Shown: positions 1-64,000 of the stretch, piece by piece | Layout: each line of letters opens with the position of its first letter | How positions within the stretch are numbered: position 1 is the first letter of the stretch | From: a virus | IMG/VR virus record: IMGVR_UViG_3300017963_000239 | Location: 1 to 64,000 of that record | DNA: 64,000 bases | Direction: 5' to 3' (one strand) | Position numbers and translations under genes: made by a program | Notes under the pieces: model-generated | Database searches by the model: none | What the model was told of the DNA's origin: nothing | What the model saw: the letters and a program-made list of their open reading frames with translations, nothing else

Positions 1-2
1 CG

Positions 3-2156
3 ATCGACAGCGGTGGGACGAACACCATCGACTACAACACGGGTGAGTACGACTTCACGACGGCTACCGCCTACCTCCCCCATGACGACGCCCCCATCCT
101 GACGTACTACGACTACTCGGCGTGGGACATGGACCCCGTGTCGAACGGCGTGTGGGCCAACAACGTCCAGATCGAGGTCCGCGGCAACGCCGACTACTTC
201 GACGCTGCGACGCAGTCCTACTCGCGGCACGACGTGTTCGTGCGGGAGTACAACAGCGCCTCTGGGTCCTACGACATCGTCGAGTCCTACGACTCGCTCG
301 ACTTCACCGACTCGTCGTCGACCGAGTACTTCCCGGATGTGGTCAACGAGCTGTCGGACCTCGTGTCCGTCGAGACCCCTGGTGGCGACGTCTACCCCGG
401 TTCCTTGGACGGCTTCCTGTCCACGGTGATCATGGGCGGAGGAGACGAGGACAACACGACGGGCAACTCGACGTTCGCTTCGGCGGCTGACCAGATCTTG
501 CCGACGTTCTTGGGCAACTACGAGGTTGGCGCGCGCTCCGTGAACATCACGGGCACGGCGGCAGGCACTTCGGCGTCGGGCACGATCGTATCTGTCGCTC
601 AGGCCAACTACGTGGATGGCGAGCAGTTCGTTCTCAACGACGGTGTGAACCCTCCGGTGACTTTCTGGATCGACCAGACCGGAACGTACACTCCGGGCGG
701 TGGCTACGACGCCACCAACATCCACGTGGATGTCTCGGGCGATACCTCTGCCACCGACACGGCAGACACCATCGTGGCGGCCATCAACGGCGTGTCCGCG
801 CTGCTCATCTACGCCGACAACACCGGAGGCACCTCGGCCACGGTCGACCTGATCCACCTGCAGCAGCTCGCCGCAGGCAATCAGACGATCACCGATACCG
901 TGGCGGACGTGGGATTCACCACCACCGGTATGGCTGGTGGCGCGGATGCAGCGGCCATCGCCATCTCCGACGATGGCAACGGCAACCTGACAGGCTCTGT
1001 CGACCCGACCTACGCCACGTCGGTAACGGTTGGCGGGGTGACGCTCGACCCGAACACCGTGGACTACGCTACGGGCTACGTGAACTTCAAGACCGTGTCG
1101 CCCATTCAGGGTGGGTCGGTTCTCACGGCGGCCTACTACGTCGAGCCGGAGGAGAGCACGCACATCGAGCAGTTCGGCGACACCACCAAGCAGTTCACCG
1201 ACTCGCTCGCAGTCGTGCACTACGCGGCGGGCACGGACGGCACCTTCACCGGGTCCACCTACACGCGAGGCGAGTTCACCAACCCGACGTTGCAGGCTTC
1301 CAAGCGAGGCGTGTACGCGTTCGACGAGGTGGACGAGCTGTTGCAGGTCGTCATCCCCGACTTCGCCGGGGACGTGACGGTGACCGGAGACCTTCTCGAC
1401 TACGCAGCTTCCCGAGCGAACCTGCCATCGGGTGGCGACCGGTTCATCATCCTGACGGTCCCGCTGGGCTCCGACCCGCAGGAAGCGGTGGACTGGTTCC
1501 GCTTCGACCTCGGGCGCTTCTCCAAGTGGGCGGCCCTTTACTGGCCGTGGATCAACGTGGCCGACCCCCTCGCCAACGGTCGCACGCTGACGATGCCCCC
1601 GATGGGTCACATCGCCGGCATCTACGCCCGGACCGACAACAACAAGAGCGTGGGCAAGGCACCGGCCGGAACGGTCGACGGTGCGCTCAACTGGCTCACG
1701 GGGCTGGAGTACGTCGCGACTCAGGGCGAGCGCGACTTCGTGTACCCCAACAAGATCAACCCGCTCATCTCGTCGCCGCAGACGGGGCTCGCTGTGTGGG
1801 GTGCTCGCACCATCGCGCAGGAGAGCGAGTGGCGGTACGTGCATGCCCGTCGCCTCTTCATGTTCATGGAGAAGTCGATCTACAACAGCACGGCCTGGAT
1901 TGTGTTCGAGAACAACGGCGAAGCGCTGTGGGCTCGAATCAAGGGCCAGATTGACGGCTTCATGAACGGGCTTTTCAACTCGGGCTTGTTCTTCGGGAAC
2001 AGCCCACAGGAAGCGTACTTCGTCATCGTGGACTCCTCGAACAACGACGCGTCTTCCATCGAGGCCGGACAGGTCATCATCGACGTTGGGGCCGCTCCGA
2101 ACCGCCCGGCAGAGTTCGTGCGGTTCAGGTTCCAGCAAGCCACGATCGCTGCCTGA
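3..2156 (+). CDS. contractile tail sheath protein (5'-partial)
   Basis: Frame open from window start; C-terminal sheath motifs YWPWI..PPMGHIAGIYARTD..KAPAG, INPL, WGART, WRYVHARRL, PAEFVRFRF. Confidence 0.93.
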   Translation: MDSGGTNTIDYNTGEYDFTTATAYLPHDDAPILTYYDYSAWDMDPVSNGVWANNVQIEVRGNADYFDAATQSYSRHDVFVREYNSASGSYDIVESYDSLDFTDSSSTEYFPDVVNELSDLVSVETPGGDVYPGSLDGFLSTVIMGGGDEDNTTGNSTFASAADQILPTFLGNYEVGARSVNITGTAAGTSASGTIVSVAQANYVDGEQFVLNDGVNPPVTFWIDQTGTYTPGGGYDATNIHVDVSGDTSATDTADTIVAAINGVSALLIYADNTGGTSATVDLIHLQQLAAGNQTITDTVADVGFTTTGMAGGADAAAIAISDDGNGNLTGSVDPTYATSVTVGGVTLDPNTVDYATGYVNFKTVSPIQGGSVLTAAYYVEPEESTHIEQFGDTTKQFTDSLAVVHYAAGTDGTFTGSTYTRGEFTNPTLQASKRGVYAFDEVDELLQVVIPDFAGDVTVTGDLLDYAASRANLPSGGDRFIILTVPLGSDPQEAVDWFRFDLGRFSKWAALYWPWINVADPLANGRTLTMPPMGHIAGIYARTDNNKSVGKAPAGTVDGALNWLTGLEYVATQGERDFVYPNKINPLISSPQTGLAVWGARTIAQESEWRYVHARRLFMFMEKSIYNSTAWIVFENNGEALWARIKGQIDGFMNGLFNSGLFFGNSPQEAYFVIVDSSNNDASSIEAGQVIIDVGAAPNRPAEFVRFRFQQATIAA

Positions 2157-2194
2157 TCGGAAGTTTTCAGCCAGCTACCCCTTAGGAGATAGTC

Positions 2195-2557
2195 ATGCAG
2201 GTCACATTCACGAATGCCAGTGCCGACGAGATCTTCGTCTCGGCGCTCTACGCTCAGTTGGCTGCCGGAGCTTCGGTGACGGCGAGTCGGACTCCCGCAC
2301 AGATGGACGACCAGGGTCTGAAGGCTCTGATCGAGGCGGGAACTCTCACGGTGTCCGTCGCCTTGGAGACCGGGGACACGGTTCAGATCCAGAACTTGGA
2401 TCCGGACGTGTACTGGTACGTGCCGGTGCACACCGATGCGAACCGGCCGCTTCCCACCGCGGTGACGCCGGGCACGGTCATCTGGAACTCGGACGACGGG
2501 TTCTCGAACTACAGCGACGGCACCGACTGGTACGACCCGACTGGCGCTACCACCTGA
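2195..2557 (+). CDS. hypothetical virion-associated protein
   Basis: AGGAG RBS, phage-typical codon usage, lies between sheath and tube. Confidence 0.6.
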   Translation: MQVTFTNASADEIFVSALYAQLAAGASVTASRTPAQMDDQGLKALIEAGTLTVSVALETGDTVQIQNLDPDVYWYVPVHTDANRPLPTAVTPGTVIWNSDDGFSNYSDGTDWYDPTGATT

Positions 2558-2650
2558 TCTTTGGTGGCTGGTTGAGCGCGGCCCCCGCTTCGATGGTGAG
2601 GTGGGGGCCGTGGCTGGACGTCGGCTAGGATAACGGACGAAGGAGACATC

Positions 2651-3262
2651 ATGGCAACGCTGGAGATCACCAACACCTCTTCGGACGAGGTCTACCTCGC
2701 AGACCTCTACACGAAGATCGCCGTAGGGGCGACCAAGACCATCGAGCGTTCTGCGACCGACTTGCCTCGCATGCGGTCGCTCCAAGAAGCGATGGCAGAC
2801 GGCAGGGTTTCCCTGTCGGTCACGTACAGCAACGACGAGGTGGCGTCTGGGCTTCATGCCCCGCCGTCGACCATCGAGGCTGTGGACATTGCGCCTGTGG
2901 CGGCGGCTACCCCAGCGGCTGGCCTCGCCACGATCTACGTCCCCCTTCCTGTGGGGGCCGGGGGTGCGCCGGACGACGTGGAGATCTACCCCGCCGGCTC
3001 GCTCCCCTTCAAGTTCCGCGTCGTGGATTTCGTCTTGTACGTCTCCACGGCCGTAGTGGGCTCTTCGGTGGAGATCAGGGACGAGGCTGCTGGCGCCGGA
3101 GCCCAGCTCGCGTCTGCGAGTGCTGCGGCGGCAGGCCGGATCCCCAACGCCGAAAATCAGACGGCTGTTGCCACACCGGCGGCTGCGAAGGGCCTATTCG
3201 CACGTCGATCTGACTCAGGGATCGAGGGAGAGGTCGTTCTTTTCGTCCGTCCTGAGCTGTAG
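2651..3262 (+). CDS. hypothetical virion-associated protein, N-terminus similar to 2195-2557
   Basis: AGGAG RBS; TNTSSDEVYLADLY resembles TNASADEIFVSALY. Confidence 0.6.
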   Translation: MATLEITNTSSDEVYLADLYTKIAVGATKTIERSATDLPRMRSLQEAMADGRVSLSVTYSNDEVASGLHAPPSTIEAVDIAPVAAATPAAGLATIYVPLPVGAGGAPDDVEIYPAGSLPFKFRVVDFVLYVSTAVVGSSVEIRDEAAGAGAQLASASAAAAGRIPNAENQTAVATPAAAKGLFARRSDSGIEGEVVLFVRPEL

Positions 3263-3303
3263 TACGCTACCGGTGAGGTAACAGCCCGAAGGAGAGTTTT
3301 CCA

Positions 3304-3867
3304 ATGGCCCGTCCCGCAAGCACTGACTTCATGCACGCGATGCGCTTCCACGTCGTGGTTCTCGGCACGAACGCCGAGGAGTACCTGACGGGCGGAGCCG
3401 CTTACGCTGACCCGAACATGGCGATCCCGCAAGCGGGCTTCACCACGTGTTCGATCCCCGAGCTGTCGATCGAGTCGGTGGAGTACAAGGAAGGCACCTT
3501 CATCTACCCCCGTAAGTACCCCGGCAACCCGGCGGTGAGCGACTGCTCCTTCGCGCGAGGCGTGACTCGGGACGACAGCTCGTTCTGGCAGTGGGCGAAG
3601 AACTCCGTGGAGGGTTCGGGTGGCGGTGTCGAGTATCGCTTGGACATGGACATCAAGCACTACCACCGCGACCAGATCCTCCCGAACGCGCAGGGCCAGA
3701 TCGCCAACGTCGAGAATGTCGTTCCCGGACGGACCTACCGCATCTACGAGTGCTTCCCCATCCGGTGCAAGCCGGCCGGAGACCTCGATGCGACTTCGTC
3801 CGAGATCTCCATCCAGGAGATGGACGTCGCCGTCGAGCGCATCGACGCCACGAACGGCAACTTCTAG
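3304..3867 (+). CDS. tail tube protein (T4 gp19-like)
   Basis: AGFTTCSIPE..VEYKEG..KYPG..RGV..FWQW..DLDATSSEISIQEM pattern; follows sheath. Confidence 0.85.
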   Translation: MARPASTDFMHAMRFHVVVLGTNAEEYLTGGAAYADPNMAIPQAGFTTCSIPELSIESVEYKEGTFIYPRKYPGNPAVSDCSFARGVTRDDSSFWQWAKNSVEGSGGGVEYRLDMDIKHYHRDQILPNAQGQIANVENVVPGRTYRIYECFPIRCKPAGDLDATSSEISIQEMDVAVERIDATNGNF

Positions 3868-3872
3868 GCGGC

Positions 3873-4121
3873 GTGAAGCTGCCCATCATCGAGCCGTTGC
3901 AAGGGCCAGTCAACGGCTCGAATCTCCTCTTCCGCACTAGCGTCGACTACGTGCCCGGCTCCACCCGCGTGTTTCTCAACGGGGTGGTCTGGACACAGCA
4001 CCTGGAGAACGGCTGGGACGAGCTGGGAGGCCGGACCCTCCGGATGAAAGAGGCTCCCCGAGCGGAGCCTCCCCCCAGCAACCCGGACGTGCTCTCGGTC
4101 TACTACCTTCCTTTGGTCTGA
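3873..4121 (+). CDS. small hypothetical structural protein
   Basis: GTG start right after tube stop; GPVNGSNLLF..YVPGSTRVFLNG beta-rich sequence. Confidence 0.5.
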   Translation: MKLPIIEPLQGPVNGSNLLFRTSVDYVPGSTRVFLNGVVWTQHLENGWDELGGRTLRMKEAPRAEPPPSNPDVLSVYYLPLV

Positions 4122-4883
4122 TGGCGGCGTTCGACCCCCACCCGGACACCTACCTCCCTCGTAATCCGTGGGAGACCGGGACCGTCTGGTACACGAATGT
4201 GACCCCCCAGACGCTCTCCCTAGACTGTTGGGCTACGGGTTCGAACTACCCTCCCCCGCGGCCGAGCCCGCAGGAGCCCCAGGAGAGCCCCCGAGCTGCC
4301 GAGCTGCGGAGACATAGGGCGGCGTCAAGACGGGCCGTTCTGGAGGCCCTGGCGGCCCGCAGAGGGCTTCGTGACGATCCCTCCCCTCTGGTGCCCCTTC
4401 CGGCGAGGAAGGGCTTCAGCGGGCGCCCAGCGGCCCGCAAACGGGTCTGCGCCGGCTCCAGCCGCTACCGCGTTCTGGTCAACTGAGCTGTTGACAGATC
4501 GGTCGTGGATGAAGACCCTGGACGGTCTGATCCATGAACCTCCGTGTCCTATCCACCACGCCGCCGTTCGGCACCCCGCGCATGGGCTTCAGGCTGTGCT
4601 GGGAGGGGTGCCCCTGCCAGGAGACGGGGCAGTGGATGTGGCCCTCCGAGGTCTGCGGCGACTCGCTTCACCCCGACGTCGCGTCCTTCATCGCCGTCCA
4701 CGTCATCGAGCGATGGGCAAAAATGGGAGTGCGGTTTGTAGACCTATCCCTTCGGAAGCCCAAGCCTTCTCTCCACGGCGCCCCCCTGCTCGAAAGATTC
4801 GTGGTTGCACGAGCCCTCACTCATGCGATACGTAGGGGTGAGAGGTACGACCGACACGAGGTTGAGGCGTCAGAGATTTTCGC

Positions 4884-4911
4884 TTGACACTTTTTCCCTA
4901 TGTGATAAGGT
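4884..4911 (+). promoter_or_regulatory. sigma70-type promoter at start of tRNA island
   Basis: TTGACA-16 nt-TAAGGT with TG extension. Confidence 0.6.
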
Positions 4912-5142
4912 CGTGATCTAGCCATGACGTTCGTACACAGGCATACCACAGCAGCTCGCGCGGCGCGGAAAGCGTCGGCGCTGTGGTGTGCTCTGTTTTC
5001 AGGCATGGGCTATCGCGGACAAGGCACGCCAGAAGCTATCCAGCTCCAGCCGACCTCCCTCGATAGCACCCTGAATGCCATCGTGAAGCCCTTGGAGGTC
5101 GGCGACACAGGCGGTTAGTAGGAACGGGAACTCCAACGATCC

Positions 5143-5185
5143 GAAAGCCGCCGAGGGAACCCCCCGAGGCGGTTTTCGCGTTTCA
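5143..5185 (+). terminator. terminator/attenuator-like hairpin in leader
   Basis: GAAAGCCGCC...GGCGGTTTTC followed by GCGTTTC. Confidence 0.4.
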
Positions 5186-5202
5186 GGGTTTGGATTTCAG
5201 AC

Positions 5203-5769
5203 ATGGGCCGAAAGAAGAAACCGAACGCAACACGAAGGTCGAAGGAGTACGCGCGCCAACGATGGCAAGCGAGGAAGGAGCTGGCACTGGAGAGACTTGA
5301 AGGGAAGTGCGCTGGTTGTGGGTCGTCGGAGGACTTGCAGTTCGACCACATCGACCCGTCAACGAAGGAGCACAAGATCTCCAGCATCTACACCTACTCG
5401 ATGGAGAGGTTCCTAGCTGAAGTCGACAAGTGCCAACTGCTATGCCGCGAGTGCCACGAGAAGAAGTCGATCAAAGACGCGGGGAAGGAGTCATCCAAAG
5501 GTCTACACGGTTCACGTTCAGCCGCTCGGCACTGCGGGCCTCCGATGTGCGATGCGTGCAGAGAGGCTTCTCGGAAGTACCAGAAGATCAAGTGGATGAG
5601 ACGATTGCAGCGAGAGGGTTTGGTGGAGGTCACGCCGGCCGGTGAGGCTTTCATGGAAGGAGACAGAGACATGTGTGACGGAAGGAAGGGCAGGAAGGGC
5701 TATCCCGCAGCGCACGCGCGCACCCGAACCCATCTACGGGGGTGCTGGCACGCTGGAGAGTCCACCTGA
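5203..5769 (+). CDS. HNH homing-type endonuclease
   Basis: CAGC..LQFDHIDP..KCQLLCRECH; 3' end overlaps tRNA-Tyr. Confidence 0.85.
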   Translation: MGRKKKPNATRRSKEYARQRWQARKELALERLEGKCAGCGSSEDLQFDHIDPSTKEHKISSIYTYSMERFLAEVDKCQLLCRECHEKKSIKDAGKESSKGLHGSRSAARHCGPPMCDACREASRKYQKIKWMRRLQREGLVEVTPAGEAFMEGDRDMCDGRKGRKGYPAAHARTRTHLRGCWHAGEST

Positions 5770-5822
5770 TTGTAAATCAGACGCCTTAGGCTATGGCGGT
5801 TCGAGTCCGTCCACCCCCACCA
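5738..5822 (+). tRNA. tRNA-Tyr(GTA)
   Basis: GGGGGTG/CACCCCC acceptor, loop TTGTAAA, long variable arm, CCA. Confidence 0.88.
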
Positions 5823-6005
5823 TGAAGATCAGCGAGAAAGCGAAGTGGATCGGCGAGTTCTGGAGCAAGCTCGGGTTCAAGACGACGGTGCTGCTCGACA
5901 AGGAAGGCGAACCGATCCTGACACACGCATGGTGGCCAGAACTGATCGTGACGAGGTTGGACATGAGCAAGAAGGGAGAGAAGAAACGCACGGCCCCGTG
6001 AACGC

Positions 6006-6083
6006 GGGTCCGTAGCTCAATCAGGTAGCAGCAGCGGCCTTTTAAGCCGAGGGTTGCGGGTTCGATTCCCGCCGGACCCACCA
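6006..6083 (+). tRNA. tRNA-Lys(TTT)
   Basis: Cloverleaf, loop CTTTTAA, CCA. Confidence 0.92.
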
Positions 6084-6122
6084 GGATGGATGGTTAAGGA
6101 TAGCGTGTTACACTTAACCATC

Positions 6123-6536
6123 ATGCCTACAGTTTCTAAGAAGGACGATTACAACGAGTACATGCGGCAGTACATGGCCGAAAGGTATGAACGCCGTAGG
6201 AAAAGTATCGTGGAGCAACTAGGAGGTGTGTGTGCCAGGTGTGGATCAAAAGATCAGTTAGAGATCGATCACATTGATCCGCCGGGTAAGAAGTTGAACA
6301 TCAGTCGGCGCCTAGCCGGAGTATCGGAAAAGGCGCTCCAGCGAGAGCTGACAAAATGCCAACTGCTTTGTCGGCGATGTCACGAGTTGAAGACCATTTT
6401 GGAACGAGGGCACACACCAGCAAAAGGGACACACGGAACGCTGTCAGCGTATCGGTGGTGCGGCCCTCCGAAGTGCGACGAGTGTAAGAGAGCGAAAAGG
6501 GAATACGTGCGGAGAAGAAGAAGTGAGGATCCGTGA
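6123..6536 (+). CDS. HNH homing-type endonuclease
   Basis: CARC..LEIDHIDP..KCQLLCRRCH, C-terminal HGT..C..CxxC; stop inside tRNA-Lys(CTT) 5' end. Confidence 0.85.
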   Translation: MPTVSKKDDYNEYMRQYMAERYERRRKSIVEQLGGVCARCGSKDQLEIDHIDPPGKKLNISRRLAGVSEKALQRELTKCQLLCRRCHELKTILERGHTPAKGTHGTLSAYRWCGPPKCDECKRAKREYVRRRRSEDP

Positions 6537-6601
6537 TGTAACGGTCAGCATGTCCGGCTCTTACCCGGTTCGTGAAGGTTCGAATCCTTTCGGGTCCACC
6601 A
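6527..6601 (+). tRNA. tRNA-Lys(CTT)
   Basis: GGATCCG/CGGGTCC, loop CTCTTAC, CCA. Confidence 0.85.
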
Positions 6602-6616
6602 AGACAAAGATCGCAT

Positions 6617-6687
6617 TGGGATGTAGTTCAACGGCAGAACGGGTGGCTCTGGACCATCAAATCGGGGTTCGAATCCCTGCATCCCAG
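6617..6687 (+). tRNA. tRNA-Gln(CTG)
   Basis: TGGGATG/CATCCCA, loop CTCTGGA. Confidence 0.9.
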
Positions 6688-6752
6688 CCGGCTTCAAAGG
6701 GAAGCCTTGATCTCTGACAACACGACCTAGCTTGTACATGGTACGGTGAGGT

Positions 6753-7148
6753 ATGCAGCCCTCGCGGGAGCCTGCCTACATCTCCAAGTACAACAGAGCC
6801 CTTTTCGCCAAGCGGAGAGCAATCCTTCGTGCCCATCTAGGTGGGCGGTGCGCTGTCTGCGGAAGCGTTGATGATCTCCAGTTCGACCACATCGACCCGT
6901 CTACCAAACGGTTCAAAGTGGCTTCGGGTTTGGGGAGGTCGATGAAGGCGCTCTTGGAGGAAGCGGCAAAGTGCCAACTGCGCTGCGTCGCGTGTCACCG
7001 CGAGAAGACTTCTCGGGAGCGCGCGGCGAAGGCAAGAGCCAACATGAAACATGGGAAGCTCAGCACGTACTACCGACACAAGTGCCGGTGCGCTGCCTGC
7101 AAGAAAGCCCGATCCGATTACTACTTCGAGGTTCAGAAGGGCTCATAG
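6753..7148 (+). CDS. HNH homing-type endonuclease
   Basis: CAVC..LQFDHIDP..KCQLRCVACH, HGK..CRCAAC. Confidence 0.85.
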   Translation: MQPSREPAYISKYNRALFAKRRAILRAHLGGRCAVCGSVDDLQFDHIDPSTKRFKVASGLGRSMKALLEEAAKCQLRCVACHREKTSRERAAKARANMKHGKLSTYYRHKCRCAACKKARSDYYFEVQKGS

Positions 7149-7329
7149 GTTGGCCGACAGGACTTTGGGTCGAACCCCCACCGGCGGCATCGCTGTCGGA
7201 AAAGCACCTCGCGTCACGCCCCTACAGGCGTGGCTGGGAAACGGGCGCGAGGGCGCAGGTGGTTCCACCCTCTCCTGATGTAGACGTAAGGGGGACGGCG
7301 GCAGTTCGTCTGCCGCCTCCCCCGATTTT

Positions 7330-7405
7330 GGCAGGGTAGCTCAATTGGCTGAGCACATGGCCGTTAACCATGCCGATGCGGGTTCGAGTCCCGCCCCTGT
7401 CGCCA
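7330..7405 (+). tRNA. tRNA-Asn(GTT)
   Basis: Cloverleaf, loop CCGTTAA (C33), CCA. Confidence 0.88.
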
Positions 7406-7572
7406 GCAGCGTCCAACCGATCCGAGCACACACGCTTTCAGACTTCCAATCTGAGAATACGGGTTCGAATCCCGTGCCCTCCTCCATCGCCTTCGGGCGA
7501 GTAGTCAACGGGGGGCTCGTCTAACGGCTAGGACATCACAGCAAACACCTGCTCTGTTCCCTCGGACGCTGC
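7406..7572 (+). ncRNA. circularly permuted tRNA-Gly(TCC)-like RNA with CCAAC/CTCGG closing stem
   Basis: Order: anticodon arm, T arm, GCCCTCC-T-CCA, hairpin, GGGGGGC, D arm; closed by GCAGCGTCC/GGACGCTGC. Confidence 0.8.
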
Positions 7573-7579
7573 AAAGTCT

Positions 7580-7933
7580 TTACGGTCTGCGAGGGATCGT
7601 CATGCCGCTGTGGGTGCGGATGCCCAGCATCTCCTTCAAGATGCCGAGGGCCTTCTCATCATCGAACTGCTTGCACGAGAACACGTCCATCATGAACGTG
7701 CGTCGCAGCGGCCAGCAGTGGATGGAGATGTGCGAGGTGGAGATCATGGCGTAGGCCGAGATGCCGCCTTCGTCCAAGAACCCCTGGCTGTTCAATTTGC
7801 TCTTGTCGACGGGGATGCGCTTGAAGCGCGGACCGTCGATGACCTCCATGTCGAGCGCTCGCGCCAACGAGCTGAACAGCTCTCGTAGGTGGTGCTCGGT
7901 GAACACGATCTCATCGCGCACTGTCCCATCCAC
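7580..7933 (-). CDS. speD: S-adenosylmethionine decarboxylase proenzyme-like
   Basis: GGISAYAMISTSHISIHCWP..DVFSCKQF; GLHLVVD motif extends upstream of called start. Confidence 0.75.
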   Translation of the reverse strand: MDGTVRDEIVFTEHHLRELFSSLARALDMEVIDGPRFKRIPVDKSKLNSQGFLDEGGISAYAMISTSHISIHCWPLRRTFMMDVFSCKQFDDEKALGILKEMLGIRTHSGMTIPRRP

Positions 7934-8061
7934 GACGAGGTGCAGTCCGTCGATGACGTTGGCCGTGGCTCGGGATGGTCCGGCACCAGGATCTCCCAGT
8001 CAAGGTCGTTTTTCTCCCCCCAAAGGTGTCAGACGTTCGGGGGTCCGCACGTCGTGGGAGC

Positions 8062-8484
8062 ATGAAGATCACGAAAGACTCACATGTCGACCACAACCTC
8101 ACCACGGAGCATCTGGAGTTCATCAAGGAGCGCTTCGGACACATCGAAGAGTTCTTCATCGAGACCGTGGAGGTGCCTCTGCATCTTCCTCCGCTTCCTT
8201 GTGGGCTCTTCGGCCCGTTCATGGGCGATGAACCCGTGGAGGAGAGCGAGGTCTCCTACGTGCGCCGGGGCGACCGGCCGGGAGATTCCCGCGTCGTACA
8301 GCGCGCCCAACGGATGGTCCGGAAGATGACCGTCATCGGCGGCCCTCATGAGGGAGCCATCATCATGTTCACGGCCTACGGTGGGCCGTGCGCTCCACGC
8401 GAGCCGTGGGACGAGTCCCTGTCTCCGGAGGAGCGAGAAGAGAGCGTGGCTTTTTGGAAGGATCACGCGCTCGCCGCAGAGTAG
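8062..8484 (+). CDS. hypothetical protein
   Basis: GGAG RBS, typical codon usage. Confidence 0.6.
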   Translation: MKITKDSHVDHNLTTEHLEFIKERFGHIEEFFIETVEVPLHLPPLPCGLFGPFMGDEPVEESEVSYVRRGDRPGDSRVVQRAQRMVRKMTVIGGPHEGAIIMFTAYGGPCAPREPWDESLSPEEREESVAFWKDHALAAE

Positions 8485-8560
8485 GCCACCTTGGCTCAGT
8501 TGGTAGAGCAGCTGTTTCGTAAACAGCAGGTCTCCGGTTCAAGTCCGGAAGGTGGCTCCA
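8485..8560 (+). tRNA. tRNA-Thr(CGT)
   Basis: Cloverleaf, loop TTCGTAA, CCA. Confidence 0.92.
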
Positions 8561-8611
8561 TGTGGTGCGCAAGCACCGGCCTGGGAGTCGCTTTGGCTTC
8601 TCCCTCGTCTT

Positions 8612-8687
8612 GCCCCCATCGTCTAGTGGACCAGGACACCGCCCTTTCACGGCGGGAACAGGAGTTCGATTCTCCTTGGGGGTGCCA
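8612..8687 (+). tRNA. tRNA-Glu(TTC)
   Basis: Cloverleaf, loop CTTTCAC, CCA. Confidence 0.92.
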
Positions 8688-8730
8688 GGGGTTGGTCGGC
8701 GGTTAACTAGCCGGCCCGCTCCGTAGGTTT

Positions 8731-8803
8731 GCTTCGGTAGCTCAGATGGCAGAGCGGTGGAGTGAAGATCCACGCGTCGCTGGTTCGATTCCGGCCCGGA
8801 GCA
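8731..8803 (+). tRNA. tRNA-Phe(GAA)
   Basis: Cloverleaf, loop GTGAAGA. Confidence 0.9.
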
Positions 8804-8810
8804 CTATTTA

Positions 8811-8839
8811 TTGACAATCACTTAGCCACTTGATAGTGT
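8811..8839 (+). promoter_or_regulatory. TTGACAATC-type promoter
   Basis: TTGACA-17 nt-TAGTGT with TG extension. Confidence 0.6.
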
Positions 8840-8841
8840 CA

Positions 8842-8918
8842 CGGGACATAGCACAGTCTGGCAGTGCGCGAGCTTTGGGTGCTCGAAGTCGGCGGTTCGA
8901 ATCCGCCTGTCCCGACCA
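8842..8918 (+). tRNA. tRNA-Pro(TGG)
   Basis: Cloverleaf, loop TTTGGGT, CCA. Confidence 0.92.
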
Positions 8919-8968
8919 GCGGCGCACTCGGCTCAATGGAGAGCCATCGGCGTCAGAGGAGAATAGAG

Positions 8969-9049
8969 ATGGAAGCTGAAGCACTGGGACCCGCGGAGAG
9001 GATCATCGACACGGTCCTCACGTACAACGGGAAGAGCGAGGAGAGCTGA
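8969..9049 (+). pseudogene. duplicated, recoded N-terminus of the downstream vWA gene
   Basis: MEAEALGPAERIIDTVLTY then stop vs MDAETLGPAERIINTVLTY at 9051. Confidence 0.85.
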
Positions 9050-9050
9050 T

Positions 9051-10949
9051 ATGGACGCGGAGACTTTGGGTCCTGCCGAAAGGATCATCAACACAGTGCT
9101 AACCTACCAGGACCATCTCTGGCACAACCGTCCGGGGTTCGTCGTGACGGACAACTCGGCGGTGGGCGTCAAGTGGCAGCCGGTGACCACGAAGGACGAG
9201 GACGGCAAGAAGGTCGTCTATCAGGTCCACAAGCGTGGTAAGCGGCGCACTCGGACGAAGCTCGGCACGCTCTGGGCCGACAACACCATTCGGGACGAGA
9301 ACCGACGCAAGATCGGCGAGTACCGACCGGCGGGGCTTTTCCCTGAGGTGGCGACCTGGATGTACAAGCAGGTGGCCGACGTCTGGAGGATGGACAACGA
9401 GTTCGCCGCGCGGTGGGCGTCGTACCAGTTTCCTCAGGACCACAAAGACATGAAGGTCGTGCTTGCGGCGTTCATGCTGGTCCAGTCGCGGAAGGGCGAC
9501 CCCGTTCGAGAGGACGGGCAGGTCTTGTTCCACGACGACGACTTCCGGGAGGTCGGGGAGGCCATGTGTCTCATCCACCGCAGGGACAAGAAGGGCATCG
9601 ACCCGAAGATGCTGGCGCGGATTCGGGACGTGTTGGAGGTTCCTGCCATCGCGGAGCTGAACCGCGAGCTGGGGTTCGGGCGCTCCACGCGCACGCCGTT
9701 CTTGGGCCGTTGGCCGAAGGCGGTTCGGGCGTGGCTCCGATTCCGGGAGGAGAACCTGCCGGTGTTGGAGGGCTTGGTGAACAGTGGTCAGCGCAACATC
9801 GCGCGGAAGCTCGCGAAGGCTGTGGGCTACAAGCCTCAGTCCCCGAAGTTCTTCGAGGTGTTGGGCTGGACGCAGAGCCAGGCCAAGGATGGTCGCAGGA
9901 AGATCGCTCTCGGGCAGGACTTCTCGGGTACGGAAACTTGGGAAGGACTGAGCGAGCAGGAGATCTGCGAGCTGATCATGCGCGAGAAGACCAACTACAA
10001 GCGCATCGTCGGTCTGCTCCCGAAGGACGTGGGGCTGACTCGGGCCATCATGGCTGCGGCTGTGGAGGCGGGCTCCTTGTCCGACAAGGATCTGATCATC
10101 CAGGCGCCGACCCTGGAGGACTTGGGCTTGCTGAAGGTCCAGGAAATCAAGGAGCGGTGGGAGGCGGCCATGAGCCGTGCCGAGGACATGCGGGCGGCGA
10201 ACATCGCAGCTCGGATGCGTACCAAGGAGGGGCGCGAGAAGATGGAGGCCGCGGCCGACACTGCCTTGCAGCAGGCGGCTGAGGAAGAGATGAAGAACCT
10301 TCGGATCTACTTCATCGTCGACCGCTCCGGTTCGATGGACGACTGCATCGAGCGCGCCAAGAGCCACTTGAAGCGGTTCCTGCAGGGCTTCCCGCCGGAC
10401 CGCATCCACGTTTCGCACTTCAACACGGTGGGGCGTGAGGTGGAGATCAAGCACGCTTCCGCAGCGGGCGTCGAGCAAGCCTTCCTAGGCATCCAGGCCA
10501 CGGGTGGGACGAACTACGGCGCCGGCATTCGGGTGCTGCAGCACCGGCCCCCGAAGGACGACGAGGATACGCTGATGATCTTCGTCGGCGATGAGAAGGC
10601 GCACTCCTTCACGCACGACGTGCAGGTGTCGGGTCTGCGCCCCATGGCGTTCGGCTTCATCAAGGTGGAGTCGAACTGGGGCATGGCGGGTCGAGCTGTG
10701 CAGGACACGGCGAGGGAGCTGGGTATCCCCTGCTTCATGATCGAGGAGAGCACGTTCGGCGAGCCTGGCGAAGACCTGGACCCCTATGTCATTCCTCGGA
10801 CGATCCGGAATCTCGTCGCGGTTACTCCGGTCGGGCAGTACCACGGCGTGCAGCGCGTTGCGCCGCGGGTCACGCTGGTCGACCGCATCATGAAGACCGA
10901 CCTGCTCCACAAGCCTGTCTGGGCCACGGAGCTGTCGTCGGCAGCGTGA
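9051..10949 (+). CDS. vWA-domain protein, possibly Ro60/TROVE-like
   Basis: C-terminal MIDAS DRSGSM..GGT..VGDE; long basic helical N-terminal region. Confidence 0.7.
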   Translation: MDAETLGPAERIINTVLTYQDHLWHNRPGFVVTDNSAVGVKWQPVTTKDEDGKKVVYQVHKRGKRRTRTKLGTLWADNTIRDENRRKIGEYRPAGLFPEVATWMYKQVADVWRMDNEFAARWASYQFPQDHKDMKVVLAAFMLVQSRKGDPVREDGQVLFHDDDFREVGEAMCLIHRRDKKGIDPKMLARIRDVLEVPAIAELNRELGFGRSTRTPFLGRWPKAVRAWLRFREENLPVLEGLVNSGQRNIARKLAKAVGYKPQSPKFFEVLGWTQSQAKDGRRKIALGQDFSGTETWEGLSEQEICELIMREKTNYKRIVGLLPKDVGLTRAIMAAAVEAGSLSDKDLIIQAPTLEDLGLLKVQEIKERWEAAMSRAEDMRAANIAARMRTKEGREKMEAAADTALQQAAEEEMKNLRIYFIVDRSGSMDDCIERAKSHLKRFLQGFPPDRIHVSHFNTVGREVEIKHASAAGVEQAFLGIQATGGTNYGAGIRVLQHRPPKDDEDTLMIFVGDEKAHSFTHDVQVSGLRPMAFGFIKVESNWGMAGRAVQDTARELGIPCFMIEESTFGEPGEDLDPYVIPRTIRNLVAVTPVGQYHGVQRVAPRVTLVDRIMKTDLLHKPVWATELSSAA

Positions 10950-10957
10950 GGTGAACC

Positions 10958-11878
10958 ATGGGTTGGAGAGATCTGCTTCAGGCCGATGACGAGACCGTCG
11001 TCTCGGCGTGGGTCGGGGGCAGGACTCTCCGTACCCGAAACCGCACGTGGACCATCGAGGGGCGCCTCCCACCGGAGCACGGCTGGCACTCTTTCAGCAT
11101 CACGGGCCGAAAGGCCCGCTGGAAGGAGCCGACCAACGCTCCGATGGAGGTGCTTTTCGATCTGCAGCGCGGCTACCTCGTCGGGGACCGCCTCGTGGCG
11201 GACAACGTAGAGGTCGAGCTGGACCCCGCGAAGCTCGCGCAGCGCTTCGAGCGCGTGCACTTGGTGGAGGAAGGCTTGGACCGCTTCGCCCGCATCGCTG
11301 CGGGGCGCGTCTGTGACGATGGACCGCTCATCTACGAGGGGCCGGACATGCCGCTCGGCCCGGAGGACGACGTACTTCAGGCATTCCTGGACCGGAAAGG
11401 CACCGTAGACGCCGTTTCGGGGGTTCCCCCTGCTCTGGACGCGGCCTTCCGGTTCGAGTCCTGGCAGCGCTCTGAGGCCGAAAGACGGCGCCGTGAGGAG
11501 CGGGAGCGTCGGGAGCGAGAAGAGCGCCGCAGGCGCATCATGGAGCAGGTCGGCAGCGCAGCCGGTCGGAGGGCCATGGCGCGCGAGGACTTTGGCGAGG
11601 CTGCTCGGGCAGCGCTCGCGATGGGCAACGCCGAGTACTTGGATCATCGGCGAGCTGTAGGACGGAACGAGATGATCGTGCGGTTCCGTATAAACAGGCG
11701 GCGCTTCGAGTGCACCTGCGACGCGGAGACTCTGCGCATCATCGACTCGGGCATCTGCCTGACGAGTCATGACACCGGAAAGCAGTACGACAACTACTTC
11801 ACGTTGGAGTCGTTGCCTGGGGTCATTGAGGACGCGGAGCGTCAGGGCGTGCTCGTGGTGTTCCGCCACGTCGACTAG
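10958..11878 (+). CDS. putative divergent E2-like (Ubl-conjugating) protein
   Basis: C-terminal IIDSGICL resembles E2 G-x-ICL active site; operon context with JAB/Ubl/E1. Confidence 0.45.
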   Translation: MGWRDLLQADDETVVSAWVGGRTLRTRNRTWTIEGRLPPEHGWHSFSITGRKARWKEPTNAPMEVLFDLQRGYLVGDRLVADNVEVELDPAKLAQRFERVHLVEEGLDRFARIAAGRVCDDGPLIYEGPDMPLGPEDDVLQAFLDRKGTVDAVSGVPPALDAAFRFESWQRSEAERRRREERERREREERRRRIMEQVGSAAGRRAMAREDFGEAARAALAMGNAEYLDHRRAVGRNEMIVRFRINRRRFECTCDAETLRIIDSGICLTSHDTGKQYDNYFTLESLPGVIEDAERQGVLVVFRHVD

Positions 11879-11890
11879 GAGCTGAGAGAG

Positions 11891-12514
11891 ATGCACACGA
11901 CGAAGTTCGAGCTGGCGGACGGCCGTGGGGTCACTGTCGCCCACAACGGAGACTGGTCTGGGGACGCAGAGGTTACGTGGACGGAGAAGAACGGCAAGCG
12001 GGCGTGCACGATGGTGCCGGCCGACGTGCTTCTCCAGGTTGGGAACCAGGCGGCGTTCGAGGCCCTGAAGGGGAAGCTCATCAGCTTCATCGAAGATCTG
12101 GAGTGGGAGGAAGAGCCCGAACCGGTCAGGAAGGGGAACGACATGGAAGCTGGAGTGGTTCTCGGGCCGGGCGGCGAGCCGATCTATTGGCACGTTCCTT
12201 CCGACCGCCAAGTGGCGCACATTCCTGACAGCCAAGTGCTGTGGGATGTGTTCTTCAAGTACAAGGAGACGATGACGGGCTTCGCGCACAGTCATCCGGG
12301 CAGTGGGTCCCCGCTTCCGTCCCACATGGACTTGACCACCTTTGCTGCCAACGAAGTAGGACTCGGGAAGCGGTACGATTGGTGGATCGTCACCGGGAGC
12401 GCCGTAGGGCTCGTCCGGTGGAGGGGGCCGAAGAGGCTCGACTACGAAGTGTGGGCTCTGCTGTCTGAGGAGCCGGCATGGGTGAACGAGCTTCGAAGGG
12501 TTTCAACAGGCTGA
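11891..12514 (+). CDS. JAB/JAMM metalloprotease
   Basis: E...HSHP..PSHMD JAMM motif; JAB domain starts near ATG 12143. Confidence 0.8.
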   Translation: MHTTKFELADGRGVTVAHNGDWSGDAEVTWTEKNGKRACTMVPADVLLQVGNQAAFEALKGKLISFIEDLEWEEEPEPVRKGNDMEAGVVLGPGGEPIYWHVPSDRQVAHIPDSQVLWDVFFKYKETMTGFAHSHPGSGSPLPSHMDLTTFAANEVGLGKRYDWWIVTGSAVGLVRWRGPKRLDYEVWALLSEEPAWVNELRRVSTG

Positions 12515-12531
12515 CAGGAGTGGAGGTTGAG

Positions 12532-12858
12532 ATGGTACAGCGAATGCCAGGTGAAGATGGTGACGGAGCGGTCGAGCAGATCATGGACGCCGTGAACGTC
12601 GCACCACAGGACAACGAGGCCGTGTTGGAGATCACCTACGGTGGTCAGCAGGGCACTTTGACCGACCCGGTTCCGTGGGACGCTGCGGACGGCGACTTGA
12701 AGCAGTGGGCGACGGAGGCGTTGCAGGCTGGGGGCATCCCTGGTTTGGACGCCACGCCGGACGCGGACTTCACGGACTTCGTCGTCCACAAGTTCTCCGC
12801 GAAGGACGGCCTGCCCAACAGGGTCGTACTGAGACCCAAAACGGAATACGGGTATTGA
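12532..12858 (+). CDS. ubiquitin-like (beta-grasp) protein
   Basis: Small protein ending LRPKTEYG-Y, between JAB and E1; GGAGG RBS. Confidence 0.6.
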   Translation: MVQRMPGEDGDGAVEQIMDAVNVAPQDNEAVLEITYGGQQGTLTDPVPWDAADGDLKQWATEALQAGGIPGLDATPDADFTDFVVHKFSAKDGLPNRVVLRPKTEYGY

Positions 12859-12891
12859 CCGAATACAGTGTTTGGTTCTACAATACCAAAC

Positions 12892-13818
12892 ATGGTTGAG
12901 GTTGATGTTCGGGCTTTGGCGGAGGGTTATCAGGACGGAGCGAGCGCGAAGAAGCTGGCACGCCAGCACGGTGTGTCGGTTTGGACCGTGCTCGCCCGTC
13001 TGAGGTCCGCTGGAGTGGAGATACGCCCGAGACAGCCCGAGAAGCGTTTGGATCTTCCGAAGCCCGACCACTCGCTTTTGGTCGAGATTGTTGACGGCCT
13101 TCTTCTCGGTGATGGCAGTATTGATCGAAAGGGGGCTCTTCGATTGGAGCAAGCCCGCGACACTACGGGGTGGTTGTACGAGGTGCAGGGGCTCTTGAGA
13201 GCTGTTCGGTGTTCGTCTAGGATCGTTCCTATTCCTCCGAGGGAAAGGCGCATAGAGGATCGTGTGGTGAGATCTTCGGGAGGCGCATTGCTTTACACCC
13301 CGTGCTACGTCGAGTTGAAGAAACAGCGCGCACGGTGGTATCCGAAGGGGGAGAAGCGCGTTCCAAAGGGCATCAAGATGTCTCCGATGGTGCTAGCTCA
13401 GTGGTTGGCCGGGGACGGTACATACGACCATTCGGGGCGCCTACGTTTCTGCACTGATGGATTCAGGCGCGAGGATGTGGACCTTCTCATTCGTGCCCTG
13501 GGGGTGGTTGGGCTACAGGCAACCAGGGCGGCGAGGCCGCGACCGGGCCAGTACCACGTCAACGTGGATCGCCTGGACGAAGCTGTGAAGGTTAAGGCCA
13601 TGATCGAGGACTTGGTTCCTGCGTGCTTCCGATACAAGCTCTCCTACGTGCGACCACCTATTCGGAAGCCTGGGAGGAAGCTGACCGACGAGCAGGTCTT
13701 GGAGATTAGAGAGCGGGCAGAGCAGGGTGAGTCCAAGGCTGCGCTGGCAGAACGCTTCGGTGTGTCCGACACGGCTGCCGGAAACATCGTTAAAAGACGA
13801 ACGTACAAGGATCTGTGA
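12892..13818 (+). CDS. LAGLIDADG homing endonuclease with HTH extensions
   Basis: GLLLGDGSI and QWLAGDG motifs; atypical codon usage. Confidence 0.85.
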   Translation: MVEVDVRALAEGYQDGASAKKLARQHGVSVWTVLARLRSAGVEIRPRQPEKRLDLPKPDHSLLVEIVDGLLLGDGSIDRKGALRLEQARDTTGWLYEVQGLLRAVRCSSRIVPIPPRERRIEDRVVRSSGGALLYTPCYVELKKQRARWYPKGEKRVPKGIKMSPMVLAQWLAGDGTYDHSGRLRFCTDGFRREDVDLLIRALGVVGLQATRAARPRPGQYHVNVDRLDEAVKVKAMIEDLVPACFRYKLSYVRPPIRKPGRKLTDEQVLEIRERAEQGESKAALAERFGVSDTAAGNIVKRRTYKDL

Positions 13819-13826
13819 GGATACCG

Positions 13827-14402
13827 ATGGCACGAGTAGTAGTAGTTGGAGTTGGTGCTTTGGGTTCCCACGTGGTGCAGTACCTGCGCAACGTGGCCGA
13901 TGAGATCGTGGTGATTGATCACGATAGGGTCGAGCGCAAGAACGTGCTGTCGCAGTTCCACGGCAAGGGCACGGTAGGCAAGTCGAAGGTCCAGGCGATC
14001 CAACAGTCGATGAACTTCATGTTCGGTGTGAAGGTCCACACGGTCCCTCACAAGCTCGTGGAGGACAACGCCGAGCAGTTGCTCGGGGGTGCAGACCTCG
14101 TGTTGGACTGCTTGGACAACGGAGAGTCCCGAGCTGTCGTGCAGCGCTACGTCCGTGAGGCCGGTACGCCGTGCTTGCACGGAGCGCTCGACGCGAACGG
14201 CACTTTCGGACAGGTCATGTGGGACGACGAGTTCCACATCGACTACGAGACGACGCGCGGAGGAGCTACCTGCGAGAACGGAGAGCACTTGCCCTTCATC
14301 TCGATGGTGTCCGCTTTCCTGGCGCGCGCCGCACAAGCGTTCCTGACGCAAGGCAAGCAGATTGGGTTCCTCGTCTATCTGGACGGGGCCAAGCGAGTCT
14401 GA
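13827..14402 (+). CDS. E1/ThiF-family adenylyltransferase
   Basis: VVVGVGALGS, IDHDRVERKN..Q, GKSKV, DLVLDCLDN, ATCE. Confidence 0.88.
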   Translation: MARVVVVGVGALGSHVVQYLRNVADEIVVIDHDRVERKNVLSQFHGKGTVGKSKVQAIQQSMNFMFGVKVHTVPHKLVEDNAEQLLGGADLVLDCLDNGESRAVVQRYVREAGTPCLHGALDANGTFGQVMWDDEFHIDYETTRGGATCENGEHLPFISMVSAFLARAAQAFLTQGKQIGFLVYLDGAKRV

Positions 14403-14455
14403 GGACCATGATCGTAGTAGCTGGGCGCGGTCGTGCAGATTCGTGTGGAAAGAGG

Positions 14456-14484
14456 TTGACGAGTCAACCTCTACCTGATACCTT
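14456..14484 (+). promoter_or_regulatory. promoter upstream of tRNA-mimic cluster
   Basis: TTGACG-17 nt-TACCTT with TG extension. Confidence 0.55.
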
Positions 14485-14513
14485 GCTAGATGCGTCGGGC
14501 TAGCCCGGCACTT

Positions 14514-14625
14514 GGGGTCTTGAGAAGTTCGGTTCTCATTATCTGGGATTGCCCCTCGGCCTCGTCACACAGGCCAACCAGTACTTCCCCACACGCTTGG
14601 GGGTTCGATTCCCCCAGACCCCGCC
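14514..14625 (+). ncRNA. tRNA-like RNA whose anticodon arm is replaced by a CTCGG/CCAAC hairpin
   Basis: GGGGTCT/AGACCCC acceptor, D-like hairpin, T arm GGGGGTTCGATTCCCCC, central CCTCGGCCT-CGTCACAC-AGGCCAAC. Confidence 0.7.
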
Positions 14626-14630
14626 GATTA

Positions 14631-14773
14631 GTGACCAACGGATCAGATCGTACATGCAACGTATGCGGGTTCGAGTCCCGTCACTTCCGCCAAACTGGAA
14701 ATGAAGCCCGACTGGTAGGGCACTAGCCTCGAAAGCTAGCACAACGCTAACCCCGGTCTCCTCACTCGGTCAC
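14631..14773 (+). ncRNA. circularly permuted tRNA-Ser(CGA)-like RNA with CCAAC/CTCGG stem
   Basis: T arm, CACTTCC-G-CCA, GGAAATG, D arm, anticodon arm loop CTCGAAA; closed by GTGACC/GGTCAC. Confidence 0.78.
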
Positions 14774-14784
14774 AAGTCGAATCT

Positions 14785-14933
14785 GCCCCTTTGGGAGAGT
14801 GATACTCCGCTTGCTACCCTCCAGCTCTTGCCACTCCCCTCATTGGAGGGACCGGGCAAGTGCTCACAAGCCGCCCAAGTATTGGGCACCATCTCCGCAA
14901 GAGATCCGTGGTTTGATTCCACGAAGGGGCTCC
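14785..14933 (+). ncRNA. tRNA-like RNA with greatly extended anticodon arm
   Basis: GCCCCTT/AAGGGGC acceptor, T-like arm CGTGGTTTGATTCCACG; shares TGCTCACAAGC with 15077 element. Confidence 0.5.
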
Positions 14934-14939
14934 GGTCAA

Positions 14940-15062
14940 GTCGACCAACTTGAAAGTGCTAACACGCAATTCGCCCAGTGGTAGGGCGTCAACCTGCTAA
15001 GTTGAAAGTCACTGGTTCAAATCCAGTATTGCATTCCAATTCAGCACCTCACCTCGGACGAC
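14940..15062 (+). ncRNA. tRNA(GCT)-like cloverleaf embedded in CCAAC/CTCGG stem
   Basis: D, anticodon (CTGCTAA) and T arms within GTCGACCAAC...CTCGGACGAC. Confidence 0.72.
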
Positions 15063-15076
15063 ACGACCAACCTTTC

Positions 15077-15192
15077 GGGCCGCTGGAATTTTGGTTCCAA
15101 ACCTTTACCCAGCATAGCTCCTCGGCCCCGTCACACGGGCCAACACGCGTTGCTCACAAGCACTCCGAGTTCGACTCTCGGGCGGTCCACCA
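15077..15192 (+). ncRNA. tRNA-like RNA whose anticodon arm is replaced by a CTCGG/CCAAC hairpin
   Basis: GGGCCGC/GCGGTCC-A-CCA, T arm, central CCTCGGCCC-CGTCACAC-GGGCCAAC. Confidence 0.72.
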
Positions 15193-15207
15193 GATACAAT
15201 AACCTTT

Positions 15208-15720
15208 GTGAACGAGGAGACTAGAACCTGCAAGGACTGTGGTAAGTCCAAACCGATCAAGTCGTTCAAGCCTACTGGGAGGGGCGGCTATCGACGGCGC
15301 GTTTGCTATCCTTGCTACCGAGCTAGGGAGGATAAGAGAAACCCAGCCTACAAGCTGGAGCGCCAGCGTCGCTACAGGGCGAACAACCCCGTAACCAGCA
15401 TCTTGTGGGACTGTAGGCAGTCGGATAGGAAACGAGGGTTCAGCGGGAACGACTTGGACAAGGAGTTCATCGCAGAGAAGATTTCAGAGGGTTGCCTGTA
15501 CTGCGGAGAGCGAAGCATCAGGATGACCCTAGATAGGATCGACAACGAGAAGCCGCACGACAAAAGCAACGTCGCCCCCTGTTGCATTCGCTGCAACTAT
15601 TTGAAGGGGTCGATGCCTTACGAGGCTTGGTTGCACATCGTTCCTGCGGTTCGAGAAGCGAGTGAGTTAGGGCTGTTCGGATCTTGGCGTTCGGAGCCCA
15701 TCTCGAAAAAGGGACCGTAG
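15208..15720 (+). CDS. HNH-type endonuclease
   Basis: CKDC..CYPC, CLYC..LDRIDN..H..NVAPCCIRCN. Confidence 0.8.
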   Translation: MNEETRTCKDCGKSKPIKSFKPTGRGGYRRRVCYPCYRAREDKRNPAYKLERQRRYRANNPVTSILWDCRQSDRKRGFSGNDLDKEFIAEKISEGCLYCGERSIRMTLDRIDNEKPHDKSNVAPCCIRCNYLKGSMPYEAWLHIVPAVREASELGLFGSWRSEPISKKGP

Positions 15721-15737
15721 TCATCTACGGGGCACGG

Positions 15738-15764
15738 GCGGTTCGAGGCCGCAGCGGTCCACCA
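15738..15764 (+). pseudogene. orphan T arm and acceptor 3' end matching the 15077 RNA
   Basis: GCGGTTCGAGGCCGC-A-GCGGTCCACCA; same terminal 11 nt as 15182-15192. Confidence 0.7.
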
Positions 15765-15765
15765 A

Positions 15766-15933
15766 GGCATCCAACAGATCAAGTCATACATGCATCCTCG
15801 AAAGAGGGCTCCAGGTTCGAGTCCTGGCTCCGCGACCAGCCCGCAAGGGCTACAAACCGCGGAGTGGCGGAATGGTAGACGCACTTGTGTTTGGAACAAG
15901 CAAAACGCTTTCTGGCCTGTTCACTCGGATGCC
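15766..15933 (+). ncRNA. circularly permuted class-II tRNA-like RNA with CCAAC/CTCGG stem
   Basis: Variable arm, T arm, CTCCGCG-A-CCA, hairpin, CGCGGAG, Leu-type D arm, anticodon arm loop GTTTGGA; closed by GGCATCC/GGATGCC. Confidence 0.78.
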
Positions 15934-15994
15934 CTATCTCTGGTTCCCCTGATTGGCAGGGCTCGCTGGGTTCGACTCCCAGGTGCCGGACCAA

Positions 15995-16224
15995 GACAGC
16001 CAACTGGTGAGATCACACACGCACTGGTTTAGCGCTTGACTGAATATCAAGAGTACGTTGGTTCGAGACCAACCCCTCCCGCTCTGCTTCGGACTGCACG
16101 AAGGTTCCGCTGATCCCCGGTAAGACGGCCATGACGCCGGGGCTAGGTAACCATGGCCAGCAGTCCGGAGTGGAGCGGGAGGGTAGCTGAGAAATCGCAA
16201 CTCTGGTCCCTCCCCTCGGCTGTC
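15995..16224 (+). ncRNA. circularly permuted tRNA-Phe(GAA)-like RNA opened in the D loop
   Basis: 3' D strand, loop CTGAATA, T arm, CCCTCCC, long linker, GGGAGGG-TAGCT; closed by GACAGCC/GGCTGTC. Confidence 0.72.
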
Positions 16225-16285
16225 CTGATTTTTCGTACACGGTGGAGTCTTAGGACTCCTGCTCTATCCGTGATACAGTGTCTGT

Positions 16286-16834
16286 GTGGCGGCGAAGAAG
16301 AAGCTCCCGTACCAACCGAATTGGGAGAGGACGTCTACCAGCACGGGCTACAAGGTAGTTCATTGCCCCGACCACCCGAGAGCGTGGAGCACCGGGTACG
16401 TGTACGTGCACGTCGTGGTCATGGAGGCGAAGCTGGGGCGCTTGTTGAGACGTGGAGAGGTGGTTCACCACGACAACGAGGACCGGTTGGACAACGATCC
16501 AGACAACCTGGTGCTGACGTCGAAGGTAGGGCACGGCAAGGAGCACGCGAGGCCGCAGAGACAAGTAGGTTTGACCTGCGCTAACTGCGGCAAGAAGTTC
16601 AAGAGACGTCTGGGCCAAGAGCCCTCCAAGAAAGGAGCCAAGAGGGCGTTCTGTTCGCGGCGCTGCAACGGGTTGGCAAACGGCTTCAAGGGAAACCACG
16701 GGGTTCGACATGGGACACTCGTGGCCTACAACTACAGGGGTTGTCGCTGCTCGTTGTGCAAGGAAGCCAAATCTCGGTACTATCGATCAAGAAAGAAAGC
16801 CCTCGACGCCGATGGACGGCATCCGGATTCCTAA
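16286..16834 (+). CDS. HNH homing-type endonuclease
   Basis: VHVVVME..EVVHHDNEDRLDN..NL, HGT..CRCSLC; stop lies in anticodon loop of tRNA-Arg(CCT). Confidence 0.88.
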   Translation: MAAKKKLPYQPNWERTSTSTGYKVVHCPDHPRAWSTGYVYVHVVVMEAKLGRLLRRGEVVHHDNEDRLDNDPDNLVLTSKVGHGKEHARPQRQVGLTCANCGKKFKRRLGQEPSKKGAKRAFCSRRCNGLANGFKGNHGVRHGTLVAYNYRGCRCSLCKEAKSRYYRSRKKALDADGRHPDS

Positions 16835-16872
16835 TCCGGTCGGTGCAGGTTCGATTCCTGCCGGGGGTGCCA
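16799..16872 (+). tRNA. tRNA-Arg(CCT), atypical D arm
   Basis: Loop TTCCTAA, T arm, CCA. Confidence 0.8.
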
Positions 16873-16900
16873 GACGGAGCATATTGTGCTAGCGTCTTGA

Positions 16901-16978
16901 TGCGGCGTGGAGCAGTCAGGTAGCTCGCAAGGCTCATAACCTTGAGGTCGTAGGTTCAAATCCTACCGCTCGCAACCA
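16901..16978 (+). tRNA. tRNA-Met(CAT), initiator-like
   Basis: TGGAGCAG..GGTAGCTCG D arm, loop CTCATAA, CCA. Confidence 0.85.
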
Positions 16979-16983
16979 CCTAG

Positions 16984-17012
16984 TTGACAATCCGCTGACC
17001 ACATAATATGAT
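16984..17012 (+). promoter_or_regulatory. TTGACAATC-type promoter, leaderless GTG 6 nt downstream
   Basis: TTGACA-17 nt-TATGAT. Confidence 0.65.
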
Positions 17013-17018
17013 GGCGGC

Positions 17019-17303
17019 GTGGATCAACTACCAAACAGCTCGTGCGTCGGATGCGGCTACTGCTGCTCCAAGGCACCGTGCCCTCTCGGGGTAAAGCTGC
17101 ATGGCGCGGTGGCGCCGTGCCCGTCACTCGTCGAGAAGGACGGGAGGTGGTGGTGCTCAGAGGTGTTGAGAGCGGAAGGGCAGGACAAGCAATGGCTGGT
17201 CGACAACTTGTACATCGGCGCGGGGTGCTGCAGCAGCCTGAACAGCCAGCGCCGCGCGAAGCTCTCCGAACTGAACTCCTCGTCGAGTTCTGCCGGGCGT
17301 TGA
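17019..17303 (+). CDS. CxxCxxCC cysteine-cluster protein
   Basis: CVGCGYCC..C..CPSL..WC. Confidence 0.55.
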   Translation: MDQLPNSSCVGCGYCCSKAPCPLGVKLHGAVAPCPSLVEKDGRWWCSEVLRAEGQDKQWLVDNLYIGAGCCSSLNSQRRAKLSELNSSSSSAGR

Positions 17304-17465
17304 TCCGCAACCATCCGAGCACGGACGCTATCGTCCTGAGCCTTGTGGCGGCGCAGCGCGCTACAGAGGCGACAGACGATGAGATGAAGCTGTTCTCGGA
17401 GGCGGTTCTTCAGGAGCAACGCAAAGCCCCATGGCCCGAAGGGTTCTTCGGTTGAGGAGAGGACG

Positions 17466-17747
17466 ATGGCTGACGATCTGGAGCTGACGGACGAGGAACG
17501 AGAGCACATCAAGGCGCGCCGAGCTGAGAAGAAGCAGAAGGCGTGGAATCCGAAGCAAGCCTCCGACTACACGCCGGAGGAGAAGGCTGTGGCATTCGAC
17601 AAGATCCACAAGCTCGCGCTGGAGCATTTCGAAGGGAAGAAGAAGGACGGCTGGGGCTTGAAGGACGTCGAGCACTGGTTCTACGAGGCTGGCATGGAGC
17701 TTCTTGGGGAGGGCGTCTGGGACGTCTTGAACTCGTTCGAGGGCTGA
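17466..17747 (+). CDS. hypothetical protein
   Basis: GAGGA RBS, typical codon usage. Confidence 0.6.
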   Translation: MADDLELTDEEREHIKARRAEKKQKAWNPKQASDYTPEEKAVAFDKIHKLALEHFEGKKKDGWGLKDVEHWFYEAGMELLGEGVWDVLNSFEG

Positions 17748-17788
17748 GCGCCTTGCGATAGATCCCCGTGCTCGGGTAGTATCCGGGC

Positions 17789-18061
17789 ATGGGCAAGCTA
17801 GGTCATCTGGTCCGTCATTTGCGGGAGGGTATGGGTGCCGTGGTTAGCGGTGAGTTCGGATCCCCGCAGGCTCCTGAGACCATTCCTGGTGGTGAGGGTG
17901 CTCATCTGACCCCGCAGGACGTCGACCCCGAGCAGTTGGCTTTGGGGGCCGCGGTCGAGATGGAGCACACGAAGGACCCGAAGACGGCCATGGAGATCGC
18001 GCTCGATCACTTGGCCGAAGACCCGAAGTACTACGACAAGCTGCTGTCGCTCGGGCTCTGA
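17789..18061 (+). CDS. DUF5661-like phage protein
   Basis: QLALGAAVEMEHT..AMEIALDHLAEDPKYYDKL. Confidence 0.6.
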   Translation: MGKLGHLVRHLREGMGAVVSGEFGSPQAPETIPGGEGAHLTPQDVDPEQLALGAAVEMEHTKDPKTAMEIALDHLAEDPKYYDKLLSLGL

Positions 18062-18136
18062 GCAGCAACACATAGCTCCACGGAGGAGCGTTCCGAGCAC
18101 TGGAACTTCACGTGCTCCTCCGTTTCTTTGCGTCTT

Positions 18137-18211
18137 GGGGATGTGGTCTAGCTAGGCGAGGACGCTGGATTGTCGATCCAGAGGTCGCGGGTTCGAATCC
18201 CGTCATCCCCG
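18137..18211 (+). tRNA. tRNA-Asp(GTC)
   Basis: Cloverleaf, loop TTGTCGA. Confidence 0.9.
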
Positions 18212-18213
18212 CT

Positions 18214-18254
18214 GTGGTCGTAGCTCAATCGGTAGAGCGTCTGGATGTGGCCCA
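18214..18254 (+). pseudogene. 5' half of tRNA-His(GTG)
   Basis: GTGGTCGTAGCTCAATCGGTAGAGCGTCTGGATGTGG then no T arm. Confidence 0.75.
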
Positions 18255-18274
18255 AAAGTGTTAGGCTCACAACC

Positions 18275-18703
18275 ATGCCAGCGAAGACCAAGAAGTGTGG
18301 GAAGTGCCAGAAGCGCAAGCCTGTGGATCAGTTTTACTGGAAGGACAAGGCGCGGGGGACGAGGCATTCGTACTGCAGGGCGTGTTTCGCCGCGCGCCAC
18401 AAGACTTACTACCAGGAGAACAAGCAGTACTACTTGGAGAAGAAGGCGCGCTGCAAGCAGAGGCTCCGCGAGTATGTGAACGAACTGAAGCGCGCGCCGT
18501 GTACGGACTGTGGCCGGACGTACCCGCCCTACGTGATGGACTTTGATCACTTGAATGGGGAGGAGAAGGGGGGCCTCGTGGCGCATTTGGTGGCGCAGGG
18601 GCAGGTTCGGAGAGCCAAAGAAGAGATAGCTAAGTGCGAGCTGGTATGCGCCAACTGTCACAGGATCAGAACGCACGAAAGACGTATGGAGGTCGTAGCC
18701 TAA
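18275..18703 (+). CDS. HNH homing-type endonuclease
   Basis: CTDC..MDFDHL..KCELVCANCHR; stop inside downstream tRNA-His. Confidence 0.85.
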   Translation: MPAKTKKCGKCQKRKPVDQFYWKDKARGTRHSYCRACFAARHKTYYQENKQYYLEKKARCKQRLREYVNELKRAPCTDCGRTYPPYVMDFDHLNGEEKGGLVAHLVAQGQVRRAKEEIAKCELVCANCHRIRTHERRMEVVA

Positions 18704-18760
18704 CGGTTAAGGCACAGGATTGTGGCTCCTGGTATGCCGGTTCGATTCCGGTCGATCTCC
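18688..18760 (+). tRNA. tRNA-His(GTG)
   Basis: G-1, loop TTGTGGC, C73. Confidence 0.88.
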
Positions 18761-18872
18761 CCGGTGGTCGAGTCCGCTCGGTCACCCCACTACGCCCCTG
18801 GAGCCGGGTACTCCGGCGGGGCCAACAAGGAGAAGAAGAGAGACAAGGGTGTGGCAACCCAGGCAGGTAGCC

Positions 18873-20030
18873 ATGAACAAGGTACACGTGAACGTCGGAA
18901 CCATCGGACACATCGACCATGGGAAGACGACCCTCACCGCGGCGATCACCAAGGTGATGGCGGAGCTTCACGGTGGGAAGGTGGTCCCCTTCAACAAGAT
19001 CGACAACGCACCGGAAGAGCAGAAGCGCGGCGTGACCATCAACACGTCGCACGTGGAGTACGAGTCGGCGACGCGGCACTACGCGCACGTCGACTGTCCG
19101 GGGCACGCTGACTACATCAAGAACATGATCACCGGTGCGGCCCAGATGGACGGCGCGGTGCTTCTGGTCGATGGGTCGCAGGGTCCGCAGGTGCAGACCA
19201 AGGAGCACATCCTGCTTGCGAAGCAGGTGGGTGTGGAGAGGATGGTGGTGTTCATCAACAAGGTGGACATCGCAGACCCCGAGCTGCTGGAGTTGGTCGC
19301 CTTGGAGACGGCCGAGCATCTGGAGGCGCAGGGATACGAGGACTCTCCGGTGGTCCAGGGCTCCGCTCTGAAGGCTCTGGAGGGCTCTGAGACGGGCTGC
19401 ATCGTCGAGCTGGTCGAAGCCATGGACAGGCACTTCCCGGACCCTGTGAGGGACTTCGAGGCGCCTTTCATGCTGCCTATCGAGGGAGTCCACACCATCG
19501 AAGGCCGCGGCACTGTGGTCACCGGTCGTGTGGAGCGTGGTGTGTTGCCTCTCGGGGCGACGGTCGAGATCATCGGTCTGGTGGACGAGGACTCCAAGCC
19601 TCGCCAGGTCGTGGTCACGGGCATCCAGATGTTCCACAAGGACCAACCCGAAGCGCGGGCCGGAGAGAACTGTGGCCTGTTGCTGCGCGGTGTTCGTCGG
19701 GACGAGGTGGTTCGGGGTCAGGTGCTCATCGTGCCGGGCTCCGTGCGGTCTCACATGAAGGCGAAGGCCGAGCTGTTCGTGTTGTCGAAGGAGGACGGGG
19801 GTCGGCACACTCCGATCTTCAAGGGCTACCGCCCACAGTTCTTCTTCGGCACGACCAACGTCACGGGCACCGTGGCGGACATCGGCGAGCTGGACTTGGT
19901 CAAGCCTGGCGAGCACGCCGAAGTAGCGCTGGAGTTGCAGAAGCCTGTCGGCATGGAAGCTGGCATGCGATTCGCTGTTCGTGAGAGCAGCAAGACCGTC
20001 GCTGCAGGTGTGGTCCTCAGCGTCACGTAG
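18873..20030 (+). CDS. tuf: elongation factor Tu (divergent)
   Basis: [58 protein letters not shown]. Confidence 0.96.
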
Positions 20031-20062
20031 AACGGGCAGGCCGGTCCCGCAAACCGGCCATT

Positions 20063-20139
20063 GGGGATGTGGTGCAGTCGCGTAGCACACTTGCCTGTCA
20101 CGCAAGAGGTCGCGGGTTCAAGTCCCGTCATCCCCGCCA
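20063..20139 (+). tRNA. tRNA-Asp(GTC)
   Basis: Cloverleaf, loop CTGTCAC, CCA. Confidence 0.9.
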
Positions 20140-20140
20140 A

Positions 20141-20269
20141 GCGCCCATCGGATCAGATCAAACAAGCATCCTACGTAGCTCAGATGGTAGAGCAGCGGCC
20201 TCTCAAGCCGCCGGCCATGGGTTCAATTCCCATCGCGGGTAACACAACATGATCTTTTCACTCGGGCGC
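20141..20269 (+). ncRNA. tRNA(CTC)-like cloverleaf embedded in CCATC/CTCGG stem
   Basis: GCGCCCATC..AGATCA [cloverleaf, loop CTCTCAA] TGATCT..CACTCGGGCGC. Confidence 0.72.
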
Positions 20270-20277
20270 CCATTTTT

Positions 20278-20814
20278 CTAGGGCTCGTGACATCCTCGGC
20301 ACCTCGCCTCGTAGGACTCGGCGCCGCCGACTTTCACTTGTTCTTCACCATGCACGAGCCTCTGGGTTCGACTGGCTTCCTTGCCGCACCGGGAGCACAC
20401 AGCGCGTACTTTGGTCACGGTTTCAGCGATGGCCATCAACTCAGGGACAGGGTGGAAGGGGCGCCCCTGAAAGTCTTGGTCTAGGCCGGCGACGATGACG
20501 CGGTAGCCCTTGTCTGCCAGGATGTTGATTCCATCGATCATGTCGTTGTCGAAGAACTGCGCTTCGTCGATGGCTACGACGTCGGTCTCAGGCTTGACGC
20601 GACGAATGAGATCGTAGCTCGAAGCCACTGGCTCGGCTTCGATGTCGATCCCTTGGTGGCTTACGATCTTCTCTTTGGCGTAGCGGTCGTCAACGGACGG
20701 CTTGAACGCCTGAACGGTTTGCTTCGCGAACAGGGCTCGGCGCACGCGGCGGATCAACTCTTCGGTTTTGCCGCTGAACATCGAGCCCACAACAACTTCA
20801 ACATGTCCTGACAT
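20278..20814 (-). CDS. tdk: thymidine kinase
   Basis: [31 protein letters not shown]. Confidence 0.95.
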
Positions 20815-20819
20815 GTTCT

Positions 20820-20893
20820 AGGGGTATAGCTCAGCTAGGGAGAGCAGCGGATTCCAAATCCGCAGGTCGGGAGTTCGATTCTCTCTGCCCCTG
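20820..20893 (+). tRNA. tRNA-Trp(CCA)
   Basis: Cloverleaf, loop TTCCAAA. Confidence 0.9.
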
Positions 20894-20897
20894 CTAC

Positions 20898-20947
20898 GGG
20901 CCAGTAGCTCAGTAGGTTAGAGCGTCCGCCTGATAAGCGGGAGGTCG
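20898..20947 (+). pseudogene. 3'-truncated tRNA-Ile(GAT)
   Basis: Canonical acceptor 5', D and anticodon arms (CTGATAA), stops after AGGTCG. Confidence 0.8.
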
Positions 20948-20972
20948 TTTATTCTAACCTGGACAATTTCTT

Positions 20973-21044
20973 GGACTGCAATGCTCTGGTTGAGCTACGA
21001 TGCCTGATAAGCATCGTGGCGGGGTCCAATTCCCCGGCGGTCCA
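20973..21044 (+). tRNA. tRNA-Ile(GAT), atypical replacement copy
   Basis: GGACTGC/GCGGTCC, loop CTGATAA, T loop TCCAATT. Confidence 0.72.
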
Positions 21045-21047
21045 CCG

Positions 21048-21623
21048 ATGAGCAAACAACGCAGGGATTCCCAGGGCCGTCTTCTTCTAGAATTTCGGTG
21101 TCCTTGTGGGAAGAGGTTCTGGGCACGCCCCAGACCTCCGAACAAGTCGGGGAAGCGGTATTGTAGCTTGGTGTGCTACGGGAGGCTTAGGGACTTTTCT
21201 GGATCTAAAAACCCCAACTGGAGGGGAGGGTCGTTCCAGAGTGGCAAGGGTTACTGGTATGTTCATATGCCAGATCATCACCGAGCGATGAAGAATGGCT
21301 ACGTCAAGAGGGCGGATGTTGTAGCCGAGAAGAAGATCGGGAGGAAGTTGTTGCCTAACGAGGTGGTGCACCACGAAGATTCAGATCCGAGCAACGACAG
21401 CCTAGACAACCTAGTGGTCAAGGACTCCCTAGCGCATATCAGAGAGCACGCAGTGAAGAGGCGAAAGCCTAAGAAGTCAAAGAAGGCTCGAAAGTCTGTT
21501 TGTTGGCCCTCCGATAGCGTGCTTTTGGAGATGGCTAAGACCATGACACAGCGCCAAATGGCAACGCTTCTTGGGTGCAGTCAGCCCGCCGTATTCTATC
21601 GCCTGCACCGTTCTCGTCGTTGA
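21048..21623 (+). CDS. HNH homing-type endonuclease
   Basis: KNPNWRGG, EVVHHEDSDPSND..NL, C-terminal HTH. Confidence 0.85.
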   Translation: MSKQRRDSQGRLLLEFRCPCGKRFWARPRPPNKSGKRYCSLVCYGRLRDFSGSKNPNWRGGSFQSGKGYWYVHMPDHHRAMKNGYVKRADVVAEKKIGRKLLPNEVVHHEDSDPSNDSLDNLVVKDSLAHIREHAVKRRKPKKSKKARKSVCWPSDSVLLEMAKTMTQRQMATLLGCSQPAVFYRLHRSRR

Positions 21624-22040
21624 GCCCTGAGCAGCTTCCGCACATCATCTGCGGACCGGCTGCTCAGGACGAGGCGCAGCTGCGTGGAAAGCTCCCGCAT
21701 GCGCGCGCAGACGTCGCACTGGCAGCCGGGTTTGGTCTGTTGGTGCTCGTTCCAGATCTTCAGCTCTTGCTCTTCGACGGCAGTCATGCTGCCATCATGC
21801 CTGAGAGCTGAAGCTCATCTTGCACGACGCCGGTCGATTTCCGGCTGGAGGTAGACATGAAGAGGTCGATGCCGCCGTAGCCCCTCCTTCTGCGTGAAGG
21901 AGGTGGCCTATGTGTCGCTACTGCCAAATCGTCTGGTCCCTGCTGGGGCCGGGCTATCTCTGTCGCCCTTGCTGGAGGAAGAAGTATCGGAATGCGAAGA
22001 AGGGTCGGTAAGACCGGCTGAGGGCTAGCTGCCCTCACAC

Positions 22041-22071
22041 GGGCCTGTAGCTCAGCTGGGAGAGCGCTTCG
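22041..22071 (+). pseudogene. 5' half of tRNA-Ala
   Basis: GGGCCTGTAGCTCAGCTGGGAGAGCGCTTCG, ends at anticodon loop. Confidence 0.8.
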
Positions 22072-22086
22072 TGCTACACTGGCAAA

Positions 22087-22578
22087 ATGCTGGAAGTGGT
22101 TGTGAGGTACGAGAAACCTGGAGATCCGTATGTCCGTGTTCGGCTGTCGGATGGCCGGGTCGTGCGTGAGCACAGGTTCATCATGGAGTGCAAGCTAGGT
22201 CGGAAGCTCTCCCCTAGCGAGCACGTCCATCATAAGGACTTGAACCCCCGGAACAACGAGGAGAGCAACTTAGAATTGAAGTCGCGGGCGGATCACTGCC
22301 GCCTGCACCGCCCTGTGGCGCGGAAGGTTAGACTGCGCTGTCCTACTTGCGGGTGTTGTTTCGAACGCACTGCCAGGTATGTCAGGTCCAAGAAGAAGCT
22401 AGGCCAGCACAGTTTCTTCTGCGGTCGTAGCTGCCGGGGACCTAGGGGCGGAGAAACAACACGAAAGGTCACCGCGCATGGGTCTCGCGGAGGCTATTTG
22501 AGGGGCTGTCGGTGTGCTGAGTGTCGAGAGGCGCAGGCGCACTACATGCGCGAGTACAGATCAAAGGGGCTGTGGTGA
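22087..22578 (+). CDS. HNH homing-type endonuclease
   Basis: EHRFIME..HVHHKDLNPRNN..NL, HGS..CRCAEC. Confidence 0.88.
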   Translation: MLEVVVRYEKPGDPYVRVRLSDGRVVREHRFIMECKLGRKLSPSEHVHHKDLNPRNNEESNLELKSRADHCRLHRPVARKVRLRCPTCGCCFERTARYVRSKKKLGQHSFFCGRSCRGPRGGETTRKVTAHGSRGGYLRGCRCAECREAQAHYMREYRSKGLW

Positions 22579-22636
22579 AAGGGGATCACGCAACCATGGC
22601 ATGGTTGTATTACGGGTTCGAATCCCGTCAGCTCCA
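22566..22636 (+). tRNA. tRNA-Ala(GGC)
   Basis: G3:U70, loop ATGGCAT. Confidence 0.85.
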
Positions 22637-22652
22637 CTAGGGACCTTCCGGT

Positions 22653-22691
22653 CGGCGGGGGTCGGGGGTTCGAGTCCCCCTAGGTCCACCA
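22653..22691 (+). pseudogene. 3' half of tRNA-Ala
   Basis: T arm plus TAGGTCC-A-CCA pairs with GGGCCTG at 22041. Confidence 0.8.
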
Positions 22692-22806
22692 TCGGCCCCT
22701 CTGAGGGCAGCTTAGGCGTCAGGGCAGCGCGACGAACGACCCAGTACTCGGACAGCTGCAAGTCGAGCTGCGGGGCATCCTCCTGACGGGAGGCCCCGCC
22801 GATGAC

Positions 22807-23022
22807 CTACTTCTTCTCGGGCTCGGCGGTCGCAGCGGCCGACGCGGTGGCGCTGGCTGTCGCTGTGGCGGTCGCCGTAGCAGTCGCTTCGGCAGTCGCG
22901 GTGCTGGTCTCTGCGGCGGCGGTCGACGTCTCCTTGGTGGGGACGGTTTCTTCGGCCTTCTTCTCGTCGCAGGCGGACAGGAAGCAGATCGCGATCACGA
23001 GGGTAGCTGCTAGGGTCTTCAT
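22807..23022 (-). CDS. small Ala/Thr-rich lipoprotein
   Basis: Signal peptide with lipobox LSAC; AGGAG RBS. Confidence 0.7.
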   Translation of the reverse strand: MKTLAATLVIAICFLSACDEKKAEETVPTKETSTAAAETSTATAEATATATATATASATASAAATAEPEKK

Positions 23023-23340
23023 CGGATTTCTCCTTGCGGTGGAGGTTATACTTCACACCCCGGAGATCGCGCAAAGGGGATTGTCAGAGTGGCCATACGT
23101 CCATGTGGACGCATACGCCTACTTGACTATCGCTTTTCTATAGGCTAATTCTTGAGCCCATGGCGACGAAGAAGGTGATTGTCGACTTCGACGAGGACAT
23201 CCAGAACCTGCGCGACCCCGAGACAGGCCGTTATGTCGAGCTGAACTCCGTTGTGGGAGCCAAGGTCGTAGGGGTGGAGCGGGGTGAGGACGACCAGCTC
23301 GTGTTGATCCTCGAAGGGGTCGAAGACGAAGAAGACTGAC

Positions 23341-23416
23341 GGGCCTGTAGCTCAGCTGGGAGAGCGCTGCGTTCGCAATGCAGAGGTCAGGGGTTCGATT
23401 CCCCTCAGGTCCACCA
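23341..23416 (+). tRNA. tRNA-Ala(CGC)
   Basis: Cloverleaf, loop TTCGCAA, G3:U70, CCA. Confidence 0.92.
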
Positions 23417-23509
23417 GCTCCGGAGCCAAGTCTGTGGGCTCAGTAGCTACACGCGGAGTGACGCCCGCAGCCGGAGTTAGGAGCCTCGCCAGCGCAGCGC
23501 GGCTCTGTT

Positions 23510-23548
23510 GGGCTCATAGCTCAGATGGGAGAGCGCGGCATATTGCAA
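23510..23548 (+). pseudogene. 5' half of tRNA-Ala(TGC)
   Basis: GGGCTCATAGCTCAGATGGGAGAGCG...TTGCAA. Confidence 0.78.
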
Positions 23549-23577
23549 CTGGAGATCGTCGCTGATACTGTACCTGT

Positions 23578-23967
23578 ATGGGGTACAAGTTCGTTAAGGC
23601 TCCCTCTAGCTATCCGGGCAGAACGTATCGCTGGGGCAACCGAGTTCTGGAGCACCACTTGGTATGGTGGGAGAACACAGGACAGGTCGTTCCGGAAGGG
23701 TACGTTGTTCACCATCTGAATGAAGACAAGGAGGACAATCGTTTCGGGAACCTCGCGCTGAAGAAGCGTGGGGAGCACACAACGGATCACCAATTGAAGG
23801 ATCCGCCTGTGGCGTTGGTGTGCTCTTGGTGCGGGAAGAAGATCGAACGTAGCTCTAGAGATGTTCGAAGCAAACGCAAGCAAGGGCAGAGTCGTTTCTT
23901 CTGTTGTTCCGCTCACGCAGCCGCTGCGGGTTGGTCGAGCAGAAGAGCGAGAGGGGTCATCGTCTAA
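23578..23967 (+). CDS. HNH homing-type endonuclease
   Basis: EHHLVW..VVHHLNEDKEDNRFGNL. Confidence 0.88.
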   Translation: MGYKFVKAPSSYPGRTYRWGNRVLEHHLVWWENTGQVVPEGYVVHHLNEDKEDNRFGNLALKKRGEHTTDHQLKDPPVALVCSWCGKKIERSSRDVRSKRKQGQSRFFCCSAHAAAAGWSSRRARGVIV

Positions 23968-24024
23968 TCGGGAGGACGCTAGCCTTGCACGCTGGTAATA
24001 CGGGTTCGAGTCCCGTTGGCTCCA
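23953..24024 (+). tRNA. tRNA-Ala(TGC)
   Basis: G3:U70, loop CTTGCAC. Confidence 0.88.
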
Positions 24025-24130
24025 CTGCGGCAACGTGTGGTCGTCCGCAGGGCTTGACCCGTCCCTGCTAAGTGATCACGCAAGATCCCTAACGGGTCGC
24101 ACAAAGCCGGAAGGCGTGGGGACGCCGCGC

Positions 24131-24175
24131 CTTGCAAGCCTGAGGTCGGGAGTTCGATCCTCCCTGAGTCCACCA
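24131..24175 (+). pseudogene. 3' half of tRNA-Ala(TGC)
   Basis: CTTGCAA..T arm..TGAGTCC-A-CCA pairs with GGGCTCA at 23510. Confidence 0.8.
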
Positions 24176-24622
24176 ATGCAGACGTTCCTACCCTTTCCGG
24201 ACTTTCAGAGATCTGCCTCTGTGCTCGACTGGCGGCGTCTGGGCAAGCAGCGCATCGAGGCGAGGCACATCGTGGAGGTGCTTCTAGGCATCAAGCCTCA
24301 CAGTCGTTACCGGAACCACGCGGCGGTCCGCATGTGGCGAGGCTTCGGACACTTCTTGTGTTCCTACGGCGTCGCCATCTGCCAGGAGTGGCGTGGGCGT
24401 GGCTACCGAGATCAGCAGCTCGAAGCCTTCCAACGCCTGCGGAAGCTCGCCGAGCGCGAGGATCAACACGGAACGCCGCCTTGGTTTGGAGACGCTGCGT
24501 TCCACGCGGCGCACCGAGCTGCTTTGCTCGCCAAGGCTCCGGAGTGGTACGGCCAATTCGGATGGCAGGAGATCCCGCTCGTGGACTACGTGTGGCCTGC
24601 CGGTGTAGCCTATGGCGCATGA
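24176..24622 (+). CDS. pyrimidine-dimer DNA glycosylase/endonuclease V-like (MSMEG_6728 type)
   Basis: MQTFLP..LD..RLGKQRIE..NHAAVRMWRG..HRAALL. Confidence 0.75.
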   Translation: MQTFLPFPDFQRSASVLDWRRLGKQRIEARHIVEVLLGIKPHSRYRNHAAVRMWRGFGHFLCSYGVAICQEWRGRGYRDQQLEAFQRLRKLAEREDQHGTPPWFGDAAFHAAHRAALLAKAPEWYGQFGWQEIPLVDYVWPAGVAYGA

Positions 24623-25527
24623 GCACCATCGACGTCGTTCAGCTAGTCAAGGACGGGAAGGCGAAGTTCGAGTGGGCGGACGTGCTGTCGACGCACGAGG
24701 ACAAGGAGCTGACGATCAGCGTCTTTAGGGACGCGATGAAGTTCGACGACATCCCGGCGTTGACATGGGACTTCAAGCCGATTCCGGGAAACGACCAGAT
24801 CTACAACGGTGTACGGCTGCCAGCTTCGGCTGACCAGTTGCAGCAGATCGCCGACGTGCTCGGGTGCATGCTGCTGACCCCGAAGGTCGTAGATCTCATC
24901 TGGCTCCAAGCGCAGCTCAAGTTCAACCCGGTCATCAACGACGGCCCCCCGCGGTACAACATCGTGGCAATCTCCAACATCAACGATGTCCACGACCTCA
25001 TTCAGAAGAAGATCGAGGGAGCTGGCGGTGACGACGGCTACAAGCTCATCGCCTGTGTGGGCAAGTACTGGGTGCTTTGCAATGCGCTTGGGCAGATGGT
25101 CGTGGTCCACGGAGATCTGCAGGCATTCAACTACGGATGGCCTGATGCGAACGCTCCTACCTCACGCCGCGGTGTCACGTCGGGCGTGAAGGTATGGCAG
25201 AACCTAGCGGGAGCCCACAACAAGCTGCACTGGGATCCATCGCAGACCATTCGGCTGATGTTCCAGTGGGCCTGGTTGAAGGTGGGCGATGCGGATCCCG
25301 TTCAGATCCATCTGCATGACGTGGCCTCCGATCCCGAGCTGGCGCCACTGTTGCACCACGAGGGTGAGCTGAAGGTGTTCCGGCAGTCGGGGGTGCCCGA
25401 GCCGAAGGGCGAGGTGCAGGAAGACGGAACCATTCTGATGCCCGAGATCATCATCTACGGCGCTCCTCCGAAGCACCCGATGGTTCCCGTCCGCGAGGGC
25501 GGTCATCGAGTGAAGGTGATTTCTTAG
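24619..25527 (+). CDS. hypothetical protein
   Basis: ATGA overlap with previous stop, typical codon usage. Confidence 0.65.
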   Translation: MSTIDVVQLVKDGKAKFEWADVLSTHEDKELTISVFRDAMKFDDIPALTWDFKPIPGNDQIYNGVRLPASADQLQQIADVLGCMLLTPKVVDLIWLQAQLKFNPVINDGPPRYNIVAISNINDVHDLIQKKIEGAGGDDGYKLIACVGKYWVLCNALGQMVVVHGDLQAFNYGWPDANAPTSRRGVTSGVKVWQNLAGAHNKLHWDPSQTIRLMFQWAWLKVGDADPVQIHLHDVASDPELAPLLHHEGELKVFRQSGVPEPKGEVQEDGTILMPEIIIYGAPPKHPMVPVREGGHRVKVIS

Positions 25528-25534
25528 ACGAAGT

Positions 25535-25612
25535 GCCGCTGTAGCTCAGTTCTGGCAGAGCACAGTCTTGGTAAGACTGGGGTCATCGGTTCGACTCCGA
25601 TCAGCGGCTCCA
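25535..25612 (+). tRNA. tRNA-Thr(GGT)
   Basis: Cloverleaf, loop TTGGTAA, CCA. Confidence 0.92.
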
Positions 25613-25615
25613 CAT

Positions 25616-25690
25616 GCGGGTGTAGTTCAGGGGTAGAACGTCAGCTTCCCAAGCTGAATGTCGTCGGTTCAAATCCGATCATCCGCTCCA
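25616..25690 (+). tRNA. tRNA-Gly(CCC)
   Basis: Cloverleaf, loop TTCCCAA, CCA. Confidence 0.92.
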
Positions 25691-25694
25691 ACTT

Positions 25695-25766
25695 GCGGGC
25701 ATAGCCAAGTGGTAAGGCCGTGGGTTTCCAACCCACCATTCGCCGGTTCGAATCCGGCTGTCCGCT
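25695..25766 (+). tRNA. tRNA-Gly(TCC)
   Basis: Cloverleaf, loop TTTCCAA. Confidence 0.9.
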
Positions 25767-25844
25767 CCGCCGGGGAAATGGAGTACCCGGATGGTCTGTT
25801 TGATCAAACCGACTAACCAAGCCGGCTCGGGAGGGCCGGCATCT

Positions 25845-25919
25845 GCGGGTGTAACTCAGTGGTAGAGTACTTGCTTGCCAAGCAAGATGCCGTGGGTTCG
25901 AATCCCATCACCCGCTCCA
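25845..25919 (+). tRNA. tRNA-Gly(GCC)
   Basis: Cloverleaf, loop TTGCCAA, CCA. Confidence 0.92.
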
Positions 25920-26079
25920 ACGTGTAGAGTAGGCGCCATGGGTGCAGCGTTCATCGCAGTGACCGCCATCTTCGTTCTCGGCTTTTTGCCCGGCTACTTC
26001 GTGGGCTACGTTCACGGAGGGAACGACGAGAAGGCCAAGCGCCCCGAACCCGAACCTGTGTGGGGGGAGGACGTCGAAG

Positions 26080-36063: not shown

Positions 36064-36148
36064 GCACAGGTGGCGGAACTAGGCAGACGCGCGGGCTTCA
36101 GGTGCCCGTACCCTTCGGGGTGTGAGGGTTCGATTCCCTCTCTGTGCA
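36064..36148 (+). tRNA. tRNA-Leu(CAG)
   Basis: Class II cloverleaf, loop TTCAGGT. Confidence 0.9.
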
Positions 36149-36230
36149 CCGCTGGTCGAGGACAGCAGTCCGGGGAAAGCCTGGTGAGAGAAGCAGGCCC
36201 ACGGAAGGCGAAGCCTGCCGACCAGCATTC

Positions 36231-36319
36231 GCGAACGTGGCGGAATTTTGGTAGACGCGCAGGCTTGAGGTGCCTGTGGCCCACTAGTGGCTGTGAGGGT
36301 TCGATTCCCTCCGTTCGCA
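36231..36319 (+). tRNA. tRNA-Leu(GAG)
   Basis: Class II cloverleaf, loop TTGAGGT. Confidence 0.9.
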
Positions 36320-36386
36320 CTGCTTCTTCGGAAGCGTGGTGGAGCCGCCGACCGGGCTTACCCCCGGTCGGCCCTTTTTCACCTCC

Positions 36387-36732
36387 GGGCTCGATCGGTT
36401 TCGACGTGGAGGAAAGGAAAGATTCGCGTGTAGGCAGCGCTCGACCTGCCTTGATCAATCGAGCAATTTGCAGTTGCCAACGACAACAGCACCCCTCTGG
36501 CCGCGAAGGCGGCCTGAGCGCTGGGCGGGTAGGAGTCCGAGTACCCCGCAGGCGCCAATACCACACGGACTGTGCTCGGGGAGGTTGGCACCGCCGATGC
36601 CCGAGCGAGACTTTCGGTGCTGGACAGGCTGGAGAGACGGCCAAGCCCTGCTGTGAGGGTAGATCAGCTACGCACGTGAACGAGGATCTTGACGGAACTC
36701 GGCGGACCAGGGTTCGATTCCCTGCGGGTCCA
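36387..36732 (+). ncRNA. ssrA: tmRNA
   Basis: 5' GGGCTCGATCGGTTTCGAC, 3' GACCAGGGTTCGATTCCCTGCGGGTCCA with G3:U; tag ANDNSTPLAAKAA* at 36476-36517. Confidence 0.9.
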
Positions 36733-36785
36733 CGAAGTCTCCATTGAGCATTGCAGGGAGCGTCCATAAGAGGTACATTGGTCGA

Positions 36786-37397
36786 ATGGCTCTTGTGGAC
36801 GTGACCTGCGCTCAATGCGGGAAGAAGGTGAAGAAGCCGGTGGGAGAGGTGAACAGGTCGGTCAGGCTAGGGCGCAAGTTTTTCTGTGGCTCTGTCTGTT
36901 CCGGGTTGTTCAGCGGACAAGCTCGGGCTGCGGTGGAGGTCAAGAAGACGTGCCCTCATTGTGGGGAGGACTTCGTGACGACGACCAAAGCACGAGCCAA
37001 GAAGTTCTGTTCTAGATCCTGTGCCAGTAAGGGGAGCATGTCCGAAGAGCGCCGGGAGGCGCAGCGTCTGGCGGGCCTCGCGCACGCGCAGAATCTTCTT
37101 TCCCCTGCGGAGACCTTGAAGCAGCGCGAAGCCTGGAAGTACGCAGCGCTGGAGAAGGTGTTGCGGGAGGCGGATCGGGACTTCGAGTTCGAGTATCAGG
37201 TCGGTGGGTTCGTGTTCGACCTGGCTCTTTTGGACGAGAAGGTTCTGGTAGAGTTCGACGGCCCTCACCATCGAGGGGACGAAGCAGAACGAGACAAGCA
37301 CAAGGAGAAGATGGCGAAGAAACGAGGATTCGTCGTGGTCCGTCGAGAAGTAAAGGCGGCCTCGGTGATTTCCCCAGACACGATCAAGGAACTCTAG
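36786..37397 (+). CDS. DUF559/Vsr-like PD-(D/E)xK homing-type endonuclease
   Basis: CxxC..FCS zinc repeats; FEYQVGGFVFDLAL..VEFDGPHH. Confidence 0.8.
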   Translation: MALVDVTCAQCGKKVKKPVGEVNRSVRLGRKFFCGSVCSGLFSGQARAAVEVKKTCPHCGEDFVTTTKARAKKFCSRSCASKGSMSEERREAQRLAGLAHAQNLLSPAETLKQREAWKYAALEKVLREADRDFEFEYQVGGFVFDLALLDEKVLVEFDGPHHRGDEAERDKHKEKMAKKRGFVVVRREVKAASVISPDTIKEL

Positions 37398-37425
37398 TGG
37401 GGTTCGATTCCCCGCAGGTCCACCA
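37398..37425 (+). pseudogene. orphan second 3' end of tmRNA
   Basis: GGGGTTCGATTCCCCGCAGGTCCACCA, near-copy of 36709-36735. Confidence 0.8.
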
Positions 37426-37469
37426 CGGTTCTCTCGACGCGGCACCGAAGCCGCAGAGAGGCAGACATC

Positions 37470-37793
37470 ATGAAGCGAGAGTACAACACAGGACAGCACG
37501 TCATCTTCGTCGATCCTCACGGCATTCGACGGGACGCGCTCGTCACCATCTGGCACTGCACCGACAACCGCGAGGCTTGGTTGGAATCTCAACAGGTCAA
37601 CCGGGAGTCGTGGGCCAAGCAGGATCCCCCGGTCGATGTGCCGGTGACAGAGACCTGCTGCAACTTGGTCTGGGTCAGCGGAGACGAGAAGCGGACGGAC
37701 TCCTACGGTCGTCAGATCGTTCGAGAGTCGTCGGTAGTCCACAAGGGCAGCCAGCCTGCCCACGGGAACTACTGGCTCTGGCCTGACGAGTAG
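37470..37793 (+). CDS. hypothetical protein
   Basis: GAGG RBS, typical codon usage. Confidence 0.55.
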   Translation: MKREYNTGQHVIFVDPHGIRRDALVTIWHCTDNREAWLESQQVNRESWAKQDPPVDVPVTETCCNLVWVSGDEKRTDSYGRQIVRESSVVHKGSQPAHGNYWLWPDE

Positions 37794-37924
37794 TCGAGCT
37801 TGACTGCCAGGCCGGAACCGCGCAGGAACCGGAAGGCTGTTTCGATGTCGCGTCGAGAGGATCGATCAAGCCGAGACGCGTTGATCTGTGGCGTTATTGG
37901 CAGACACGTGATAGCTTAAAGACT

Positions 37925-38011
37925 GCCCGGATGCTGGAATTGGTTTACAGGCCGGTTTCAAAAACCGGTGTCCTCCGGGGCATGAGGGTTCGACTCCCTC
38001 TCCGGGCACCA
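37925..38011 (+). tRNA. tRNA-Leu(CAA)
   Basis: Class II cloverleaf, loop TTCAAAA, CCA. Confidence 0.9.
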
Positions 38012-38012
38012 G

Positions 38013-38561
38013 ATGTTCAACCCCTACGATAAGGAGATCAAGAAGGTCTATGGGCCGTACATGCGTTCTTACCCTCGGGGGGTGTCAAGGCGGCAAGTTG
38101 TGATCTGTTTCGAGGACGGTTCGCGAACAACAATGTCGTACTCCCGATGGTTGATGACACAGCACTTGGGCCGGGCTCTCGGCGGTGGCGAACATGTAGA
38201 TCACGAGAACGAGGACCCGCAGGATGACAGGATCGAGAACTTGCAGTTGCTGTCTCCTGGCGAGAATGCGGCGAAGTCGAATCGGTCACGCCCGTCCCCT
38301 TTGAAGGGTGTGGAGAAGGGTTGGTCACATGGGACGGTCTACGGTTGGATGAAGAAGAAGTGCTCGTGTGGGGAGTGTTCAGCCGCTAAGCGGCGCTGGT
38401 TGGACGCTCGCAACGAGGCGCGTCGTGGAGGGGGCGAGGGGCGCAGTTATCAGAAGGCTGTGCATGGTTCCCGGTCGATGTACCGGAAGGGTTGTAGGTG
38501 CCCCTTGTGTCGTCAGGCTCAGACTGAGTATGCCCGCGAGTACAGGAATCGCAGAAGATGA
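38013..38561 (+). CDS. HNH homing-type endonuclease
   Basis: EHVDHENEDPQDDRIENLQLL; two HG..CxCxxC motifs. Confidence 0.85.
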   Translation: MFNPYDKEIKKVYGPYMRSYPRGVSRRQVVICFEDGSRTTMSYSRWLMTQHLGRALGGGEHVDHENEDPQDDRIENLQLLSPGENAAKSNRSRPSPLKGVEKGWSHGTVYGWMKKKCSCGECSAAKRRWLDARNEARRGGGEGRSYQKAVHGSRSMYRKGCRCPLCRQAQTEYAREYRNRRR

Positions 38562-38872
38562 GCGCAGTCGCAGCATACGCGAGGAGATACCGGGAGGACG
38601 CTTTGCCTTCGCGCCAGCAGATTCCTCCGACGTGCGACCCCCGATGGGAGCGCTGGTGCGCTCCCCTGCTGGAGTTCATCCGGCAGTCTCCGCGGACGTG
38701 GGAGGACTTGCGCGTGTGGGAGAAGGAGAACAGCATTCGGCCGTCGCTTCTTCTGCAGATGCTCTGCTGGCTTGAGTTCAATCACCGCGTGGTTGCGGTG
38801 ACAGAAGGCGGACCCGTTCTGTGGTGCGCCGCAAGGAGAGATCCGAAATGACATGGAAGCAATGAAGGTGAG

Positions 38873-40123
38873 GTGATCAAGATGACTAGGAGAACATTGA
38901 AGCTGACGAGTTGGTACATGCCGATCCAGATCATGTCCTGGCAGGACGCGATCAGCGACGTGTACTTGGGTAGGGTGGTTCCGGTCGTGGACTACGACGC
39001 GGAGGTCCGCTCGCCTTCCACCGTGATGAAGATTCCGGCGGTGGTCCGCATTCCGCGCGCCACGGGAACCATCAAGCGAGGCATCAAGTTCTCCAAGCTC
39101 AACGTGGCAGCTCGGGACCAGTACCGCTGTCAGTACTGTTTGTCTCCAGATCACAGGGTGCTTACGGCGGGGCTGCGGTGGGTTTCTCTGGGTGACCTAG
39201 GTGTTGGAGATCAACTCGTAGGGTTCGATGAAAGCGCGGGGTATGGGATGCTTCGACGCTTCAAGACCTCAGTCGTGGAGGAGATCAGGCTTACGAGGGC
39301 TCCGTTGTTTCGTGTGGTTTTGGACGATGGGACTGTCTTCAGAGCTACGATCGACCACCGCTGGTTGGTGTACAAGTCGCAGGCGCTTCGTTGGAGAACC
39401 ACGAAACAGCTCAAGCCTGGTCGCAGAGTTCCTCGTTTGTTTGACCTGTGGTCAGATCTAACAAGTTGGGATGCTGGGTGGCTGGCCGGCATGTTCGACG
39501 GAGAGGGGTGGTTGGAGACAACGACTAACCTCGGTATTGCAGTAGGGCAGAACCCTGGATACTGCTACGATCGCATAAGCGCGCTAGTCGCCGTTTTCGG
39601 TTTCGACTATTCCTCGACTCAGGTGAATACCGACAGGGACTGTCACCGTCTACGTATCCTTGGGGCGGCTTCGGACAAATCCAGGTTTCTTGGCAGTGTT
39701 CGGCCTCGGAGGTTGTTGGATCAGTTTCGCCCTGAGATGCTGGGAGCCCTCCGCGCTCGGTCGGTTGCCGCTGTGGAATGTGTTGAGTCTGCCGGGTCTG
39801 GGGAGATTGTAGAAATACGGACTTCTACGGGGACGCTGGTGGTGGAGGGTTTCCCCCATCACAACTGCCTGACGAAGCTGCCGGTCTCGAAGATCACCTA
39901 CGACCACGTGTTCCCAAAGTCCCGCGGAGGCGAGACGACGTGGGACAACGTGGTGAGCGCGTGCTCCGAGTGCAACTCGCGTAAGGACAACAAGACGCCG
40001 GAAGAGGCGGGCATGCGGCTGCACACCGTGCCTCGGCGTCCGCACTCGCTGCCGGTCGAGCCGCTGCGGTTGAAGGACATGCCTGGCATTCCTGAGCAGT
40101 GGCTGGAGTTCGCTGTAGCGTAG
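38873..40123 (+). CDS. HNH endonuclease (McrA-like) containing an intein
   Basis: RDQYRCQY|intein|C..TYDHVFPKSRGG..WDNVVSACSECNSRK. Confidence 0.88.
   Translation: MIKMTRRTLKLTSWYMPIQIMSWQDAISDVYLGRVVPVVDYDAEVRSPSTVMKIPAVVRIPRATGTIKRGIKFSKLNVAARDQYRCQYCLSPDHRVLTAGLRWVSLGDLGVGDQLVGFDESAGYGMLRRFKTSVVEEIRLTRAPLFRVVLDDGTVFRATIDHRWLVYKSQALRWRTTKQLKPGRRVPRLFDLWSDLTSWDAGWLAGMFDGEGWLETTTNLGIAVGQNPGYCYDRISALVAVFGFDYSSTQVNTDRDCHRLRILGAASDKSRFLGSVRPRRLLDQFRPEMLGALRARSVAAVECVESAGSGEIVEIRTSTGTLVVEGFPHHNCLTKLPVSKITYDHVFPKSRGGETTWDNVVSACSECNSRKDNKTPEEAGMRLHTVPRRPHSLPVEPLRLKDMPGIPEQWLEFAVA
39137..39865 (+). mobile_element. intein with LAGLIDADG motif (243 aa)
   Basis: C1 CLSPDHRV, TIDHRWL, WLAGMFDGEG, ends HHN before Cys+1. 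Confidence 0.88.
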
Positions 40124-40154
40124 CTCGTGGCCCCGGAGCGAAACGGGGCAACCA

Positions 40155-40184
40155 CGGGATGTGGCCTAGTCTGGTTAAGGCGCC
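40155..40184 (+). pseudogene. 5' fragment of tRNA-Pro
   Basis: CGGGATGTGGCCTAGTCTGGTTAAGGCGCC; CGGGATG pairs perfectly with CATCCCG of downstream tRNA-Pro. Confidence 0.8.
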
Positions 40185-40210
40185 AAGCTTTTGCTAGGCT
40201 AGGCTACATC

Positions 40211-40720
40211 ATGTGGAAGCTGCGGGGTCGGAAGCGGGAGAGTAAAGGGCTGTCAGGGTACGAAACAGTCTGTCTTCCGGAGCACCCGAAGGCGGACGGT
40301 CGTGGTCGTGTGTATCTCCATAGGGTTCTGATGGAGAACCACTTAGGGCGCGTGTTAGGGGAAGATGAAGTTGTCCATCACAAGAATGGTGACCCCCGAG
40401 ACAATAGGATCAAAAATTTGGAGATCCTATCGAGAGTGGACCATGCCGCGTTCCACGGGAAAGCCCGACGCGGTCGGGTCGAAGAGTGCGAGTGCGCGAA
40501 TTGTGGGACTCGGTTTGAGCGCCTTCGGAGGAAGCTTCAGGGGCAGCGAACCTTTTGCAGTAGGCGCTGTGTGATGCTTTTCTACAAGCCCCGGCCGCCT
40601 CGTACACCGAGGGTCGTAGAGCACGGCACGAACTCCATGTACAAGAACCACGGCTGTCGCTGTTTTGACTGCCGCCGTGCTCATGCCGAGGCCATGAAGT
40701 CGTACAGAAACGGGGTGTAG
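40211..40720 (+). CDS. HNH homing-type endonuclease
   Basis: LHRVLME..EVVHHKNGDPRDNRIKNL, HGT..CRCFDC. Confidence 0.88.
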   Translation: MWKLRGRKRESKGLSGYETVCLPEHPKADGRGRVYLHRVLMENHLGRVLGEDEVVHHKNGDPRDNRIKNLEILSRVDHAAFHGKARRGRVEECECANCGTRFERLRRKLQGQRTFCSRRCVMLFYKPRPPRTPRVVEHGTNSMYKNHGCRCFDCRRAHAEAMKSYRNGV

Positions 40721-40787
40721 TTCAGCTTGGAAGAACGCCGCGCTGGGGGCGCGGAGGCCGGAGGTTCAAATCCTCTCATCCCGACCA
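40711..40787 (+). tRNA. tRNA-Pro(GGG)
   Basis: Cloverleaf, loop CTGGGGG, CCA. Confidence 0.9.
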
Positions 40788-41179
40788 TGAATTACGATCA
40801 CGTCATCTTCGCATCCTACGGCAACGACTCGGTGGCGCTGATTCAGTGGGCGCACATCCACAAGCTGGAGAACGTCGCGGTTGCCTACTCCGACACGGGG
40901 TGGGCCTCCGAGGTCTGGAAGGATCGGGTGGCCGAGTGTGAGGAGTGGGTCAAGACGTTGGGCTTCACGCCCTTCCGCATCCCTTCGATGGGTATGGTGG
41001 AACTCATCAAGTCCCGGAAGGGTTGGCCGCTTCCGCGCAAGTACCAGTTCTGCACGACGGTGCTGAAGATCGAACCGGCGCAGAAGTGGCTGGACGAGAT
41101 CGACGTGGGAGTGGTGGCTGATGGATCAGCGCCTCCCCAAACGCTAGGGATCTTCCGTCTTTCTTGGCGTTTCTGCTAG
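40787..41179 (+). pseudogene. PAPS-reductase-like PP-loop protein, apparently truncated
   Basis: SYGNDS, SDTGW, FCTTVLKIEP; ends early. Confidence 0.55.
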
Positions 41180-41201
41180 ACTCCTCGCTCGGAGGACGAC
41201 A

Positions 41202-43475
41202 GTGGCCAAGAAGAGGACGACTAAGAGGACCAAGGCCCCCGAGCCCGATCCGCTATACGACCATCCGACCGGGATGTCGGCCCCCGCGCCGAAAACTCCC
41301 CCGGCCCCGGCGGCGCCCCCGAGCGACGACGGCTCAGGCATCGACTTGCCCGAGCTGGACATGGAACCGTTCGTGAGCGACGACGGCACCGATGTCGAAG
41401 TGCTGGAGGACTCGTTCGACTCTGCCATCCGGCTGGCGTTCGTCGGCGCTGGGCAGGGCGGAGGAAGGATCGCCGAAGCGTTCGCCAAGCTCGGCTACGC
41501 TCGGGTCTGCGCGGTCAACACAACCGACCAGGATTTGGTGGAGCTGAAGTCCATCAAGCACAAGCTCGTCATCGGCAACAACCGCGGCGGTGCAGGGAAG
41601 GACCCCACCGAGGGCCGTCTCGCCGCGGAGGAGTCCGCCGAGGACATCATGGACATGATGATGCGGGCTTGGGGCCAAGGCGTCGAGCAGGTCTTCATCT
41701 GCGTGGGCACTGGTGGTGGTTCGGGGACGGGAAGCTGGCCGAAGATCGTGGACCTCGTGGGCGAGTACTGCCGCTCGACCGACATCGAGAAGCCCTTTGG
41801 GAAGCACATCGGGGTCATCATGACGATGCCGAAGCGCTCCGAGGGGGCTCGGGTTCAGAAGAACGCCTTCAGCTCGATCATGCAGGCGGTGAAGATGGCG
41901 GAGGAGAAGAAGATCTCTTCCTTGGTGTTGGTCGACAACGCGAAGATCCACGAGCTGTTCCCGCGGCTGCCGGTCAAGCGCTTCTGGAGCGTCGCCAACC
42001 AGAACTTCGCTGCGGTGCTGCACACCTTCAACCTGCTCGCCGCGAAGAACAGCGAGTACAACTGTGTCGACGCAGAGACGGAGGCTCTCACGCAGCGTGG
42101 TTGGGTGAAGGGGTTCGACCTGGATCCGAAGGACGTTCTGCTCACCAAGAACGCCGAGACTGGTGAACTGGAGTGGCAGCAGATGACCGATCTCAAACTC
42201 TTCCCCGAGTATGAGGGGAAGCTCTACGAGATCGAGACTCGCACGCTCTCGGCGGTGACCACCCCGAACCATCGTTGGTTGGTCACGAACTACAAAGGTG
42301 AGGACGTGTGCAAGGTGTCGGAGGATCTCTCTACCTCCGGCCACGATCGTATCCATCGCGGCGGTACGTACCGTGGGCCGACGACCTCTCCGTGGACCGA
42401 CGACTTCGTGGAGTTGATGGGATGGTTCCTCACCGATGGAACCTGCCTCGTCACTCCACGCGTTCGCGAACCTTCCCAACCGCGTGTCAGCGTCGCGCTC
42501 TACCAGAGCCAACGAGCCAACCCGCAGAAGGTGGCCCGCATCGACGCGTTGCTCGAACGTCTGAAGTGTGTCGCGCATCGCGGTTTCTACGAGCCGGACG
42601 AGCGAGTCACGTGGCGTCTCAACCGTTCTACCTCGGAGATCTTGCACTCGCTCTTTCCCGATCGCGTGCTCACGCCCGAGATGGCTTCGAGCCTGACTCC
42701 GGCACAGGTTCACCGGCTCATGGAGTCGATGATGCTCGGCGATGGCAACATGGCGGGAACCGACAACCGACAGCAGTGTTTCACTGCTGGTTCGCAGGAA
42801 GCGATCGACGCCTTCCAGATGCTCTCGATGCTCACCGGAAAGGCGTCAACATCGCGGTGGCGAGACATGAGTGCGTACGCCCCGACTTCGGAGAAGCTCA
42901 CGAACACGCCCAACATGAACGGCGTCTTCACGGGAACAGTGTTGCGCCGTCAAACCACGCAGCTTCAGAAGGAGCACGTTACGGTGCGTGATGCGGAGAA
43001 GGGCGAAGGCGTCTGGTGTCCGGTGGTCCCGAACACCTACTTCGTAGCTCGTCGCAAGGGTACGGTCTACATCACCGGCAACACGTTCGACCGCGCCGAT
43101 CTCCGAAGCGTCATCCGCAACGGGTTGATGATCTTCGGCATGACGCGGGTGCACCGTTGGAGGGCCACCGAGGACGTGAGTCAGGCGGTACGCAAGAACC
43201 TGACGGGCACTCTTCTCGCCGAGGGGTTCGATCTCTCCCAGGCGAACATGGCGGGCGCCATTGTGGTGGCGCACGACAGCGTTCTCGATGAGATCCCGAT
43301 GGAGAACATCGACTACGCCTTCGCCAGCTTGGGTCGCGCGCTTGGCAACGAGGGGATCACCCTGCACAATGGGATCTACGAAGGACGCCAGGAAGGTATG
43401 CGGGTGTTCACGATCATCAGCGGTCTCGGGCCGCCGTCAGAGCGCTTGGAAGAATTGGAGGCATTGGCAGACTGA
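41202..43475 (+). CDS. tubulin/FtsZ-family GTPase with intein
   Basis: GAGQGGGRIA, GAGKDP, GTGGGSGTG, VDNAK, FDRADL. Confidence 0.88.
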   Translation: MAKKRTTKRTKAPEPDPLYDHPTGMSAPAPKTPPAPAAPPSDDGSGIDLPELDMEPFVSDDGTDVEVLEDSFDSAIRLAFVGAGQGGGRIAEAFAKLGYARVCAVNTTDQDLVELKSIKHKLVIGNNRGGAGKDPTEGRLAAEESAEDIMDMMMRAWGQGVEQVFICVGTGGGSGTGSWPKIVDLVGEYCRSTDIEKPFGKHIGVIMTMPKRSEGARVQKNAFSSIMQAVKMAEEKKISSLVLVDNAKIHELFPRLPVKRFWSVANQNFAAVLHTFNLLAAKNSEYNCVDAETEALTQRGWVKGFDLDPKDVLLTKNAETGELEWQQMTDLKLFPEYEGKLYEIETRTLSAVTTPNHRWLVTNYKGEDVCKVSEDLSTSGHDRIHRGGTYRGPTTSPWTDDFVELMGWFLTDGTCLVTPRVREPSQPRVSVALYQSQRANPQKVARIDALLERLKCVAHRGFYEPDERVTWRLNRSTSEILHSLFPDRVLTPEMASSLTPAQVHRLMESMMLGDGNMAGTDNRQQCFTAGSQEAIDAFQMLSMLTGKASTSRWRDMSAYAPTSEKLTNTPNMNGVFTGTVLRRQTTQLQKEHVTVRDAEKGEGVWCPVVPNTYFVARRKGTVYITGNTFDRADLRSVIRNGLMIFGMTRVHRWRATEDVSQAVRKNLTGTLLAEGFDLSQANMAGAIVVAHDSVLDEIPMENIDYAFASLGRALGNEGITLHNGIYEGRQEGMRVFTIISGLGPPSERLEELEALAD
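42063..43082 (+). mobile_element. intein with LAGLIDADG-type domain (340 aa)
   Basis: C1 CVDAETEALT..GW, TPNHRWL, MGWFLTDG, MMLGDG, ends TGN before Thr+1. Confidence 0.88.
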
Positions 43476-43969
43476 TGGACTCTGCTTTTCTCCGGCGCGT
43501 TAGGAAGACCCCTGACGGTTGTTGGGTGTGGACGGGCGCCACGATTCGGGGCACTCGCGGAGGAAGGTACGCTTACCTGACGCGAGACGGCGAGAACTGG
43601 CTGGGGCATCGTTGGGCCTATACGCAAGCACGCGGAGAGATCCCCGATGGTCTCGTTTTAGATCATATCTGCAGAAACACCCTCTGTGTTAACCCAGACC
43701 ATCTGGAAGCCGTGACGAATCAAGTAAACAGTCGGCGCGGGCGCATAGGAGACAAGCAGCGGTCGAAGTTCGAATCTCGAACCCACTGCCGCCACGGCCA
43801 CCCGATGACTTCGGAAAACACGAGGTTGCAGCGTACTAGGCCGAAGGGTCGTACCAACCCTGACGGATCCCCCTACGAATTTTGGGCTCGTCGCTGTCGG
43901 TTGTGCGAGAAGATTCAGAACAAGCGGTATCGAGAGAAACGATCCAGCGCTGGAGATCATCATGGGTAA
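43475..43969 (+). CDS. HNH homing-type endonuclease
   Basis: CWVWTG, HRWAY, LDHICRNTLCVNPDHLE, HCRHGH. Confidence 0.88.
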   Translation: MDSAFLRRVRKTPDGCWVWTGATIRGTRGGRYAYLTRDGENWLGHRWAYTQARGEIPDGLVLDHICRNTLCVNPDHLEAVTNQVNSRRGRIGDKQRSKFESRTHCRHGHPMTSENTRLQRTRPKGRTNPDGSPYEFWARRCRLCEKIQNKRYREKRSSAGDHHG

Positions 43970-44258
43970 GCTAGGACACTTGGTAGAGTCGCTGCGGGCT
44001 CGCGCGAGACGGCCGGTCAACGAGGACGTCATCGGCAGCCTGTTCATCATCGCCAAGGATGTAGGCGGCAAGGGGAAGAACACCACACGCGGAGACTTCA
44101 TCGGCAACTTCCGCGATGACAAGCAGGCCGAGAAGTTCCTGCGAACCGTGCGCATGGAGTACCCCGGCATCGAGAAGTACATCAAGCGCTCCCCAACGTC
44201 GGACGGCCGCATCGAGATGGTCTTCGATCCCAAGGGTATTCGAAAGTACGACCGGTGA
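43962..44258 (+). CDS. hypothetical protein
   Basis: GGAG RBS; N-terminus MGKLGHLV shared with 17789 ORF. Confidence 0.6.
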   Translation: MGKLGHLVESLRARARRPVNEDVIGSLFIIAKDVGGKGKNTTRGDFIGNFRDDKQAEKFLRTVRMEYPGIEKYIKRSPTSDGRIEMVFDPKGIRKYDR

Positions 44259-44554
44259 CGGAGGCCCATCAGCACGACTGGGGGCCATACGAGGAAGTAC
44301 CGTTCGGGGAGAATCCGGGCCGCTACAAGCGCTGCCAGGACCCCGACTGCCGCGTAGTCGGCTACGTTCGGTACTCCGCTCTCAGCTTCAGCGGAGGTGA
44401 TGGATCTCGCCTCCGGGTCCAGCCGTACAAGTGCGGCGTGAAAGGCTGCCGAGGTGAGGCAGTGGATCGTAAGAAGGGGCGCTGCGGCCCCCGCAACAAC
44501 TTCTTCTGGCTCTGCGCCGAACACCTTCATCTGAGGGACGAGCAGAAGAAGTAG
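44255..44554 (+). CDS. small Cys/His-rich protein
   Basis: GTGA overlap; CxxxxC, CxxxxC, CxxH. Confidence 0.5.
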   Translation: MTEAHQHDWGPYEEVPFGENPGRYKRCQDPDCRVVGYVRYSALSFSGGDGSRLRVQPYKCGVKGCRGEAVDRKKGRCGPRNNFFWLCAEHLHLRDEQKK

Positions 44555-44570
44555 AACGCACACAGCTTCG

Positions 44571-44606
44571 GGGAGGATGGCCGAGCGGACGAAGGCGCCT
44601 GCCTTG
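44571..44606 (+). pseudogene. 5' half of tRNA-Ser
   Basis: GGGAGGATGGCCGAGCGGACGAAGGCGCCTGCCTTG, ends in anticodon TG(A). Confidence 0.78.
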
Positions 44607-44609
44607 TTT

Positions 44610-44694
44610 GGAGAGTGCCGTCACTGGAGGCAAAGCGGCTTTGAACGCCGTGGGGCGTGAAAGCGTCGGGGTTCGAGTCCTCCACTCTCCGCCA
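44610..44694 (+). tRNA. tRNA-Ser(TGA), atypical D arm
   Basis: GGAGAGT/ACTCTCC-G-CCA, loop TTTGAAC, long variable arm. Confidence 0.82.
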
Positions 44695-44696
44695 CT

Positions 44697-44784
44697 GGAG
44701 GGGTGACCGAGTGGCTTATGGTGCACGCTTGGAAAGCGTGTGTGTGGCAACGCACCGTGGGTTCGAATCCCGCCCTCTCCGCCA
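44697..44784 (+). tRNA. tRNA-Ser(GGA)
   Basis: Class II cloverleaf, loop TTGGAAA, CCA. Confidence 0.92.
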
Positions 44785-44997
44785 ATCTTGACAATCACTA
44801 GCAGCCTGTTACTATGCCGGTGAGGTAAGTCCGCGCCTTTGGGCTTTGGGGCAGACCTTGCGACTGCTCGCACCTCGTTCGAGGTTTTGGAGTGGTTGGG
44901 ACATGGATGGCTCGATACGTCGAGACGGACCTGGGAGGTCTGTCCGCCTCCGCTCCCCGACGTTGAACCCGAAAAGCAACGTGGAGAGGAAACGGAC

Positions 44998-46458
44998 ATG
45001 AAGACGAACGCTAGGTTCGATTACGACGCTGTGCGCCACGATCAAGAGAACGAGGTGCACTTGGTGCTGACGCTGAACGCTCCGAAGAAGGAGTGGGAGA
45101 AGGACCGCTCGCCGGTGTGCATCATGCCGGTCATCGACGTGAGCGGTTCGATGGGTGGAGACAAGATCCACTACGCCAAGCAGTCAGCCATGAAGCTGGT
45201 GGACCATCTGAAGCCGGGCGACTTCGCTGGGCTCGCGGTGTTCACCTGCGGAGCGACGCTCATCTCGCCGCCGGTGGAGATGACGCAGGCCAAGAAGGAC
45301 GAGCTGAAGTCGAAGATCGGGGAGCTGAGCGCGCAGGCCAGCACCAACTTCAGCGACGGCATGCTGATGGGCTTGCAGAACGTCAACCAGGCGGACCTGC
45401 CGGCCAAGATGCTGTTCCGGGTGGTGATGCTCACGGACGGCTTGGCCAACCGCGGCGTGACGGGTCGAGATCTCATTCCGCTTCTGAAGGCCAACCGGAA
45501 GAGGGCTTCTCTCAGCGCGTTCGGCTACGGCCGCGATGCAGACCAGGAGCTGCTTGCGGACCTCGCTGTGGCGGGTGACGGCAACTACGCCTTCATCCAG
45601 AACCCCGACGATGCTCTCAGCGCCTTTGGCAAGGAGCTGGGCGGTTTGCTCGCGGTCTACGCTCGGAACGTCCGGGTGGAGGTCGAACTGTCGAACGGTC
45701 ACACGCTGAAGAGCGTAGTCAGCGACGTCGACTCCGAGGGAGACGAGAAGAAGGTGACCGTCAAGCTGCCGGAGATACTGAGCGAGGAAGAGCGCCATCT
45801 GGTGTTCGAGCTGGCGTTGTCGAAGCAGTCCAAGGCGCTCCCTCGGGCGACCAACGTGGCGATGGTGAAGGTCCGCTACGAGGTCATCAACAAGGATGGT
45901 TCGATCACCGAGAAGGTCACCGAAGCAAAGGCCAAGCTCAAGTTCGTCAAGAGCGGCAAGGAGCAGGACAAGCCGACGCAGGCGGTGGCCGACATCGTGG
46001 GCCGGGCGAAGCTGGTTCAGATGCAGATCGAGTCGGAGGAGAAGGCCAAGGCAGGAGACTTCGCTGGGGCCAAGGAGGTGTTCGACCTCGGGGCTCAGGT
46101 GCTTGCGGCCATGGGCGCTGAGGGGGCTTCGCAGCACGCACAGGCCATGAGCGCCAAGGTCAGCAGCCCGGCCATGTACTTGGCCAACGCGGGCTACCTA
46201 GCGTCCAACAAGGCGGTGTTGAACCGTGGTGTGGGCACTTCGGCGCTCCACGCTGAAGCGGCGCACGACGTCAACTGCTTCTACCAGGGCGACGTGCAGC
46301 TCGGGACCGAGGCGCAGCAGCAGGTGCTGGAGAGCTTCACCGGTGGAGGGGAGGTTACTCCGCCCCCGGCGGCGCCCACTCCGACGCCGGCATCGACTCC
46401 TACTCCGCAGTCTTCTGGTTCGAGCGGGGTGAGCAAGACGCGCAGTTCCAGGTGGTGA
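44998..46458 (+). CDS. vWA domain protein
   Basis: IDVSGSM, STN, LTDGLAN, FGYG, GDGNYAFI. Confidence 0.85.
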   Translation: MKTNARFDYDAVRHDQENEVHLVLTLNAPKKEWEKDRSPVCIMPVIDVSGSMGGDKIHYAKQSAMKLVDHLKPGDFAGLAVFTCGATLISPPVEMTQAKKDELKSKIGELSAQASTNFSDGMLMGLQNVNQADLPAKMLFRVVMLTDGLANRGVTGRDLIPLLKANRKRASLSAFGYGRDADQELLADLAVAGDGNYAFIQNPDDALSAFGKELGGLLAVYARNVRVEVELSNGHTLKSVVSDVDSEGDEKKVTVKLPEILSEEERHLVFELALSKQSKALPRATNVAMVKVRYEVINKDGSITEKVTEAKAKLKFVKSGKEQDKPTQAVADIVGRAKLVQMQIESEEKAKAGDFAGAKEVFDLGAQVLAAMGAEGASQHAQAMSAKVSSPAMYLANAGYLASNKAVLNRGVGTSALHAEAAHDVNCFYQGDVQLGTEAQQQVLESFTGGGEVTPPPAAPTPTPASTPTPQSSGSSGVSKTRSSRW

Positions 46459-46459
46459 T

Positions 46460-47029
46460 GTGATAATTGGGATCGACGAGGTCGGCTACGGGTGTTGGGC
46501 GGGGCCAGTTTTTGTGTGCGGCGTAGCCGCTGAGGACGACTGGGCGCCTCCCGGCCTCCGAGATTCCAAGAAGCTGTCGAAGAAGCGCATCGTAGAGGTC
46601 AGCGAAAGCCTGCGCCGGGTGGTGCCGTACCTCGTGGTCGACGGCGACGTAGAGCACATCGACAAGTACGGCATCGGCGCAGTGCTTCGCACGTTGCAGA
46701 AGCTGGTTGCCGAGTCGTTGTTGGAGGAGTTCCCCGGCGCTCGGGTGGTGGTCGACGGGAACATCGCCATCCCTGGGATCCCTGACTGTGAGGCCATTCC
46801 GAAGGCGGACGACACGGTGCCCGCGGTCTCGGCGGCGAGCATCATCGCGAAGGATGCTCGGGACGCGAAGATGCGTGAGCTGGCCAAGGAGTATCCGGGC
46901 TACGGTTTCGAAAAACACGTTGGGTATGGCACCCAGCAGCACGCACAGGCTTTGGACAGGTTGGGCGTCTGTCCGATCCATCGCAAGAGCTACAAGCCGA
47001 TAGCGAAGCGGATCAAGAGTACGTCCTAG
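46460..47029 (+). CDS. rnhB: ribonuclease HII
   Basis: GIDEVG.G.WAGPV, DSKKL, VDG, KAD, SAASIIAK, GYGT, IHRKSY. Confidence 0.93.
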   Translation: MIIGIDEVGYGCWAGPVFVCGVAAEDDWAPPGLRDSKKLSKKRIVEVSESLRRVVPYLVVDGDVEHIDKYGIGAVLRTLQKLVAESLLEEFPGARVVVDGNIAIPGIPDCEAIPKADDTVPAVSAASIIAKDARDAKMRELAKEYPGYGFEKHVGYGTQQHAQALDRLGVCPIHRKSYKPIAKRIKSTS

Positions 47030-47120
47030 GGAGAGGTGGCCGAGTCAGGTTAAGGCGCCCGTTTCGAATGCGGGTGTGCGCGCGAGTGCACCGGGGGTTC
47101 GAATCCCTCTCTCTCCGCCA
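47030..47120 (+). tRNA. tRNA-Ser(CGA)
   Basis: Class II cloverleaf, loop TTCGAAT, CCA. Confidence 0.9.
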
Positions 47121-47121
47121 A

Positions 47122-47213
47122 GGAAGGTAGAATCGTGCTGTGGATGCCGACCTGGGTTGCTACCCCATGGGTGCCCGCAAGGGCATGGAGTTCGACTCTC
47201 CCACCTTCCGCCA
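47122..47213 (+). tRNA. tRNA-Ser(GCT), atypical D arm
   Basis: GGAAGGT/ACCTTCC-G-CCA, loop TTGCTAC. Confidence 0.8.
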
Positions 47214-47835
47214 GTTCGGATGTACTATCCGGTTCTTGGAGGTTCGCCATGTTGATTTCTGAGAAGACTGCCCGTGACCTTCGAGCCCTTGGAGTTCTCG
47301 AAGGTGCGGTGACCCCGGACTACATCGAGAACGACGTGCGCAACGCCATGAAGTCTGCGCACATCGAGAAGGCCGACTTGAAGGTCTCCGAAGAGGGAGG
47401 GATGATCAAGGTACAGGTCACGTGCCGCGATCAGGAAGGGTTGAAGGCCGCAGGAGAGAACGTCGTCAAGCACTTGGAGAGTGAGCAGGTTCCCGCCACG
47501 AACGTGAAGTTCTCGGAGGCCGGCGAGGGTGTGTGGCGGCTCACCTTCGACGTGGAGACCGTCGAACCGCAGCACTGATGATCTTTTGGCGCTACACTAG
47601 AAGGGATCATGAGCTGGGAAAGCGGAGTGTTGGCCTACCTGTTGGTGGCCGTCGTGCTGTTTTTCGCTGGGTTGTACCGGGCGAAAGGGAGCGAGGAGAT
47701 GCGCGCCCGGCTGCGCAACCCTCTGGAGGTCTTCGCGCTCGTGGTGATGACGCTCCTGTGGATCATCATGGTTCCCGTTGCGGCGCTCGTAAGAGATCGA
47801 GAAGAAGCGAATCCGGGGGAGAAGAGAAGCTAGCT

Positions 47836-47911
47836 GCTGGCGTGGCACAATTGGTAGCGCACCTGCCTTGTAAGCAGGGGGTTAGGGGTTCGAGTCCCCT
47901 CGCCAGCTCCA
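47836..47911 (+). tRNA. tRNA-Thr(TGT)
   Basis: Cloverleaf, loop CTTGTAA, CCA. Confidence 0.92.
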
Positions 47912-47971
47912 ACGTCTACATCAGGATCCCTGTCGGGTTGTCAGTGGCTACTACCTCGCTCGTGGTGTAGA

Positions 47972-48700
47972 GTGGGCGACATGGCCCGCACGACGATTCT
48001 GGAGCCGCTACAGAACTACCCTTTCTGGTTGATGGATGTGGGGCCGAACGATTCCCTGGGCCTTCCCATCCTCACTCCGATCTTCGGGTTTTCGGCGATC
48101 ACTGCCCCGGAGATTACAGCGGACGTGATGGATGTGGTGGAGGGCAACTGGTACTTCAACCGCAAGGTTCTCAAGCGCTTCGACATCGCCAACATGACGT
48201 TGCAGCGCGGGGTGACGTGGTACGACTCGGACTTCTGGAAGTGGATGATCGCGGCTGTCACCGGAGACATGACGGATCTGTCGTCTCTGCCTTTCCTCGG
48301 GCTAATTCCAGGTCCGCCTTTGGAGTCGGGGCCGACGTACCGCCGAACTCTGGTTCTGGTGGAGTACTTCCCTCACCTGAACATCGGTGGTGGGGGAGGT
48401 GTTGCCGGGCTCGCCACGGAAATCGGAACGCTGGGGCTGTTGCTGACGGCTTCGGGAGTCACGGGGGTGGACGTGGCCGGTCTTACCTTGGCTTCGACCG
48501 GCGTGGCGGCGCTGTTCAAAGCGGCTCTCGGTCCCTACGAGTTCGCTTCGAGGATTCCAGCGAGGGCCTATGTGCTGAAGGACTGCGTGCCCATCCGGTA
48601 CAAGTCCGGTTCAGATCTGGACGCCAACTCGGGCGCCGTCATGATTTCCGAGCTGGAGCTGGCCATCGAGATGGTGGAGGAGATCAGCCTCGCCGCCTAG
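47972..48700 (+). CDS. second tail tube-like protein (gp19 family)
   Basis: GFSAITAPE..LQRGV..FWKW..CVPIRYK..DLDANSG..ISELEL. Confidence 0.78.
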   Translation: MGDMARTTILEPLQNYPFWLMDVGPNDSLGLPILTPIFGFSAITAPEITADVMDVVEGNWYFNRKVLKRFDIANMTLQRGVTWYDSDFWKWMIAAVTGDMTDLSSLPFLGLIPGPPLESGPTYRRTLVLVEYFPHLNIGGGGGVAGLATEIGTLGLLLTASGVTGVDVAGLTLASTGVAALFKAALGPYEFASRIPARAYVLKDCVPIRYKSGSDLDANSGAVMISELELAIEMVEEISLAA

Positions 48701-49105
48701 GGCCGCTCAGGGCCTTCTGGACGCCCTGAGGGGCGTTGGGGTACGCTCACCCCATGGCGATGGCGAAAGCGGCTCTGATGGCCCTTCTCGGCCCCGTACA
48801 GGGCCGTGAGGAGCAGACCACGACGGCGAACGCGGGTGCGGTGGAGGTTCCGCTGGGGCGCCCGCTCCGGCAGGTGTTCCCTCGCTCGGTGGGGCCGAGG
48901 AAACGGCGCAAGACGCTGGAGATTCCTACGGTGGGTGGAGCTGAGATCGAGGTCTTCGAGATACCGGACGACCAGGAGCTGATTCGCCGCGCCGAAGAAC
49001 AGCTCGCGCGGCTGCGTCGGTAGGCTGGATCCCAAGATCGTCTACCTCAGTGCAGAGGTAGTTTTCCCTTGGCGGATACTCCATATCTGAGGTAGGAATG
49101 GGTGC

Positions 49106-49708
49106 ATGGGAGATGACAGCACGAAGGTGGCGCTGGGTGCTGATGAGCATGTCGAGTTCCTTCGGGGGATCGACCCCAGCAAGATGACCTGGAAGCAGAA
49201 GTACGCTCTGTGGGTCCAGAAGATCCTGGAGCGTTGCCAGGGGAAGTGTTCCAACTGCGGCGGCGAGCACAAGGTTCGGGTCCGCATGGTGGTCCCGCGC
49301 GAGGCCGGTGGAAAACTCTCCTTGGAGAACGGCCGGGTGCTCTGCCGGGCCTGTGAGATGGCTGCCGAGGTGGTGGCGAAGACGGGAAACGGCGAAGCGA
49401 AGCGGCCCGTCAACTTCTGGGTGAGCCGGCGGCTGTTCAAGAAGATCAAGGCGCTCAACGGCTTCACCAGCAACGGGGCGCTCGTGCGCTACCTGATGCA
49501 GAAGTACGTGATGGACGCCGACCGTTTCGATGACTTGGAGAGCTGGCAGGACACGGGATGCGACGTGAAGGTCAACGTGTGGGTGGACAACGACATCTAC
49601 GAGACCTTCAAGGCGATCGTGGGCAAGCGGGGCTCGACGGTGACGGACGCGCTCAAGTCGTTGATCCGCATGTACGAGGATGAGGCGGAGCCTTTGGTGA
49701 GGAAGTAG
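49106..49708 (+). CDS. degenerate HNH zinc domain plus ribbon-helix-helix-like protein
   Basis: CSNC..GG..ENGRVLCRAC; two VN(F/V)WV..F repeats. Confidence 0.55.
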   Translation: MGDDSTKVALGADEHVEFLRGIDPSKMTWKQKYALWVQKILERCQGKCSNCGGEHKVRVRMVVPREAGGKLSLENGRVLCRACEMAAEVVAKTGNGEAKRPVNFWVSRRLFKKIKALNGFTSNGALVRYLMQKYVMDADRFDDLESWQDTGCDVKVNVWVDNDIYETFKAIVGKRGSTVTDALKSLIRMYEDEAEPLVRK

Positions 49709-50144
49709 CCATGGCGAGAGCACTGGTCACCGACATCTACGCAGGGTACTGCTTCATCCTTCATCTCCCCGAGCGCGACGTCTGGGTGAGCGCGAAGGCT
49801 GCGTTCAACGACGTGTTCACCGGAGATCTCTGGGTCGGCGCGGCGCACCGCGTGAACGAGAAGACCCTCGGGGAGTACTTCTTGGAGTGCCACCGGGTGG
49901 AGGTGTGGATGTTCCAGCCCGCTCGCAATTCCGGGGCTTTCGCGCGCTGTATCACGGCGAGCTACGAGGGGTTGTTCCTTCAGCCCGTCGACCTCGATGC
50001 GAGCGCGTCGAAGGTCGCCATGGAGTGGGTGCGGCTGGAGAACACGAAGATGGGCAAGGTTCAGGACGTTCCGAGGGCCGAGTGGCCGGCGGGGCTTGTC
50101 CGAGAGTTCGACACGGGAAAGTAGCCTAGGGGACGAGGGAAAAC

Positions 50145-50975
50145 ATGACGGACCAGCAACAACCGGAACAAGGTGATCACGTACTCGATACGGTACGCCA
50201 GGCGCAACTGGAGAACCCCAAGGGGACTCACGGCGTGTTCGAGCTGCCATGCGGCTACTTGGACGACGCGGGCGAGCTGCACACGGAAGTGCAGGTGAGG
50301 GAGATCACAGGCCACGAGGAAGACATGCTCGGGTCGAAGTCGGTGCCGAACCACAAGAAGGTCGGCAACCTCATTTCGTCCTGTGTCGAGCGCATCGGGA
50401 ACATCACGGACCGCAAGACGCTGAGTACCATCGGTGGTGAGCTGACGCTCGGAGATCGAGTGTTCCTGATGTTCGCCATCCGGCGCACGACGCTGGGCGA
50501 CGAGTACCCCTTCCGGGGGGCGTGCCCCAACGAGAACTGCAACTACCGAGGGCTCTTCACGTTGGATCTGTCCGATCTCGAAGTGAGGAAGATGCCCAAC
50601 CCGAAGCAGCGCATCTACGAGAGAGAGCTACCTTCGGGCAAGGTGGTGCGCTACCGTCCGTTGCTCGGGCGCGACGAAGAGGAGCTGGCGAAGGCTTCGA
50701 ACTCCGACGAGGCGCTTTCTCTTTCGATCCTCATGCACTTGGAGATGCTGGACGAGAAGCCCCCCACTTTGGTCATGGTGAAGAACCTCGGTATGCGGGA
50801 CCGCAATGCTCTGCGGGACGCTTTCGAGGAGATCGAAGGGGGTGTGGACACCACGCTGGAGATGAGCTGCCCCATGTGTGGCACGGAGTTCGAGGAAGAG
50901 CTGAATGTGGGGCAAGCGGGTTTTTTCTTCCCTTCCTCGATCCAGAAGGGCTCGAAGAAGAACTCTTCTACTTGA
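50145..50975 (+). CDS. tail/baseplate assembly chaperone
   Basis: VREITGHEE, LTLGDR, CxxxxC and CPMC; upstream of tape measure; slippery site near 3' end. Confidence 0.7.
   Translation: MTDQQQPEQGDHVLDTVRQAQLENPKGTHGVFELPCGYLDDAGELHTEVQVREITGHEEDMLGSKSVPNHKKVGNLISSCVERIGNITDRKTLSTIGGELTLGDRVFLMFAIRRTTLGDEYPFRGACPNENCNYRGLFTLDLSDLEVRKMPNPKQRIYERELPSGKVVRYRPLLGRDEEELAKASNSDEALSLSILMHLEMLDEKPPTLVMVKNLGMRDRNALRDAFEEIEGGVDTTLEMSCPMCGTEFEEELNVGQAGFFFPSSIQKGSKKNSST
50918..50924 (+). other. putative -1 programmed frameshift site G GGT TTT
   Basis: In-frame X XXY YYZ heptamer; -1 frame open to 51121. Confidence 0.7.
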
Positions 50976-51218
50976 TGGAGGTGTGGCAGGGGGCGCAGTA
51001 CGAAGACCTCATGGCCATGCCCACGACGAGACGCAGGCGATTTGTAAGACGCAAGGTAGACTTGGAGGACAGAAGGCAGAAGGCCCACGAAGCGTCGATG
51101 TCGAAGATGCGTCGGCGGTAGTACATGGGCCGCAGGGCTTGGTAGAATCGCCCATCATGATCCCCGAAGGAGCACGAACCCAAAACCGAAGTGAAATGGG
51201 GCGCACATGGCATTGAAC

Positions 51219-52013
51219 TCACTTCGAGCCCTTCGGCGGGCGCCCTCGCGGGCGTCCTGTGATGAGGGGGCCACCTATGTGGCTCCACGATTCCCCTCTG
51301 GCGATCTTGCCTACCATGACCGAGCTGACGCCGAAGGCTTCGCCCAAGACCCGGTAGTTATCCCCCGCCGCGGCCCGCTCACGGAGTTCGAGAACTCGCT
51401 GTTCGGTGAGTTTAGCGGCCGGGTTCTTGGCGCCTTGGCGTGTGCTGCCCAGCACTTCGATCGAGTGCTTCACGTTCTGCGGCTTCGTGATGTACTCCAG
51501 ATTTTCCAGCCGGTTGTTTTGCCGGTTGCCGTCTTTGTGGTTGGTTTCTTGTCCCGGCGGTCGGGGGCCAACGAAAGCCGCCAGAACAACGAGCGAGACG
51601 CGGCAGTTCCTCGGGGTTCTCGTGTCAGTAAGCGTGACGATGAGGTAGCCGTCCGGATCAGGAGTCTGCCGGAGATGAGTGCCTGTTCGGATGTTTCGAC
51701 GCGTGACTTCGATGCGCACGTTTCCACAGTCCGACACGCTGTAAAGTCCCTCGTACCCTGGTACGGGTCGCCAACGCTCTGTGGTTTCTTCTGTCGGCGG
51801 CGCCGAAGTACGTGGAGGCAGATCTTTCAACGGGCCTTGTATGTCCGACCAAGTAACTCCTCGGATGATCATGGAGACGGCGGCGGGGGATACTCCGAAC
51901 TCCTTGGCGAGTGCGGATCCTTTTTCACCCCTTTCGGATCTTTTACGTATCTTTTTCACTTGGGCTGCTGTGAGCTTCGGGGTGCTCCTGTACTTCGACA
52001 TAATGTGAAGCAT
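51219..52013 (-). CDS. NUMOD4/HNH homing endonuclease
   Basis: ERWRPVPGYEGLYSVSDCG, NHKDGNRQNNRLENLEY. Confidence 0.9.
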   Translation of the reverse strand: MLHIMSKYRSTPKLTAAQVKKIRKRSERGEKGSALAKEFGVSPAAVSMIIRGVTWSDIQGPLKDLPPRTSAPPTEETTERWRPVPGYEGLYSVSDCGNVRIEVTRRNIRTGTHLRQTPDPDGYLIVTLTDTRTPRNCRVSLVVLAAFVGPRPPGQETNHKDGNRQNNRLENLEYITKPQNVKHSIEVLGSTRQGAKNPAAKLTEQRVLELRERAAAGDNYRVLGEAFGVSSVMVGKIARGESWSHIGGPLITGRPRGRPPKGSK

Positions 52014-52036
52014 ACCTCTGAAACTTTGGTGGCGCC

Positions 52037-55000
52037 ATGAGTTTGAATTTCTTAGGGCTCGGCTTCTCCTTCGGCGCGAAGGATATGGGGCTCAAGAAGC
52101 TCCAGCAGCAGGTGACCACCGGCTTCGAGGGGATCAACAAGGAGATGGGGCGTCTCCACGAGACGTCCCAGCCCGCCTTCGACTTCGTTACCGACGCCAT
52201 GGAAGGCGTCGACTCGGTACTCGCGCGACAGGAGAAGCGTGTAGGCGAGTGGAGCCAGTCGTTCGCGGACTCGATTGATCGCGTGGCTGGAATGCCTCAG
52301 CAGGTGACGGACGCCTTCCAGCCTCTGTCGGACTCCCTGCGCAGAGGAGCCGAGTCGGTGTCGCGGACGTGGGAAGGCACGTTCGGTAAGAGCTTCGCTG
52401 CGGTCGGGGAAGGGTTCGACAAGCTCAAGATGCGGATGGGCGGCATCGTGGCCGCCACGGAGCCTCTGACCAAGAAGTTCCGTCCGGTGTTCAAGATCGG
52501 CGCGGAGGGCGCCAAGTTGTTCGGGAATGCCATGCAAGGCATCTTGGACAAGTTCCGCGGGCTGGGCGACGACGTAGAGGAGAGCGAGGGGATTCTCAAG
52601 AAGTTCACCTTCTTCTTCAAGAAGAGGGGGGCGGAGATCGGCAAGACTCAGCAGGTCATCGAGACGGGCTTCGATGGCATCAAGACGATGGTTCACAAGA
52701 TGAACCAGCTCTTGCGCGTCAACAAGCTGCGCGGCTTCATGGAGGCGATCTCCGTAGGCACGCTGTCGAAGATCTCCGGCGCGCTGCAGAACCTCGGCTC
52801 CGCCGGGATGAACCTCACCACAGGGCTCGAAGCGCAGGGCGTAGCGCTGGCAAAGCAGTCGAAGGCCACAGCGGTCAACCTTGGTCTTACCGGCAAGGAG
52901 CTACGGAAAGTTTCTGGGCAAGCATCCGGCATGGCTCTCGGGCTCAACATCGGGGCCGAGCAGGCCACCCAAGCCATCGTCGGGTTCAAGGACGCTGCCG
53001 GAGAGATGGGGCTCATCGGCATTTCGTCCTCGGCAGACCTCGCCAAGCTAACTGAGGTCACGGGGCTAAGCGCCAAGGATCTTGCCCTGCAGCTTCGCAC
53101 GATGCGCAAGACTTTCGGGCTTGCGGACGACGACATCAAGGGGCTGATGTCCAGCTTCACCTCGATGGGGCAGGTAACCCGAGACGTCGCTGGCGGAATC
53201 GGGACGCTGCCTGAGGTGATGCAGCGCATGAGCAAGCAGGCGGAGCTTATGGGGCGCAAGCTCGACCCCAAGCAGCTCGCCAACTTCGCGAAGCAGACGG
53301 CAGCTCTTTCGGCCGGGCTTTACAAGATCACAGGGAGTGCCGACCAGGCTCGGCAGCAGTCCAGTGAGCTAGCTGACGCCATGCTCGGCGCGCAGAAGGA
53401 GTTTGCCAACATGTTCGCCGGCACGGCCAACGACCTGCCGGGGTTCGTCAAGGAGTTGGCCATCATGGGCGGCGACGTGGATGCCGCCTTCGAACTCATC
53501 GACCGTGGTCCTGCGGGCTTCGTGGAGGGTCTGAAGATGATGCTTCAGAACGCCAAGAAGTCCGGGGCGGACATGGATCAGGTGATGAACTTCATGCGCG
53601 GTCGGTTGGAGGCTGCGGGTATCACCAACACCGACACCATCATGTCGTTCCTGCGAACGACGGACGACGAAGTGCTCGACGTGATGAAGTCGGTGCACAA
53701 GTCCACCGCGAGCCTCGGGAAGCTCGCCAAGGAGGGATTCTCGACGGGGCGCACGCTACAGGAAGCGTTCGACTTGGCAAGGGACTCGGCCATCGCGCAC
53801 TTCCGAGCTGGCGGAAAGGCGAGCAAGACTTTTCTGAAGGACTTCACCAAGTCGGCTACGGCGTTCAACAAGATCTTGGACGAGACGAGCAAGAAGGGCG
53901 GCCCGCTAGGCAAGTTCGTCGACCAGCTCCGCGACGTGCACCGTTTGGGGGCCGCGGGGCTGCTTCCTCGCGAGATGCAGGGGGCCGGTGTCTTGTTGGG
54001 GGAGATCATCTCCCAGCTCGGCCCGCTACTTGGCATTCTCGGTGGGGCCATTGTTTTCTTCCCTGGTCTGACCGCAGTGCTGGGGCCGCTGGTCACGGTG
54101 CTCGGGCTGTTCTCGATCAATCTGTTCAAGGCCAAGATGGCGGGGCAGTCGTGGTCGGAGGCGTTCCAGACCGCTTTCCAGGACACACTGAAGATCGTCA
54201 AGAAGGCGTTCACGTACTTCAAGCAGGCCATCCCGAAGTTCATCGCGGCGGCCAAGAAGATTCTGCCCGGCATCATCAAGGCCATCGCGAAGGAGATCCC
54301 GAACGTCCTGGCGGTGTTCTCGGAGATTCAGGATGCCGTGATCGAAGCGGTCATCAAGTACGCCCCCAAGATCGCAAAAGCCTTCGTGAAACTCGTCGAG
54401 AAGGTTGTTGAGCGGTTCGGGAAGTTCGCCCCGAAGCTCATCGAGGCGTTCACCACGTTGATTGACAAGCTGGTGGAGGCGCTGCCGGGCATCGTCCCGA
54501 AGCTGGTGGAGGCATTCGGCAAGGTTCTCGACGCGGTCATCAAGGGTCTAGTGAAGATCGTACCGGGCCTGGTCGGCGTGATCGTGGAGGTGGTTCCTAC
54601 TCTGATCAAAGGTTTGGCGGATGCGCTTCCTAAGGTCGTTGGAGCCATAGCCAAGCTGGCTCCTACGCTCATCGAGGGGCTGGTCAGCATCCTCGTGTCT
54701 CTAGCAGGAGAGCTTCCAAATCTTCTTGGGAAGCTCATTCCTGCTGTGATCGACGGTCTTCAGGCCATCATCGAGGCGATCATCAAGGAGGCGCCAAAGC
54801 TGTTCGACGCCATCTTGGATGCCGTCGTGGGAATTGCAGAGAAGCTGCCTGAGATGCTTCCGCAGCTCGTCAAGGCAATCATGAAGCTCCTCCCCAAGCT
54901 CATCAAGGGCTTGGCGAAGATGATCGCCTCGTTGGCGAATGCGCTTCCTAAGATCTTGCCTCCGCTTCTAGACGCGTTCGTGAAGGGCATCTTGCTCATC

Positions 55001-64000: not shown

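What the first reader, a model, noticed from the sequence alone, without database searches (positions are those of the whole stretch)
7406..20269. Family of tRNA-mimic RNAs sharing one CCAAC/CUCGG stem grafted at different positions of the cloverleaf
Seen: eight elements (7406, 14514, 14631, 14940, 15077, 15766, 15995, 20141) contain a helix ending in CC/GG followed by an AAC x CUC internal loop (ATC in 20141). The outer helix differs in every copy yet stays paired (GCAGCGT/ACGCTGC, GTGA/TCAC, GGCAT/ATGCC, GACAG/CTGTC, GCGC/GCGC), i.e. covariation around an invariant motif. A/C-rich linkers join it to a tRNA body. The module is attached at the acceptor ends, in the D loop, at the D/anticodon junction, after the anticodon arm, or in place of the anticodon arm. 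Known: bacterial YrlA Y RNAs join a Ro60-binding stem to a permuted tRNA-like domain. Inference: a modular 'handle plus tRNA bait' RNA family, each member exposing different tRNA surfaces; I do not recognise the motif as a described one.
Basis: partly seen in the sequence, partly recalled or inferred. Interest (0 to 1): 0.95.

Follow-up and report, generated by a model that had tools for sequence, protein, structure and literature searches.

The report
Handle-tagged tRNA-mimic RNAs beside Ro60-like gene
A large uncultured phage carries eight small RNA genes that share one conserved two-helix "handle" joined to whole, rearranged or partial tRNA look-alikes. The same handle lies beside a Ro60-shaped protein gene in many phages and bacteria, so these are most likely an undescribed kind of Ro/Y-RNA particle, not new tRNA genes.

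Summary
All eight elements exist at the stated places and share one module. The full module is P1 (variable, ending C-G, C-G), an A-N-C x CUC internal loop, a second covarying helix P2, an invariant ACA-N-GC, then the cargo.

A covariance model built only from cargo-free modules of other phages recovers five of the six open-type copies in the window. It gives 108 hits in 60 related loci, all on the gene strand. Pairing is 90.8% against 29-40% in slid controls.

The neighbouring 632-aa protein has a Ro60 fold plus a vWA domain, but it is not a Pfam TROVE member. The handle sits 2-5 kb downstream of this gene in huge phages. In distant bacterial homologues it mostly lies within 45-100 nt of the gene, like yrlA beside rsr.

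It is not in Rfam and it fails the YrlA model and motif.

Best reading: these are Y-RNA-like partners of the Ro60-like ring that display tRNA surfaces. The tRNA splicing and ribozyme readings are disfavoured. Binding, transcript ends and function are untested.

This scan has noted the same class of RNA beside Ro60-like genes on other phage DNA.

The parts
7406..7572 (+). E1, open type. P1 7406-7414/7564-7572; AAC 7415-7417 x CTC 7561-7563; P2 7424-7428/7550-7554; ACACGC 7430-7435. The cargo is a permuted tRNA-like body opened at the D/anticodon junction: anticodon arm 7438-7454 (UCC), T arm 7459-7475, acceptor 3' strand + U + CCA 7476-7486, UUCG hairpin linker 7487-7500, acceptor 5' strand 7510-7516, D arm 7519-7534. 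It starts 1 nt after tRNA-Asn (7330-7405).
   Evidence: model R1 18.8 bits
14514..14623 (+). E2, hairpin type. A tRNA-like RNA in normal order (acceptor 14514-14520/14616-14622, D arm, T arm 14599-14615) in which the handle replaces the anticodon arm. P2 3' strand 14546-14549, CTC 14555-14557, capped P1 14558-14575, AAC 14576-14578, P2 5' strand 14586-14589, ACACGC 14591-14596.
   Evidence: homologous hairpin-type elements in 15+ loci
14631..14773 (+). E3, open type. P1 14631-14636/14768-14773; AAC x CTC; P2 14645-14650/14754-14759; ACATGC 14652-14657. The cargo is permuted: T arm, acceptor 3' strand + G + CCA, 4-nt linker, acceptor 5' strand, D arm, anticodon arm (CGA). The handle sits at the variable-loop position.
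   Evidence: R1 13.3 bits; positional homologue L002:15248-15401
14940..15062 (+). E4, open type. P1 14940-14946/15056-15062 (one A.A mismatch); AAC 14947-14949 x CTC 15053-15055; P2 14956-14960/15043-15047; ACACGC 14962-14967. The cargo is a whole tRNA-like body in normal order (ARAGORN 14964-15038, anticodon GCU, no long variable arm). The handle sits at the acceptor ends. This is the same type as the bacterial archetype.
   Evidence: R1 12.9 bits; homologues L002:15071-15205 and L003:18357-18478; bacterial L175:9835-9967
15077..15192 (+). E5, hairpin type. Acceptor 15077-15083/15182-15188 + A + CCA, D arm, T arm 15165-15181. The handle replaces the anticodon arm: P2 3' strand 15111-15114, CTC 15121-15123, capped P1 15124-15141, AAC 15142-15144, P2 5' strand 15151-15154, ACAAGC 15156-15161.
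15766..15933 (+). E6, open type. P1 15766-15772/15927-15933; AAC x CTC; P2 15783-15786/15913-15916 (weakest P2 of the set); ACATGC 15788-15793. The cargo is permuted, with a long variable arm: variable arm, T arm, acceptor 3' strand + A + CCA, GCAA hairpin linker, acceptor 5' strand, D arm, anticodon arm.
   Evidence: best R1 hit in the window, 21 bits
15995..16224 (+). E7, open type. P1 15995-16001/16218-16224; AAC x CTC; P2 16011-16015/16204-16208; ACACGC 16017-16022. The cargo is a tRNA-like body opened in the D loop, with an acceptor stem lengthened to about 12 bp and closed by an insert of about 85 nt.
   Evidence: R1 does not report it, probably because the insert is too long.
20141..20269 (+). 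E8, open type. P1 20141-20146/20264-20269; ATC 20147-20149 x CTC 20261-20263; P2 20155-20159/20251-20255; ACAAGC 20162-20167. The cargo is a whole tRNA-like body (20169-20241, anticodon CUC). It starts 2 nt after tRNA-Asp (20063-20139).
   Evidence: R1 18 bits
9051..10949 (+). Gene for a 632-aa Ro60-like protein, the proposed partner. It has a small N-terminal beta-rich part, a helical-repeat region with the Ro60 (TROVE) fold, and a C-terminal vWA domain with an intact MIDAS (D424-x-S426-x-S428, T487, D514).
10958..14402 (+). Genes that travel with the Ro60-like gene: a 306-aa protein of unknown family (10958-11878), a JAB-like protein (11891-12514) and an E1/ThiF-like protein (13815-14402). 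A LAGLIDADG endonuclease gene (12868-13818) is inserted among them. The RNA array starts 112 nt after the E1-like gene.
   Evidence: same gene order in L002

Best explanation
The eight elements are genes for small non-coding RNAs. They are transcribed with the phage's tRNA array.

All share one protein-binding handle:
- a rod of two helices, P1 and P2, separated by a conserved A-N-C x CUC internal loop;
- an invariant ACA-N-GC on one strand and an A-rich strand on the other at the far end.

Beyond the handle sits an exchangeable cargo. Here the cargo is a tRNA look-alike in normal order, circularly permuted at different positions, or lacking the anticodon arm.

By analogy with Ro60 and Y RNAs, the handle most likely docks on the Ro60-like ring protein encoded at 9051-10949. 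The tRNA-like cargo would then bring tRNA-binding enzymes or tRNA-directed nucleases to the ring, or hold them away from real tRNAs. Y RNA tethers PNPase to Rsr in a comparable way.

What is shown:
- the RNA family, its structure and its strand;
- the Ro60-like fold of the protein;
- the conserved linkage of RNA and gene in phages and bacteria.

What is inferred: binding, processing of the RNA ends, and the role of the cargo.
For: 1. Structure. Model R1 was built from six cargo-free modules of other phages. In the window it finds 15758-15941, 7400-7578, 20132-20275, 14622-14782 and 14930-15069 among its six best hits. In 94 related loci it gives 108 hits with E<=0.1, all on the + strand.

2. 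Covariation. 90.8% of cells are paired, against 29-40% with slid partners. The covariation score is 0.879 against about 0.12. All 19 pairs show changes on both sides. G-U pairs are present, which points to RNA of this strand. ACA.GC and CUC are identical in 108/108 hits.

3. Protein.
- In an unbiased search of 48,161 PDB chains with the N-terminal 415 residues, the three best matches are the three Ro60 representatives: 1yvp_A (Z 11.3, 292 aligned), 2nvo_A (Z 9.7) and 9l5y_B (Z 8.8). The next match has Z 6.0.
- The 11 best Foldseek matches of the full model are Ro60/TROVE entries.
- The vWA domain with a MIDAS is C-terminal, as in Ro60.

4. Linkage.
- 90 of 108 hits lie downstream of the gene, 65 of them 2-5 kb away.
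- 37 of 50 loci with full flanks hold at least one hit, or 39 of 50 counting hairpin-type matches.
- In bacterial homologues of only 39-43% identity (Verrucomicrobiota, Terriglobales, Leptonemataceae), the best hit lies beside the gene on the same strand. Examples: L175 77 nt, L170 43 nt, L169 45 nt and L168 84 nt downstream; L171 carries four in tandem.

5. The handle works without tRNA. Stand-alone modules of 61-82 nt exist. In the hairpin type P1 is capped, so the RNA ends are not what matters.

6. Precedent. Phage and bacterial Ro60 proteins bind adjacent Y-like RNAs, some with permuted tRNA-like domains (PMC4201824, PMC12135203).
Against: - No binding, transcript or processing datum exists. 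No RNA run holding this DNA could be found.
- The protein is not a sequence-level TROVE member. Pfam TROVE finds nothing. A profile search of 1.84 billion proteins reaches no TROVE-annotated protein.
- The fold match is moderate (Z 9-11, rmsd about 5 A) and rests on a predicted model.
- The handle lacks the published Ro-binding motifs (GNCGAAN0-1G, CGAA, GGUCCGA).
- Three other proteins (306 aa, JAB, E1-like) travel with the gene, and any of them could be the true partner.
- Some handle copies lie far from the gene; in G004 two lie about 230 kb away.
Confidence: 0.62

Rival explanations
1. The handle is real but does not depend on the Ro60-like protein. It might bind another factor, such as the co-travelling 306-aa, JAB or E1-like proteins or a host protein. 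Alternatively it might only stabilise or mark the RNAs. On that view the tRNA-like bodies act on their own, as decoys for host tRNA-cleaving defence nucleases or as competitors for tRNA enzymes.
For: - The whole gene set, not the Ro60-like gene alone, precedes the RNA array.
- Some handles lie far from the gene.
- Anticodon loops keep the canonical 7-nt shape while the anticodon itself varies freely: 17 different anticodons among 24 ARAGORN calls. That suits a shape decoy.
Against: - In distant bacteria the RNA mostly lies within about 45-100 nt of the Ro60-like gene itself.
- Stand-alone handles have no tRNA part to act as a decoy.
Confidence: 0.2
2. These are interrupted and circularly permuted tRNA genes. 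The handle would be a processing signal, comparable to the archaeal/algal bulge-helix-bulge, that is cut out and the ends ligated (for example by RtcB) to give working tRNAs. Alternatively, RNase P and 3' trimming would turn the permuted members into two-piece tRNAs held together by the handle.
For: - E1, E3 and E6 contain every tRNA arm, a canonical anticodon loop and an encoded CCA.
- The same motif occurs both capped inside normal-order bodies and at the termini of permuted ones, which is the logic of BHB systems.
- RtcB is present in 4 of 5 near-complete relatives.
Against: - E2, E5 and many relatives have no anticodon arm. Some members have no tRNA part at all.
- Cutting in the conserved loop would leave P2 and ACANGC inside the product.
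- The loop is a symmetric 3x3 or 4x4 loop, not two 3-nt bulges 4 bp apart.
- No splicing endonuclease (PF01974) is found in five records, four of them at least 94% complete.
- Anticodons among homologues are scattered and include unusual A34 ones.
- The cargos are not copies of the phage's regular tRNAs with the same anticodon.
- The phage already has regular Gly-UCC, Ser-CGA and Glu-CUC tRNAs.
Confidence: 0.08
3. The handle is a small self-cleaving or self-ligating ribozyme that processes the neighbouring RNAs.
For: It has invariant unpaired nucleotides (CUC, ACA.GC) in internal loops between covarying helices, as small ribozymes do.
Against: - No Rfam ribozyme family matches, even at E<=10.
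- I could identify no pseudoknot or known catalytic core.
- Tight linkage to one protein gene across phyla points to a protein partner.
Confidence: 0.03

Closest known systems
YrlA-type bacterial and phage Y RNAs with Ro60/Rsr (Rfam RF02553; Chen et al. 2014, PMC4201824)
   Same: - A small RNA encoded beside, and on the strand of, a Ro60-fold ring protein with a vWA domain.
- A protein-binding stem joined to a tRNA-like domain that is often circularly permuted (T arm, closed acceptor, D arm).
- Location among tRNA genes in phages.
   Different: - It fails the Rfam model (no hit on the elements; gathering score 69 bits).
- It lacks GNCGAAN0-1G. The handle instead has two helices, an A-N-C x CUC loop and ACA-N-GC.
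- There are up to eight members per genome, against one or two.
- The cargo ranges from none to a whole tRNA and is attached at many different cloverleaf positions.
- The protein is not recognised by Pfam TROVE.
Thermus phage phiLo phiRo60 with Yrl1/Yrl2 (PMC12135203; PDB 9KOP, 9L5Y)
   Same: - A phage-encoded Ro60-fold protein with adjacent Y-like RNAs of stem / internal loop / stem design.
- It is the third best structural match of the N-terminal domain (Z 8.8).
   Different: - The phiLo RNAs carry the CGAA motif and lie upstream of the gene.
- Here the motif differs, the RNAs lie downstream, and they carry tRNA-like cargo.
Circularly permuted and intron-containing tRNA genes matured through bulge-helix-bulge motifs (Cyanidioschyzon merolae, Thermofilum pendens; reviewed in PMC4090602)
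   Same: - Permuted order of the tRNA halves, with a linker across the acceptor ends.
- One shared motif, either capped inside normal-order bodies or formed by the termini of permuted ones.
   Different: - There is no BHB geometry and no splicing endonuclease.
- Several members cannot yield a tRNA.
- The motif persists without any tRNA.
Class I RNAs of dictyostelid amoebae (PMC7919456)
   Same: A short closing stem is followed on the 5' side by a conserved motif, then a variable interior. With a one-base insertion, CU-U-ACA-N-GCA-A here lines up with the five positions that paper calls most conserved (T3, C6, C9, A10, A11).
   Different: - The full 11-nt motif is from my memory and an earlier scan note, not from the text I could read.
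- No Rfam hit links the two, and the organisms and known protein partners differ.
- This is a lead only.

Membership tests
YrlA (Rfam RF02553) | Covariance-model score at or above the gathering score (69 bits) | tested here: not met
   The best YrlA score in 7000-21000 is 31.2 bits, and it falls on the regular tRNA-Asp region, not on an element. There is none at gathering score in the window or in six related loci. There is none at E<=10 over the T-arm-first elements of L063.
YrlA (Rfam RF02553) | 5' motif GNCGAAN0-1G (PMC4201824) | tested here: not met
   The 5' strand reads R-N-C-C-A-N-Y (GTCCAAC, GACCAAC, GCCCATC and so on) in the window and in 108 homologues.
YrlA (Rfam RF02553) | tRNA-like domain with T arm, closed acceptor stem and D arm between the two strands of the protein-binding stem | tested here: met
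   E1, E3, E6 and E7 have it. 36 of 101 cargos in relatives are T-arm-first. E2, E4, E5 and E8 have other arrangements.
YrlA (Rfam RF02553) | Encoded near a Ro60 orthologue on the same strand | tested here: inconclusive
   The strand is the same and the position is conserved next to a protein with a Ro60-like fold. That protein is not a demonstrable TROVE orthologue by sequence.
Ro60 / TROVE proteins | Match to Pfam TROVE (PF05731) | tested here: not met
   No match for the protein or anywhere in the 81.9-kb record at E<=10. Ten remote relatives from a profile search also lack it.
Ro60 / TROVE proteins | Helical-repeat ring fold followed by a vWA domain with a MIDAS | tested here: met
   N-terminal model: pLDDT 82, pTM 0.72. 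Ro60 chains are the top three of 48,161 chains (Z 11.3, 9.7, 8.8; next 6.0). The vWA domain gives Z 13-14. MIDAS residues are invariant in 28 sequences.
Ro60 / TROVE proteins | Binds a Y RNA stem on the ring surface | not testable with these tools
   This needs EMSA, pull-down or a structure.
BHB-processed permuted or intron-containing tRNA genes | Bulge-helix-bulge (3-nt bulges on opposite strands, 4 bp apart) at the junction | tested here: not met
   The conserved loop is a symmetric 3x3 or 4x4 internal loop directly between P1 and P2.
BHB-processed permuted or intron-containing tRNA genes | Removal of the motif gives a canonical tRNA | tested here: not met
   E2, E5 and their homologues have no anticodon arm. 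Stand-alone modules have no tRNA part.
BHB-processed permuted or intron-containing tRNA genes | A tRNA splicing endonuclease is available | tested here: inconclusive
   PF01974 is absent from this record (54% complete) and from four relatives that are 94-100% complete. A host or unrecognised enzyme cannot be excluded.

The most novel reading that the evidence does not exclude
This is not a divergent Ro60/Y-RNA pair but a separate kind of ribonucleoprotein. A ring protein travels with its own ubiquitin-like (E1/JAB) enzymes. It carries a genome-encoded library of handle-tagged tRNA surfaces: whole, permuted at different positions, or partial. It uses them to capture, sense or neutralise tRNA-directed host factors such as anticodon nucleases. 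After RNase P cutting, it might instead supply two-piece tRNAs that still function.
Probability: 0.2. Interest if true: 0.88.

Novelty: new variant of a known kind. Interest (0 to 1): 0.7.

Why it matters
Ro60 and its Y RNAs are conserved from bacteria to humans, yet what the RNA's variable part recruits is known in only a few cases.

This family differs from those cases in four ways:
- One handle carries many different cargos within a single genome.
- Its structure is supported by strong covariation.
- It is present in hundreds of huge-phage contigs.
- In bacteria of several phyla it lies beside the gene.

That gives a natural series of 'same handle, different tRNA surface' RNAs with which to test what a Ro-type ring does with tRNA mimics. 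It also defines a protein family that sequence methods do not connect to Ro60.

There is a practical point for annotation. tRNA finders call two of these elements as ordinary tRNAs (Ser-GCU at 14964 and Glu-CUC at 20169) and miss the rest.

Tried and rejected
- Megablast of 14400-16400 against GenBank phages found no match.
- The exact pattern of the capped P1 found no match in viral contigs.
- No RNA holder is listed for this DNA.
- A sequence search of the PDB with the protein, and with a profile of it, found only vWA or noise.
- The VIA second look with the full-length model was filled by vWA domains and said nothing on the N-terminal part. That part was therefore folded alone.
- Foldseek with the N-terminal model gave weak E-values (0.04-0.14). 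Ro60 entries were nevertheless the only rows with high probability.
- PHROGs, PADLOC and NCBIfam gave nothing for the Ro60-like protein.
- Relatives cannot be drawn for a virus record, so no TROVE sequences were available for a profile-profile comparison.
- Pattern hits 5429-5533 and 5726-5878 were rejected as chance.
- The R1 hits 58017-58102 (14.2 bits) and 5044-5108 (12.8 bits) are unresolved and probably false.
- ORF 8864-9049 upstream of the gene overlaps tRNA-Pro and is not a small ubiquitin-like gene.
- The whole-record search with R1 uses a loose first look and missed hits that cmsearch finds (G002, G005). Its counts are lower bounds.

Full report
**Setting.** The window is the first 64 kb of an 81.9-kb uncultured virus record (CheckV estimate 54% complete), with 61% G+C. 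It has 50 tRNA calls and a tmRNA, an EF-Tu gene at 18720-20030 and several HNH and LAGLIDADG endonuclease genes. Relatives of its marker protein sit on IMG/VR contigs of 130-620 kb, so this is a member of a clade of huge phages.

**Observation.** I read all eight places and they are as described.
- Six are 'open': the 5' and 3' ends of the element pair to form the outer helix (P1). P1 ends C-G, C-G and is followed by AAC (ATC in 20141) opposite CUC.
- Two are 'hairpin type' (14514 and 15077). The same helix and loop are present, but P1 is capped by a CGUCACAC loop and the element sits inside a tRNA-like RNA in normal order.
- Unconstrained minimum-free-energy folds recover P1, the cloverleaf arms and, in seven of eight elements, P2.

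The 'A/C-rich linkers' are structured.
- After a loop that varies in the window and is mostly paired in relatives comes a second helix, P2. It covaries among the copies: GAGCA/TGCTC, AGATC/GGTCT, GTGCT/AGCAC, AGATC/GATCT, TGCT/AGCA.
- On the 5' side comes ACA-N-GC, then the cargo. On the 3' side an A-rich stretch precedes P2.

**Relatives and the minimal module.**
- The 632-aa protein of 9051-10949 has more than 1500 homologues at about 60% identity.
- I fetched 144 loci around them. A strict pattern gives 116 matches on the gene strand against 8 on the other strand.
- Some relatives carry the module with no tRNA at all: L091:15310-15370 (61 nt), L021:17270-17345 and L010:6760-6841. The handle is therefore a unit of its own.
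- In hairpin-type relatives it replaces the anticodon arm of a body in normal order.

**Independent test.** I built covariance model R1 from six cargo-free modules of other phages only.
- In the window, with filters off, five of its six best hits are the open elements, all on the + strand. E7 is missed, probably because its insert is 180 nt.
- In 94 loci it gives 108 hits at E<=0.1 in 60 loci, every one on the strand of the protein gene.
- On the resulting alignment, 90.8% of cells pair, against 29-40% when the partners are slid by 1-3 columns. The covariation score is 0.879 against about 0.12.
- All 19 pairs show changes on both sides, and G-U pairs occur. That alignment is fitted to the model, which favours pairing, so the slid controls and the strand asymmetry are the safer numbers.
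- ACA.GC and CUC are identical in all 108 hits, and the A after P1 in 96 of them.

**The protein.**
- Pfam sees only a vWA domain. TROVE is not detected in the protein or in the record.
- The AlphaFold model of the whole protein (pLDDT 80) has Ro60/TROVE entries as its 11 best Foldseek matches, aligned over about 500-570 columns.
- Residues 1-415 folded alone (pLDDT 82, pTM 0.72) were aligned to 48,161 representative PDB chains without Foldseek. The top three are the three Ro60 representatives: Xenopus 1yvp_A (Z 11.3, 292 residues, rmsd 5.0), Deinococcus 2nvo_A (Z 9.7) and Thermus phage phiLo 9l5y_B (Z 8.8). The next chain has Z 6.0 over 112 residues.
- The MIDAS residues of the vWA domain are invariant.
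- A profile search of 1.84 billion proteins found 203 relatives, but the remote full-length ones still have no Pfam TROVE hit.
- The protein therefore has the Ro60 architecture, but it is not a sequence-level TROVE member.

**Linkage of RNA and gene.**
- In the phage loci, 90 of 108 hits lie downstream of the gene and 65 lie 2-5 kb from its end. That is just after the co-travelling 306-aa, JAB-like and E1-like genes.
- 37 of 50 loci with 10-kb flanks hold a hit, or 39 counting hairpin-type matches.
- The strongest evidence comes from species-representative genomes. Homologues of 54-59% identity lie mainly on contigs binned to Myxococcota. Homologues of 39-43% identity lie in bacterial chromosomes or long contigs of Verrucomicrobiota, Terriglobales and Leptonemataceae.
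- In those distant loci the best R1 hit sits beside the gene on the same strand:
  - L175, 77 nt downstream;
  - L170, 43 nt downstream;
  - L169, 45 nt downstream;
  - L168, 84 nt downstream;
  - L171, four in tandem from 186 nt downstream;
  - L174, two from about 600 nt downstream;
  - L177, just upstream.
- The bacterial RNA is the handle plus a tRNA body in normal order with a 3-bp acceptor. That is the arrangement of E4 and E8.
- This is the genomic signature that defined YrlA beside rsr (PMC4201824).

**Cargo.**
- Of 101 cargos, 36 start with the T arm (YrlA-like order), 29 are in tRNA order, 11 are intermediate and 25 lack a canonical T loop.
- ARAGORN tRNAs with 17 different anticodons, several with A34.
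- In the window, the cargos are not copies of the regular tRNAs with the same anticodon. E8 ('Glu-CUC') is closest to Lys-UUU, and E1 (UCC) to Ala-UGC over the T arm only.
- The regular Gly-UCC, Ser-CGA and Glu-CUC tRNAs exist elsewhere in the window.
- tRNA shape is kept, but decoding identity is not.

**Comparison with known families.**
- Rfam 15 gives only tRNA and tmRNA at gathering score.
- YrlA reaches 31 bits, against 69 needed, and only on ordinary tRNA sequence. It gives nothing on the YrlA-ordered elements of L063.
- The published Ro-binding motifs (GNCGAAN0-1G; CGAA; vertebrate GGUCCGA/CUUGACC) are absent. The handle's R-N-C-C-A-N-Y / CUC-G-G is only reminiscent of them (PMC4201824, PMC12135203).
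- Phage Ro60 homologues with adjacent Y-like RNAs are known in mycobacteriophages, CcrColossus, phage G and phiLo (PMC4201824, PMC12135203). A 'ROT/TROVE protein with tRNA-like partner' is noted for some jumbo phages (PMC7824862).
- The only GenBank phage record with this protein labels it 'similar to conserved hypothetical protein' and annotates no such RNA.

**Rivals.**
- A splicing or permuted-tRNA maturation system is disfavoured:
  - there is no BHB geometry;
  - several members cannot give a tRNA;
  - the handle persists alone;
  - no splicing endonuclease is found in five records.
  RtcB is present in four of five near-complete relatives, away from the gene. This fits the known Ro/Y-RNA/RtcB repair association as well as it fits splicing.
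- A ribozyme has no support beyond the conserved loops.
- A handle that serves another protein cannot be excluded without biochemistry.

**Earlier notes of this scan.** Other windows describe handle-tagged tRNA mimics beside Ro60-like genes in other phages (stem plus ACAGCAA) and an operon joining the Ro60-like gene to ubiquitin-like enzymes. I used them as leads only. The tests above were made here. The version in this window has ACA-N-GC and an additional outer helix with the A-N-C x CUC loop.

**Verdict.** This is a new variant of the Ro60/Y-RNA kind, with high confidence in the RNA family and moderate confidence in the partner. Its function is open.

Noticed in passing
window 15208-15765: An HNH endonuclease gene (15208-15720) follows E5 directly. 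After it lies a second, diverged T arm with the identical acceptor 3' strand GCGGTCC-A-CCA (about 15735-15765; first copy 15182-15192). It looks as if the nuclease cassette duplicated the 3' part of E5.
   Followed up: partly
window 14505-14511 and 15934-15991: Between E6 and E7 lies an orphan T arm plus acceptor 3' strand GTGCCGG-A-CCA. Its complement CCGGCAC stands just before E2, 1.5 kb upstream. This may be the two ends of a tRNA-like gene split by the inserted block, or it may be chance.
   Followed up: no
window 9051-14402: The Ro60-like gene is followed by a 306-aa protein of no known family, a JAB-like protein and an E1/ThiF-like protein. A LAGLIDADG endonuclease gene is inserted among them. 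The same order is seen in L002. Earlier scan notes call this a ubiquitin-like operon.
   Followed up: partly
window 18720-20030: A full-length EF-Tu gene (three Pfam domains, E 9e-57) lies inside the phage tRNA array, just upstream of tRNA-Asp and E8.
   Followed up: no
L146-L167 (genome contigs): The closest homologues of the Ro60-like protein in species-representative genomes lie mostly on contigs binned to Myxococcota (Polyangia, Kofleriaceae, Sandaracinaceae, Sorangium). This hints at the host group, or at phage contigs binned with their host.
   Followed up: no
L111:15913-16005: A bacterial small SRP RNA (Rfam 57.7 bits, gathering score 40) is encoded in a 497-kb phage record immediately after two handle RNAs.
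   Followed up: no
L122:5075-5156: A tRNA-Sec model hit just above threshold (49.3 bits against 47) lies in the tRNA array of a 437-kb phage.
   Followed up: no
window 27999-28530, - strand: A cluster of tRNA-like genes lies on the strand opposite all other tRNAs. It includes anticodons AUA and AAU and one gene with a 2-base 'anticodon' call.
   Followed up: no
window 14964-15038 and 20169-20241: ARAGORN and Rfam call the cargos of E4 and E8 as ordinary tRNAs (Ser-GCU without a long variable arm; Glu-CUC with two acceptor mismatches). Automatic annotation would miscount them as decoding tRNAs.
   Followed up: yes

What the first reader, a model, noticed from the sequence alone, without database searches (positions are those of the whole stretch)
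7406..16224. Candidate system: Ro60-like vWA protein + ubiquitin-like conjugation operon flanked by tRNA-bait RNAs
Seen: the vWA / E2-like / JAB / Ubl / E1 operon (9051-14402) is followed directly by a promoter and a dense cluster of motif-bearing tRNA mimics (14514-16224), with another copy 1.5 kb upstream. Known: Ro60 is a helical TROVE ring plus vWA domain that binds Y RNAs, which tether it to effector proteins; bacterial E1-E2-Ubl-JAB sets act in phage-host conflict. Inference: the RNAs may be adaptors whose common stem binds the vWA protein while the tRNA part lures tRNA-binding host proteins such as anticodon nucleases for Ubl tagging, i.e. RNA-directed ubiquitin-like modification as counter-defence. 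The link rests on adjacency only.
Basis: inference. Interest (0 to 1): 0.92.

Follow-up and report, generated by a model that had tools for sequence, protein, structure and literature searches.

The report
Ro60-like protein, tRNA-mimic RNAs, ubiquitin-like cassette
A jumbo-phage tRNA island carries a previously unannotated Ro60-like RNA-binding protein, a small ubiquitin-like activation pathway and a family of circularly permuted tRNA look-alike RNAs, and the same gene-plus-RNA cassette also sits in the chromosomes of many myxobacteria, so it is a conserved cellular system that phages have captured, of unknown function.

Summary
9051-10946 encodes a protein whose predicted fold matches Ro60 (TROVE ring plus vWA/MIDAS), although Pfam TROVE does not detect it. 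It is followed by a conserved 306-aa protein (no UBC fold found; one invariant Cys), a JAB peptidase, a small protein with an invariant C-terminal Gly (Ubl candidate) and a 195-aa ThiF-type E1. 12868-13815 is not part of the pathway: it is a LAGLIDADG homing endonuclease found only here.

7406-7572 and 14514-16224 hold tRNA mimics with T arm, 7-bp acceptor, D arm, a 7-nt anticodon-like loop, and a conserved two-helix module (CC-AAC / CACUC-GG) at the variable-arm position. They occur in two circular permutations. In 30 copies, 95% of pair cells are paired and 24 of 31 pairs show compensatory changes.

Cassette and RNAs co-occur in 14 of 20 loci examined, including myxobacterial chromosomes without tRNA arrays. 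About 80 of 301 sampled genomes of that phylum have a homologue of the 306-aa protein; all seven such regions fetched held the cassette.

Best reading: a new variant of the Ro60/YrlA ribonucleoprotein, coupled to a Ubl pathway. RNA-directed Ubl tagging is neither tested nor excluded. A phage-specific counter-defence role is weakened.

The parts
7406..7572 (+). Permuted tRNA mimic A. A 9-bp terminal stem (GCAGCGUCC/GGACGCUGC) closes it. An anticodon-like hairpin (loop CUUCCAA) lies before the T arm. The acceptor is GCCCUCC-U-CCA / GGGGGGC, closed by a UUCG hairpin, and is followed by a D arm.
   Evidence: Covariance model R1 scores it 69 bits although it was not a seed. Stem found. Rfam gives only a partial tRNA match, 24 bits.
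9051..10949 (+). Ro60-like protein, 632 aa. It has an N-terminal beta-rich insert, a helical TROVE-like ring, and a C-terminal vWA domain with an intact MIDAS site (D424-x-S426-x-S428, T487, D514 invariant).
   Evidence: AF2 pLDDT 85.7. Foldseek's top 10 hits are all Ro60/TROVE. VIA Z 12.0-12.6 over 406-425 residues. Invariant columns. Pfam TROVE is negative.
10958..11878 (+). Protein X, 306 aa: two OB-like barrels, a long coiled coil, and a C-terminal helix / four-strand sheet / loop / helix domain. Cys267 (motif DAG-I/V-CL) is the only Cys invariant out to the chromosomal homologues. It is a candidate non-canonical E2 or an RNA-binding partner.
   Evidence: AF2 pLDDT 84.3. No significant fold match. 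More than 1,300 homologues at about 60% identity. Invariant Cys.
11891..12514 (+). JAB/JAMM metallopeptidase, 207 aa, with the motif HSHPGSGSPLPSHMD.
   Evidence: Pfam Prok-JAB 2.2e-4. Sequence. The chromosomal orthologue carries the NCBI name Mov34/MPN/PAD-1 and the canonical HxHx7Sx2D motif.
12478..12858 (+). Ubl candidate. The conserved core is about 85 aa starting near 12607, and the likely start codon is Met36 at 12583. The C-terminus is invariant, RPKT-x-(F/Y)-G, followed by 0-5 residues; here it ends ...EYG-Y.
   Evidence: A tail after the Gly is present in 8 of 8 loci with JAB and absent in 3 of 3 without. No sequence match to any known Ubl; the fold was not predicted.
12868..13818 (+). 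LAGLIDADG homing endonuclease with HTH domains, inserted between the Ubl and E1 genes. It is not part of the system.
   Evidence: Pfam LAGLIDADG_2 7.6e-16. Absent from L001 and L004-L012, where the Ubl and ThiF genes abut.
13815..14402 (+). Minimal ThiF-type E1 adenylyltransferase, 195 aa, with the GxGxxG nucleotide loop and a conserved ATCE-x-GEHLPF cysteine.
   Evidence: Pfam ThiF 7.8e-26. PADLOC E1-E2 models down to 3e-15. NCBIfam hits. Sequences.
14514..14626 (+). Non-permuted mimic B. It has the acceptor GGGGUCU/AGACCCC, a D arm and a T arm. The module is present as a capped hairpin, CUC-GGCCU-CGUCACAC-AGGCC-AAC.
   Evidence: MFE z = -2.95.
14631..14773 (+). Permuted mimic. Order: terminal stem GUGACC/GGUCAC, T arm, acceptor CACUUCC-G-CCA / GGAAAUG, D arm, anticodon arm with loop CUCGAAA (CGA).
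   Evidence: R1 109 bits (seed). The MFE fold gives the same arms. Rfam YrlA scores only 22.8 bits but aligns the same T / acceptor / D order.
14785..14934 (+). Non-permuted mimic C. The acceptor is GCCCCUU/AAGGGGC, with a 113-nt body of nested hairpins and a CACUC-[CCCUC..GAGGG]-ACC module variant.
   Evidence: z = -3.78.
14941..15061 (+). A complete cloverleaf (ARAGORN calls it tRNA-Ser GCU, but it lacks the long variable arm), enclosed by module-like leader/trailer stems (CC-AAC ... CUC-GG).
   Evidence: R1 32 bits. The orthologous unit in L005 (15076-15200) has the same flanks but a different anticodon.
15077..15192 (+). Non-permuted mimic D. The acceptor is GGGCCGC/GCGGUCC-A-CCA, and the capped module is CUC-GGCCC-CGUCACAC-GGGCC-AAC. 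Compared with B, the hairpin stem shows a compensatory change.
   Evidence: z = -3.43.
15208..15720 (+). HNH endonuclease gene inserted in the RNA array.
   Evidence: PHROG 1035, endonuclease VII/HNH, 2.9e-21.
15711..15764 (+). Acceptor plus T-arm minihelix ending GCGGUCC-A-CCA, the same 3' end as D. It is probably the 3' remnant of an element split by the HNH gene.
   Evidence: Inference.
15766..15933 (+). Permuted mimic. Terminal stem GGCAUCC/GGAUGCC, a GAAA hairpin before the T arm, acceptor CUCCGCG-A-CCA / CGCGGAG closed by a GCAA hairpin, D arm, anticodon loop GUUUGGA (UUG).
   Evidence: R1 112 bits (seed). Its orthologue in L006 scores 99.6 bits.
15940..15993 (+). Small tRNA-like hairpin set: acceptor-like stem, D-like hairpin, T arm, ACCA. 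Weakly supported.
   Evidence: z = -0.19, not significant.
15995..16224 (+). Permuted mimic H. Terminal stem GACAGCC/GGCUGUC, an anticodon-like arm (loop CUGAAUA) before the T arm, and acceptor CCCUCCC/GGGAGGG closed by a 96-nt hairpin. A U-rich tract follows.
   Evidence: R1 38.8 bits, full length..

Best explanation
The locus is a Ro60/Y-RNA-type ribonucleoprotein cassette of a new kind.

What it consists of. The tRNA-shaped RNAs keep the T-loop/D-loop elbow, a 7-bp acceptor stem and, in most copies, a 5-bp/7-nt anticodon-like arm whose loop differs from copy to copy. All of them carry one conserved two-helix module (P1 and P2, with CC-AAC, UACAAGC and CACUC-GG strands) where a tRNA has its variable arm. 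The RNA ends lie either at P1, with the acceptor capped as in YrlA, or at the acceptor, with P1 capped. The folded body therefore matters, not a chargeable 3' end.

How it most likely works. By analogy with Ro60 and Y RNA, and from the conserved linkage, the Ro60-like ring most likely binds the P1/P2 module and displays the tRNA-like body. The neighbouring genes form a minimal ubiquitin-like pathway: JAB trims the Ubl to its invariant terminal Gly, the ThiF-type E1 adenylates it, and protein X, through its single invariant Cys267, is the best candidate carrier. This pathway acts on or with the RNP. Its target is probably a protein that docks on the tRNA mimic, or the RNP itself.

Where it comes from. 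The system is cellular: it is chromosomal in many Myxococcota. Jumbo phages with large tRNA islands have captured it, presumably to survey, protect or bait factors that recognise tRNA anticodon loops during infection.

Shown here: the RNA structure, the protein folds and motifs, the JAB/tail correlation, and the co-occurrence of cassette and RNAs. Inferred: who binds whom, Ubl transfer through X, and the physiological role.
For: - Ro60-like fold. Invariant MIDAS site.
- RNA structure with covariation in every helix. Independent MFE folds. Same T arm / closed acceptor / D arm order as YrlA.
- The anticodon-like loop is the most variable loop, while the T loop and the module strands are nearly invariant.
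- The gene order is conserved in 10 other phage or MAG loci and in chromosomal loci at about 38% identity in the Ro60-like protein.
- In whole records of 197-200 kb and in an 11.6-Mb genome, the strong RNA hits lie only beside the cassette.
- In chromosomal versions the RNAs lie just upstream of the Ro60-like gene instead of downstream of E1, so the linkage survives rearrangement.
- L011 and L006 have bacterial flanking genes and no tRNA arrays, yet carry both cassette and RNAs.
- The Ubl terminal Gly and its C-terminal tail track JAB, 11 of 11 loci.
- Single invariant Cys in X.
- Precedents: phage Ro60 with Y-like RNAs (PMC4201824, PMC12135203); M. smegmatis YrlA with a 7-bp acceptor is cut by RNase P and receives CCA (PMC4201824); vWA proteins coupled to Ubl systems (PMC7159879).
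Against: - Pfam TROVE does not detect the protein, and neither sequence nor profile searches of PDB find Ro60. The structural superposition has a high rmsd (5.4-6.3 A).
- The module lacks the GNCGAA/CGAA motif of known bacterial Y RNAs, and Rfam YrlA scores 22.8 bits against a gathering score of 69.
- X shows no UBC fold, and the Ubl fold is untested.
- Members of the RNA family occur in tRNA arrays of genome G056, which has no Ro60-like gene. Three cassettes (L028, L012, L004) have no RNA, or only a weak one, in the sequence available.
- No RNA-seq data were available.
Confidence: 0.55

Rival explanations
1. In the phage, the RNAs are adaptors that lure host tRNA-binding defence proteins, such as anticodon nucleases, to the Ro60-like scaffold. 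There E1 and X attach the Ubl to them. This would be RNA-directed Ubl tagging used as counter-defence.
For: Anticodon-like loops are diversified among otherwise near-identical paralogues, for example four copies in L009 with the same stem and loops CUUUAGA, CUGCAAC, CUGAAGA and AUUGGGA. The RNP genes and Ubl genes are tightly linked. The cassette sits in phage tRNA islands.
Against: The same cassette with its RNAs is chromosomal in many Myxococcota and flanked by housekeeping genes. A phage counter-defence role can therefore at most be secondary. No E2 fold was found. No target is known, and nothing shows conjugation.
Confidence: 0.15
2. The E1 and Ubl are a sulfur relay of the ThiS/MoaD/TtuB type. 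They thiolate tRNAs or the mimics. X would be the RNA-binding sulfur transferase and the Ro60-like protein an RNA chaperone.
For: The best E1 family matches are ThiF/MoeB adenylyltransferases. The small carrier has a terminal Gly and a JAB partner, as in the known CysO/Mec+ and TtuB systems (my own knowledge, not tested here). X has OB-like domains and a conserved Cys. The setting is tRNA-rich.
Against: No PP-loop ATPase, rhodanese or cysteine desulfurase domain was seen in the cassette proteins. Only one Cys in X is invariant, so an Fe-S site is unlikely. The terminal motif is FG or YG rather than GG.
Confidence: 0.12
3. The RNAs are working decoder tRNAs: permuted, split or long-arm forms matured by RNase P and other enzymes. 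They lie beside the protein cassette only because both sit in a tRNA island.
For: Acceptor stems are 7 bp, and N-CCA follows the 3' strand in about half of the copies. U33 and a purine at position 37 are kept. Some discriminator bases fit the anticodon: U73 with UCC, G73 with CGA. Family members sit inside tRNA arrays in a genome that lacks the cassette.
Against: The RNAs accompany the cassette in chromosomal loci that have no tRNA array. Many copies have capped acceptors without CCA. The phage already has canonical tRNAs with the same anticodons. The conserved module strands have no counterpart in tRNAs.
Confidence: 0.08
4. The elements are decaying tRNA pseudogenes or debris left by homing endonucleases, and have no function of their own.
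For: HNH and LAGLIDADG genes are interspersed. At least one element (15711-15764) looks like a remnant, and other orphan T arms in the window end in the same GGUCCACCA.
Against: Compensatory changes occur in every helix across 30 copies from phages and chromosomes. The single-stranded motifs are conserved, and the position next to the cassette is conserved.
Confidence: 0.03

Closest known systems
Ro60 (Rsr) with YrlA Y RNAs of bacteria and phages (Chen et al. 2014, PMC4201824; Wang et al. 2018, bioRxiv 10.1101/312249; Thermus phage phiLo Ro60, PMC12135203)
   Same: A ring-plus-vWA protein is encoded next to small RNAs. The RNAs have paired 5' and 3' ends and a body that mimics tRNA in the order T arm, closed acceptor stem, D arm. 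Such modules occur in phages. The 7-bp acceptor resembles that of M. smegmatis YrlA.
   Different: Pfam TROVE does not detect the protein, and it has an extra N-terminal beta domain. The RNAs keep a full anticodon-like stem-loop, which YrlA lacks. The conserved module branches from the variable-arm position, not from the anticodon stem, and has different motifs (CC-AAC, UACAAGC, CACUCGG rather than GNCGAA). Non-permuted isoforms coexist with permuted ones. The partner genes are a Ubl, E1, JAB and protein X, not RtcB/RtcA or PNPase.
Prokaryotic ubiquitin-like conjugation cassettes (E1-E2-JAB-Ubl), including vWA-linked Ubl systems (Kaur et al. 2020, PMC7159879)
   Same: A ThiF-type E1, a JAMM/JAB peptidase, a small protein ending in Gly that needs trimming, and a vWA protein in the same operon.
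   Different: The E1 is minimal at 195 aa. No UBC-fold E2 and no RING E3 are recognisable. The vWA protein is Ro60-like rather than MoxR-associated. Structured RNAs are part of the cassette.
Circularly permuted tRNA genes (red alga Cyanidioschyzon; an archaeon), as discussed in 10.1101/312249
   Same: The 3' half (T arm, 3' acceptor strand, CCA) precedes the 5' half (5' acceptor strand, D arm, anticodon arm), with leader and trailer paired.
   Different: No bulge-helix-bulge motif or splicing endonuclease is known in bacteria. The paired ends carry a conserved protein-binding-like module. Many copies lack CCA.

Membership tests
Ro60 / TROVE proteins | Helical (HEAT-like) TROVE ring followed by a vWA domain | tested here: met
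   Foldseek's top 10 hits are all Ro60/TROVE (E 4.7e-8 to 8.4e-6, 487-559 aligned columns). VIA gives Z 12.0-12.6 with 406-425 residues aligned over model 6-594. The rmsd of 5.4-6.3 A is high.
Ro60 / TROVE proteins | Match to the Pfam TROVE model (PF05731) | tested here: not met
   No hit at E <= 0.1 for the protein and none at E <= 1 in the 82-kb record. Profile and sequence searches of PDB find only vWA domains.
Ro60 / TROVE proteins | vWA domain with a MIDAS metal site | tested here: met
   D424, S426, S428, T487 and D514 are invariant in 34 homologues.
Ro60 / TROVE proteins | Binds an adjacent Y RNA | not testable with these tools
   Only linkage is shown: 14 of 20 cassette loci have a strong RNA copy within about 6 kb.
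YrlA (Rfam RF02553) | Score at or above the Rfam gathering threshold | tested here: not met
   Best hit 22.8 bits against 69, at 14664-14721, model positions 30-81.
YrlA (Rfam RF02553) | T arm, closed acceptor-like stem and D arm in that order, enclosed by paired 5' and 3' ends | tested here: met
YrlA (Rfam RF02553) | The anticodon stem continues into the Ro60-binding helix with a GNCGAA motif, and there is no anticodon loop | tested here: not met
   A separate 5-bp/7-nt anticodon-like arm is present, and the conserved module carries other motifs. The feature itself is taken from PMC4201824 and 10.1101/312249.
Ubl conjugation system (E1-E2-Ubl-JAB) | ThiF-fold adenylating E1 | tested here: met
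   Pfam ThiF 7.8e-26. PADLOC E1-E2 models 3.1e-15.
Ubl conjugation system (E1-E2-Ubl-JAB) | JAMM/JAB peptidase | tested here: met
   Prok-JAB 2.2e-4, below the Pfam cutoff. The H-x-H...S-x-x-D motif is present. NCBI names the orthologue Mov34/MPN.
Ubl conjugation system (E1-E2-Ubl-JAB) | Beta-grasp Ubl ending in Gly | tested here: inconclusive
   An invariant terminal Gly, with a tail that tracks JAB, is shown. The fold was not predicted, and there is no sequence match to known Ubls.
Ubl conjugation system (E1-E2-Ubl-JAB) | UBC-fold E2 with a catalytic Cys | tested here: inconclusive
   No UBC match by Foldseek, VIA-wide, Pfam or a PDB profile search. There is a single invariant Cys267 after a four-strand sheet, and weak RWD-type hits at Z 3.6-3.7.
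Canonical tRNA (RF00005) | Cloverleaf scoring above the Rfam threshold or called by ARAGORN | tested here: not met
   Only 14964-15038 is called. The mimics score 24 bits or less against a threshold of 29.

The most novel reading that the evidence does not exclude
The cassette performs RNA-guided ubiquitin-like modification. A library of tRNA-shaped baits with diversified anticodon loops, held on a Ro60-like ring, recruits proteins that read tRNA anticodon loops (nucleases, modifiers, toxins). E1 and X then attach the Ubl to the recruited protein. An alternative is that the activated Gly of the Ubl is esterified to the bait's CCA end, as an amino acid is to a tRNA. Myxobacteria and their jumbo phages would each use this against the other.
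Probability: 0.15. Interest if true: 0.95.

Novelty: new variant of a known kind. Interest (0 to 1): 0.8.

Why it matters
Ro60 and Y RNAs are conserved from bacteria to humans, yet what the tRNA-like YrlA domain recruits is still unknown.

This cassette gives that question a new genetic handle. It is a Ro60-like family invisible to Pfam, with RNAs that retain a complete and diversified anticodon arm, and it is hard-wired to a ubiquitin-like activation pathway. It is frequent in cultivable myxobacteria and in their jumbo phages.

It would be the first link between a Ro60-type RNP and Ubl chemistry. It also offers a natural series of both circular permutations of one tRNA-like fold. If the Ubl is aimed by the RNA, this would be a new principle of target selection in prokaryotic ubiquitin-like systems.

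Tried and rejected
- Near-identity DNA search of the phage collection: no match. A protein search found only Virus Rctr197k.
- Sequence and profile searches of PDB did not find Ro60. Only fold comparison did.
- PHROGs, PADLOC and NCBIfam gave nothing for the Ro60-like protein, X or the Ubl.
- X against PDB (Foldseek), BFVD and the VIA-wide search: no significant match. The ESM Atlas gave no usable lead for X or the Ubl.
- A simple CTCGG/CCAAC stem-pair count was no better than shuffled sequence, 13 hits against a mean of 8. One apparent hit, 5429-5533, lies inside an HNH ORF and was dropped.
- The covariance model also picks up adjacent tRNA pairs (partial matches to positions 33-107, up to about 42 bits). 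Only full-length hits of 55 bits or more, or hits carrying the module motifs, were counted. The G098 hit was rejected as a false positive of this kind.
- No RtcB, CCA-adding enzyme or Pfam TROVE in the 82-kb record. The record is only about 54% complete.
- No RNA holder was listed among public runs, so expression could not be examined and read laying was not used.
Genomic context was obtained through the search for related loci, the genome search and the fetch from genomes instead.

Full report
**Setting.** The window is the first 64 kb of an 81.9-kb IMG/VR virus record, estimated about 54% complete. Its GC content is 60.6%. It carries 49 tRNA genes and a tmRNA, interspersed with HNH homing endonuclease genes. 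The only relative in the GenBank phage collection is Virus Rctr197k, 197 kb, from an enrichment culture. Two IMG/VR contigs of 161 and 200 kb are also related.

**Proteins: the Ro60-like protein.** The 632-aa product of 9051-10946 has a Pfam VWA_2 domain at residues 420-510 and no TROVE hit. An exhaustive HMMER search found 288 relatives, mostly 590-680 aa. In an alignment of 34 of them the MIDAS residues D424, S426, S428, T487 and D514 are invariant.

- The AlphaFold model is confident: pLDDT 85.7, pTM 0.79.
- Its ten best Foldseek matches in PDB are all Ro60/TROVE entries: Thermus phage phiLo, Xenopus, human and Deinococcus. E-values run from 4.7e-8 to 8.4e-6 over 487-559 aligned columns.
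- VIA-align gives Z 12.0-12.6 with 406-425 residues aligned across model residues 6-594, that is, both the ring and the vWA domain.
- The rmsd is high (5.4-6.3 A), and sequence-based searches do not see Ro60.

I call the protein Ro60-like, not a Pfam TROVE member. NCBI annotates a chromosomal orthologue only as 'VWA domain-containing protein'.

**Proteins: the 'E2-like' gene.** The gene at 10958-11875 encodes a 306-aa protein with more than 1,300 homologues at about 60% identity and no Pfam domain. Its model (pLDDT 84.3) shows two OB-like barrels, a long coiled coil and a small C-terminal domain.

No UBC fold was found by Foldseek, by an exhaustive VIA search, or by a profile search of PDB. 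The best match is the tandem-OB domain of Mpa at Z 5.3. The C-terminal domain gives only weak RWD-type matches, Z 3.6-3.7. Aligned with chromosomal homologues at about 30% identity, exactly one cysteine is invariant: Cys267, in the motif DAG-I/V-CL just after the fourth strand. An E2-like role is therefore possible but not shown.

**Proteins: JAB, Ubl and E1.**
- 11891-12511 is a JAB peptidase, with a weak Pfam hit and a JAMM motif. The orthologue is named Mov34/MPN.
- 13815-14399 is a minimal ThiF-type E1.
- 12478-12855 has no recognisable family. Its conserved 85-aa core ends in an invariant RPKT-x-(F/Y)-G followed by 0-5 residues.
- In the three loci without a JAB gene (L006, L009, L010) the protein ends exactly at that Gly. 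In all eight loci with JAB it has a tail. This is the expected signature of a Ubl or sulfur-carrier protein that JAB trims and the E1 then adenylates.
It is absent from every related locus.

**RNAs: what the elements are.** Nine T-arm motifs outside called tRNAs cluster at 7459 and 14599-16057. Reading them against related loci shows a common plan:

- a terminal stem P1 ending ...CC on the 5' side and beginning GG... on the 3' side;
- a second helix P2;
- the strand UACA(A/C)GC;
- a T arm with GGUUCGAnUCC;
- a 7-nt 3' acceptor strand, often followed by N-CCA;
- a loop, then the complementary 5' acceptor strand;
- U8 and a D arm with GG;
- a 5-bp stem with a 7-nt loop (U at position 2, a purine at position 6);
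- then ...CACUC and the other P1 strand.

This is a tRNA circularly permuted at the variable arm, with the acceptor capped.

**RNAs: statistical support.** On 12 hand-bounded copies from 6 contigs, 94.1% of pair cells are standard pairs. Column shuffles give 71%, and sliding the partners gives 27-43%. Compensatory changes occur in 24 of 31 pairs.

A covariance model built from these copies recovered elements that were not seeds:
- window 7409-7569, 69 bits;
- window 15996-16223, 38.8 bits, which carries a 96-nt insertion in the acceptor loop;
- L001 19502-19670, 76.9 bits;
- L005 15445-15586, 84 bits.

On 30 copies, 18 of them not seeds, 95.3% of cells pair and the covariation score is 0.72 against 0.20. 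That alignment was fitted to the model, which favours the structure.

RNAfold, used independently, returns the same arms for 14631-14773. Rfam's YrlA model aligns the T arm, closed acceptor and D arm of 14664-14721, but at 22.8 bits against a threshold of 69.

**RNAs: the second topology.** Elements at 14514-14626, 14785-14934 and 15077-15192 have their ends at a 7-bp acceptor stem. In them the same module is a capped hairpin, CUC-GGCCY-CGUCACAC-RGGCC-AAC, lying between the D/anticodon region and the T arm. The MFE z-scores are -2.95 to -3.78. The same form occurs in L005, L006, L007 and L008.

A complete cloverleaf at 14964-15038 is enclosed by module-like leader and trailer stems. Its flanks are conserved in L005, although the anticodon there differs.

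**RNAs: the variable loop.** The anticodon-like loop is the most variable loop in the family, whereas the T loop and the module strands are nearly invariant. Four paralogues in L009 share the stem CUCGU/ACGAG but have loops CUUUAGA, CUGCAAC, CUGAAGA and AUUGGGA.

**Co-occurrence in phage and MAG loci.** The gene order Ro60-like, X, (JAB), Ubl, E1 is conserved in L001, L004 and L005 and in seven MAG contigs. In whole records of 161-200 kb and in an 11.6-Mb genome, hits above 69 bits lie only beside the cassette.

**Co-occurrence in bacterial chromosomes.** L011 and L006 are decisive. There the cassette and its RNAs are flanked by ordinary bacterial genes: acyl-CoA dehydrogenase, a TonB-dependent receptor, a cytochrome c554-like protein, a polysaccharide deacetylase and an S9 peptidase. 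ARAGORN finds no tRNA gene in either locus.

A search of 301 genomes of that phylum found homologues of X in 80. All seven X-homologue regions that I fetched contain the cassette, complete in six of them; L028 shows only the Ro60-like gene, X and JAB in the 18 kb fetched. Five of the seven are the distant chromosomal form, with the Ro60-like protein 37-40% identical to the phage one. Two further RNA-anchored regions, L034 and L035, also hold it. Five of these seven chromosomal-type loci carry strong copies of the RNA immediately upstream of the Ro60-like gene on the same strand, in L027 it lies 5.4 kb upstream, and L028 has none.

**Tally.** Of 20 cassette loci examined:
- 14 have a copy of 55 bits or more within about 6 kb;
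- L007 has moderate copies;
- L004 and L031 have weak or contig-edge copies;
- L010, L012 and L028 have none in the sequence available.

Conversely, true family members also sit inside 20-tRNA arrays in genome G056, which has no Ro60-like gene. Others lie away from the cassette in G115 and G144.

**Interpretation.** The closest known system is the Ro60/YrlA RNP, which is also known from phages (PMC4201824, PMC12135203, PMC7824862). The differences are real.

- The protein escapes the TROVE model.
- The RNAs retain a complete anticodon-like arm, which YrlA lacks (10.1101/312249).
- The conserved module branches from the variable-arm position and has other motifs.
- Both permutations coexist.
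- The partner genes are a Ubl pathway rather than RNA-repair enzymes. No RtcB is present in this record.
- vWA proteins coupled to Ubl systems are known, but only in a different context (PMC7159879).
- I found no paper that describes this cassette.

That the ring binds P1/P2, that X carries the Ubl, and that the target is chosen through the tRNA mimic are all inferences. But the chromosomal distribution shows that the system is first of all cellular.

**Limits.**
- No expression data were available.
- The Ubl fold was not predicted.
- The taxonomic label of the genome sample rests on MAG titles.

Noticed in passing
window 12868-13818: A LAGLIDADG endonuclease with HTH domains is inserted precisely between the Ubl and E1 genes. 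Its stop overlaps the E1 start (GTGA). It is absent from all 10 related loci first compared.
   Followed up: partly
window 8969-9031: The first ~21 codons of the Ro60-like gene are duplicated in tandem just upstream, inside a 61-aa ORF (8864-9049). The copy is 76% identical at protein level.
   Followed up: no
window 15208-15764: An HNH gene sits between mimic D (3' end GCGGUCC-ACCA) and a minihelix with the same 3' end. This looks like an element split by the endonuclease, with a replacement copy alongside. Orphan T arms ending GGUCCACCA or AGUCCACCA also occur at 22664, 24148 and 37398.
   Followed up: no
window 14964-15038 and L005 15099-15174: ARAGORN calls a 'tRNA-Ser(GCU)' that has no long variable arm. 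The syntenic unit in L005 has nearly the same acceptor, T arm and flanks, but its anticodon is UAA.
   Followed up: partly
window 7580-7933 (- strand): A short ORF matches the phage S-adenosylmethionine decarboxylase family (phrog_3125, 1e-16). It lies between mimic A and the next tRNAs.
   Followed up: no
L009 2073-2206: One permuted mimic has the loop CUUUAGA, so its anticodon position reads UUA, complementary to the UAA stop codon.
   Followed up: no
L032 9106-9254 and L033 9091-9237 (genome G056): Bona fide members of the RNA family (79 and 63 bits, with the CCAAC/CACUCGG motifs) lie inside 20-tRNA arrays on 1.3-Mb contigs of a genome in which no Ro60-like gene was found.
   Followed up: partly
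L026, L027, L029 (chromosomal cassettes): In three complete or near-complete genomes, an insertion of roughly 4-7 kb separates JAB from the Ubl-E1 pair. Its content was not examined.
   Followed up: no
L001 (KX853510) 8983-10932 and 10935-11873: The GenBank record of Virus Rctr197k annotates the Ro60-like gene only as a misc_feature. It misses the X gene and calls an opposite-strand ORF there instead.
   Followed up: no
window 27928-28530 (- strand): A cluster of tRNA-like elements lies on the strand opposite to all other tRNAs. It includes an ARAGORN call with a 2-nt 'anticodon' and two orphan T arms (27936, 28165).
   Followed up: no

What the first reader, a model, noticed from the sequence alone, without database searches (positions are those of the whole stretch)
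7406..7572. Circularly permuted tRNA-Gly(TCC) opened at the D/anticodon junction
Seen: the 3' half (anticodon arm 7438-7454, T arm, GCCCTCC-U73-CCA to 7486) precedes the 5' half (GGGGGGC 7510-7516, D arm), linked by a UUCG hairpin. Gly discriminator U73 and CCA are kept. Known: permuted tRNA genes are described in some algae and an archaeon, where they mature through a splicing endonuclease. A normal tRNA-Gly(TCC) exists at 25695, so this copy is not needed for decoding.
Basis: partly seen in the sequence, partly recalled or inferred. Interest (0 to 1): 0.82.

Follow-up and report, generated by a model that had tools for sequence, protein, structure and literature searches.

The report
Permuted tRNA-mimic Y-like RNA in phage
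The "permuted tRNA-Gly" is real as a structure, but it is one copy of a conserved, unannotated family of tRNA-mimicking small RNAs that huge phages encode next to a very divergent Ro60-like protein, so it is most likely a Y-RNA-type scaffold and not a decoding tRNA.

Summary
Window 7406-7572 folds as a 9-bp closing helix around an anticodon-like hairpin (loop CUUCCAA), a T arm, a 7-bp acceptor stem (GCCCUCC-U-CCA ... GGGGGGC, G3:U70) closed by a UUCG hairpin, and a D arm. When the halves are re-joined, ARAGORN calls tRNA-Gly(tcc).

The element is not a one-off. A covariance model built from 31 other sequences, without the target, matches it end to end (68.9 bits, E 3e-16). The family has more than 50 copies in huge-phage contigs. 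All seven helices show covariation (90.5% paired, against 35-45% in slid controls). The window holds two more strong copies (14624-14778, 15760-15937) and weaker ones in other topologies.

Copies lie near, and on the same strand as, a 632-aa protein (9051-10949). Its helical domain matches only Ro60 structures (Z 13.8, 11.1, 9.1; next 6.3), and it carries a C-terminal vWA domain.

Best reading: a Y-RNA/YrlA-like tRNA mimic, probably cut by RNase P and trimmed to its encoded CCA, as shown for Mycobacterium smegmatis YrlA. Maturation into a contiguous decoding tRNA by a splicing-type route is not supported. Rfam's YrlA model does not detect it, so I class it as a new variant of a known kind. Earlier notes of this scan on the same window reached a similar reading.

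The parts
7406..7414 (+). Lower closing helix, 5' strand (GCAGCGUCC). It pairs with 7564-7572 and begins directly after the CCA of tRNA-Asn (7330-7405).
   Evidence: MFE fold; helix 1 of the family model, where all 11 pairs show changes on both sides
7415..7418 (+). Internal loop, 5' side (AACC); family consensus CA(A/C)C
   Evidence: Alignments A2/A3; cmsearch alignment
7419..7428 (+). Upper scaffold helix, 5' strand (GAUCCGAGCA). It pairs with 7550-7559.
   Evidence: helices 2-3 covary
7429..7435 (+). Conserved single-stranded motif CACACGC (family consensus YACA(A/C)GCA)
   Evidence: Invariant A-C-A-.-G columns in A2/A3
7436..7456 (+). Anticodon-arm-like hairpin: 5-bp core 7438-7442/7450-7454, extendable to 7 bp; loop CUUCCAA; UCC at 7445-7447. 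Relative to the family model it is a 19-nt insertion before the T arm.
   Evidence: Stretch 7438-7475 is 94.9% identical to an annotated tRNA of Escherichia phage 4MG and resembles tRNA genes on other metagenomic contigs.
7459..7475 (+). T arm (ACGGG UUCGAAU CCCGU)
   Evidence: helix 4 is 99.6% paired
7476..7486 (+). Acceptor 3' strand GCCCUCC, then discriminator U and encoded CCA
   Evidence: NCCA follows this strand in 19 of 51 distinct family rows
7487..7509 (+). Linker that closes the acceptor stem: UUCG-capped hairpin 7487-7500 plus GUAGUCAAC. Predicted to be excised.
   Evidence: the linker varies in length and sequence across the family
7510..7516 (+). Acceptor 5' strand GGGGGGC (7 bp with 7476-7482, including G3:U70). 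The predicted RNase P site is 5' of 7510.
   Evidence: helix 5 covaries at 7 of 7 pairs. RNase P cleavage is an inference from M. smegmatis YrlA (PMC4201824).
7517..7535 (+). U8-C9, D arm (GUCU AACGGCUA GGAC) and A26
   Evidence: helix 6 is 100% paired
7536..7549 (+). Single-stranded joiner UCACAGCAAACACC (family: CAA..GCAA.ACC). The post-D hairpin present in most relatives is absent here.
   Evidence: cmsearch alignment: 17 model positions deleted
7550..7572 (+). Upper helix 3' strand (7550-7559), conserved loop CCUC (7560-7563), lower helix 3' strand GGACGCUGC (7564-7572)
   Evidence: CUCG is nearly invariant
9051..10949 (+). Candidate protein partner: 632-aa divergent Ro60-like protein (N-terminal beta region, TROVE-like helical domain, C-terminal vWA)
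   Evidence: Pfam finds VWA_2 only. AF2 model. Foldseek top 10 are all Ro60. The helical domain alone against 48,161 chains: Ro60 at Z 13.8, 11.1 and 9.1, next best 6.3.
14624..14778 (+). Paralogue, majority layout (scaffold - T - closed acceptor with GCCA - D - hairpin)
   Evidence: 105.7 bits; fold
15760..15937 (+). Paralogue with an extra small hairpin before the T arm, ACCA plus a GCAA hairpin in the acceptor loop, and a hairpin after the D arm
   Evidence: 95.9 bits; fold
15989..16228 (+). Weak paralogue with the same helix order as the target (hairpin - T - long closed acceptor - D)
   Evidence: 32.5 bits; fold

Best explanation
Window 7406-7572 encodes a roughly 167-nt non-coding RNA built from two modules.

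Module 1 is a bulged closing helix formed by the 5' and 3' ends: lower helix, a CC-AAC / CUC-GG internal loop, an upper helix, and an ACA(A/C)GC motif. It is conserved in sequence and by covariation across a large family of huge-phage RNAs. I infer that it is the protein-binding handle, most likely for the Ro60-like vWA protein encoded 1.5 kb downstream on the same strand.

Module 2 is a complete tRNA-like cloverleaf whose gene order is permuted. The hairpin and T arm come first, the acceptor stem is closed by a hairpin linker, and the D arm comes last.

Inferred steps. The RNA is transcribed with the tRNA array and is freed at its 5' end when tRNA-Asn is matured. By analogy with M. smegmatis YrlA, RNase P then cuts 5' of G7510 and the linker is trimmed back to the encoded CCA (7486). 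That would leave two pieces of about 81 and 63 nt held together by the scaffold helix and the acceptor stem, displaying a tRNA-like body on a Ro60-like RNP. Like other Y RNAs, it would act as a tether or decoy for tRNA-recognising factors during infection, not as a decoder of GGA codons.

Shown here: the structure, family membership, covariation, linkage to the Ro60-like gene, and the Ro60-like fold. Inferred: protein binding, processing, and role.
For: Structure: the MFE fold gives every proposed helix (z = -3.0).

Family: model R1 was built from 31 relatives without the target. It matches the target over its full length at 68.9 bits, E 3e-16.
- It gives 61 matches at E < 1e-8 in 70 sources.
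- 90.5% of cells are paired against 35-45% when partners are slid. The covariation score is 0.72 against 0.09-0.14, and 37 of 39 pairs show double changes.

Linkage: all matches are on the strand of the P0001 homologue, mostly 2-6 kb away.
- In five 393-529 kb phage genomes, 13 of 14 strong matches lie within about 10 kb of that gene.
- The family is also found in GenBank Virus Rctr197k, in an unannotated gap.

Partner: Foldseek's top 10 hits for P0001 are all Ro60. The helical domain alone gives Ro60 at Z 13.8 (265 aligned), 11.1 and 9.1, with the next chain at 6.3. A vWA domain follows, as in Ro60.

Precedent: YrlA RNAs have a Ro-binding stem plus V, T, acceptor and D stem-loops, and lie within 4 kb of Ro60 on the same strand, including in phages. 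M. smegmatis YrlA, with a 7-bp acceptor, is cut by RNase P into 82- and 65-nt halves and carries CCA (PMC4201824). Thermus phage phiLo Ro60 binds phage Y-like RNAs (PMC12135203).

CCA: NCCA directly follows the acceptor 3' strand in 19 of 51 distinct rows, where chance would give about 1 in 64.

Natural variants: in two other metagenomes, the three differences inside the element (7423, 7502, 7548) all fall at unpaired positions.
Against: - No expression or processing data exist for this RNA.
- The Rfam YrlA model scores only 13.3 bits on the target and 22.8 bits on a paralogue, against a gathering score of 69.
- The published Ro-binding motif GNCGAAN0-1G is not the conserved motif here.
- P0001 has no TROVE Pfam match, has an extra N-terminal beta region, and its whole-chain TM-scores to Ro60 are low (0.2-0.34).
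- The RNAs and the P0001 gene both sit inside tRNA islands, so their proximity could reflect the island and not a partnership. The operon also encodes JAB-like and ThiF/E1 proteins, which could be the real partners.
- The target differs from most relatives. Its hairpin has a fully canonical anticodon loop (U33, A37) and lies before the T arm, and its acceptor has G3:U70. It may therefore have a more tRNA-like role than the family average.
Confidence: 0.6

Rival explanations
1. A true circularly permuted tRNA-Gly(UCC) gene. The precursor is cut at the 26/27 junction flanks and in the acceptor linker, and the D arm is ligated to the anticodon arm, possibly through a circular intermediate. The product is a contiguous decoding tRNA, as in Cyanidioschyzon merolae and Thermofilum pendens.
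For: The re-joined halves are called tRNA-Gly(tcc) by ARAGORN. The anticodon loop is canonical (C32, U33, A37), the variable region has normal length, and U73-CCA is present. Stretch 7438-7475 looks like genuine tRNA sequence.
Against: The flanks form a conserved 9+10-bp bulged helix with 9- and 14-nt single-stranded joiners, not a bulge-helix-bulge. Homologues share that helix but differ in helix order. Some have tetraloop-closed acceptors with no CCA, and U33 is not conserved in their hairpins. No RtcB or RNA ligase was found in the 82-kb fragment, which is only about 54% of the genome. Acceptor pairs G2:C71 and G3:U70 differ from the bacterial tRNA-Gly identity set (established knowledge). 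A normal tRNA-Gly(tcc) is present. No paper in the library reports permuted tRNA genes in bacteriophages.
Confidence: 0.04
2. A two-piece, aminoacylatable tRNA-like RNA, analogous to two-piece tmRNA. After RNase P cleavage and 3' trimming, the CCA end is charged, with alanine through G3:U70 or with glycine through U73. The charged RNA then acts in translation or as an aminoacyl donor.
For: The acceptor stem has 7 bp with an encoded NCCA, and this is enriched across the family. G3:U70 is present in the target and in the paralogue at 15077. The top of the acceptor, the D arm and the T arm are closest to the phage's own tRNA-Ala(TGC). Topology resembles permuted tmRNA (weak RF04321 match, 14.7 bits). 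M. smegmatis YrlA acquires CCA in vivo (PMC4201824).
Against: G3:U70 is not a family feature; most CCA-bearing copies have G3:C70 or other pairs. Many members have closed acceptors that cannot be charged. No tag reading frame or pseudoknots are present, and ARAGORN and Rfam do not call a tmRNA here. The discriminator is U, not the A73 of tRNA-Ala and tmRNA. The Chen et al. paper did not regard aminoacylation as a general YrlA property.
Confidence: 0.1
3. A decoy or sponge that works without the Ro60-like protein. The tRNA-like body would soak up host tRNA-targeting nucleases or tRNA-modifying enzymes. Alternatively, the scaffold helix is a processing or stability signal recognised by another operon product (JAB, Ubl or E1).
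For: The phage carries a near-complete tRNA set and at least 3 to 8 mimic copies with different 'anticodon' loops. The same scaffold also flanks normal-order tRNA-like sequences at 14940 and 20141. In both this window and Virus Rctr197k, the RNA cluster directly follows the operon that ends in ThiF/E1.
Against: There is no direct evidence. The only neighbour with an RNA-binding fold precedent is the Ro60-like protein. This reading overlaps with the best explanation and does not exclude it.
Confidence: 0.15
4. Non-functional debris from recombination between tandem tRNA genes: the 3' half of one copy, a spacer, and the 5' half of the next.
For: Junctions between adjacent tRNAs give partial matches to the family model, up to about 48 bits (window 25621-25778 scores 43.7 bits). 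This shows how such a layout could arise. HNH endonuclease genes lie among the tRNAs.
Against: The acceptor strands pair perfectly. The flanks carry the conserved scaffold and motifs. The full-length match to an independent model is 68.9 bits, well above tRNA junctions. The family shows strong covariation. SNPs in relatives avoid the helices.
Confidence: 0.03

Closest known systems
YrlA-type bacterial and phage Y RNAs with Ro60/Rsr (Rfam RF02553; Chen et al. 2014, PMC4201824)
   Same: The 5' and 3' ends pair into a protein-binding stem. The interior is a tRNA mimic with a T arm, a loop-closed acceptor stem and a D arm, and optionally a small hairpin just before the T arm. The gene lies near, and on the strand of, a Ro60-type protein, including in phages. 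A 7-bp acceptor allows RNase P cleavage and a CCA end, as in M. smegmatis.
   Different: The sequence is not recognised by RF02553 (13-23 bits against 69). The conserved stem motif is CC-AAC / CUC-GG plus ACA(A/C)GC, not GNCGAAN0-1G. Most members carry a full anticodon-like arm, so the scaffold leaves the cloverleaf at the variable-region or 26/27 hub instead of replacing the anticodon stem. CCA is often encoded. The protein partner is so divergent that Pfam TROVE does not detect it, and it has an extra N-terminal region. Several topologies coexist in one genome.
Circularly permuted tRNA genes of Cyanidioschyzon merolae, some green algae and Thermofilum pendens
   Same: The 3' part of the cloverleaf (anticodon arm, T arm, acceptor 3' strand) is encoded upstream of the 5' part (acceptor 5' strand, D arm), joined by a linker. 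A leader-trailer helix is present.
   Different: Those precursors carry a bulge-helix-bulge motif cut by the splicing endonuclease, are ligated through a circular intermediate, and give essential decoding tRNAs. Here there is no such motif, no known bacterial or phage machinery for that route was found, the helix is a conserved functional module, and a normal isoacceptor exists.
Two-piece (permuted) tmRNA (Rfam RF04321)
   Same: T arm, then acceptor 3' strand with CCA, then an excised loop, then acceptor 5' strand in gene order. The target has G3:U70. The mature RNA would be two base-paired pieces.
   Different: There is no tag reading frame, no pseudoknots, a U discriminator, and full D and anticodon-like arms. 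The match is 14.7 bits against a gathering score of 47. The phage has a standard one-piece tmRNA at 36387-36733.
Thermus phage phiLo Ro60 with Yrl1/Yrl2 (PMC12135203; PDB 9KOP, 9L5Y)
   Same: A phage-encoded Ro60-fold protein with phage-encoded Y-like RNAs nearby. It is among the best structural matches to P0001.
   Different: The phiLo protein is a recognisable TROVE protein, and its Yrl RNAs were identified by a CGAA motif. The present protein and RNA families share neither feature at sequence level.

Membership tests
Circularly permuted tRNA gene (splicing-endonuclease type) | 3' half of the cloverleaf encoded upstream of the 5' half, with complementary acceptor strands | tested here: met
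Circularly permuted tRNA gene (splicing-endonuclease type) | Bulge-helix-bulge motif formed by leader and trailer at the junction to be ligated | tested here: not met
   The flanks form a 9-bp helix, a 4x4 internal loop and a roughly 10-bp helix, with 9- and 14-nt single-stranded joiners next to positions 27 and 26
Circularly permuted tRNA gene (splicing-endonuclease type) | Maturation to a contiguous tRNA through a circular or ligated intermediate | not testable with these tools
   No RNA data could be laid on the element. No RtcB or RNA ligase in the 82-kb fragment, which is about 54% complete.
Circularly permuted tRNA gene (splicing-endonuclease type) | Homologues keep decoding features (invariant U33, isotype identity elements) | tested here: not met
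   The hairpin loops of relatives vary in sequence and length and lack a conserved U33. In the target, G2:C71 and G3:U70 depart from bacterial tRNA-Gly identity (established knowledge).
YrlA / bacterial Y RNA | tRNA-like domain with a T arm, a loop-closed acceptor-like stem and a D arm inside a stem formed by the RNA's ends | tested here: met
   a local RF02553 alignment covers T, acceptor and D
YrlA / bacterial Y RNA | Encoded within a few kb of a Ro60 orthologue on the same strand | tested here: inconclusive
   The target lies 1.5 kb upstream of P0001 on the same strand, and family copies cluster near P0001 homologues. P0001 is Ro60-like by fold only, has no TROVE Pfam match, and the tRNA island is a confounder.
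YrlA / bacterial Y RNA | Conserved Ro-binding motif GNCGAAN0-1G in the 5' strand | tested here: not met
   The family consensus is ...CC-CA(A/C)C-... with only sporadic CGA(A/U)
YrlA / bacterial Y RNA | Score at or above the Rfam RF02553 gathering threshold (69 bits) | tested here: not met
   13.3 bits on the target, 22.8 bits on 14664-14721, and no YrlA match at gathering in the window or in 10 loci
YrlA / bacterial Y RNA | Physical binding to Ro60 | not testable with these tools
   Needs a gel-shift or co-immunoprecipitation experiment
Two-piece (permuted) tmRNA | Tag reading frame with resume codon and pseudoknots; alanine identity (G3:U70, A73) | tested here: not met
   ARAGORN finds only the one-piece tmRNA at 36387-36733. 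RF04321 scores 14.7 bits against 47. G3:U70 is present but the discriminator is U.
Ro60 / TROVE protein (for P0001) | Helical-repeat ring domain followed by a vWA domain | tested here: met
   Helical domain against 48,161 chains: 1yvp_A Z 13.8 (265 aligned, rmsd 4.4), 2nvo_A Z 11.1, 9l5y_B Z 9.1, next 6.3. vWA domain Z 12-13.7. Pfam VWA_2.
Ro60 / TROVE protein (for P0001) | Match to Pfam TROVE (PF05731) | tested here: not met
   No six-frame match in the 82-kb record at E <= 1; hmmscan finds only vWA families

The most novel reading that the evidence does not exclude
Huge phages, apparently of Myxococcota-like hosts, carry a modular kit of tRNA-shaped RNAs in which one protein-binding helix is grafted at different points of a cloverleaf. 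The graft point can be the variable region, the 26/27 junction, the acceptor ends, or the place of the anticodon arm. The members with a 7-bp acceptor and encoded CCA, including this G3:U70 / UCC copy, would be opened by RNase P into two-piece RNAs that are actually aminoacylated. They would then be delivered by, or hidden in, a Ro60-like RNP, for example to recode, to donate amino acids, or to trap host tRNA-directed defences.
Probability: 0.1. Interest if true: 0.9.

Novelty: new variant of a known kind. Interest (0 to 1): 0.6.

Why it matters
Ro60-Y RNA particles are conserved from bacteria to humans, yet what the tRNA-like half of bacterial Y RNAs does is still unknown.

This family adds a large natural comparison set that Rfam does not capture and that is unannotated in the one GenBank record where I found it. 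More than 50 copies were found here, and more than 1,500 homologues of the partner protein are in public data. The set includes a full cloverleaf, a frequently encoded CCA end, and several natural permutations of one architecture.

That set shows which parts of the tRNA shape are kept and which are free to vary. It also gives concrete constructs for testing RNase P processing, charging and Ro60-like binding. Finally, it shows that Ro60-type proteins in phages are much more widespread than TROVE-based searches indicate.

Tried and rejected
The contigs of the closest P0001 relatives (84% and 75% identity) could not be fetched, so no orthologous copy of the target was compared.
- An exact-pattern scan of viral contigs with 26 nt of the T arm and acceptor gave no match.
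- The metagenome scan with P0001 returned only relatives at 47-60% identity.
- Distant blastn of 6900-8500 against GenBank phages returned only a 38-nt tRNA-like match.
- No RNA holder was listed among public runs. Only DNA contigs could be laid.
- Pfam TROVE found nothing in the six-frame search of the record. PHROGs had nothing for P0001. A sequence search of PDB chains gave nothing relevant.
- The second-look structural alignment of the whole P0001 model was filled by vWA domains and said nothing about the helical part. That is why the domain was folded alone.
- RtcB, CCA-adding enzyme and RNA ligase families had no match in the 82-kb fragment, which is only about half a genome.
- The promoter and terminator scan of 6700-8600 found nothing useful.
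- I considered a kink-turn reading of the scaffold's internal loop and dropped it. The strand opposite the bulge reads CUC, not GA, next to the GG.
- I considered descent from the phage's own tRNA-Gly(tcc) and rejected it. The best matches are to tRNA-Ala(TGC) in the acceptor top, D arm and T arm.
- MAFFT mis-aligned the target's 3' half in A2. The model was therefore built without the target, and the alignment fitted by the model was used instead.
Full report
**Context**

The window is the first 64 kb of an 81.9-kb IMG/VR virus record estimated to be about 54% complete. It is about 60% G+C and carries 49 tRNA genes and a tmRNA, almost all on the + strand. The finding lies directly after tRNA-Asn (7330-7405). 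Downstream lies a minus-strand S-adenosylmethionine-decarboxylase-like gene (7580-7933).

Reading the sequence confirms every element at the stated coordinates.
- A hairpin at 7438-7454 with the canonical anticodon loop CUUCCAA.
- A T arm with loop UUCGAAU.
- GCCCUCC-U-CCA ending at 7486.
- A UUCG-capped hairpin.
- GGGGGGC at 7510-7516, which pairs with GCCCUCC (7 bp, including G3:U70).
- A D arm, GUCU-AACGGCUA-GGAC.

An unconstrained fold of 7400-7580 returns all of these helices at -63.2 kcal/mol (z = -3.0). Joining the 5' half to the 3' half in a script gives an ARAGORN tRNA-Gly(tcc) call for many junction choices. Rfam gives only local, sub-threshold matches: tRNA 24 bits (positions 9-63), permuted tmRNA 14.7 bits, and YrlA 13.3 bits. 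The YrlA alignment has exactly the order T arm, closed acceptor, D arm.

**It belongs to a family**

The 632-aa ORF at 9051-10949 (P0001) has more than 1,500 homologues. I used them to fetch 69 viral loci, most from 100-600 kb phage contigs.

A first nhmmer pass with the element found relatives that run through the linker into the 5' half. Their folds show a common layout:
- a long closing helix;
- an internal loop with CA(A/C)C on the 5' side and (A)CUC on the 3' side;
- an upper helix;
- a YACA(A/C)GCA motif;
- a T arm;
- a 7-8-bp acceptor-like stem closed by a variable loop;
- a D arm;
- in most copies, a 5-bp hairpin with a 7-nt loop after the D arm.

An 8-seed HMM found dozens more, often two or three per locus, and two more in the window.

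I then built covariance model R1 from 31 members, excluding the target. R1 matches the target over all 150 model positions at 68.9 bits, E about 3e-16. Relative to the model, the target shows two changes:
- The post-D hairpin is deleted.
Copies 15760-15937 and L027:4991-5156 carry a small hairpin in the same place.

Over the window and 69 loci, R1 finds 61 matches at E < 1e-8. On that alignment:
- 90.5% of cells are standard pairs, against 35-45% when partners are slid by 1-3 columns.
- The covariation score is 0.72, against 0.09-0.14.
- 37 of 39 pairs show changes on both sides.
- All seven helices are supported.

Two caveats apply. The alignment was fitted to the model, which favours the structure. 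However, RNAalifold on the plain MAFFT alignment already showed double changes at 20 of 24 pairs. Junctions between adjacent ordinary tRNAs give false matches up to about 48 bits (for example 25621-25778, 43.7 bits). The target is well above that level. These junction matches also suggest how such RNAs arose: from tandem tRNA copies.

**What the target shares with the family, and where it differs**

The shared parts are the scaffold (GCGUCC-AACC ... CUC-GGACGC), the ACACGC motif, the T arm, the closed 7-bp acceptor followed by NCCA, and the D arm.

NCCA directly follows the acceptor 3' strand in 19 of 51 distinct rows, far above the 1-in-64 chance expectation. Other copies are closed by tetraloops.

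The target's helix order (hairpin before the T arm, none after the D arm) recurs in the weak copy at 15989-16228 and in L028:5050-5193. In cloverleaf terms, most copies are opened in the variable region and the target is opened between positions 26 and 27. Those two points meet at the same hub of the L-shape, because position 26 contacts position 44 and the anticodon stem is 27-43 (established tRNA structure).

The target's hairpin-to-T-arm stretch looks like genuine tRNA sequence. It is 94.9% identical over 38 nt to a tRNA of Escherichia phage 4MG. Other metagenomic contigs match it, with a D arm before and an acceptor-CCA after the matching part.

The top of the target's acceptor (GGGG/CUCC with G3:U70), its D arm and its T arm are closest to the phage's own tRNA-Ala(TGC), not to its tRNA-Gly(tcc). 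In the relatives, the corresponding hairpin loops vary and U33 is not conserved. As a family, these RNAs are therefore not under decoding constraint.

**Other topologies in the same window**

- At 14514 and 15077, the RNA ends are at a 7-bp acceptor and the scaffold helix is capped by a loop where the anticodon arm would be. The 15077 copy has G3:U70, A73 and CCA. This is the circular permutation of the majority layout.
- At 14940 and 20141, the scaffold flanks normal-order tRNA-like sequences, which ARAGORN calls tRNA-Ser(gct) and tRNA-Glu(ctc).

R1 gives these only 25-33 bits, so I treat them as partly checked. They fit the two-module picture: one protein-binding helix combined with a tRNA-shaped body.

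**The neighbouring protein is Ro60-like**

Pfam sees only a C-terminal vWA domain in P0001. TROVE is not detected. The protein atlas listed TROVE clusters among weaker neighbours, which I treated only as a lead.
- An AlphaFold model from 26 homologues (pLDDT 79.5) gave Ro60 proteins as Foldseek's ten best PDB matches over 510-576 columns (E 6e-9 to 8e-6). TM-scores were low, at 0.2-0.34.
- I then folded the helical part alone (residues 95-415, pLDDT 83.6) and aligned it to 48,161 representative chains.
- The top three were Xenopus Ro60 (Z 13.8, 265 residues, rmsd 4.4), Deinococcus Rsr (Z 11.1) and Thermus phage phiLo Ro60 (Z 9.1). The next chain scored 6.3.

So P0001 is a divergent Ro60-type protein with an added N-terminal beta region. 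Downstream lie an unknown 306-aa ORF, a sub-threshold JAB-like ORF, a LAGLIDADG endonuclease and a ThiF/E1 protein. The RNA cluster at 14514-16228 follows.

**Linkage between the RNA and the protein**

- All family matches are on the strand of the P0001 homologue, mostly 2-6 kb from it.
- Ten of 21 MAG contigs carrying a homologue also hold the RNA within the fetched flanks. Most of these contigs are binned as Myxococcota and are possibly phage contigs.
- In GenBank Virus Rctr197k, a copy (82 bits) lies in an unannotated gap after the operon that ends with a ThiF-like gene.
- In five 393-529 kb phage genomes searched whole, 13 of 14 strong matches lie within about 10 kb of the gene.

Both the gene and the RNAs sit in tRNA islands, so proximity alone does not prove partnership.

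**Comparison with what is known**

Chen et al. (PMC4201824) described YrlA RNAs with these features:
- a Ro-binding stem with the GNCGAAN0-1G motif;
- V, T, acceptor-like and D stem-loops;
- location within 4 kb of Ro60 on the same strand;
- presence in 22 phages.

They also showed that M. smegmatis YrlA, which has a 7-bp acceptor, is cut by RNase P into 82- and 65-nt halves, with CCA on the 5' half. The target would give 81- and 63-nt pieces by the same route. Phage Ro60 binding phage Y-like RNAs and host PNPase has been shown for Thermus phage phiLo (PMC12135203). Jumbo phages with ROT/TROVE proteins and a tRNA-like partner have been noted (PMC7824862).

The present family differs in several ways:
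- Rfam's YrlA model does not reach threshold (13.3 and 22.8 bits against 69).
- The conserved stem motif is different.
- Most members have a full anticodon-like arm.
- CCA is often encoded.
- The partner protein escapes TROVE models.

A literature search for permuted tRNA genes in phages found none.

**Verdict**

The structure is real and conserved. It is a permuted tRNA-like gene, and it is best read as a Y-RNA/YrlA-like tRNA mimic of a new family. The splicing-type permuted tRNA-Gly reading is not supported.

Binding to the Ro60-like protein, RNase P processing and any charging are inferences. The target's canonical anticodon loop and G3:U70 keep a small chance of a more tRNA-like role. No expression data exist: no RNA run was listed. 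The only population data are three SNPs in two related metagenomes, all at unpaired positions, which is weak support.

Noticed in passing
window 14514-14626 and 15077-15193: Two tRNA-like RNAs whose ends are at a 7-bp acceptor stem. The family's scaffold helix (CUC-GG...loop...CC-AAC) is capped by a loop in the place of the anticodon arm. This is the circular permutation of the majority layout. The 15077 copy has G3:U70, A73 and CCA.
   Followed up: partly
window 14940-15066 and 20141-20274: The same scaffold helix and ACA.GCA motif flank normal-order tRNA-like sequences, called tRNA-Ser(gct) (14964-15038) and tRNA-Glu(ctc) (20169-20241). The 'tRNA-Ser' is only 75 nt and has no long variable arm. 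It is the only GCU-anticodon tRNA in the window.
   Followed up: partly
window 15942-15987: A short tRNA-like element between two family copies. It gives a weak match to the mascRNA/menRNA model (19.8 bits against 42.5).
   Followed up: no
window 10958-14402: The operon after the Ro60-like gene holds an unknown 306-aa ORF, a JAB-like ORF (11891-12514, below cut-off), a 126-aa ORF, a LAGLIDADG homing endonuclease (12868-13818) and a ThiF/E1-like protein (13815-14402). The RNA cluster begins about 110 nt later. Virus Rctr197k has a similar order.
   Followed up: partly
window 27999-28530, minus strand: A cluster of tRNA-like genes on the strand opposite all other tRNAs, with odd calls: Tyr(ata), Ile(aat), and one with an undetermined anticodon.
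   Followed up: no
window 5203-7148: HNH endonuclease-like ORFs are interspersed among the tRNA genes (6753-7148 matches phrog_4234 at 4e-29; weaker ones at 5203-5769 and 6054-6536).
   Followed up: no
window 7291-7329: A strong G+C-rich hairpin (GGGGGACGGCGGCAG-UUCG-UCUGCCGCCUCCCCC) followed by GAUUUU, just upstream of tRNA-Asn. It may be a terminator or processing site. The simple scan did not flag it.
   Followed up: no
L091:19495-19675 (KX853510.1, about 175491-175671, minus strand): GenBank Virus Rctr197k has an unannotated member of the RNA family (82.3 bits). Its Ro60-like gene is annotated only as a misc_feature 'similar to conserved hypothetical protein'.
   Followed up: yes
L028:11913-12005 and L038:1075-1156: Huge-phage contigs related through P0001 carry a bacterial small SRP RNA (57.7 bits) and a tRNA-Sec-like gene (49.3 bits) inside their tRNA islands.
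   Followed up: no
L070-L090: Most genome-collection contigs that carry the P0001 family are binned as Myxococcota (Polyangia, Kofleriaceae, Sandaracinaceae). This hints at the host range, or at phage contigs mis-binned into MAGs.
   Followed up: no

Follow-up and report, generated by a model that had tools for sequence, protein, structure and literature searches.

Described ubiquitin-like systems

Several systems of archaea, bacteria and eukaryotes share parts with the phage locus considered here. In the archaeal SAMP/UbaA/HvJAMM1 system and in TtuB/TtuC with its JAMM peptidase from Thermus, a small beta-grasp protein is combined with a single-domain MoeB/ThiF-type E1 with a loop cysteine and with a JAMM peptidase, with no recognisable UBC E2. 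The phage genes resemble them in all these respects, and UbaA is among the best family matches of the phage E1. SAMP and TtuB, however, have Gly-Gly ends and also serve as sulfur carriers, whereas the phage ubiquitin-like protein (Ubl) ends in Pro-Phe/Tyr-Gly followed by a variable tail. Both systems are cellular rather than phage-borne and lack the vWA/MIDAS protein and the cysteine protein (p306) of the phage cassette, whose E1 is also shorter and which encodes no sulfur enzymes.

Bil (BilABCD) and type II CBASS (Cap2/Cap3) share with it a JAB able to expose a reactive C-terminus, an E1 adenylation domain and, for Bil, a Ubl (PMC11601596, PMC10097602). Both are bacterial anti-phage systems, while the present cassette is owned by a phage and not by a defending bacterium. 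A Bil system needs inactive and active adenylation domains, a mobile Cys domain and a separate UBC E2, and does not fit a single 195-aa domain with no recognised E2. Cap2 is an E1-E2 fusion acting on a cGAS-like enzyme, and type II CBASS requires this fusion beside a CD-NTase and an effector; the phage E1 is a lone domain with no CD-NTase and no other conserved neighbour, and PADLOC E1-E2 (Cap2) models match it through their E1 part only. Bub (6E/DUF6527) is a strongly diverged Ubl pathway: its JAB releases the C-terminus of the Ubl by cleaving a fusion pre-protein, and its E2-type carriers can escape ordinary motif recognition (PMC11601596). It combines either Ubl-E2 and JAB-E1 fusions or a fused E2-E1 with a DUF6527 serine protease, and works through oxyester intermediates (PMC11601596). 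The phage genes are separate, their only fusions join the Ubl to downstream proteins, and DUF6527 is absent from the Pfam matches of the five proteins, so they are not a Bub system either.

Eukaryotic ubiquitin precursors (polyubiquitin, ubiquitin-ribosomal protein) and those of the Atg8/UFM1 type carry an arbitrary C-terminal extension or fused protein, which is removed after the last Gly by a dedicated protease. Mature Atg8, like the phage Ubl, has a lone Gly at its end, preceded by an aromatic residue. These precursors have no sequence relation to it, and the protease here is a JAMM rather than a Cys protease. No paper describing the five-gene set was found in the literature.

A five-gene cassette in huge phages

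The window (the whole stretch of 64,000 nt that was analysed) lies in an IMG/VR virus record and encodes a tail sheath and a gpV-like baseplate protein, which identify its source as a bacteriophage, as the original prediction for this DNA had it. That prediction named four genes, for an E1, a JAB, a Ubl and a candidate E2. All four are present, with each named motif where it had been placed (Table 1), but the set was incomplete: a vWA/MIDAS protein, left out of that account, is a fixed fifth member and is linked to the others as tightly as the E1.

Table 1. Features of the cassette and its insertion, with positions in the window.
Feature	Position	Strand	Basis
vWA/MIDAS protein, 632 aa	9051..10949	+	Pfam VWA_2, E 1.5e-8
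p306, 306 aa	10958..11878	+	invariant Cys267 in G-[IV]-C-L
p306 Cys267	11756-11758		in GICL, residues 265-268
JAB/JAMM metalloprotease	11891..12514	+	Prok-JAB (PF14464) in relatives, invariant JAMM residues
JAB catalytic core	12143-12514		from internal Met85-Glu86
Ubiquitin-like protein precursor, 108 aa	12532..12858	+	predicted beta-grasp, end RPKTEYG-Y
Ubl Gly107	12850-12852		
LAGLIDADG homing endonuclease with HTH domains	12868..13818	+	Pfam LAGLIDADG_2, E 7.6e-16
Minimal ThiF/MoeB-type E1, adenylation domain only, 195 aa	13815..14402	+	Pfam ThiF, E 7.8e-26
E1 Cys153	14271-14273		in ATCE

The phage is large and tRNA-rich, and the cassette is common to many huge phages with its gene order kept. 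Of 75 loci collected through p306, 67 have all five genes on one strand and in one order, and most of the other eight run into a contig end or the flank limit; all 16 loci collected through the Ubl have the five genes in this arrangement. Each of the five families occurs in 61–64 of 64 non-redundant loci, the vWA protein in 63, and the next real family in 29. The homing endonuclease inserted between the Ubl and E1 genes, also missing from the original account, has a relative at the same position in only 8 of the 64 and is outside the ubiquitin-like system. The cassette usually lies inside tRNA arrays, with a median of 15 tRNA genes within 10 kb on either side.

Because a single broad group of huge phages supplied all of these loci, the repeated co-occurrence of the genes is not fully independent, and the five genes could in principle be mere neighbours in a conserved phage backbone. 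The flanks, however, vary from locus to locus, whereas the five genes have kept together in order through insertions of 0.2–9 kb and at protein identities of 35–65%, and the lack of any conserved flanking gene family points to a module. The cassette is probably a module in which five cooperating phage genes activate a ubiquitin-like protein and use it for tagging. Such a module is supported by the linkage, the tail variation, fusions and beta-grasp model of the Ubl, the invariant residues of the E1 and JAMM sites, the p306 cysteine and the absence of sulfur genes; counted against it are an E1 closest to ThiF and MoeB, a p306 with no detectable relation to E2s and the absence of the locus from RNA data sets.

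The ubiquitin-like protein and its tails

The Ubl gene has a GGAGG 7 nt ahead of its ATG. The protein has a disordered N-terminus, a beta-grasp core (residues 29–102) and the tail RPKTEYG107, followed by Tyr108. Structure prediction, suggested along with the original prediction, gave a beta-grasp model, and in its fold and its flexible, Gly-ended tail the protein matches the ubiquitin-like modifiers, though the evidence for this fold is modest. None of 45 members matched a Pfam family at E<=1 and a PDB sequence search returned no match, so the protein was not placed in any known Ubl family (ubiquitin, ThiS, MoaD, Urm1, Prok_Ub, others).

An RPKTPFG end is nearly fixed across the family, and what comes after it is unrelated from protein to protein and from 0 to about 130 residues long. 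Among unique Ubl sequences from the loci, 66 of 68 have the conserved RPKT[PE][FY]G, with tails of 0 (13 sequences), 1 (28) or 2–61 residues (25). An exhaustive profile search found 310 representative clusters at E<=1e-3, including 111 proteins with the motif; here tails were of 0 (8), 1 (32), 2–20 (26) or more than 20 residues (45), and the single-residue ones were A, R, G, Q, V, K, L, S, D or F. Every sequence that bears the motif has [PEA]-[FYL]-Gly as its mature end. Unrelated domains are also fused in frame after the Gly, among them RyR-domain proteins and the E1 itself (P0131), and in the three loci that have no JAB the Ubl stops exactly at the Gly. A nearly fixed end with unrelated tails or whole fused proteins behind it is characteristic of a precursor that is cleaved following the Gly, which agrees with the proposal that the terminal residue of the 108-aa protein is removable. 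The comparative data thus argue strongly that JAB would cut directly after the invariant Gly107, in this phage releasing one Tyr.

The modest fold evidence leaves some room for the Ubl-like ORF being a chance beta-grasp. The existence of a Ubl-E1 fusion and the loss of tails together with JAB are hard to reconcile with this or with the mere proximity of the five genes, and such readings are very improbable and already largely refuted.

The JAB/JAMM metalloprotease

The JAMM residues of the JAB are Glu86, His133-x-His135, Ser144 and Asp147, giving the zinc-site motif of the JAMM/MPN+ group with a spacing (HxHx8Sx2D) one residue above the classical one. All five are invariant in 40–54 relatives. 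The window protein itself falls just below the Prok-JAB cut-off (21.5–23 bits against 25), while 40 of 40 relatives match that family, with a best E of 6e-9; the HSHP..S..D protease of the original prediction is therefore well founded. PDB profile matches were to Rpn11 only, over the motif, at E 0.2. Residues 1–84 are an extension absent from related loci: matches begin at residue 75–101 in 25 of the 26 loci in which a JAB was found, the exception being a long, low-identity alignment to Rctr197k from residue 15. Both possible ATGs have a purine-rich stretch upstream.

The E1 and a possible sulfur-carrier role

The E1 scores 91 bits against Pfam ThiF (cut-off 28 bits). It carries the motifs GVGALGS and DCLDN as well as ATCE, and GxGxxG, Lys, DCLDN and Thr-Cys (Cys153) are invariant in 62 sequences, bearing out the ThiF/E1 motifs first noted. 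With a Rossmann-type nucleotide site and a loop cysteine after the adenylation core, it belongs with E1/ThiF/MoeB proteins. It lacks an N-terminal stretch and the C-terminal part of the ThiF model (the match covers model positions 19–154 of 238); from a reading of the sequence, the N-terminal Arg-finger helix is missing and the NLxRQ motif has Ser where MoeB-type enzymes have Arg. The best NCBIfam matches were ThiF (7e-24), UbaA (8e-20) and MoeB (3.5e-19), all far below their equivalog cut-offs, and the E1 is closest to the sulfur-carrier activators ThiF and MoeB.

These matches raise the possibility that the Ubl forms a thiocarboxylate which donates sulfur, for example for thiolation of the many phage tRNAs or for a thio-cofactor, and that JAB only matures the carrier, as in CysO/Mec+ and QbsE/QbsD. 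The CysO/Mec+ and Qbs pathways are known to be built in the same way, from JAB, Ubl and E1 with no E2 (reviewed in PMC1779556), and the position of the cassette within tRNA arrays and the lack of a recognisable E2 would fit as well. The end of the Ubl does not. Known sulfur carriers end in Gly-Gly, and the mature phage protein ends in a single Gly after Pro-Phe/Tyr, which sets it apart from ThiS/ThiF, MoaD/MoeB, CysO/Mec+, QbsE/C/D, TtuB/C/A and Urm1/Uba4. Those pathways also have a linked sulfur donor, a rhodanese or cysteine desulfurase, and an acceptor enzyme such as the TtuA/NcsA PP-loop ATPase. No sulfur-pathway gene lies near the cassette, as originally observed, and this holds beyond its neighbourhood. 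Rhodanese (PF00581) and cysteine desulfurase (PF00266) are absent from four carrier genomes at least 92% complete and from the window record, and no PP-loop ATPase/thiolase (PF01171) exceeds the cut-off in any of them (one match in a 497-kb genome has 21.2 bits against 27); the search comprised these three families, and host enzymes could still provide and use sulfur. Pfam finds no rhodanese domain in the E1, and the strictly linked vWA protein and p306 have no sulfurtransferase features. A sulfur-carrier role is thus rather unlikely. In the tagging module preferred here, the E1 would, by homology, use ATP to adenylate the carboxylate of the exposed Gly and may then carry it in thioester linkage on Cys153.

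p306, the proposed E2

p306 consists of a double beta-barrel (residues 12–130), a long helix (158–196) and a C-terminal alpha/beta domain (201–306) ordered as helix, four strands, Cys loop, helix. The family has one invariant cysteine, in the G-[IV]-C-L loop, followed by an invariant TLES motif; C254 and H271 vary, which rules out a four-ligand zinc site. The GICL motif originally noted is thus confirmed, and the protein stands as a fixed cassette member with one invariant Cys; its identity as an E2 does not stand up as well.

A true, diverged UBC-fold E2 would complete a full eukaryote-like cascade, as first suggested. The invariant Cys267 in its loop resembles an E2 active-site stretch, the strand and helix order of the C-terminal domain is compatible, linkage to E1, Ubl and JAB is strict, and highly diverged bacterial E2s are known from Bub (PMC11601596). 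The HPN motif is, however, absent from the p306 alignment, and Cys267 is only 4 residues beyond the last strand. No UQ_con, Prok-E2, RWD or other Pfam match was found in 53 members at E<=10, nor any PDB sequence or PADLOC match, even at E<=10. In a fold search, no E2 with a UBC fold was among the best 50 matches out of 48,161 chains, and PepSY, DsbC-N and other small alpha/beta domains scored equally. The N-terminal half, a double beta-barrel and then a long helix, is unlike any E2. As neither sequence nor fold searches detected a relation to UBC E2s, the label is unproven, and a true E2 is quite unlikely. Within a tagging module, p306 would be the leading candidate to act next, as carrier or ligase; it might pass the activated Ubl to a target via Cys267 and so serve as an E2 while not being recognisable as a UBC E2.

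The vWA/MIDAS protein and Ro60

The fifth protein has some 400 N-terminal residues, possibly with a Ro60/TROVE-like fold, and a C-terminal vWA domain. A profile of 41 relatives matches solved vWA domains at E 1e-5, and the MIDAS residues D424, S426, S428, T487 and D514 are invariant. The literature describes Ro60 (Rsr)-Y RNA particles, viral Ro60 genes included (PMC4201824), and an Asgard-virus preprint records a Ro60 gene together with three ThiF/E1 genes in the same viruses (10.1101/2021.07.29.454249). Ro60 has a TROVE HEAT-repeat ring ahead of its vWA domain and MIDAS. Its layout is similar, about 400 N-terminal residues and then a vWA domain with a DxSGSM MIDAS, and the phage protein is collinear with bacterial TROVE proteins: hhalign against ten of these gave 96.8% at full length (E 2e-10, columns 107–516), and protein-atlas feature scores against TROVE clusters were 0.90–0.92. 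It differs in having no Pfam TROVE match and weak N-terminal similarity (P 0.004–0.013 when this part alone was aligned with hhalign). No published Ro60 operon is known to carry a Ubl, E1 and JAB.

With its complete MIDAS and Ro60-like layout, the vWA protein might bind the target or the Ubl, or be the target itself. As the module lies inside phage tRNA gene arrays, its target may be a component of translation or of RNA handling in the infected cell. Tentatively, the cassette could be a phage Ro60-like RNA-binding particle coupled to Ubl tagging, in which the vWA/Ro60-like protein and adjacent tRNA-shaped RNAs would select a target in the translation or RNA machinery of host or phage, and the E1-activated Ubl would be attached to it via p306 as a new, non-UBC cysteine carrier. 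If so, an RNA-surveillance particle would for the first time be linked to Ubl conjugation, and the phage would be the first bacterial virus with a conjugation pathway of its own.

A weak YrlA-like match is located directly downstream of the E1 gene, and there are tRNA and tRNA-like sequences around the gene for the vWA protein.

The cassette and its carriers

Six closely spaced ORFs lie on the plus strand between 9051 and 14402 (see table), and all of the motifs listed in the original prediction of an E1, a JAB protease, a ubiquitin-like protein (Ubl) and a candidate E2 were found within this interval. Without the homing endonuclease, this is a cassette of five genes and about 4.4 kb. The window is phage DNA, with genes for a tail sheath, for a gpV-like protein of the baseplate, and for a 1611-aa coiled-coil protein as large as a tape-measure protein; an EF-Tu homologue and a tubulin-family protein are also encoded. 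The source IMG/VR record is 81.9 kb long, at an estimated completeness of 54%.

Positions of the six ORFs and the basis for their assignment
Feature	Position	Strand	Basis
632-aa protein, vWA domain at C-terminus	9051-10949	+	Profile match
p306, 306 aa	10958-11878	+	No family match
JAB/JAMM protease	11891-12514	+	Motifs; family profile in relatives
Ubl, 108 aa, ending RPKTEYG-Y	12532-12858	+	GGAGG 7 nt before ATG
LAGLIDADG homing endonuclease with HTH domains	12868-13818	+	Profile match
ThiF-family protein (E1), 195 aa	13815-14402	+	Pfam ThiF

In IMG/VR, the Ubl profile picked out 16 loci, every one with vWA, p306, JAB, Ubl and E1 genes in this order on one strand (16/16). A search with p306 gave 75 (68 viral loci and seven contigs filed under bacterial MAGs), of which 67 have the complete set in the same order, and most of the others are cut by a contig end or by the 10-kb flank; here, as in all counts, the loci are drawn from one broad group of huge phages. 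When all same-strand ORFs of 64 non-redundant loci were clustered, each of the five cassette families was present in 61–64, the next real family, which is homing-endonuclease-like, in 29, and no other shared flank family was found. Owing to insertions, the distances between the five genes vary over about 0.2–9 kb, and the proteins are 35–65% identical. Because the five genes are linked and their flanks are not shared, the cassette is a selected module rather than part of a conserved backbone.

Carrier contigs range in length from 5.5 to 618 kb, and several have terminal repeats. Among the contigs filed under MAGs, two bear the same dense tRNA arrays and are probably phage DNA. A median of 15 tRNA genes is found within 10 kb on either side of the cassette, and almost none inside it. 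No match to the entire cassette was found by Megablast in 50,697 phage records; by tblastn, Virus Rctr197k is the only annotated phage relative with the cassette, its genes being labelled hypothetical or ThiF-like. Partial duplicates of the E1 end (locus L008, 7156-8835, next to a homing endonuclease) and of the beginning of p306 (locus L011, 7079-7444) suggest repeated invasion and repair around the cassette.

The Ubl C-terminus

The strongest evidence is the pattern at the Ubl C-terminus. All eight database relatives have RPKT[EP][FY]G followed by one final residue, which differs in nearly every sequence. Among 68 unique sequences from related loci, 66 have the motif, followed by no residue in 13, one in 28, 2–14 in 17, and 32–61 in eight. 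A profile run exhaustively against 1.84 billion representative proteins gave 310 clusters at E ≤ 1e-3; the motif is present in 111 of 148 newly retrieved best matches, with tails of no residues (8), one (32), 2–20 (26), or more than 20 (45). The single residues in this set are A, R, G, Q, V, K, L, S, D or F, and the 45 longest tails are mutually unrelated. Longer forms are in-frame fusions to differing proteins, including RyR-domain proteins and, in the relative P0131, E1 itself; the Rctr197k relative has a 61-residue tail. Precursors of ubiquitin, SUMO, Atg8 and UFM1 likewise have a fixed Gly and then any sequence, and the same arrangement here implies that the Ubl precursor would be cut after the Gly.

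In the three loci without a JAB gene (L020, L023, L024) the Ubl ends exactly at the Gly, as it does in only 10 of 63 JAB-bearing sequences; since the three are probably one lineage, this joint occurrence of JAB loss and a Gly-ended Ubl is counted in support once, not three times. The fold score of the Ubl is modest, and Foldseek against the PDB found nothing significant. In four loci (L068, L069, L071, L075) several tails of 14–33 residues end in a CxxC-containing stretch (e.g., ...RCPNCGQVHE); these may be small zinc-ribbon peptides freed by cleavage.

E1 and JAB

The E1 scores 91 bits on Pfam ThiF, over model positions 19–154 of 238, and among curated families it is closest to ThiF, MoeB, and UbaA, which activates archaeal SAMPs. 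The PADLOC models that match it are of the Cap2 type (E1-E2), and they do so only through their E1 half. Across 62 relatives there is no variation in the GxGxxG loop, the Lys, the DCLDN aspartates, or the Thr-Cys of “ATCE” (Cys153). The protein lacks the N-terminal helix with the Arg finger of MoeB-type enzymes, and has Ser in place of the Arg of NLxRQ. It is a stripped-down E1, with the smallest layout known to us.

The JAB of the window scores slightly below the cut-off of Prok-JAB, a family that each of 40 tested relatives matches (best E 6e-9). Rpn11 gives the only matches of the JAB profile to solved proteins, and Glu86, His133, His135, Ser144 and Asp147 are invariant in relatives. Because the relatives start at the residue corresponding to internal Met85, residues 1–84 are taken as a lineage-specific extension. 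PHROGs gave nothing useful on the cassette, save a “tail protein” family for the JAB.

p306 as a candidate E2

There are at least 1319 relatives of p306, the best 120 of which are 57–98% identical. The predicted model (pLDDT 87.8) has an Arg/Glu-rich long helix at 158–196 and a predicted C-terminal domain of helix, four strands, loop and helix; both domains have modest fold scores. Across 71 unique sequences, one at only 29% identity, Cys267, Gly265, Leu268, Leu283 and Glu284 are invariant, and Cys252 is present in 70, Cys254 in 53 and His271 in 40. A four-ligand zinc site (C252, C254, C267, H271) is ruled out because C254 and H271 vary, and a Cys-His protease because there is no invariant His. 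This leaves p306 with one apparently essential cysteine, in a G-[IV]-C-L loop.

This stretch recalls an E2 active site, and p306 could act as an E2-like carrier. The earlier proposal of a candidate E2 finds no other support, and membership of the E2 family is not supported: p306 lacks an HPN motif, 53 members gave no Pfam match at all at E ≤ 10, and there is no match by sequence to the PDB or PADLOC. Foldseek against the PDB likewise found nothing significant, and the protein atlas gave no usable match. A UQ_con search found nothing in five phage records and likewise nothing in control genomes, so is uninformative.

Conjugation or sulfur transfer

From gene content and motifs, a conjugation-type function for the cassette is considered fairly probable. 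A sulfur-transfer (sulfur-carrier) system seems improbable, for all that the E1 has affinity to ThiF/MoeB, no E2 is recognisable, and the cassette is located inside tRNA arrays: the mature Ubl would end in Pro-Phe/Tyr-Gly, never Gly-Gly, the E1 has no rhodanese domain, and two extra obligatory proteins, vWA and p306, are without sulfurtransferase features. Rhodanese and cysteine desulfurase are absent from four carrier genomes (200–497 kb, at least 92% complete), and no PP-loop thiolase in the same four is over the cut-off, a weak match in the 497-kb genome reaching 21.2 bits against 27.

To our knowledge, bacterial Ubl conjugation has until now been described either as host anti-phage defence (Bil, type II CBASS, probably Bub) or as sulfur chemistry. 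Here the machinery is owned by a phage, in a form that many huge phages have retained, with a new Ubl family and with the vWA protein and p306 as two obligatory partners. If the cassette conjugates proteins, these phages would tag host or own proteins during takeover, and it could reveal a new kind of E2-like carrier and the use of a MIDAS domain in Ubl recognition. With five genes, it is small and directly testable in vitro.

By published definitions, Bil combines a multi-domain E1 with a UBC E2, type II CBASS an E1-E2 fusion with a CD-NTase, and Bub Ubl-E2 and JAB-E1 fusions with DUF6527 (PMC11601596); the cassette is none of these. Nearest in parts list are archaeal SAMP/UbaA/JAMM and Thermus TtuB/TtuC, both E2-less, from which it differs in how the Ubl ends, in its precursor and fusion forms, in having two additional partners, and in belonging to a virus. 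Like eukaryotic ubiquitin, its Ubl is encoded as a precursor or fusion protein. A literature search found no description of the five-gene cassette; the nearest hint is an Asgard-archaeal virus preprint (10.1101/2021.07.29.454249) listing a Ro60 gene and three ThiF-like genes, unlinked.

The vWA protein

None of the five MIDAS residues in this vWA protein varies among relatives, and its profile matches solved vWA domains. Its layout, about 400 residues and then the vWA domain, is that of Ro60. Profile-profile comparison with ten bacterial TROVE proteins gave 96.8% probability (E 2e-10, columns 107–516); without the vWA part, a collinear alignment of about 210 columns remains, at only P 0.004–0.013. 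TROVE clusters in the protein atlas have feature scores of 0.90–0.92 to the vWA protein. Pfam TROVE has no match in the source record or four related genomes, and because of this and the weak similarity outside the vWA domain, “Ro60-like” is treated as no more than a lead.

A tRNA-like stretch at 14631-14773 (+), a short way downstream of the E1, has a clear T-arm (GGGUUCGAGUCCC). Its fold is no better than that of shuffled sequences (z -1.5), and the Rfam YrlA (Y RNA-like) match at 14664-14721 is far sub-threshold (22.8 bits, E 0.4). At the other end, within 8864-9107 (+), about the first 20 residues of the vWA protein (start at 9051) recur as a near-copy (LGPAERIIDTVLTY) in an ORF that ends at 9049. 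The two copies form a short tandem duplication where the vWA gene begins, perhaps the scar of a mobile endonuclease.

Other features of the window

ARAGORN found 49 tRNA genes (a few doubtful, including three minus-strand calls at 27999-28530) and one tmRNA between 5738 and 47911, the tmRNA at 36387-36733 with tag ANDNSTPLAAKAA. A partial tRNA match is found at 7424-7475 (24 bits). The tRNA genes are interspersed with HNH and LAGLIDADG endonuclease genes, and among them is the full-length EF-Tu homologue (18720-20030, +; GTP_EFTU E 9e-57, domains 2 and 3 present). A 757-aa protein (41202-43475, +) has a tubulin/FtsZ GTPase domain (E 1e-14) and may be a phage tubulin of the PhuZ kind that carries a long extension. 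A second vWA-domain protein of 539 aa (44839-46458, +; VWA E 3e-12) is unrelated to that of the cassette, and a 117-aa ORF (7580-7933, minus strand) by eye resembles small S-adenosylmethionine decarboxylase proenzymes (…TSHISIHCWP…).

What the first reader, a model, noticed from the sequence alone, without database searches (positions are those of the whole stretch)
14514..15192. tRNA-like RNAs with the anticodon arm swapped for the motif hairpin and a shared CGUCACAC loop
Seen: 14514-14625 and 15077-15192 have normal acceptor, D-like and T arms, but the centre is CCTCGG-CC(T/C)-CGTCACAC-(A/G)GG-CCAAC with a compensatory T-A to C-G change. 14785-14933 has similar architecture without the motif. 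15077 has G3:U70, A73 and CCA and might be alanylated (inference).
Basis: partly seen in the sequence, partly recalled or inferred. Interest (0 to 1): 0.7.

Follow-up and report, generated by a model that had tools for sequence, protein, structure and literature searches.

The report
Phage tRNA mimics with Ro60-type handle
Two (really three) small RNA genes of an uncultured large phage are tRNA look-alikes that have lost the anticodon arm and carry instead a conserved two-helix "handle"; dozens of relatives sit behind the same operon, led by a protein folded like the RNA-binding ring Ro60, so they are most likely a new variant of the known Y-RNA tRNA mimics rather than working tRNAs.

Summary
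14514-14623 and 15077-15192 fold into an acceptor stem, a D arm, a T arm and one long central arm. They share a 25-nt hairpin motif that differs only by one compensatory U-A to C-G pair.

They are not orphans. A covariance model built from 35 relatives scores them at 65.9 and 68.9 bits. Over 50 members occur in more than 20 large-phage contigs, with strong covariation (90.5% of cells paired, 330 double changes, 0 of 500 shuffles as good).

- **Position of the arm:** In most relatives an anticodon-like arm is also present, so the arm sits at the variable-arm position.
- **Loop:** CGUCACAC is specific to this phage.
- **Shared handle:** The same arm, opened at its loop, clamps circularly permuted (YrlA-topology) tRNA mimics lying between the two elements. 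14785-14933 carries a variant of it.
- **Synteny:** The array begins about 100 nt after the last gene of a conserved five-gene operon. The first protein of that operon (9051-10949) has a Ro60-like fold, although Pfam TROVE does not detect it.
- **Alanine identity:** Element C has exactly the acceptor stem of genuine phage tRNA-Ala genes. Charging was not tested.

Most likely these are Y-RNA-type partner RNAs. This scan had already found the family on other phage DNA.

The parts
14514..14625 (+). Element A: unpermuted tRNA mimic without an anticodon arm. Acceptor GGGGUCU/AGACCCC, G73, D arm, closed handle (CCCUC-GGCCU[CGUCACAC]AGGCC-AACCA), CCCACACGC, T arm.
   Evidence: Fold; model R1 65.9 bits, E 3e-20; motif.
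14631..14773 (+). Circularly permuted tRNA mimic. Order: 5' handle strand GUGACC-AAC, T arm, CACUUCC-G-CCA, loop, GGAAAUG, D arm, anticodon-like arm (CGA), CUC-GGUCAC 3' handle strand.
   Evidence: Sequence; weak YrlA match of 22.8 bits at 14664-14721; handle strands pair 6/6; same arrangement in L022.
14785..14933 (+). Element B: unpermuted mimic. Acceptor GCCCCUU/AAGGGGC, a variant closed handle (ACUC x ACC loop) and two extra hairpins before a UUUGAUU T arm.
   Evidence: Fold z = -3.6; sequence; only 14.8 bits with R1 because of the inserts.
14940..15062 (+). tRNA-shaped body (called tRNA-Ser GCU at 14964-15038, but lacking the long Ser arm) clamped from outside by handle strands GUCGACC-AAC ... 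CUC-GGACGAC.
   Evidence: tRNA 63 bits; flanks pair 6/7 by inspection.
15077..15192 (+). Element C: unpermuted mimic without an anticodon arm. Acceptor GGGCCGC/GCGGUCC (G3:U70), A73, CCA; closed handle (UCCUC-GGCCC[CGUCACAC]GGGCC-AACAC); CUCACAAGC; T arm.
   Evidence: Fold z = -3.4; R1 68.9 bits; ortholog L022:11776-11883; acceptor equals that of phage tRNA-Ala genes.
15767..15932 (+). Second permuted mimic, with handle strands GCAUCC-AAC ... CACUC-GGAUGC.
15996..16223 (+). Third open-handle RNA (ACAGCC-AAC ... CUC-GGCUGU) with a rearranged tRNA-like body.
7409..7569 (+). Open-handle permuted mimic upstream of the operon (GCGUCC-AAC ... CUC-GGACGC).
9051..10949 (+). 632-aa protein with Ro60 architecture: a helical TROVE-like N-terminal part followed by a vWA domain. 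It is the candidate protein partner.
   Evidence: Pfam finds vWA only. AF2 model pLDDT 79.5. Foldseek top 10 are all Ro60/TROVE. With the N-terminal domain alone, the top 3 of 48,161 chains are Ro60 proteins, Z 9.3, 8.3 and 7.1. Nearest ESM clusters are TROVE.
10958..14402 (+). Rest of the conserved operon: 306-aa protein, JAB-domain protein (11891-12514), 126-aa protein (12478-12858), an inserted LAGLIDADG endonuclease gene (12868-13818) and a ThiF/E1-like protein (13815-14402). The RNA array starts 112 nt after its stop codon.
   Evidence: Pfam; conserved gene order in 13 loci.

Best explanation
Elements A and C (and B) are genuine small-RNA genes. They are the unpermuted members of a conserved phage family of 'handle-tagged tRNA mimics'.

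Each has a tRNA elbow and acceptor end: a 7-bp acceptor stem, a D loop with GG, and a UUCGAYU T loop. Between the D and T arms lies a conserved two-helix handle, built as follows:
- a proximal helix of about 8 bp with a pyrimidine-pyrimidine mismatch;
- an asymmetric internal loop, 5'-NCCUC opposite 3'-AAC/ACC;
- a distal helix of free sequence;
- then YYACAMGC.

A and C have lost the anticodon arm that most relatives keep. The same handle, opened at its distal loop, forms the end-stem of the circularly permuted (YrlA-topology) mimics that lie between them.

The array is probably transcribed as one unit behind an operon whose first protein folds like Ro60. I infer that the handle is the binding site for that ring protein. 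The tRNA-shaped body would then be presented to tRNA-recognising factors, as in Ro60/Y-RNA particles, where the RNA gates the ring and tethers it to other enzymes. Candidate factors are RNase P, the CCA-adding enzyme, modification enzymes and, for C, possibly AlaRS and EF-Tu.

Shown here: RNA family, structure, covariation, synteny, and the Ro60-like predicted fold. Inferred: transcription and processing, protein binding, and the downstream function.
For: - **Family membership:** R1 scores are 65.9 and 68.9 bits, against 27 bits or less for the 49 real tRNAs of the window.
- **Family size and covariation:** There are 55 members in 21 sources. Of their cells, 90.5% are paired, with 330 double changes, 0 of 500 shuffles as good, and slid controls at 0.16 or less against 0.723.
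- **Acceptor stems:** 11 members found without any acceptor criterion all pair 6-7 of 7.
- **Open handles:** The distal helix of open handles covaries in 10 permuted members.
- **Gene order:** Ro60-like, p306, JAB, p126, ThiF, then the first mimic within about 40-250 nt (mostly about 100) of the ThiF stop. This order holds in 13 IMG/VR loci and in 3 independent metagenome contigs.
- **Protein co-occurrence:** 18 of 19 records that hold the RNA also hold the protein. A complete 436-kb genome has one copy 3.5 kb downstream of the protein gene.
- **Protein fold:** Foldseek's top 10 are all Ro60/TROVE over 510-583 columns, E 5e-8 to 2e-5. For the N-terminal domain alone, ranks 1-3 of 48,161 chains are Rsr, phage phiLo Ro60 and Xenopus Ro60. 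The nearest ESM clusters are TROVE (a lead only).
- **Precedent:** YrlA-type tRNA-mimic Y RNAs lie within 4 kb of Ro60, on the same strand, in bacteria and phages (PMC4201824). Phage phiLo Ro60 binds two adjacent Y-like RNAs and host PNPase (PMC12135203).
Against: - No binding, transcript or processing data exist. No RNA run holds this DNA.
- The protein is Ro60-like only by predicted fold. Pfam TROVE is silent. Foldseek on the N-terminal domain alone is not significant (TROVE at rank 3, E 0.11). TM-scores are 0.22-0.39 and rmsd is about 15 A.
- The handle lacks the GNCGAA/CGAA motif of known bacterial and phage Y RNAs, and Rfam YrlA does not match A or C.
- The array abuts the ThiF-like gene, not the Ro60-like gene, so another operon protein could be the partner.
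- One complete genome keeps six copies 232 kb away from the protein gene.
- Most related phages belong to one clade, so co-occurrence is partly inherited.
Confidence: 0.6

Rival explanations
1. Element C, and perhaps others, is a chargeable tRNA-like molecule. It would be processed by RNase P, given or keeping CCA, alanylated by host AlaRS through G3:U70, and used as an aminoacyl carrier. Possible uses are a tmRNA-like ribosome visitor or a donor for a non-ribosomal transfer. The handle would be an accessory.
For: C has G1-C72, G2-C71, G3:U70, A73 and an encoded CCA. The same acceptor stem, A73 and CCA occur in bona fide 74-75-nt phage tRNA-Ala(UGC) genes (L155, L161, L165). They are also unchanged in C's ortholog, although the D arm, T arm and handle have all diverged. 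From established knowledge, G3:U70 suffices for AlaRS even in minihelices, and tmRNA is alanylated without an anticodon.
Against: Only C and its ortholog, among the members read by eye, show G3:U70. Discriminators and acceptor sequences vary freely in the family, and only about a third encode CCA. There is no anticodon, no tag reading frame, and the phage already has a normal tmRNA at 36387-36735. This does not explain the conserved handle or the sealed acceptor ends of the permuted siblings.
Confidence: 0.12
2. The RNAs are decoys or sponges for host factors that recognise tRNA shape, such as tRNA-targeting defence nucleases or modification and processing enzymes. They would act without the Ro60-like protein.
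For: They lie inside a 50-gene phage tRNA array. Several differently wired tRNA bodies occur side by side. The elbow and acceptor end are intact.
Against: A and C lack the anticodon arm, which is the target of most known tRNA-directed defence nucleases. The most conserved part is the non-tRNA handle, which a simple decoy would not need. The tight synteny with the operon would be left unexplained.
Confidence: 0.12
3. The partner is not the Ro60-like protein but the JAB / small-protein / ThiF(E1)-like part of the operon. The RNAs would be substrates, cofactors or targeting devices of a ubiquitin-like or sulfur-carrier pathway acting on tRNA-shaped RNA.
For: The first mimic starts about 100 nt after the ThiF-like stop codon in most of the loci examined. 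From established knowledge, E1-like, Ubl and JAMM sets serve tRNA thiolation in some bacteria.
Against: The 306-aa and 126-aa proteins have no detectable family, so the Ubl/E2 assignment is untested here. No thiolase gene was seen. The Ro60-like gene belongs to the same conserved operon and has a known RNA-binding precedent.
Confidence: 0.08
4. They are decayed tRNA genes into which a mobile palindromic element was inserted, so they have no function. At most their tRNA shape serves as RNase P/Z punctuation to release neighbouring RNAs.
For: They lie among homing-endonuclease genes (LAGLIDADG 12868-13818, HNH 15208-15720). A duplicated 3' end of C follows the HNH gene. The units are packed 5-12 nt apart.
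Against: There are compensatory changes in every helix across phages whose operon proteins are only about 37-64% identical. The insert has a conserved position and conserved loop sequences. Paralogs A and C are 92% identical in the hairpin but only 51-63% elsewhere. The punctuation idea is compatible with the main explanation and does not compete with it.
Confidence: 0.05

Closest known systems
YrlA-type Y RNAs with Rsr/Ro60 (Rfam RF02553; Chen et al. 2014, PMC4201824)
   Same: Both are small RNAs that combine a tRNA-like domain (D and T arms with the conserved elbow nucleotides, plus an acceptor-like stem) with a protein-binding stem. Both are encoded a few kb from a Ro60-type gene, on the same strand, and occur in phage tRNA clusters as well as in bacteria. 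The permuted neighbours at 14631-14773 and 15767-15932 have the YrlA order: T arm, closed acceptor, D arm.
   Different: - A, B and C have the opposite topology: free acceptor ends and a closed handle.
- There is no GNCGAA motif.
- The handle sits at the variable-arm position and has its own CUC x AAC/ACC loop.
- Many members keep an anticodon-like arm.
- RF02553 does not match A or C, and matches the neighbour at only 22.8 bits against a threshold of 69.
- Pfam TROVE does not recognise the protein.
Thermus phage phiLo Ro60 with Yrl1/Yrl2 (PMC12135203; PDB 9KOP, 9L5Y)
   Same: It is a phage-encoded Ro60 with adjacent phage-encoded partner RNAs. 9KOP and 9L5Y are the best Foldseek matches of the window protein, and 9L5Y ranks second in the unbiased search with the N-terminal domain.
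   Different: The phiLo Yrl RNAs are described as stem-bulge-stem RNAs with a CGAA motif, not as tRNA-shaped with free acceptor ends. The window protein has an extra beta-rich insert (residues about 20-95) and no sequence-level TROVE signal.
tmRNA tRNA-like domain / tRNA-Ala minihelix
   Same: Element C has an acceptor stem with G3:U70, A73, CCA and a T arm, but no anticodon. These are the features that let AlaRS charge tmRNA.
   Different: C is 113 nt long, with no pseudoknots and no tag reading frame. It has a full D arm. Only C and its ortholog have alanine identity. The phage has a separate normal tmRNA.
Class II tRNAs (long variable arm) and permuted or split tRNA genes of algae and archaea
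   Same: An extra helix emerges between the anticodon and T arms. Siblings have the 3' half before the 5' half.
   Different: The arm is 45-70 nt long with conserved loops, far larger than any tRNA variable arm. Anticodon loops often lack U33, or the arm is missing altogether. No bulge-helix-bulge motifs were noted.

Membership tests
   65.9 and 68.9 bits against 27.4 bits or less for all tRNAs of the window. Caveat: A and C were 2 of the 35 seed sequences.
   Alignments; pair counts.
   The ThiF stop is at 14402 and A starts at 14514. The same arrangement holds in 13 IMG/VR and 3 metagenome loci.
YrlA (Rfam RF02553) | Reaches the family's gathering score (69 bits) | tested here: not met
   No match to A or C at E of 10 or less. 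The neighbour at 14664-14721 scores 22.8 bits, and adjacent ordinary tRNAs score similarly.
YrlA (Rfam RF02553) | GNCGAAN0-1G motif near the 5' end (PMC4201824) | tested here: not met
   A and C contain no CGAA. The corresponding strand reads GGCC-AAC-C/A.
YrlA (Rfam RF02553) | 5' and 3' ends form the protein-binding stem; acceptor-like stem closed by a loop | tested here: not met
   A, B and C have open acceptor ends and a closed handle. The feature is met by the neighbours at 14631-14773 and 15767-15932.
YrlA (Rfam RF02553) | tRNA-like D and T arms with conserved elbow nucleotides | tested here: met
   GG in the D loop and UUCGAYU in the T loop.
YrlA (Rfam RF02553) | Encoded within about 4 kb of a Ro60 ortholog, on the same strand | tested here: inconclusive
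   A starts 3.6 kb after the end of 9051-10949, on the same strand. That protein is Ro60-like only by predicted fold, not by Pfam TROVE.
Canonical tRNA (RF00005) | Anticodon arm with a 7-nt loop; detected by tRNA finders | tested here: not met
   ARAGORN or Rfam tRNA call neither one. No anticodon arm appears in the fold.
Canonical tRNA (RF00005) | 7-bp acceptor stem, D arm, T arm | tested here: met
Alanine-accepting tRNA-like RNAs (tRNA-Ala, tmRNA) | G3:U70 with A73 and a CCA end | tested here: met
   Met for element C only. C's acceptor is identical to that of phage tRNA-Ala(UGC) genes. Element A has G3-C70 and G73.
Alanine-accepting tRNA-like RNAs (tRNA-Ala, tmRNA) | Actually charged by AlaRS | not testable with these tools
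   Needs an aminoacylation assay.
Ro60 / TROVE proteins (for 9051-10949) | Pfam TROVE (PF05731) sequence signature | tested here: not met
   The PDB profile search hits only vWA proteins.
Ro60 / TROVE proteins (for 9051-10949) | Helical-repeat ring domain followed by a vWA domain | tested here: inconclusive
   The vWA domain is clear (Z 13-14). For the full length, the Foldseek top 10 are all Ro60. The N-terminal domain alone is not significant in Foldseek, but its top 3 of 48,161 chains in VIA-align are Ro60 proteins (Z 9.3, 8.3, 7.1; next 6.3; rmsd 16-18 A). A closed ring was not verified in the model.

The most novel reading that the evidence does not exclude
These phages use one protein-binding handle as a universal adaptor. 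It is grafted onto tRNA bodies in every topology: closed, permuted, or clamping the acceptor end. The open-ended members such as C stay substrates for RNase P, the CCA-adding enzyme and AlaRS. A Ro60-like ring, encoded with a JAB/E1-like module, could then be carried on an aminoacylated tRNA mimic to EF-Tu and the ribosome or to other tRNA-handling machines. That would be a programmable RNP for taking over or policing the host's tRNA and translation apparatus.
Probability: 0.1. Interest if true: 0.9.

Novelty: new variant of a known kind. Interest (0 to 1): 0.68.

Why it matters
Y RNAs that mimic tRNA are known, but why they do so is an open question. This family offers natural variants of one design, often side by side in one array: the same handle on tRNA bodies with free or sealed acceptor ends, and with or without an anticodon arm. 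That makes the question testable, because one can ask which tRNA features the Ro60-type particle needs.

The family also reveals a Ro60-like protein class that sequence models miss. It has more than 1,500 homologues in metagenomes. It further shows that tRNA counts in large phages include, or overlook, non-decoding mimics. One example is the 'tRNA-Ser(GCU)' call at 14964-15038.

Tried and rejected
- **Motif searches in IMG/VR.** The exact 24-nt motif gave 0 hits. The looser hairpin pattern gave 13 hits, all in unrelated coding contexts. The hairpin sequence is therefore private to this phage.
- **GenBank phage DNA.** A blastn of 14400-15200 found nothing.
- **Pfam TROVE.** There was no hit in the window's record or in the 372-kb relative, nor in 34 homologues even at E of 10 or less.
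- **PDB sequence searches.** The sequence and profile searches against PDB found only vWA proteins.
- **Fold search details.** The VIA second look at the full-length model was filled by vWA domains. Foldseek with the N-terminal domain alone had no hit at E of 0.001 or less.
- **Rfam YrlA over the whole record.** The best scores come from adjacent ordinary tRNAs, so it is uninformative here.
- **Loop complement.** The 8-mer CGTCACAC occurs 4 times on both strands together, against 3.4 expected, so no target site can be argued.
- **Crude handle scan.** My scan for CUC-helix...helix-AAC was too noisy to use as a statistic: 15 hits against a shuffle mean of 9.
- **Promoter and terminator scan.** It gave nothing above chance.
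- **Sequencing runs.** No RNA holder was listed for this DNA.
- **Closer relatives.** I could therefore not fetch the contigs of the 84%- and 75%-identical protein relatives to see whether the CGUCACAC loop is kept in closer phages. The metagenome scan returned only relatives at 59-64% identity.
- **Orthologs of C.** Outside the L022 contig, the 3'-end pattern found mainly true tRNA-Ala genes.
Full report
**Setting.** The window is the first 64 kb of an 81.9-kb IMG/VR virus record, estimated 54% complete. It holds 49 tRNA genes and a tmRNA, nearly all on the + strand. The finding lies in a 0.8-kb stretch with no convincing reading frame, between a ThiF-like gene (13815-14402) and an HNH/endonuclease-VII-type gene (15208-15720).

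**The observation.**
- The motif CCTCGGCC(T/C)CGTCACAC(A/G)GGCCAAC occurs exactly twice in the window, at 14554-14578 and 15120-15144, against none in 100 shuffles. The single difference is a compensatory U-A to C-G pair.
- RNAfold gives both elements the same shape: a 7-bp acceptor stem, a D-like arm with GG in its loop, a T arm with a UUCGAYU loop and one long central arm ending in the hairpin (z = -2.2 and -3.4).
- ARAGORN, Rfam tRNA and all other Rfam 15 families fail to match them, even at E of 10 or less.
- Element C has G3:U70, A73 and an encoded CCA.
- Element B (14785-14933) has the same outline (z = -3.6).
- Outside the 25-nt motif, A and C are only 51-63% identical, against 92% inside it.

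**Homologues.** The hairpin sequence itself is private to this phage. The ThiF-like protein led to a 372-kb phage contig (L022, 60% identity). There the same position downstream of ThiF holds five tRNA-like genes.

All five share a stretch with the window elements: CCAG-(helix strand)-ACCUC-G[hairpin]C-(A/U)GCC(A/U)(A/C)-(helix strand)-CYUACAAGC-(T arm). One of them, L022:11776-11883, is the ortholog of C. Its acceptor stem, A73 and CCA are identical and it has no anticodon arm, but its D arm, T arm and hairpin differ, with a UUCG loop.

A pattern built on ACAAGC plus the T loop then found dozens more in IMG/VR.

**Family statistics.**
- An alignment of 35 sequences gives 21 consensus pairs, 20 of them with compensatory changes.
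- The covariance model R1 scores A at 65.9 and C at 68.9 bits, while every real tRNA in the window scores 27.4 or less.
- Over 21 sources R1 finds 55 members. On their alignment, 90.5% of cells are paired, there are 330 double changes, no shuffle in 500 does as well, and slid controls reach 0.16 or less against 0.723.
- The acceptor stem was not in the model. Even so, 11 members found by the model alone pair 6-7 of 7 between their ends.

This is a real, conserved, structured RNA family.

**What the central arm is.** In about 50 of the 55 members an anticodon-like hairpin follows the D arm and the conserved arm comes after it. The arm therefore occupies the variable-arm position. The 7-nt loops often lack U33. 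A, C, L022:11776-11883 and L109:6461-6574 form a minority without that hairpin. 'Anticodon arm swapped' describes them, but the arm is homologous to an oversized variable arm.

The arm (the 'handle') consists of:
- a proximal helix of about 8 bp with a conserved pyrimidine-pyrimidine mismatch;
- an asymmetric internal loop (5' NCCUC; 3' AAC.. in this phage, ACCAA or similar elsewhere);
- a distal helix whose sequence is free.

Its loop is GNRA-like in most members, so CGUCACAC is a lineage-specific feature. Element B carries a variant handle (ACUC x ACC loop, U-U mismatch, CACAAGC), so it is not 'without the motif'.

**The neighbours.** Between A and B lies a circularly permuted unit (14631-14773). 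Its order is GUGACC-AAC, T arm, CACUUCC-G-CCA, a short loop, GGAAAUG, D arm, an anticodon-like arm, then CUC-GGUCAC. It is the same RNA design opened at the distal loop of the handle and sealed at the acceptor end.

- The same arrangement occurs twice in L022, with different and fully complementary acceptor and handle helices.
- It also occurs in at least seven other contigs.
- It occurs, unannotated, in GenBank record KX853510.
- Further open-handle units lie at 7409-7569, 15767-15932 and 15996-16223. The 'tRNA-Ser(GCU)' call at 14964-15038 is a tRNA-shaped body clamped from outside by handle strands.

The permuted order (T arm, closed acceptor, D arm) is that of YrlA, the tRNA-mimicking Y RNA of bacteria and mycobacteriophages (PMC4201824). 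Rfam YrlA gives a weak 22.8-bit match at 14664-14721. Neighbouring ordinary tRNAs score alike, however, so that match alone proves nothing.

**The protein.** Notes from this scan on other phages, and a sibling note on this window, suggested a hidden Ro60-like gene. I tested this on 9051-10949 (632 aa).

At the sequence level only a vWA domain is seen. The fold-level evidence is as follows:
- The AlphaFold model (pLDDT 79.5) has Ro60/TROVE structures as its ten best Foldseek matches. These are phage phiLo Ro60, D. radiodurans Rsr and Xenopus Ro60, over 510-583 columns, with E from 5e-8 to 2e-5 but TM-scores of only 0.22-0.39.
- The N-terminal 398 residues modelled alone give no significant Foldseek hit (TROVE at rank 3, E 0.11).
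- In an all-against-representatives structural alignment, however, the top three of 48,161 chains are Rsr (Z 9.3), phiLo Ro60 (Z 8.3) and Xenopus Ro60 (Z 7.1), with the next at 6.3.
- Language-model features also point to TROVE clusters (0.84, a lead only).

I read this as a divergent Ro60-type architecture. It is likely but not proven.

**Linkage.**
- The order Ro60-like, 306-aa protein, JAB, 126-aa protein, ThiF-like is conserved in 13 IMG/VR loci. The first mimic starts within about 40-250 nt of the ThiF stop (mostly about 100), or after an intervening HNH gene.
- Three independent metagenome contigs show the same arrangement.
- Of 19 RNA-bearing records, 18 encode the protein.
- A complete 436-kb genome has one copy 3.5 kb downstream of the protein gene and six more 232 kb away.
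- These phages are related, so part of this association is inherited.

**Mechanism.** The best-supported reading is a Y-RNA-type particle. The handle would bind the Ro60-like ring, and the tRNA-shaped body would engage tRNA-recognising proteins. Known Y RNAs gate Ro60 and tether it to PNPase (PMC4201824, PMC12135203). A, B and C differ from all described Y RNAs in keeping free tRNA ends.

For C those ends carry the complete alanine identity set. They are identical to the ends of genuine phage tRNA-Ala(UGC) genes and are conserved in its ortholog. Charging by AlaRS is therefore plausible but untested. It cannot be general, because no other member I read has G3:U70.

Still possible are a partner among the other operon proteins, a protein-independent decoy role, or a role as RNase P/Z punctuation. 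A pseudogene origin is disfavoured by the covariation.

**Limits.** There is no expression or binding evidence.

**Verdict.** These RNAs are a new variant of a known kind (Y-RNA tRNA mimics), not present in Rfam 15 and not found in the papers searched. This scan has found the same family before on other phage DNA.

Noticed in passing
window 15208-15764: An HNH/endonuclease-VII-type gene follows element C directly. It is followed in turn by a second, diverged T-arm-like hairpin plus an exact copy of C's 3' strand and end (GCGGTCCACCA, about 15735-15764). This looks like a homing cassette inserted near the 3' end of the RNA gene, with the end duplicated. HNH homologues sit at or in the array in L027, L061, L091 and L133 too.
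   Followed up: partly
window 12868-13818: A LAGLIDADG homing-endonuclease gene with HTH domains is inserted between the 126-aa gene and the ThiF-like gene and overlaps the ThiF start. In L022 the distance between the two flanking genes is about the same (about 1 kb). Whether the insert is present there was not checked.
   Followed up: no
window 14964-15038: ARAGORN and Rfam call this a tRNA-Ser(GCU) (63 bits). It has a short variable loop instead of the long arm of bacterial serine tRNAs, an A-C mismatch in the acceptor stem and handle strands on both flanks. It is probably another mimic, so the tRNA count is inflated.
   Followed up: partly
window 27999-28530, minus strand: This is a cluster of odd tRNA calls on the strand opposite to all other tRNAs: Tyr(AUA), Ile(AAU), one with a 2-base 'anticodon', plus two hits seen only by Rfam. 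It was not examined.
   Followed up: no
L043, L047, L059, L063, L067, L069 (about 40-kb IMG/VR phages): A different, highly conserved tRNA-like gene of about 153 nt. It has a normal acceptor stem and D arm (GCUUCGG UA GCUCAGYGG.AGAGC), then an insert of about 75 nt ending in CYACAAGC just before the T arm. It is possibly an unrelated or very distant class of insert-bearing tRNA.
   Followed up: no
L167 (GenBank KX853510, Virus Rctr197k) 8983-10932 and about 19490-19690: This is the only GenBank phage record with a homologue of the Ro60-like protein (55% identity). The homologue is annotated as a misc_feature, 'similar to conserved hypothetical protein', inside the tRNA array. An unannotated permuted handle-bearing mimic lies after the ThiF-like gene region.
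   Followed up: partly
G004, G005, G007, G009, G010 (relatives' Ro60-like genes): the genome search reports one TGA inside the open frame around the Ro60-like match in five of nine relatives. It may lie just outside the gene. Whether it indicates read-through or recoding was not checked.
   Followed up: no
window 15064-15072: A further ACGACC-AAC handle-type 5' strand lies directly before element C, with no obvious partner strand nearby. It is possibly a remnant of a unit disrupted by the HNH insertion.
   Followed up: no
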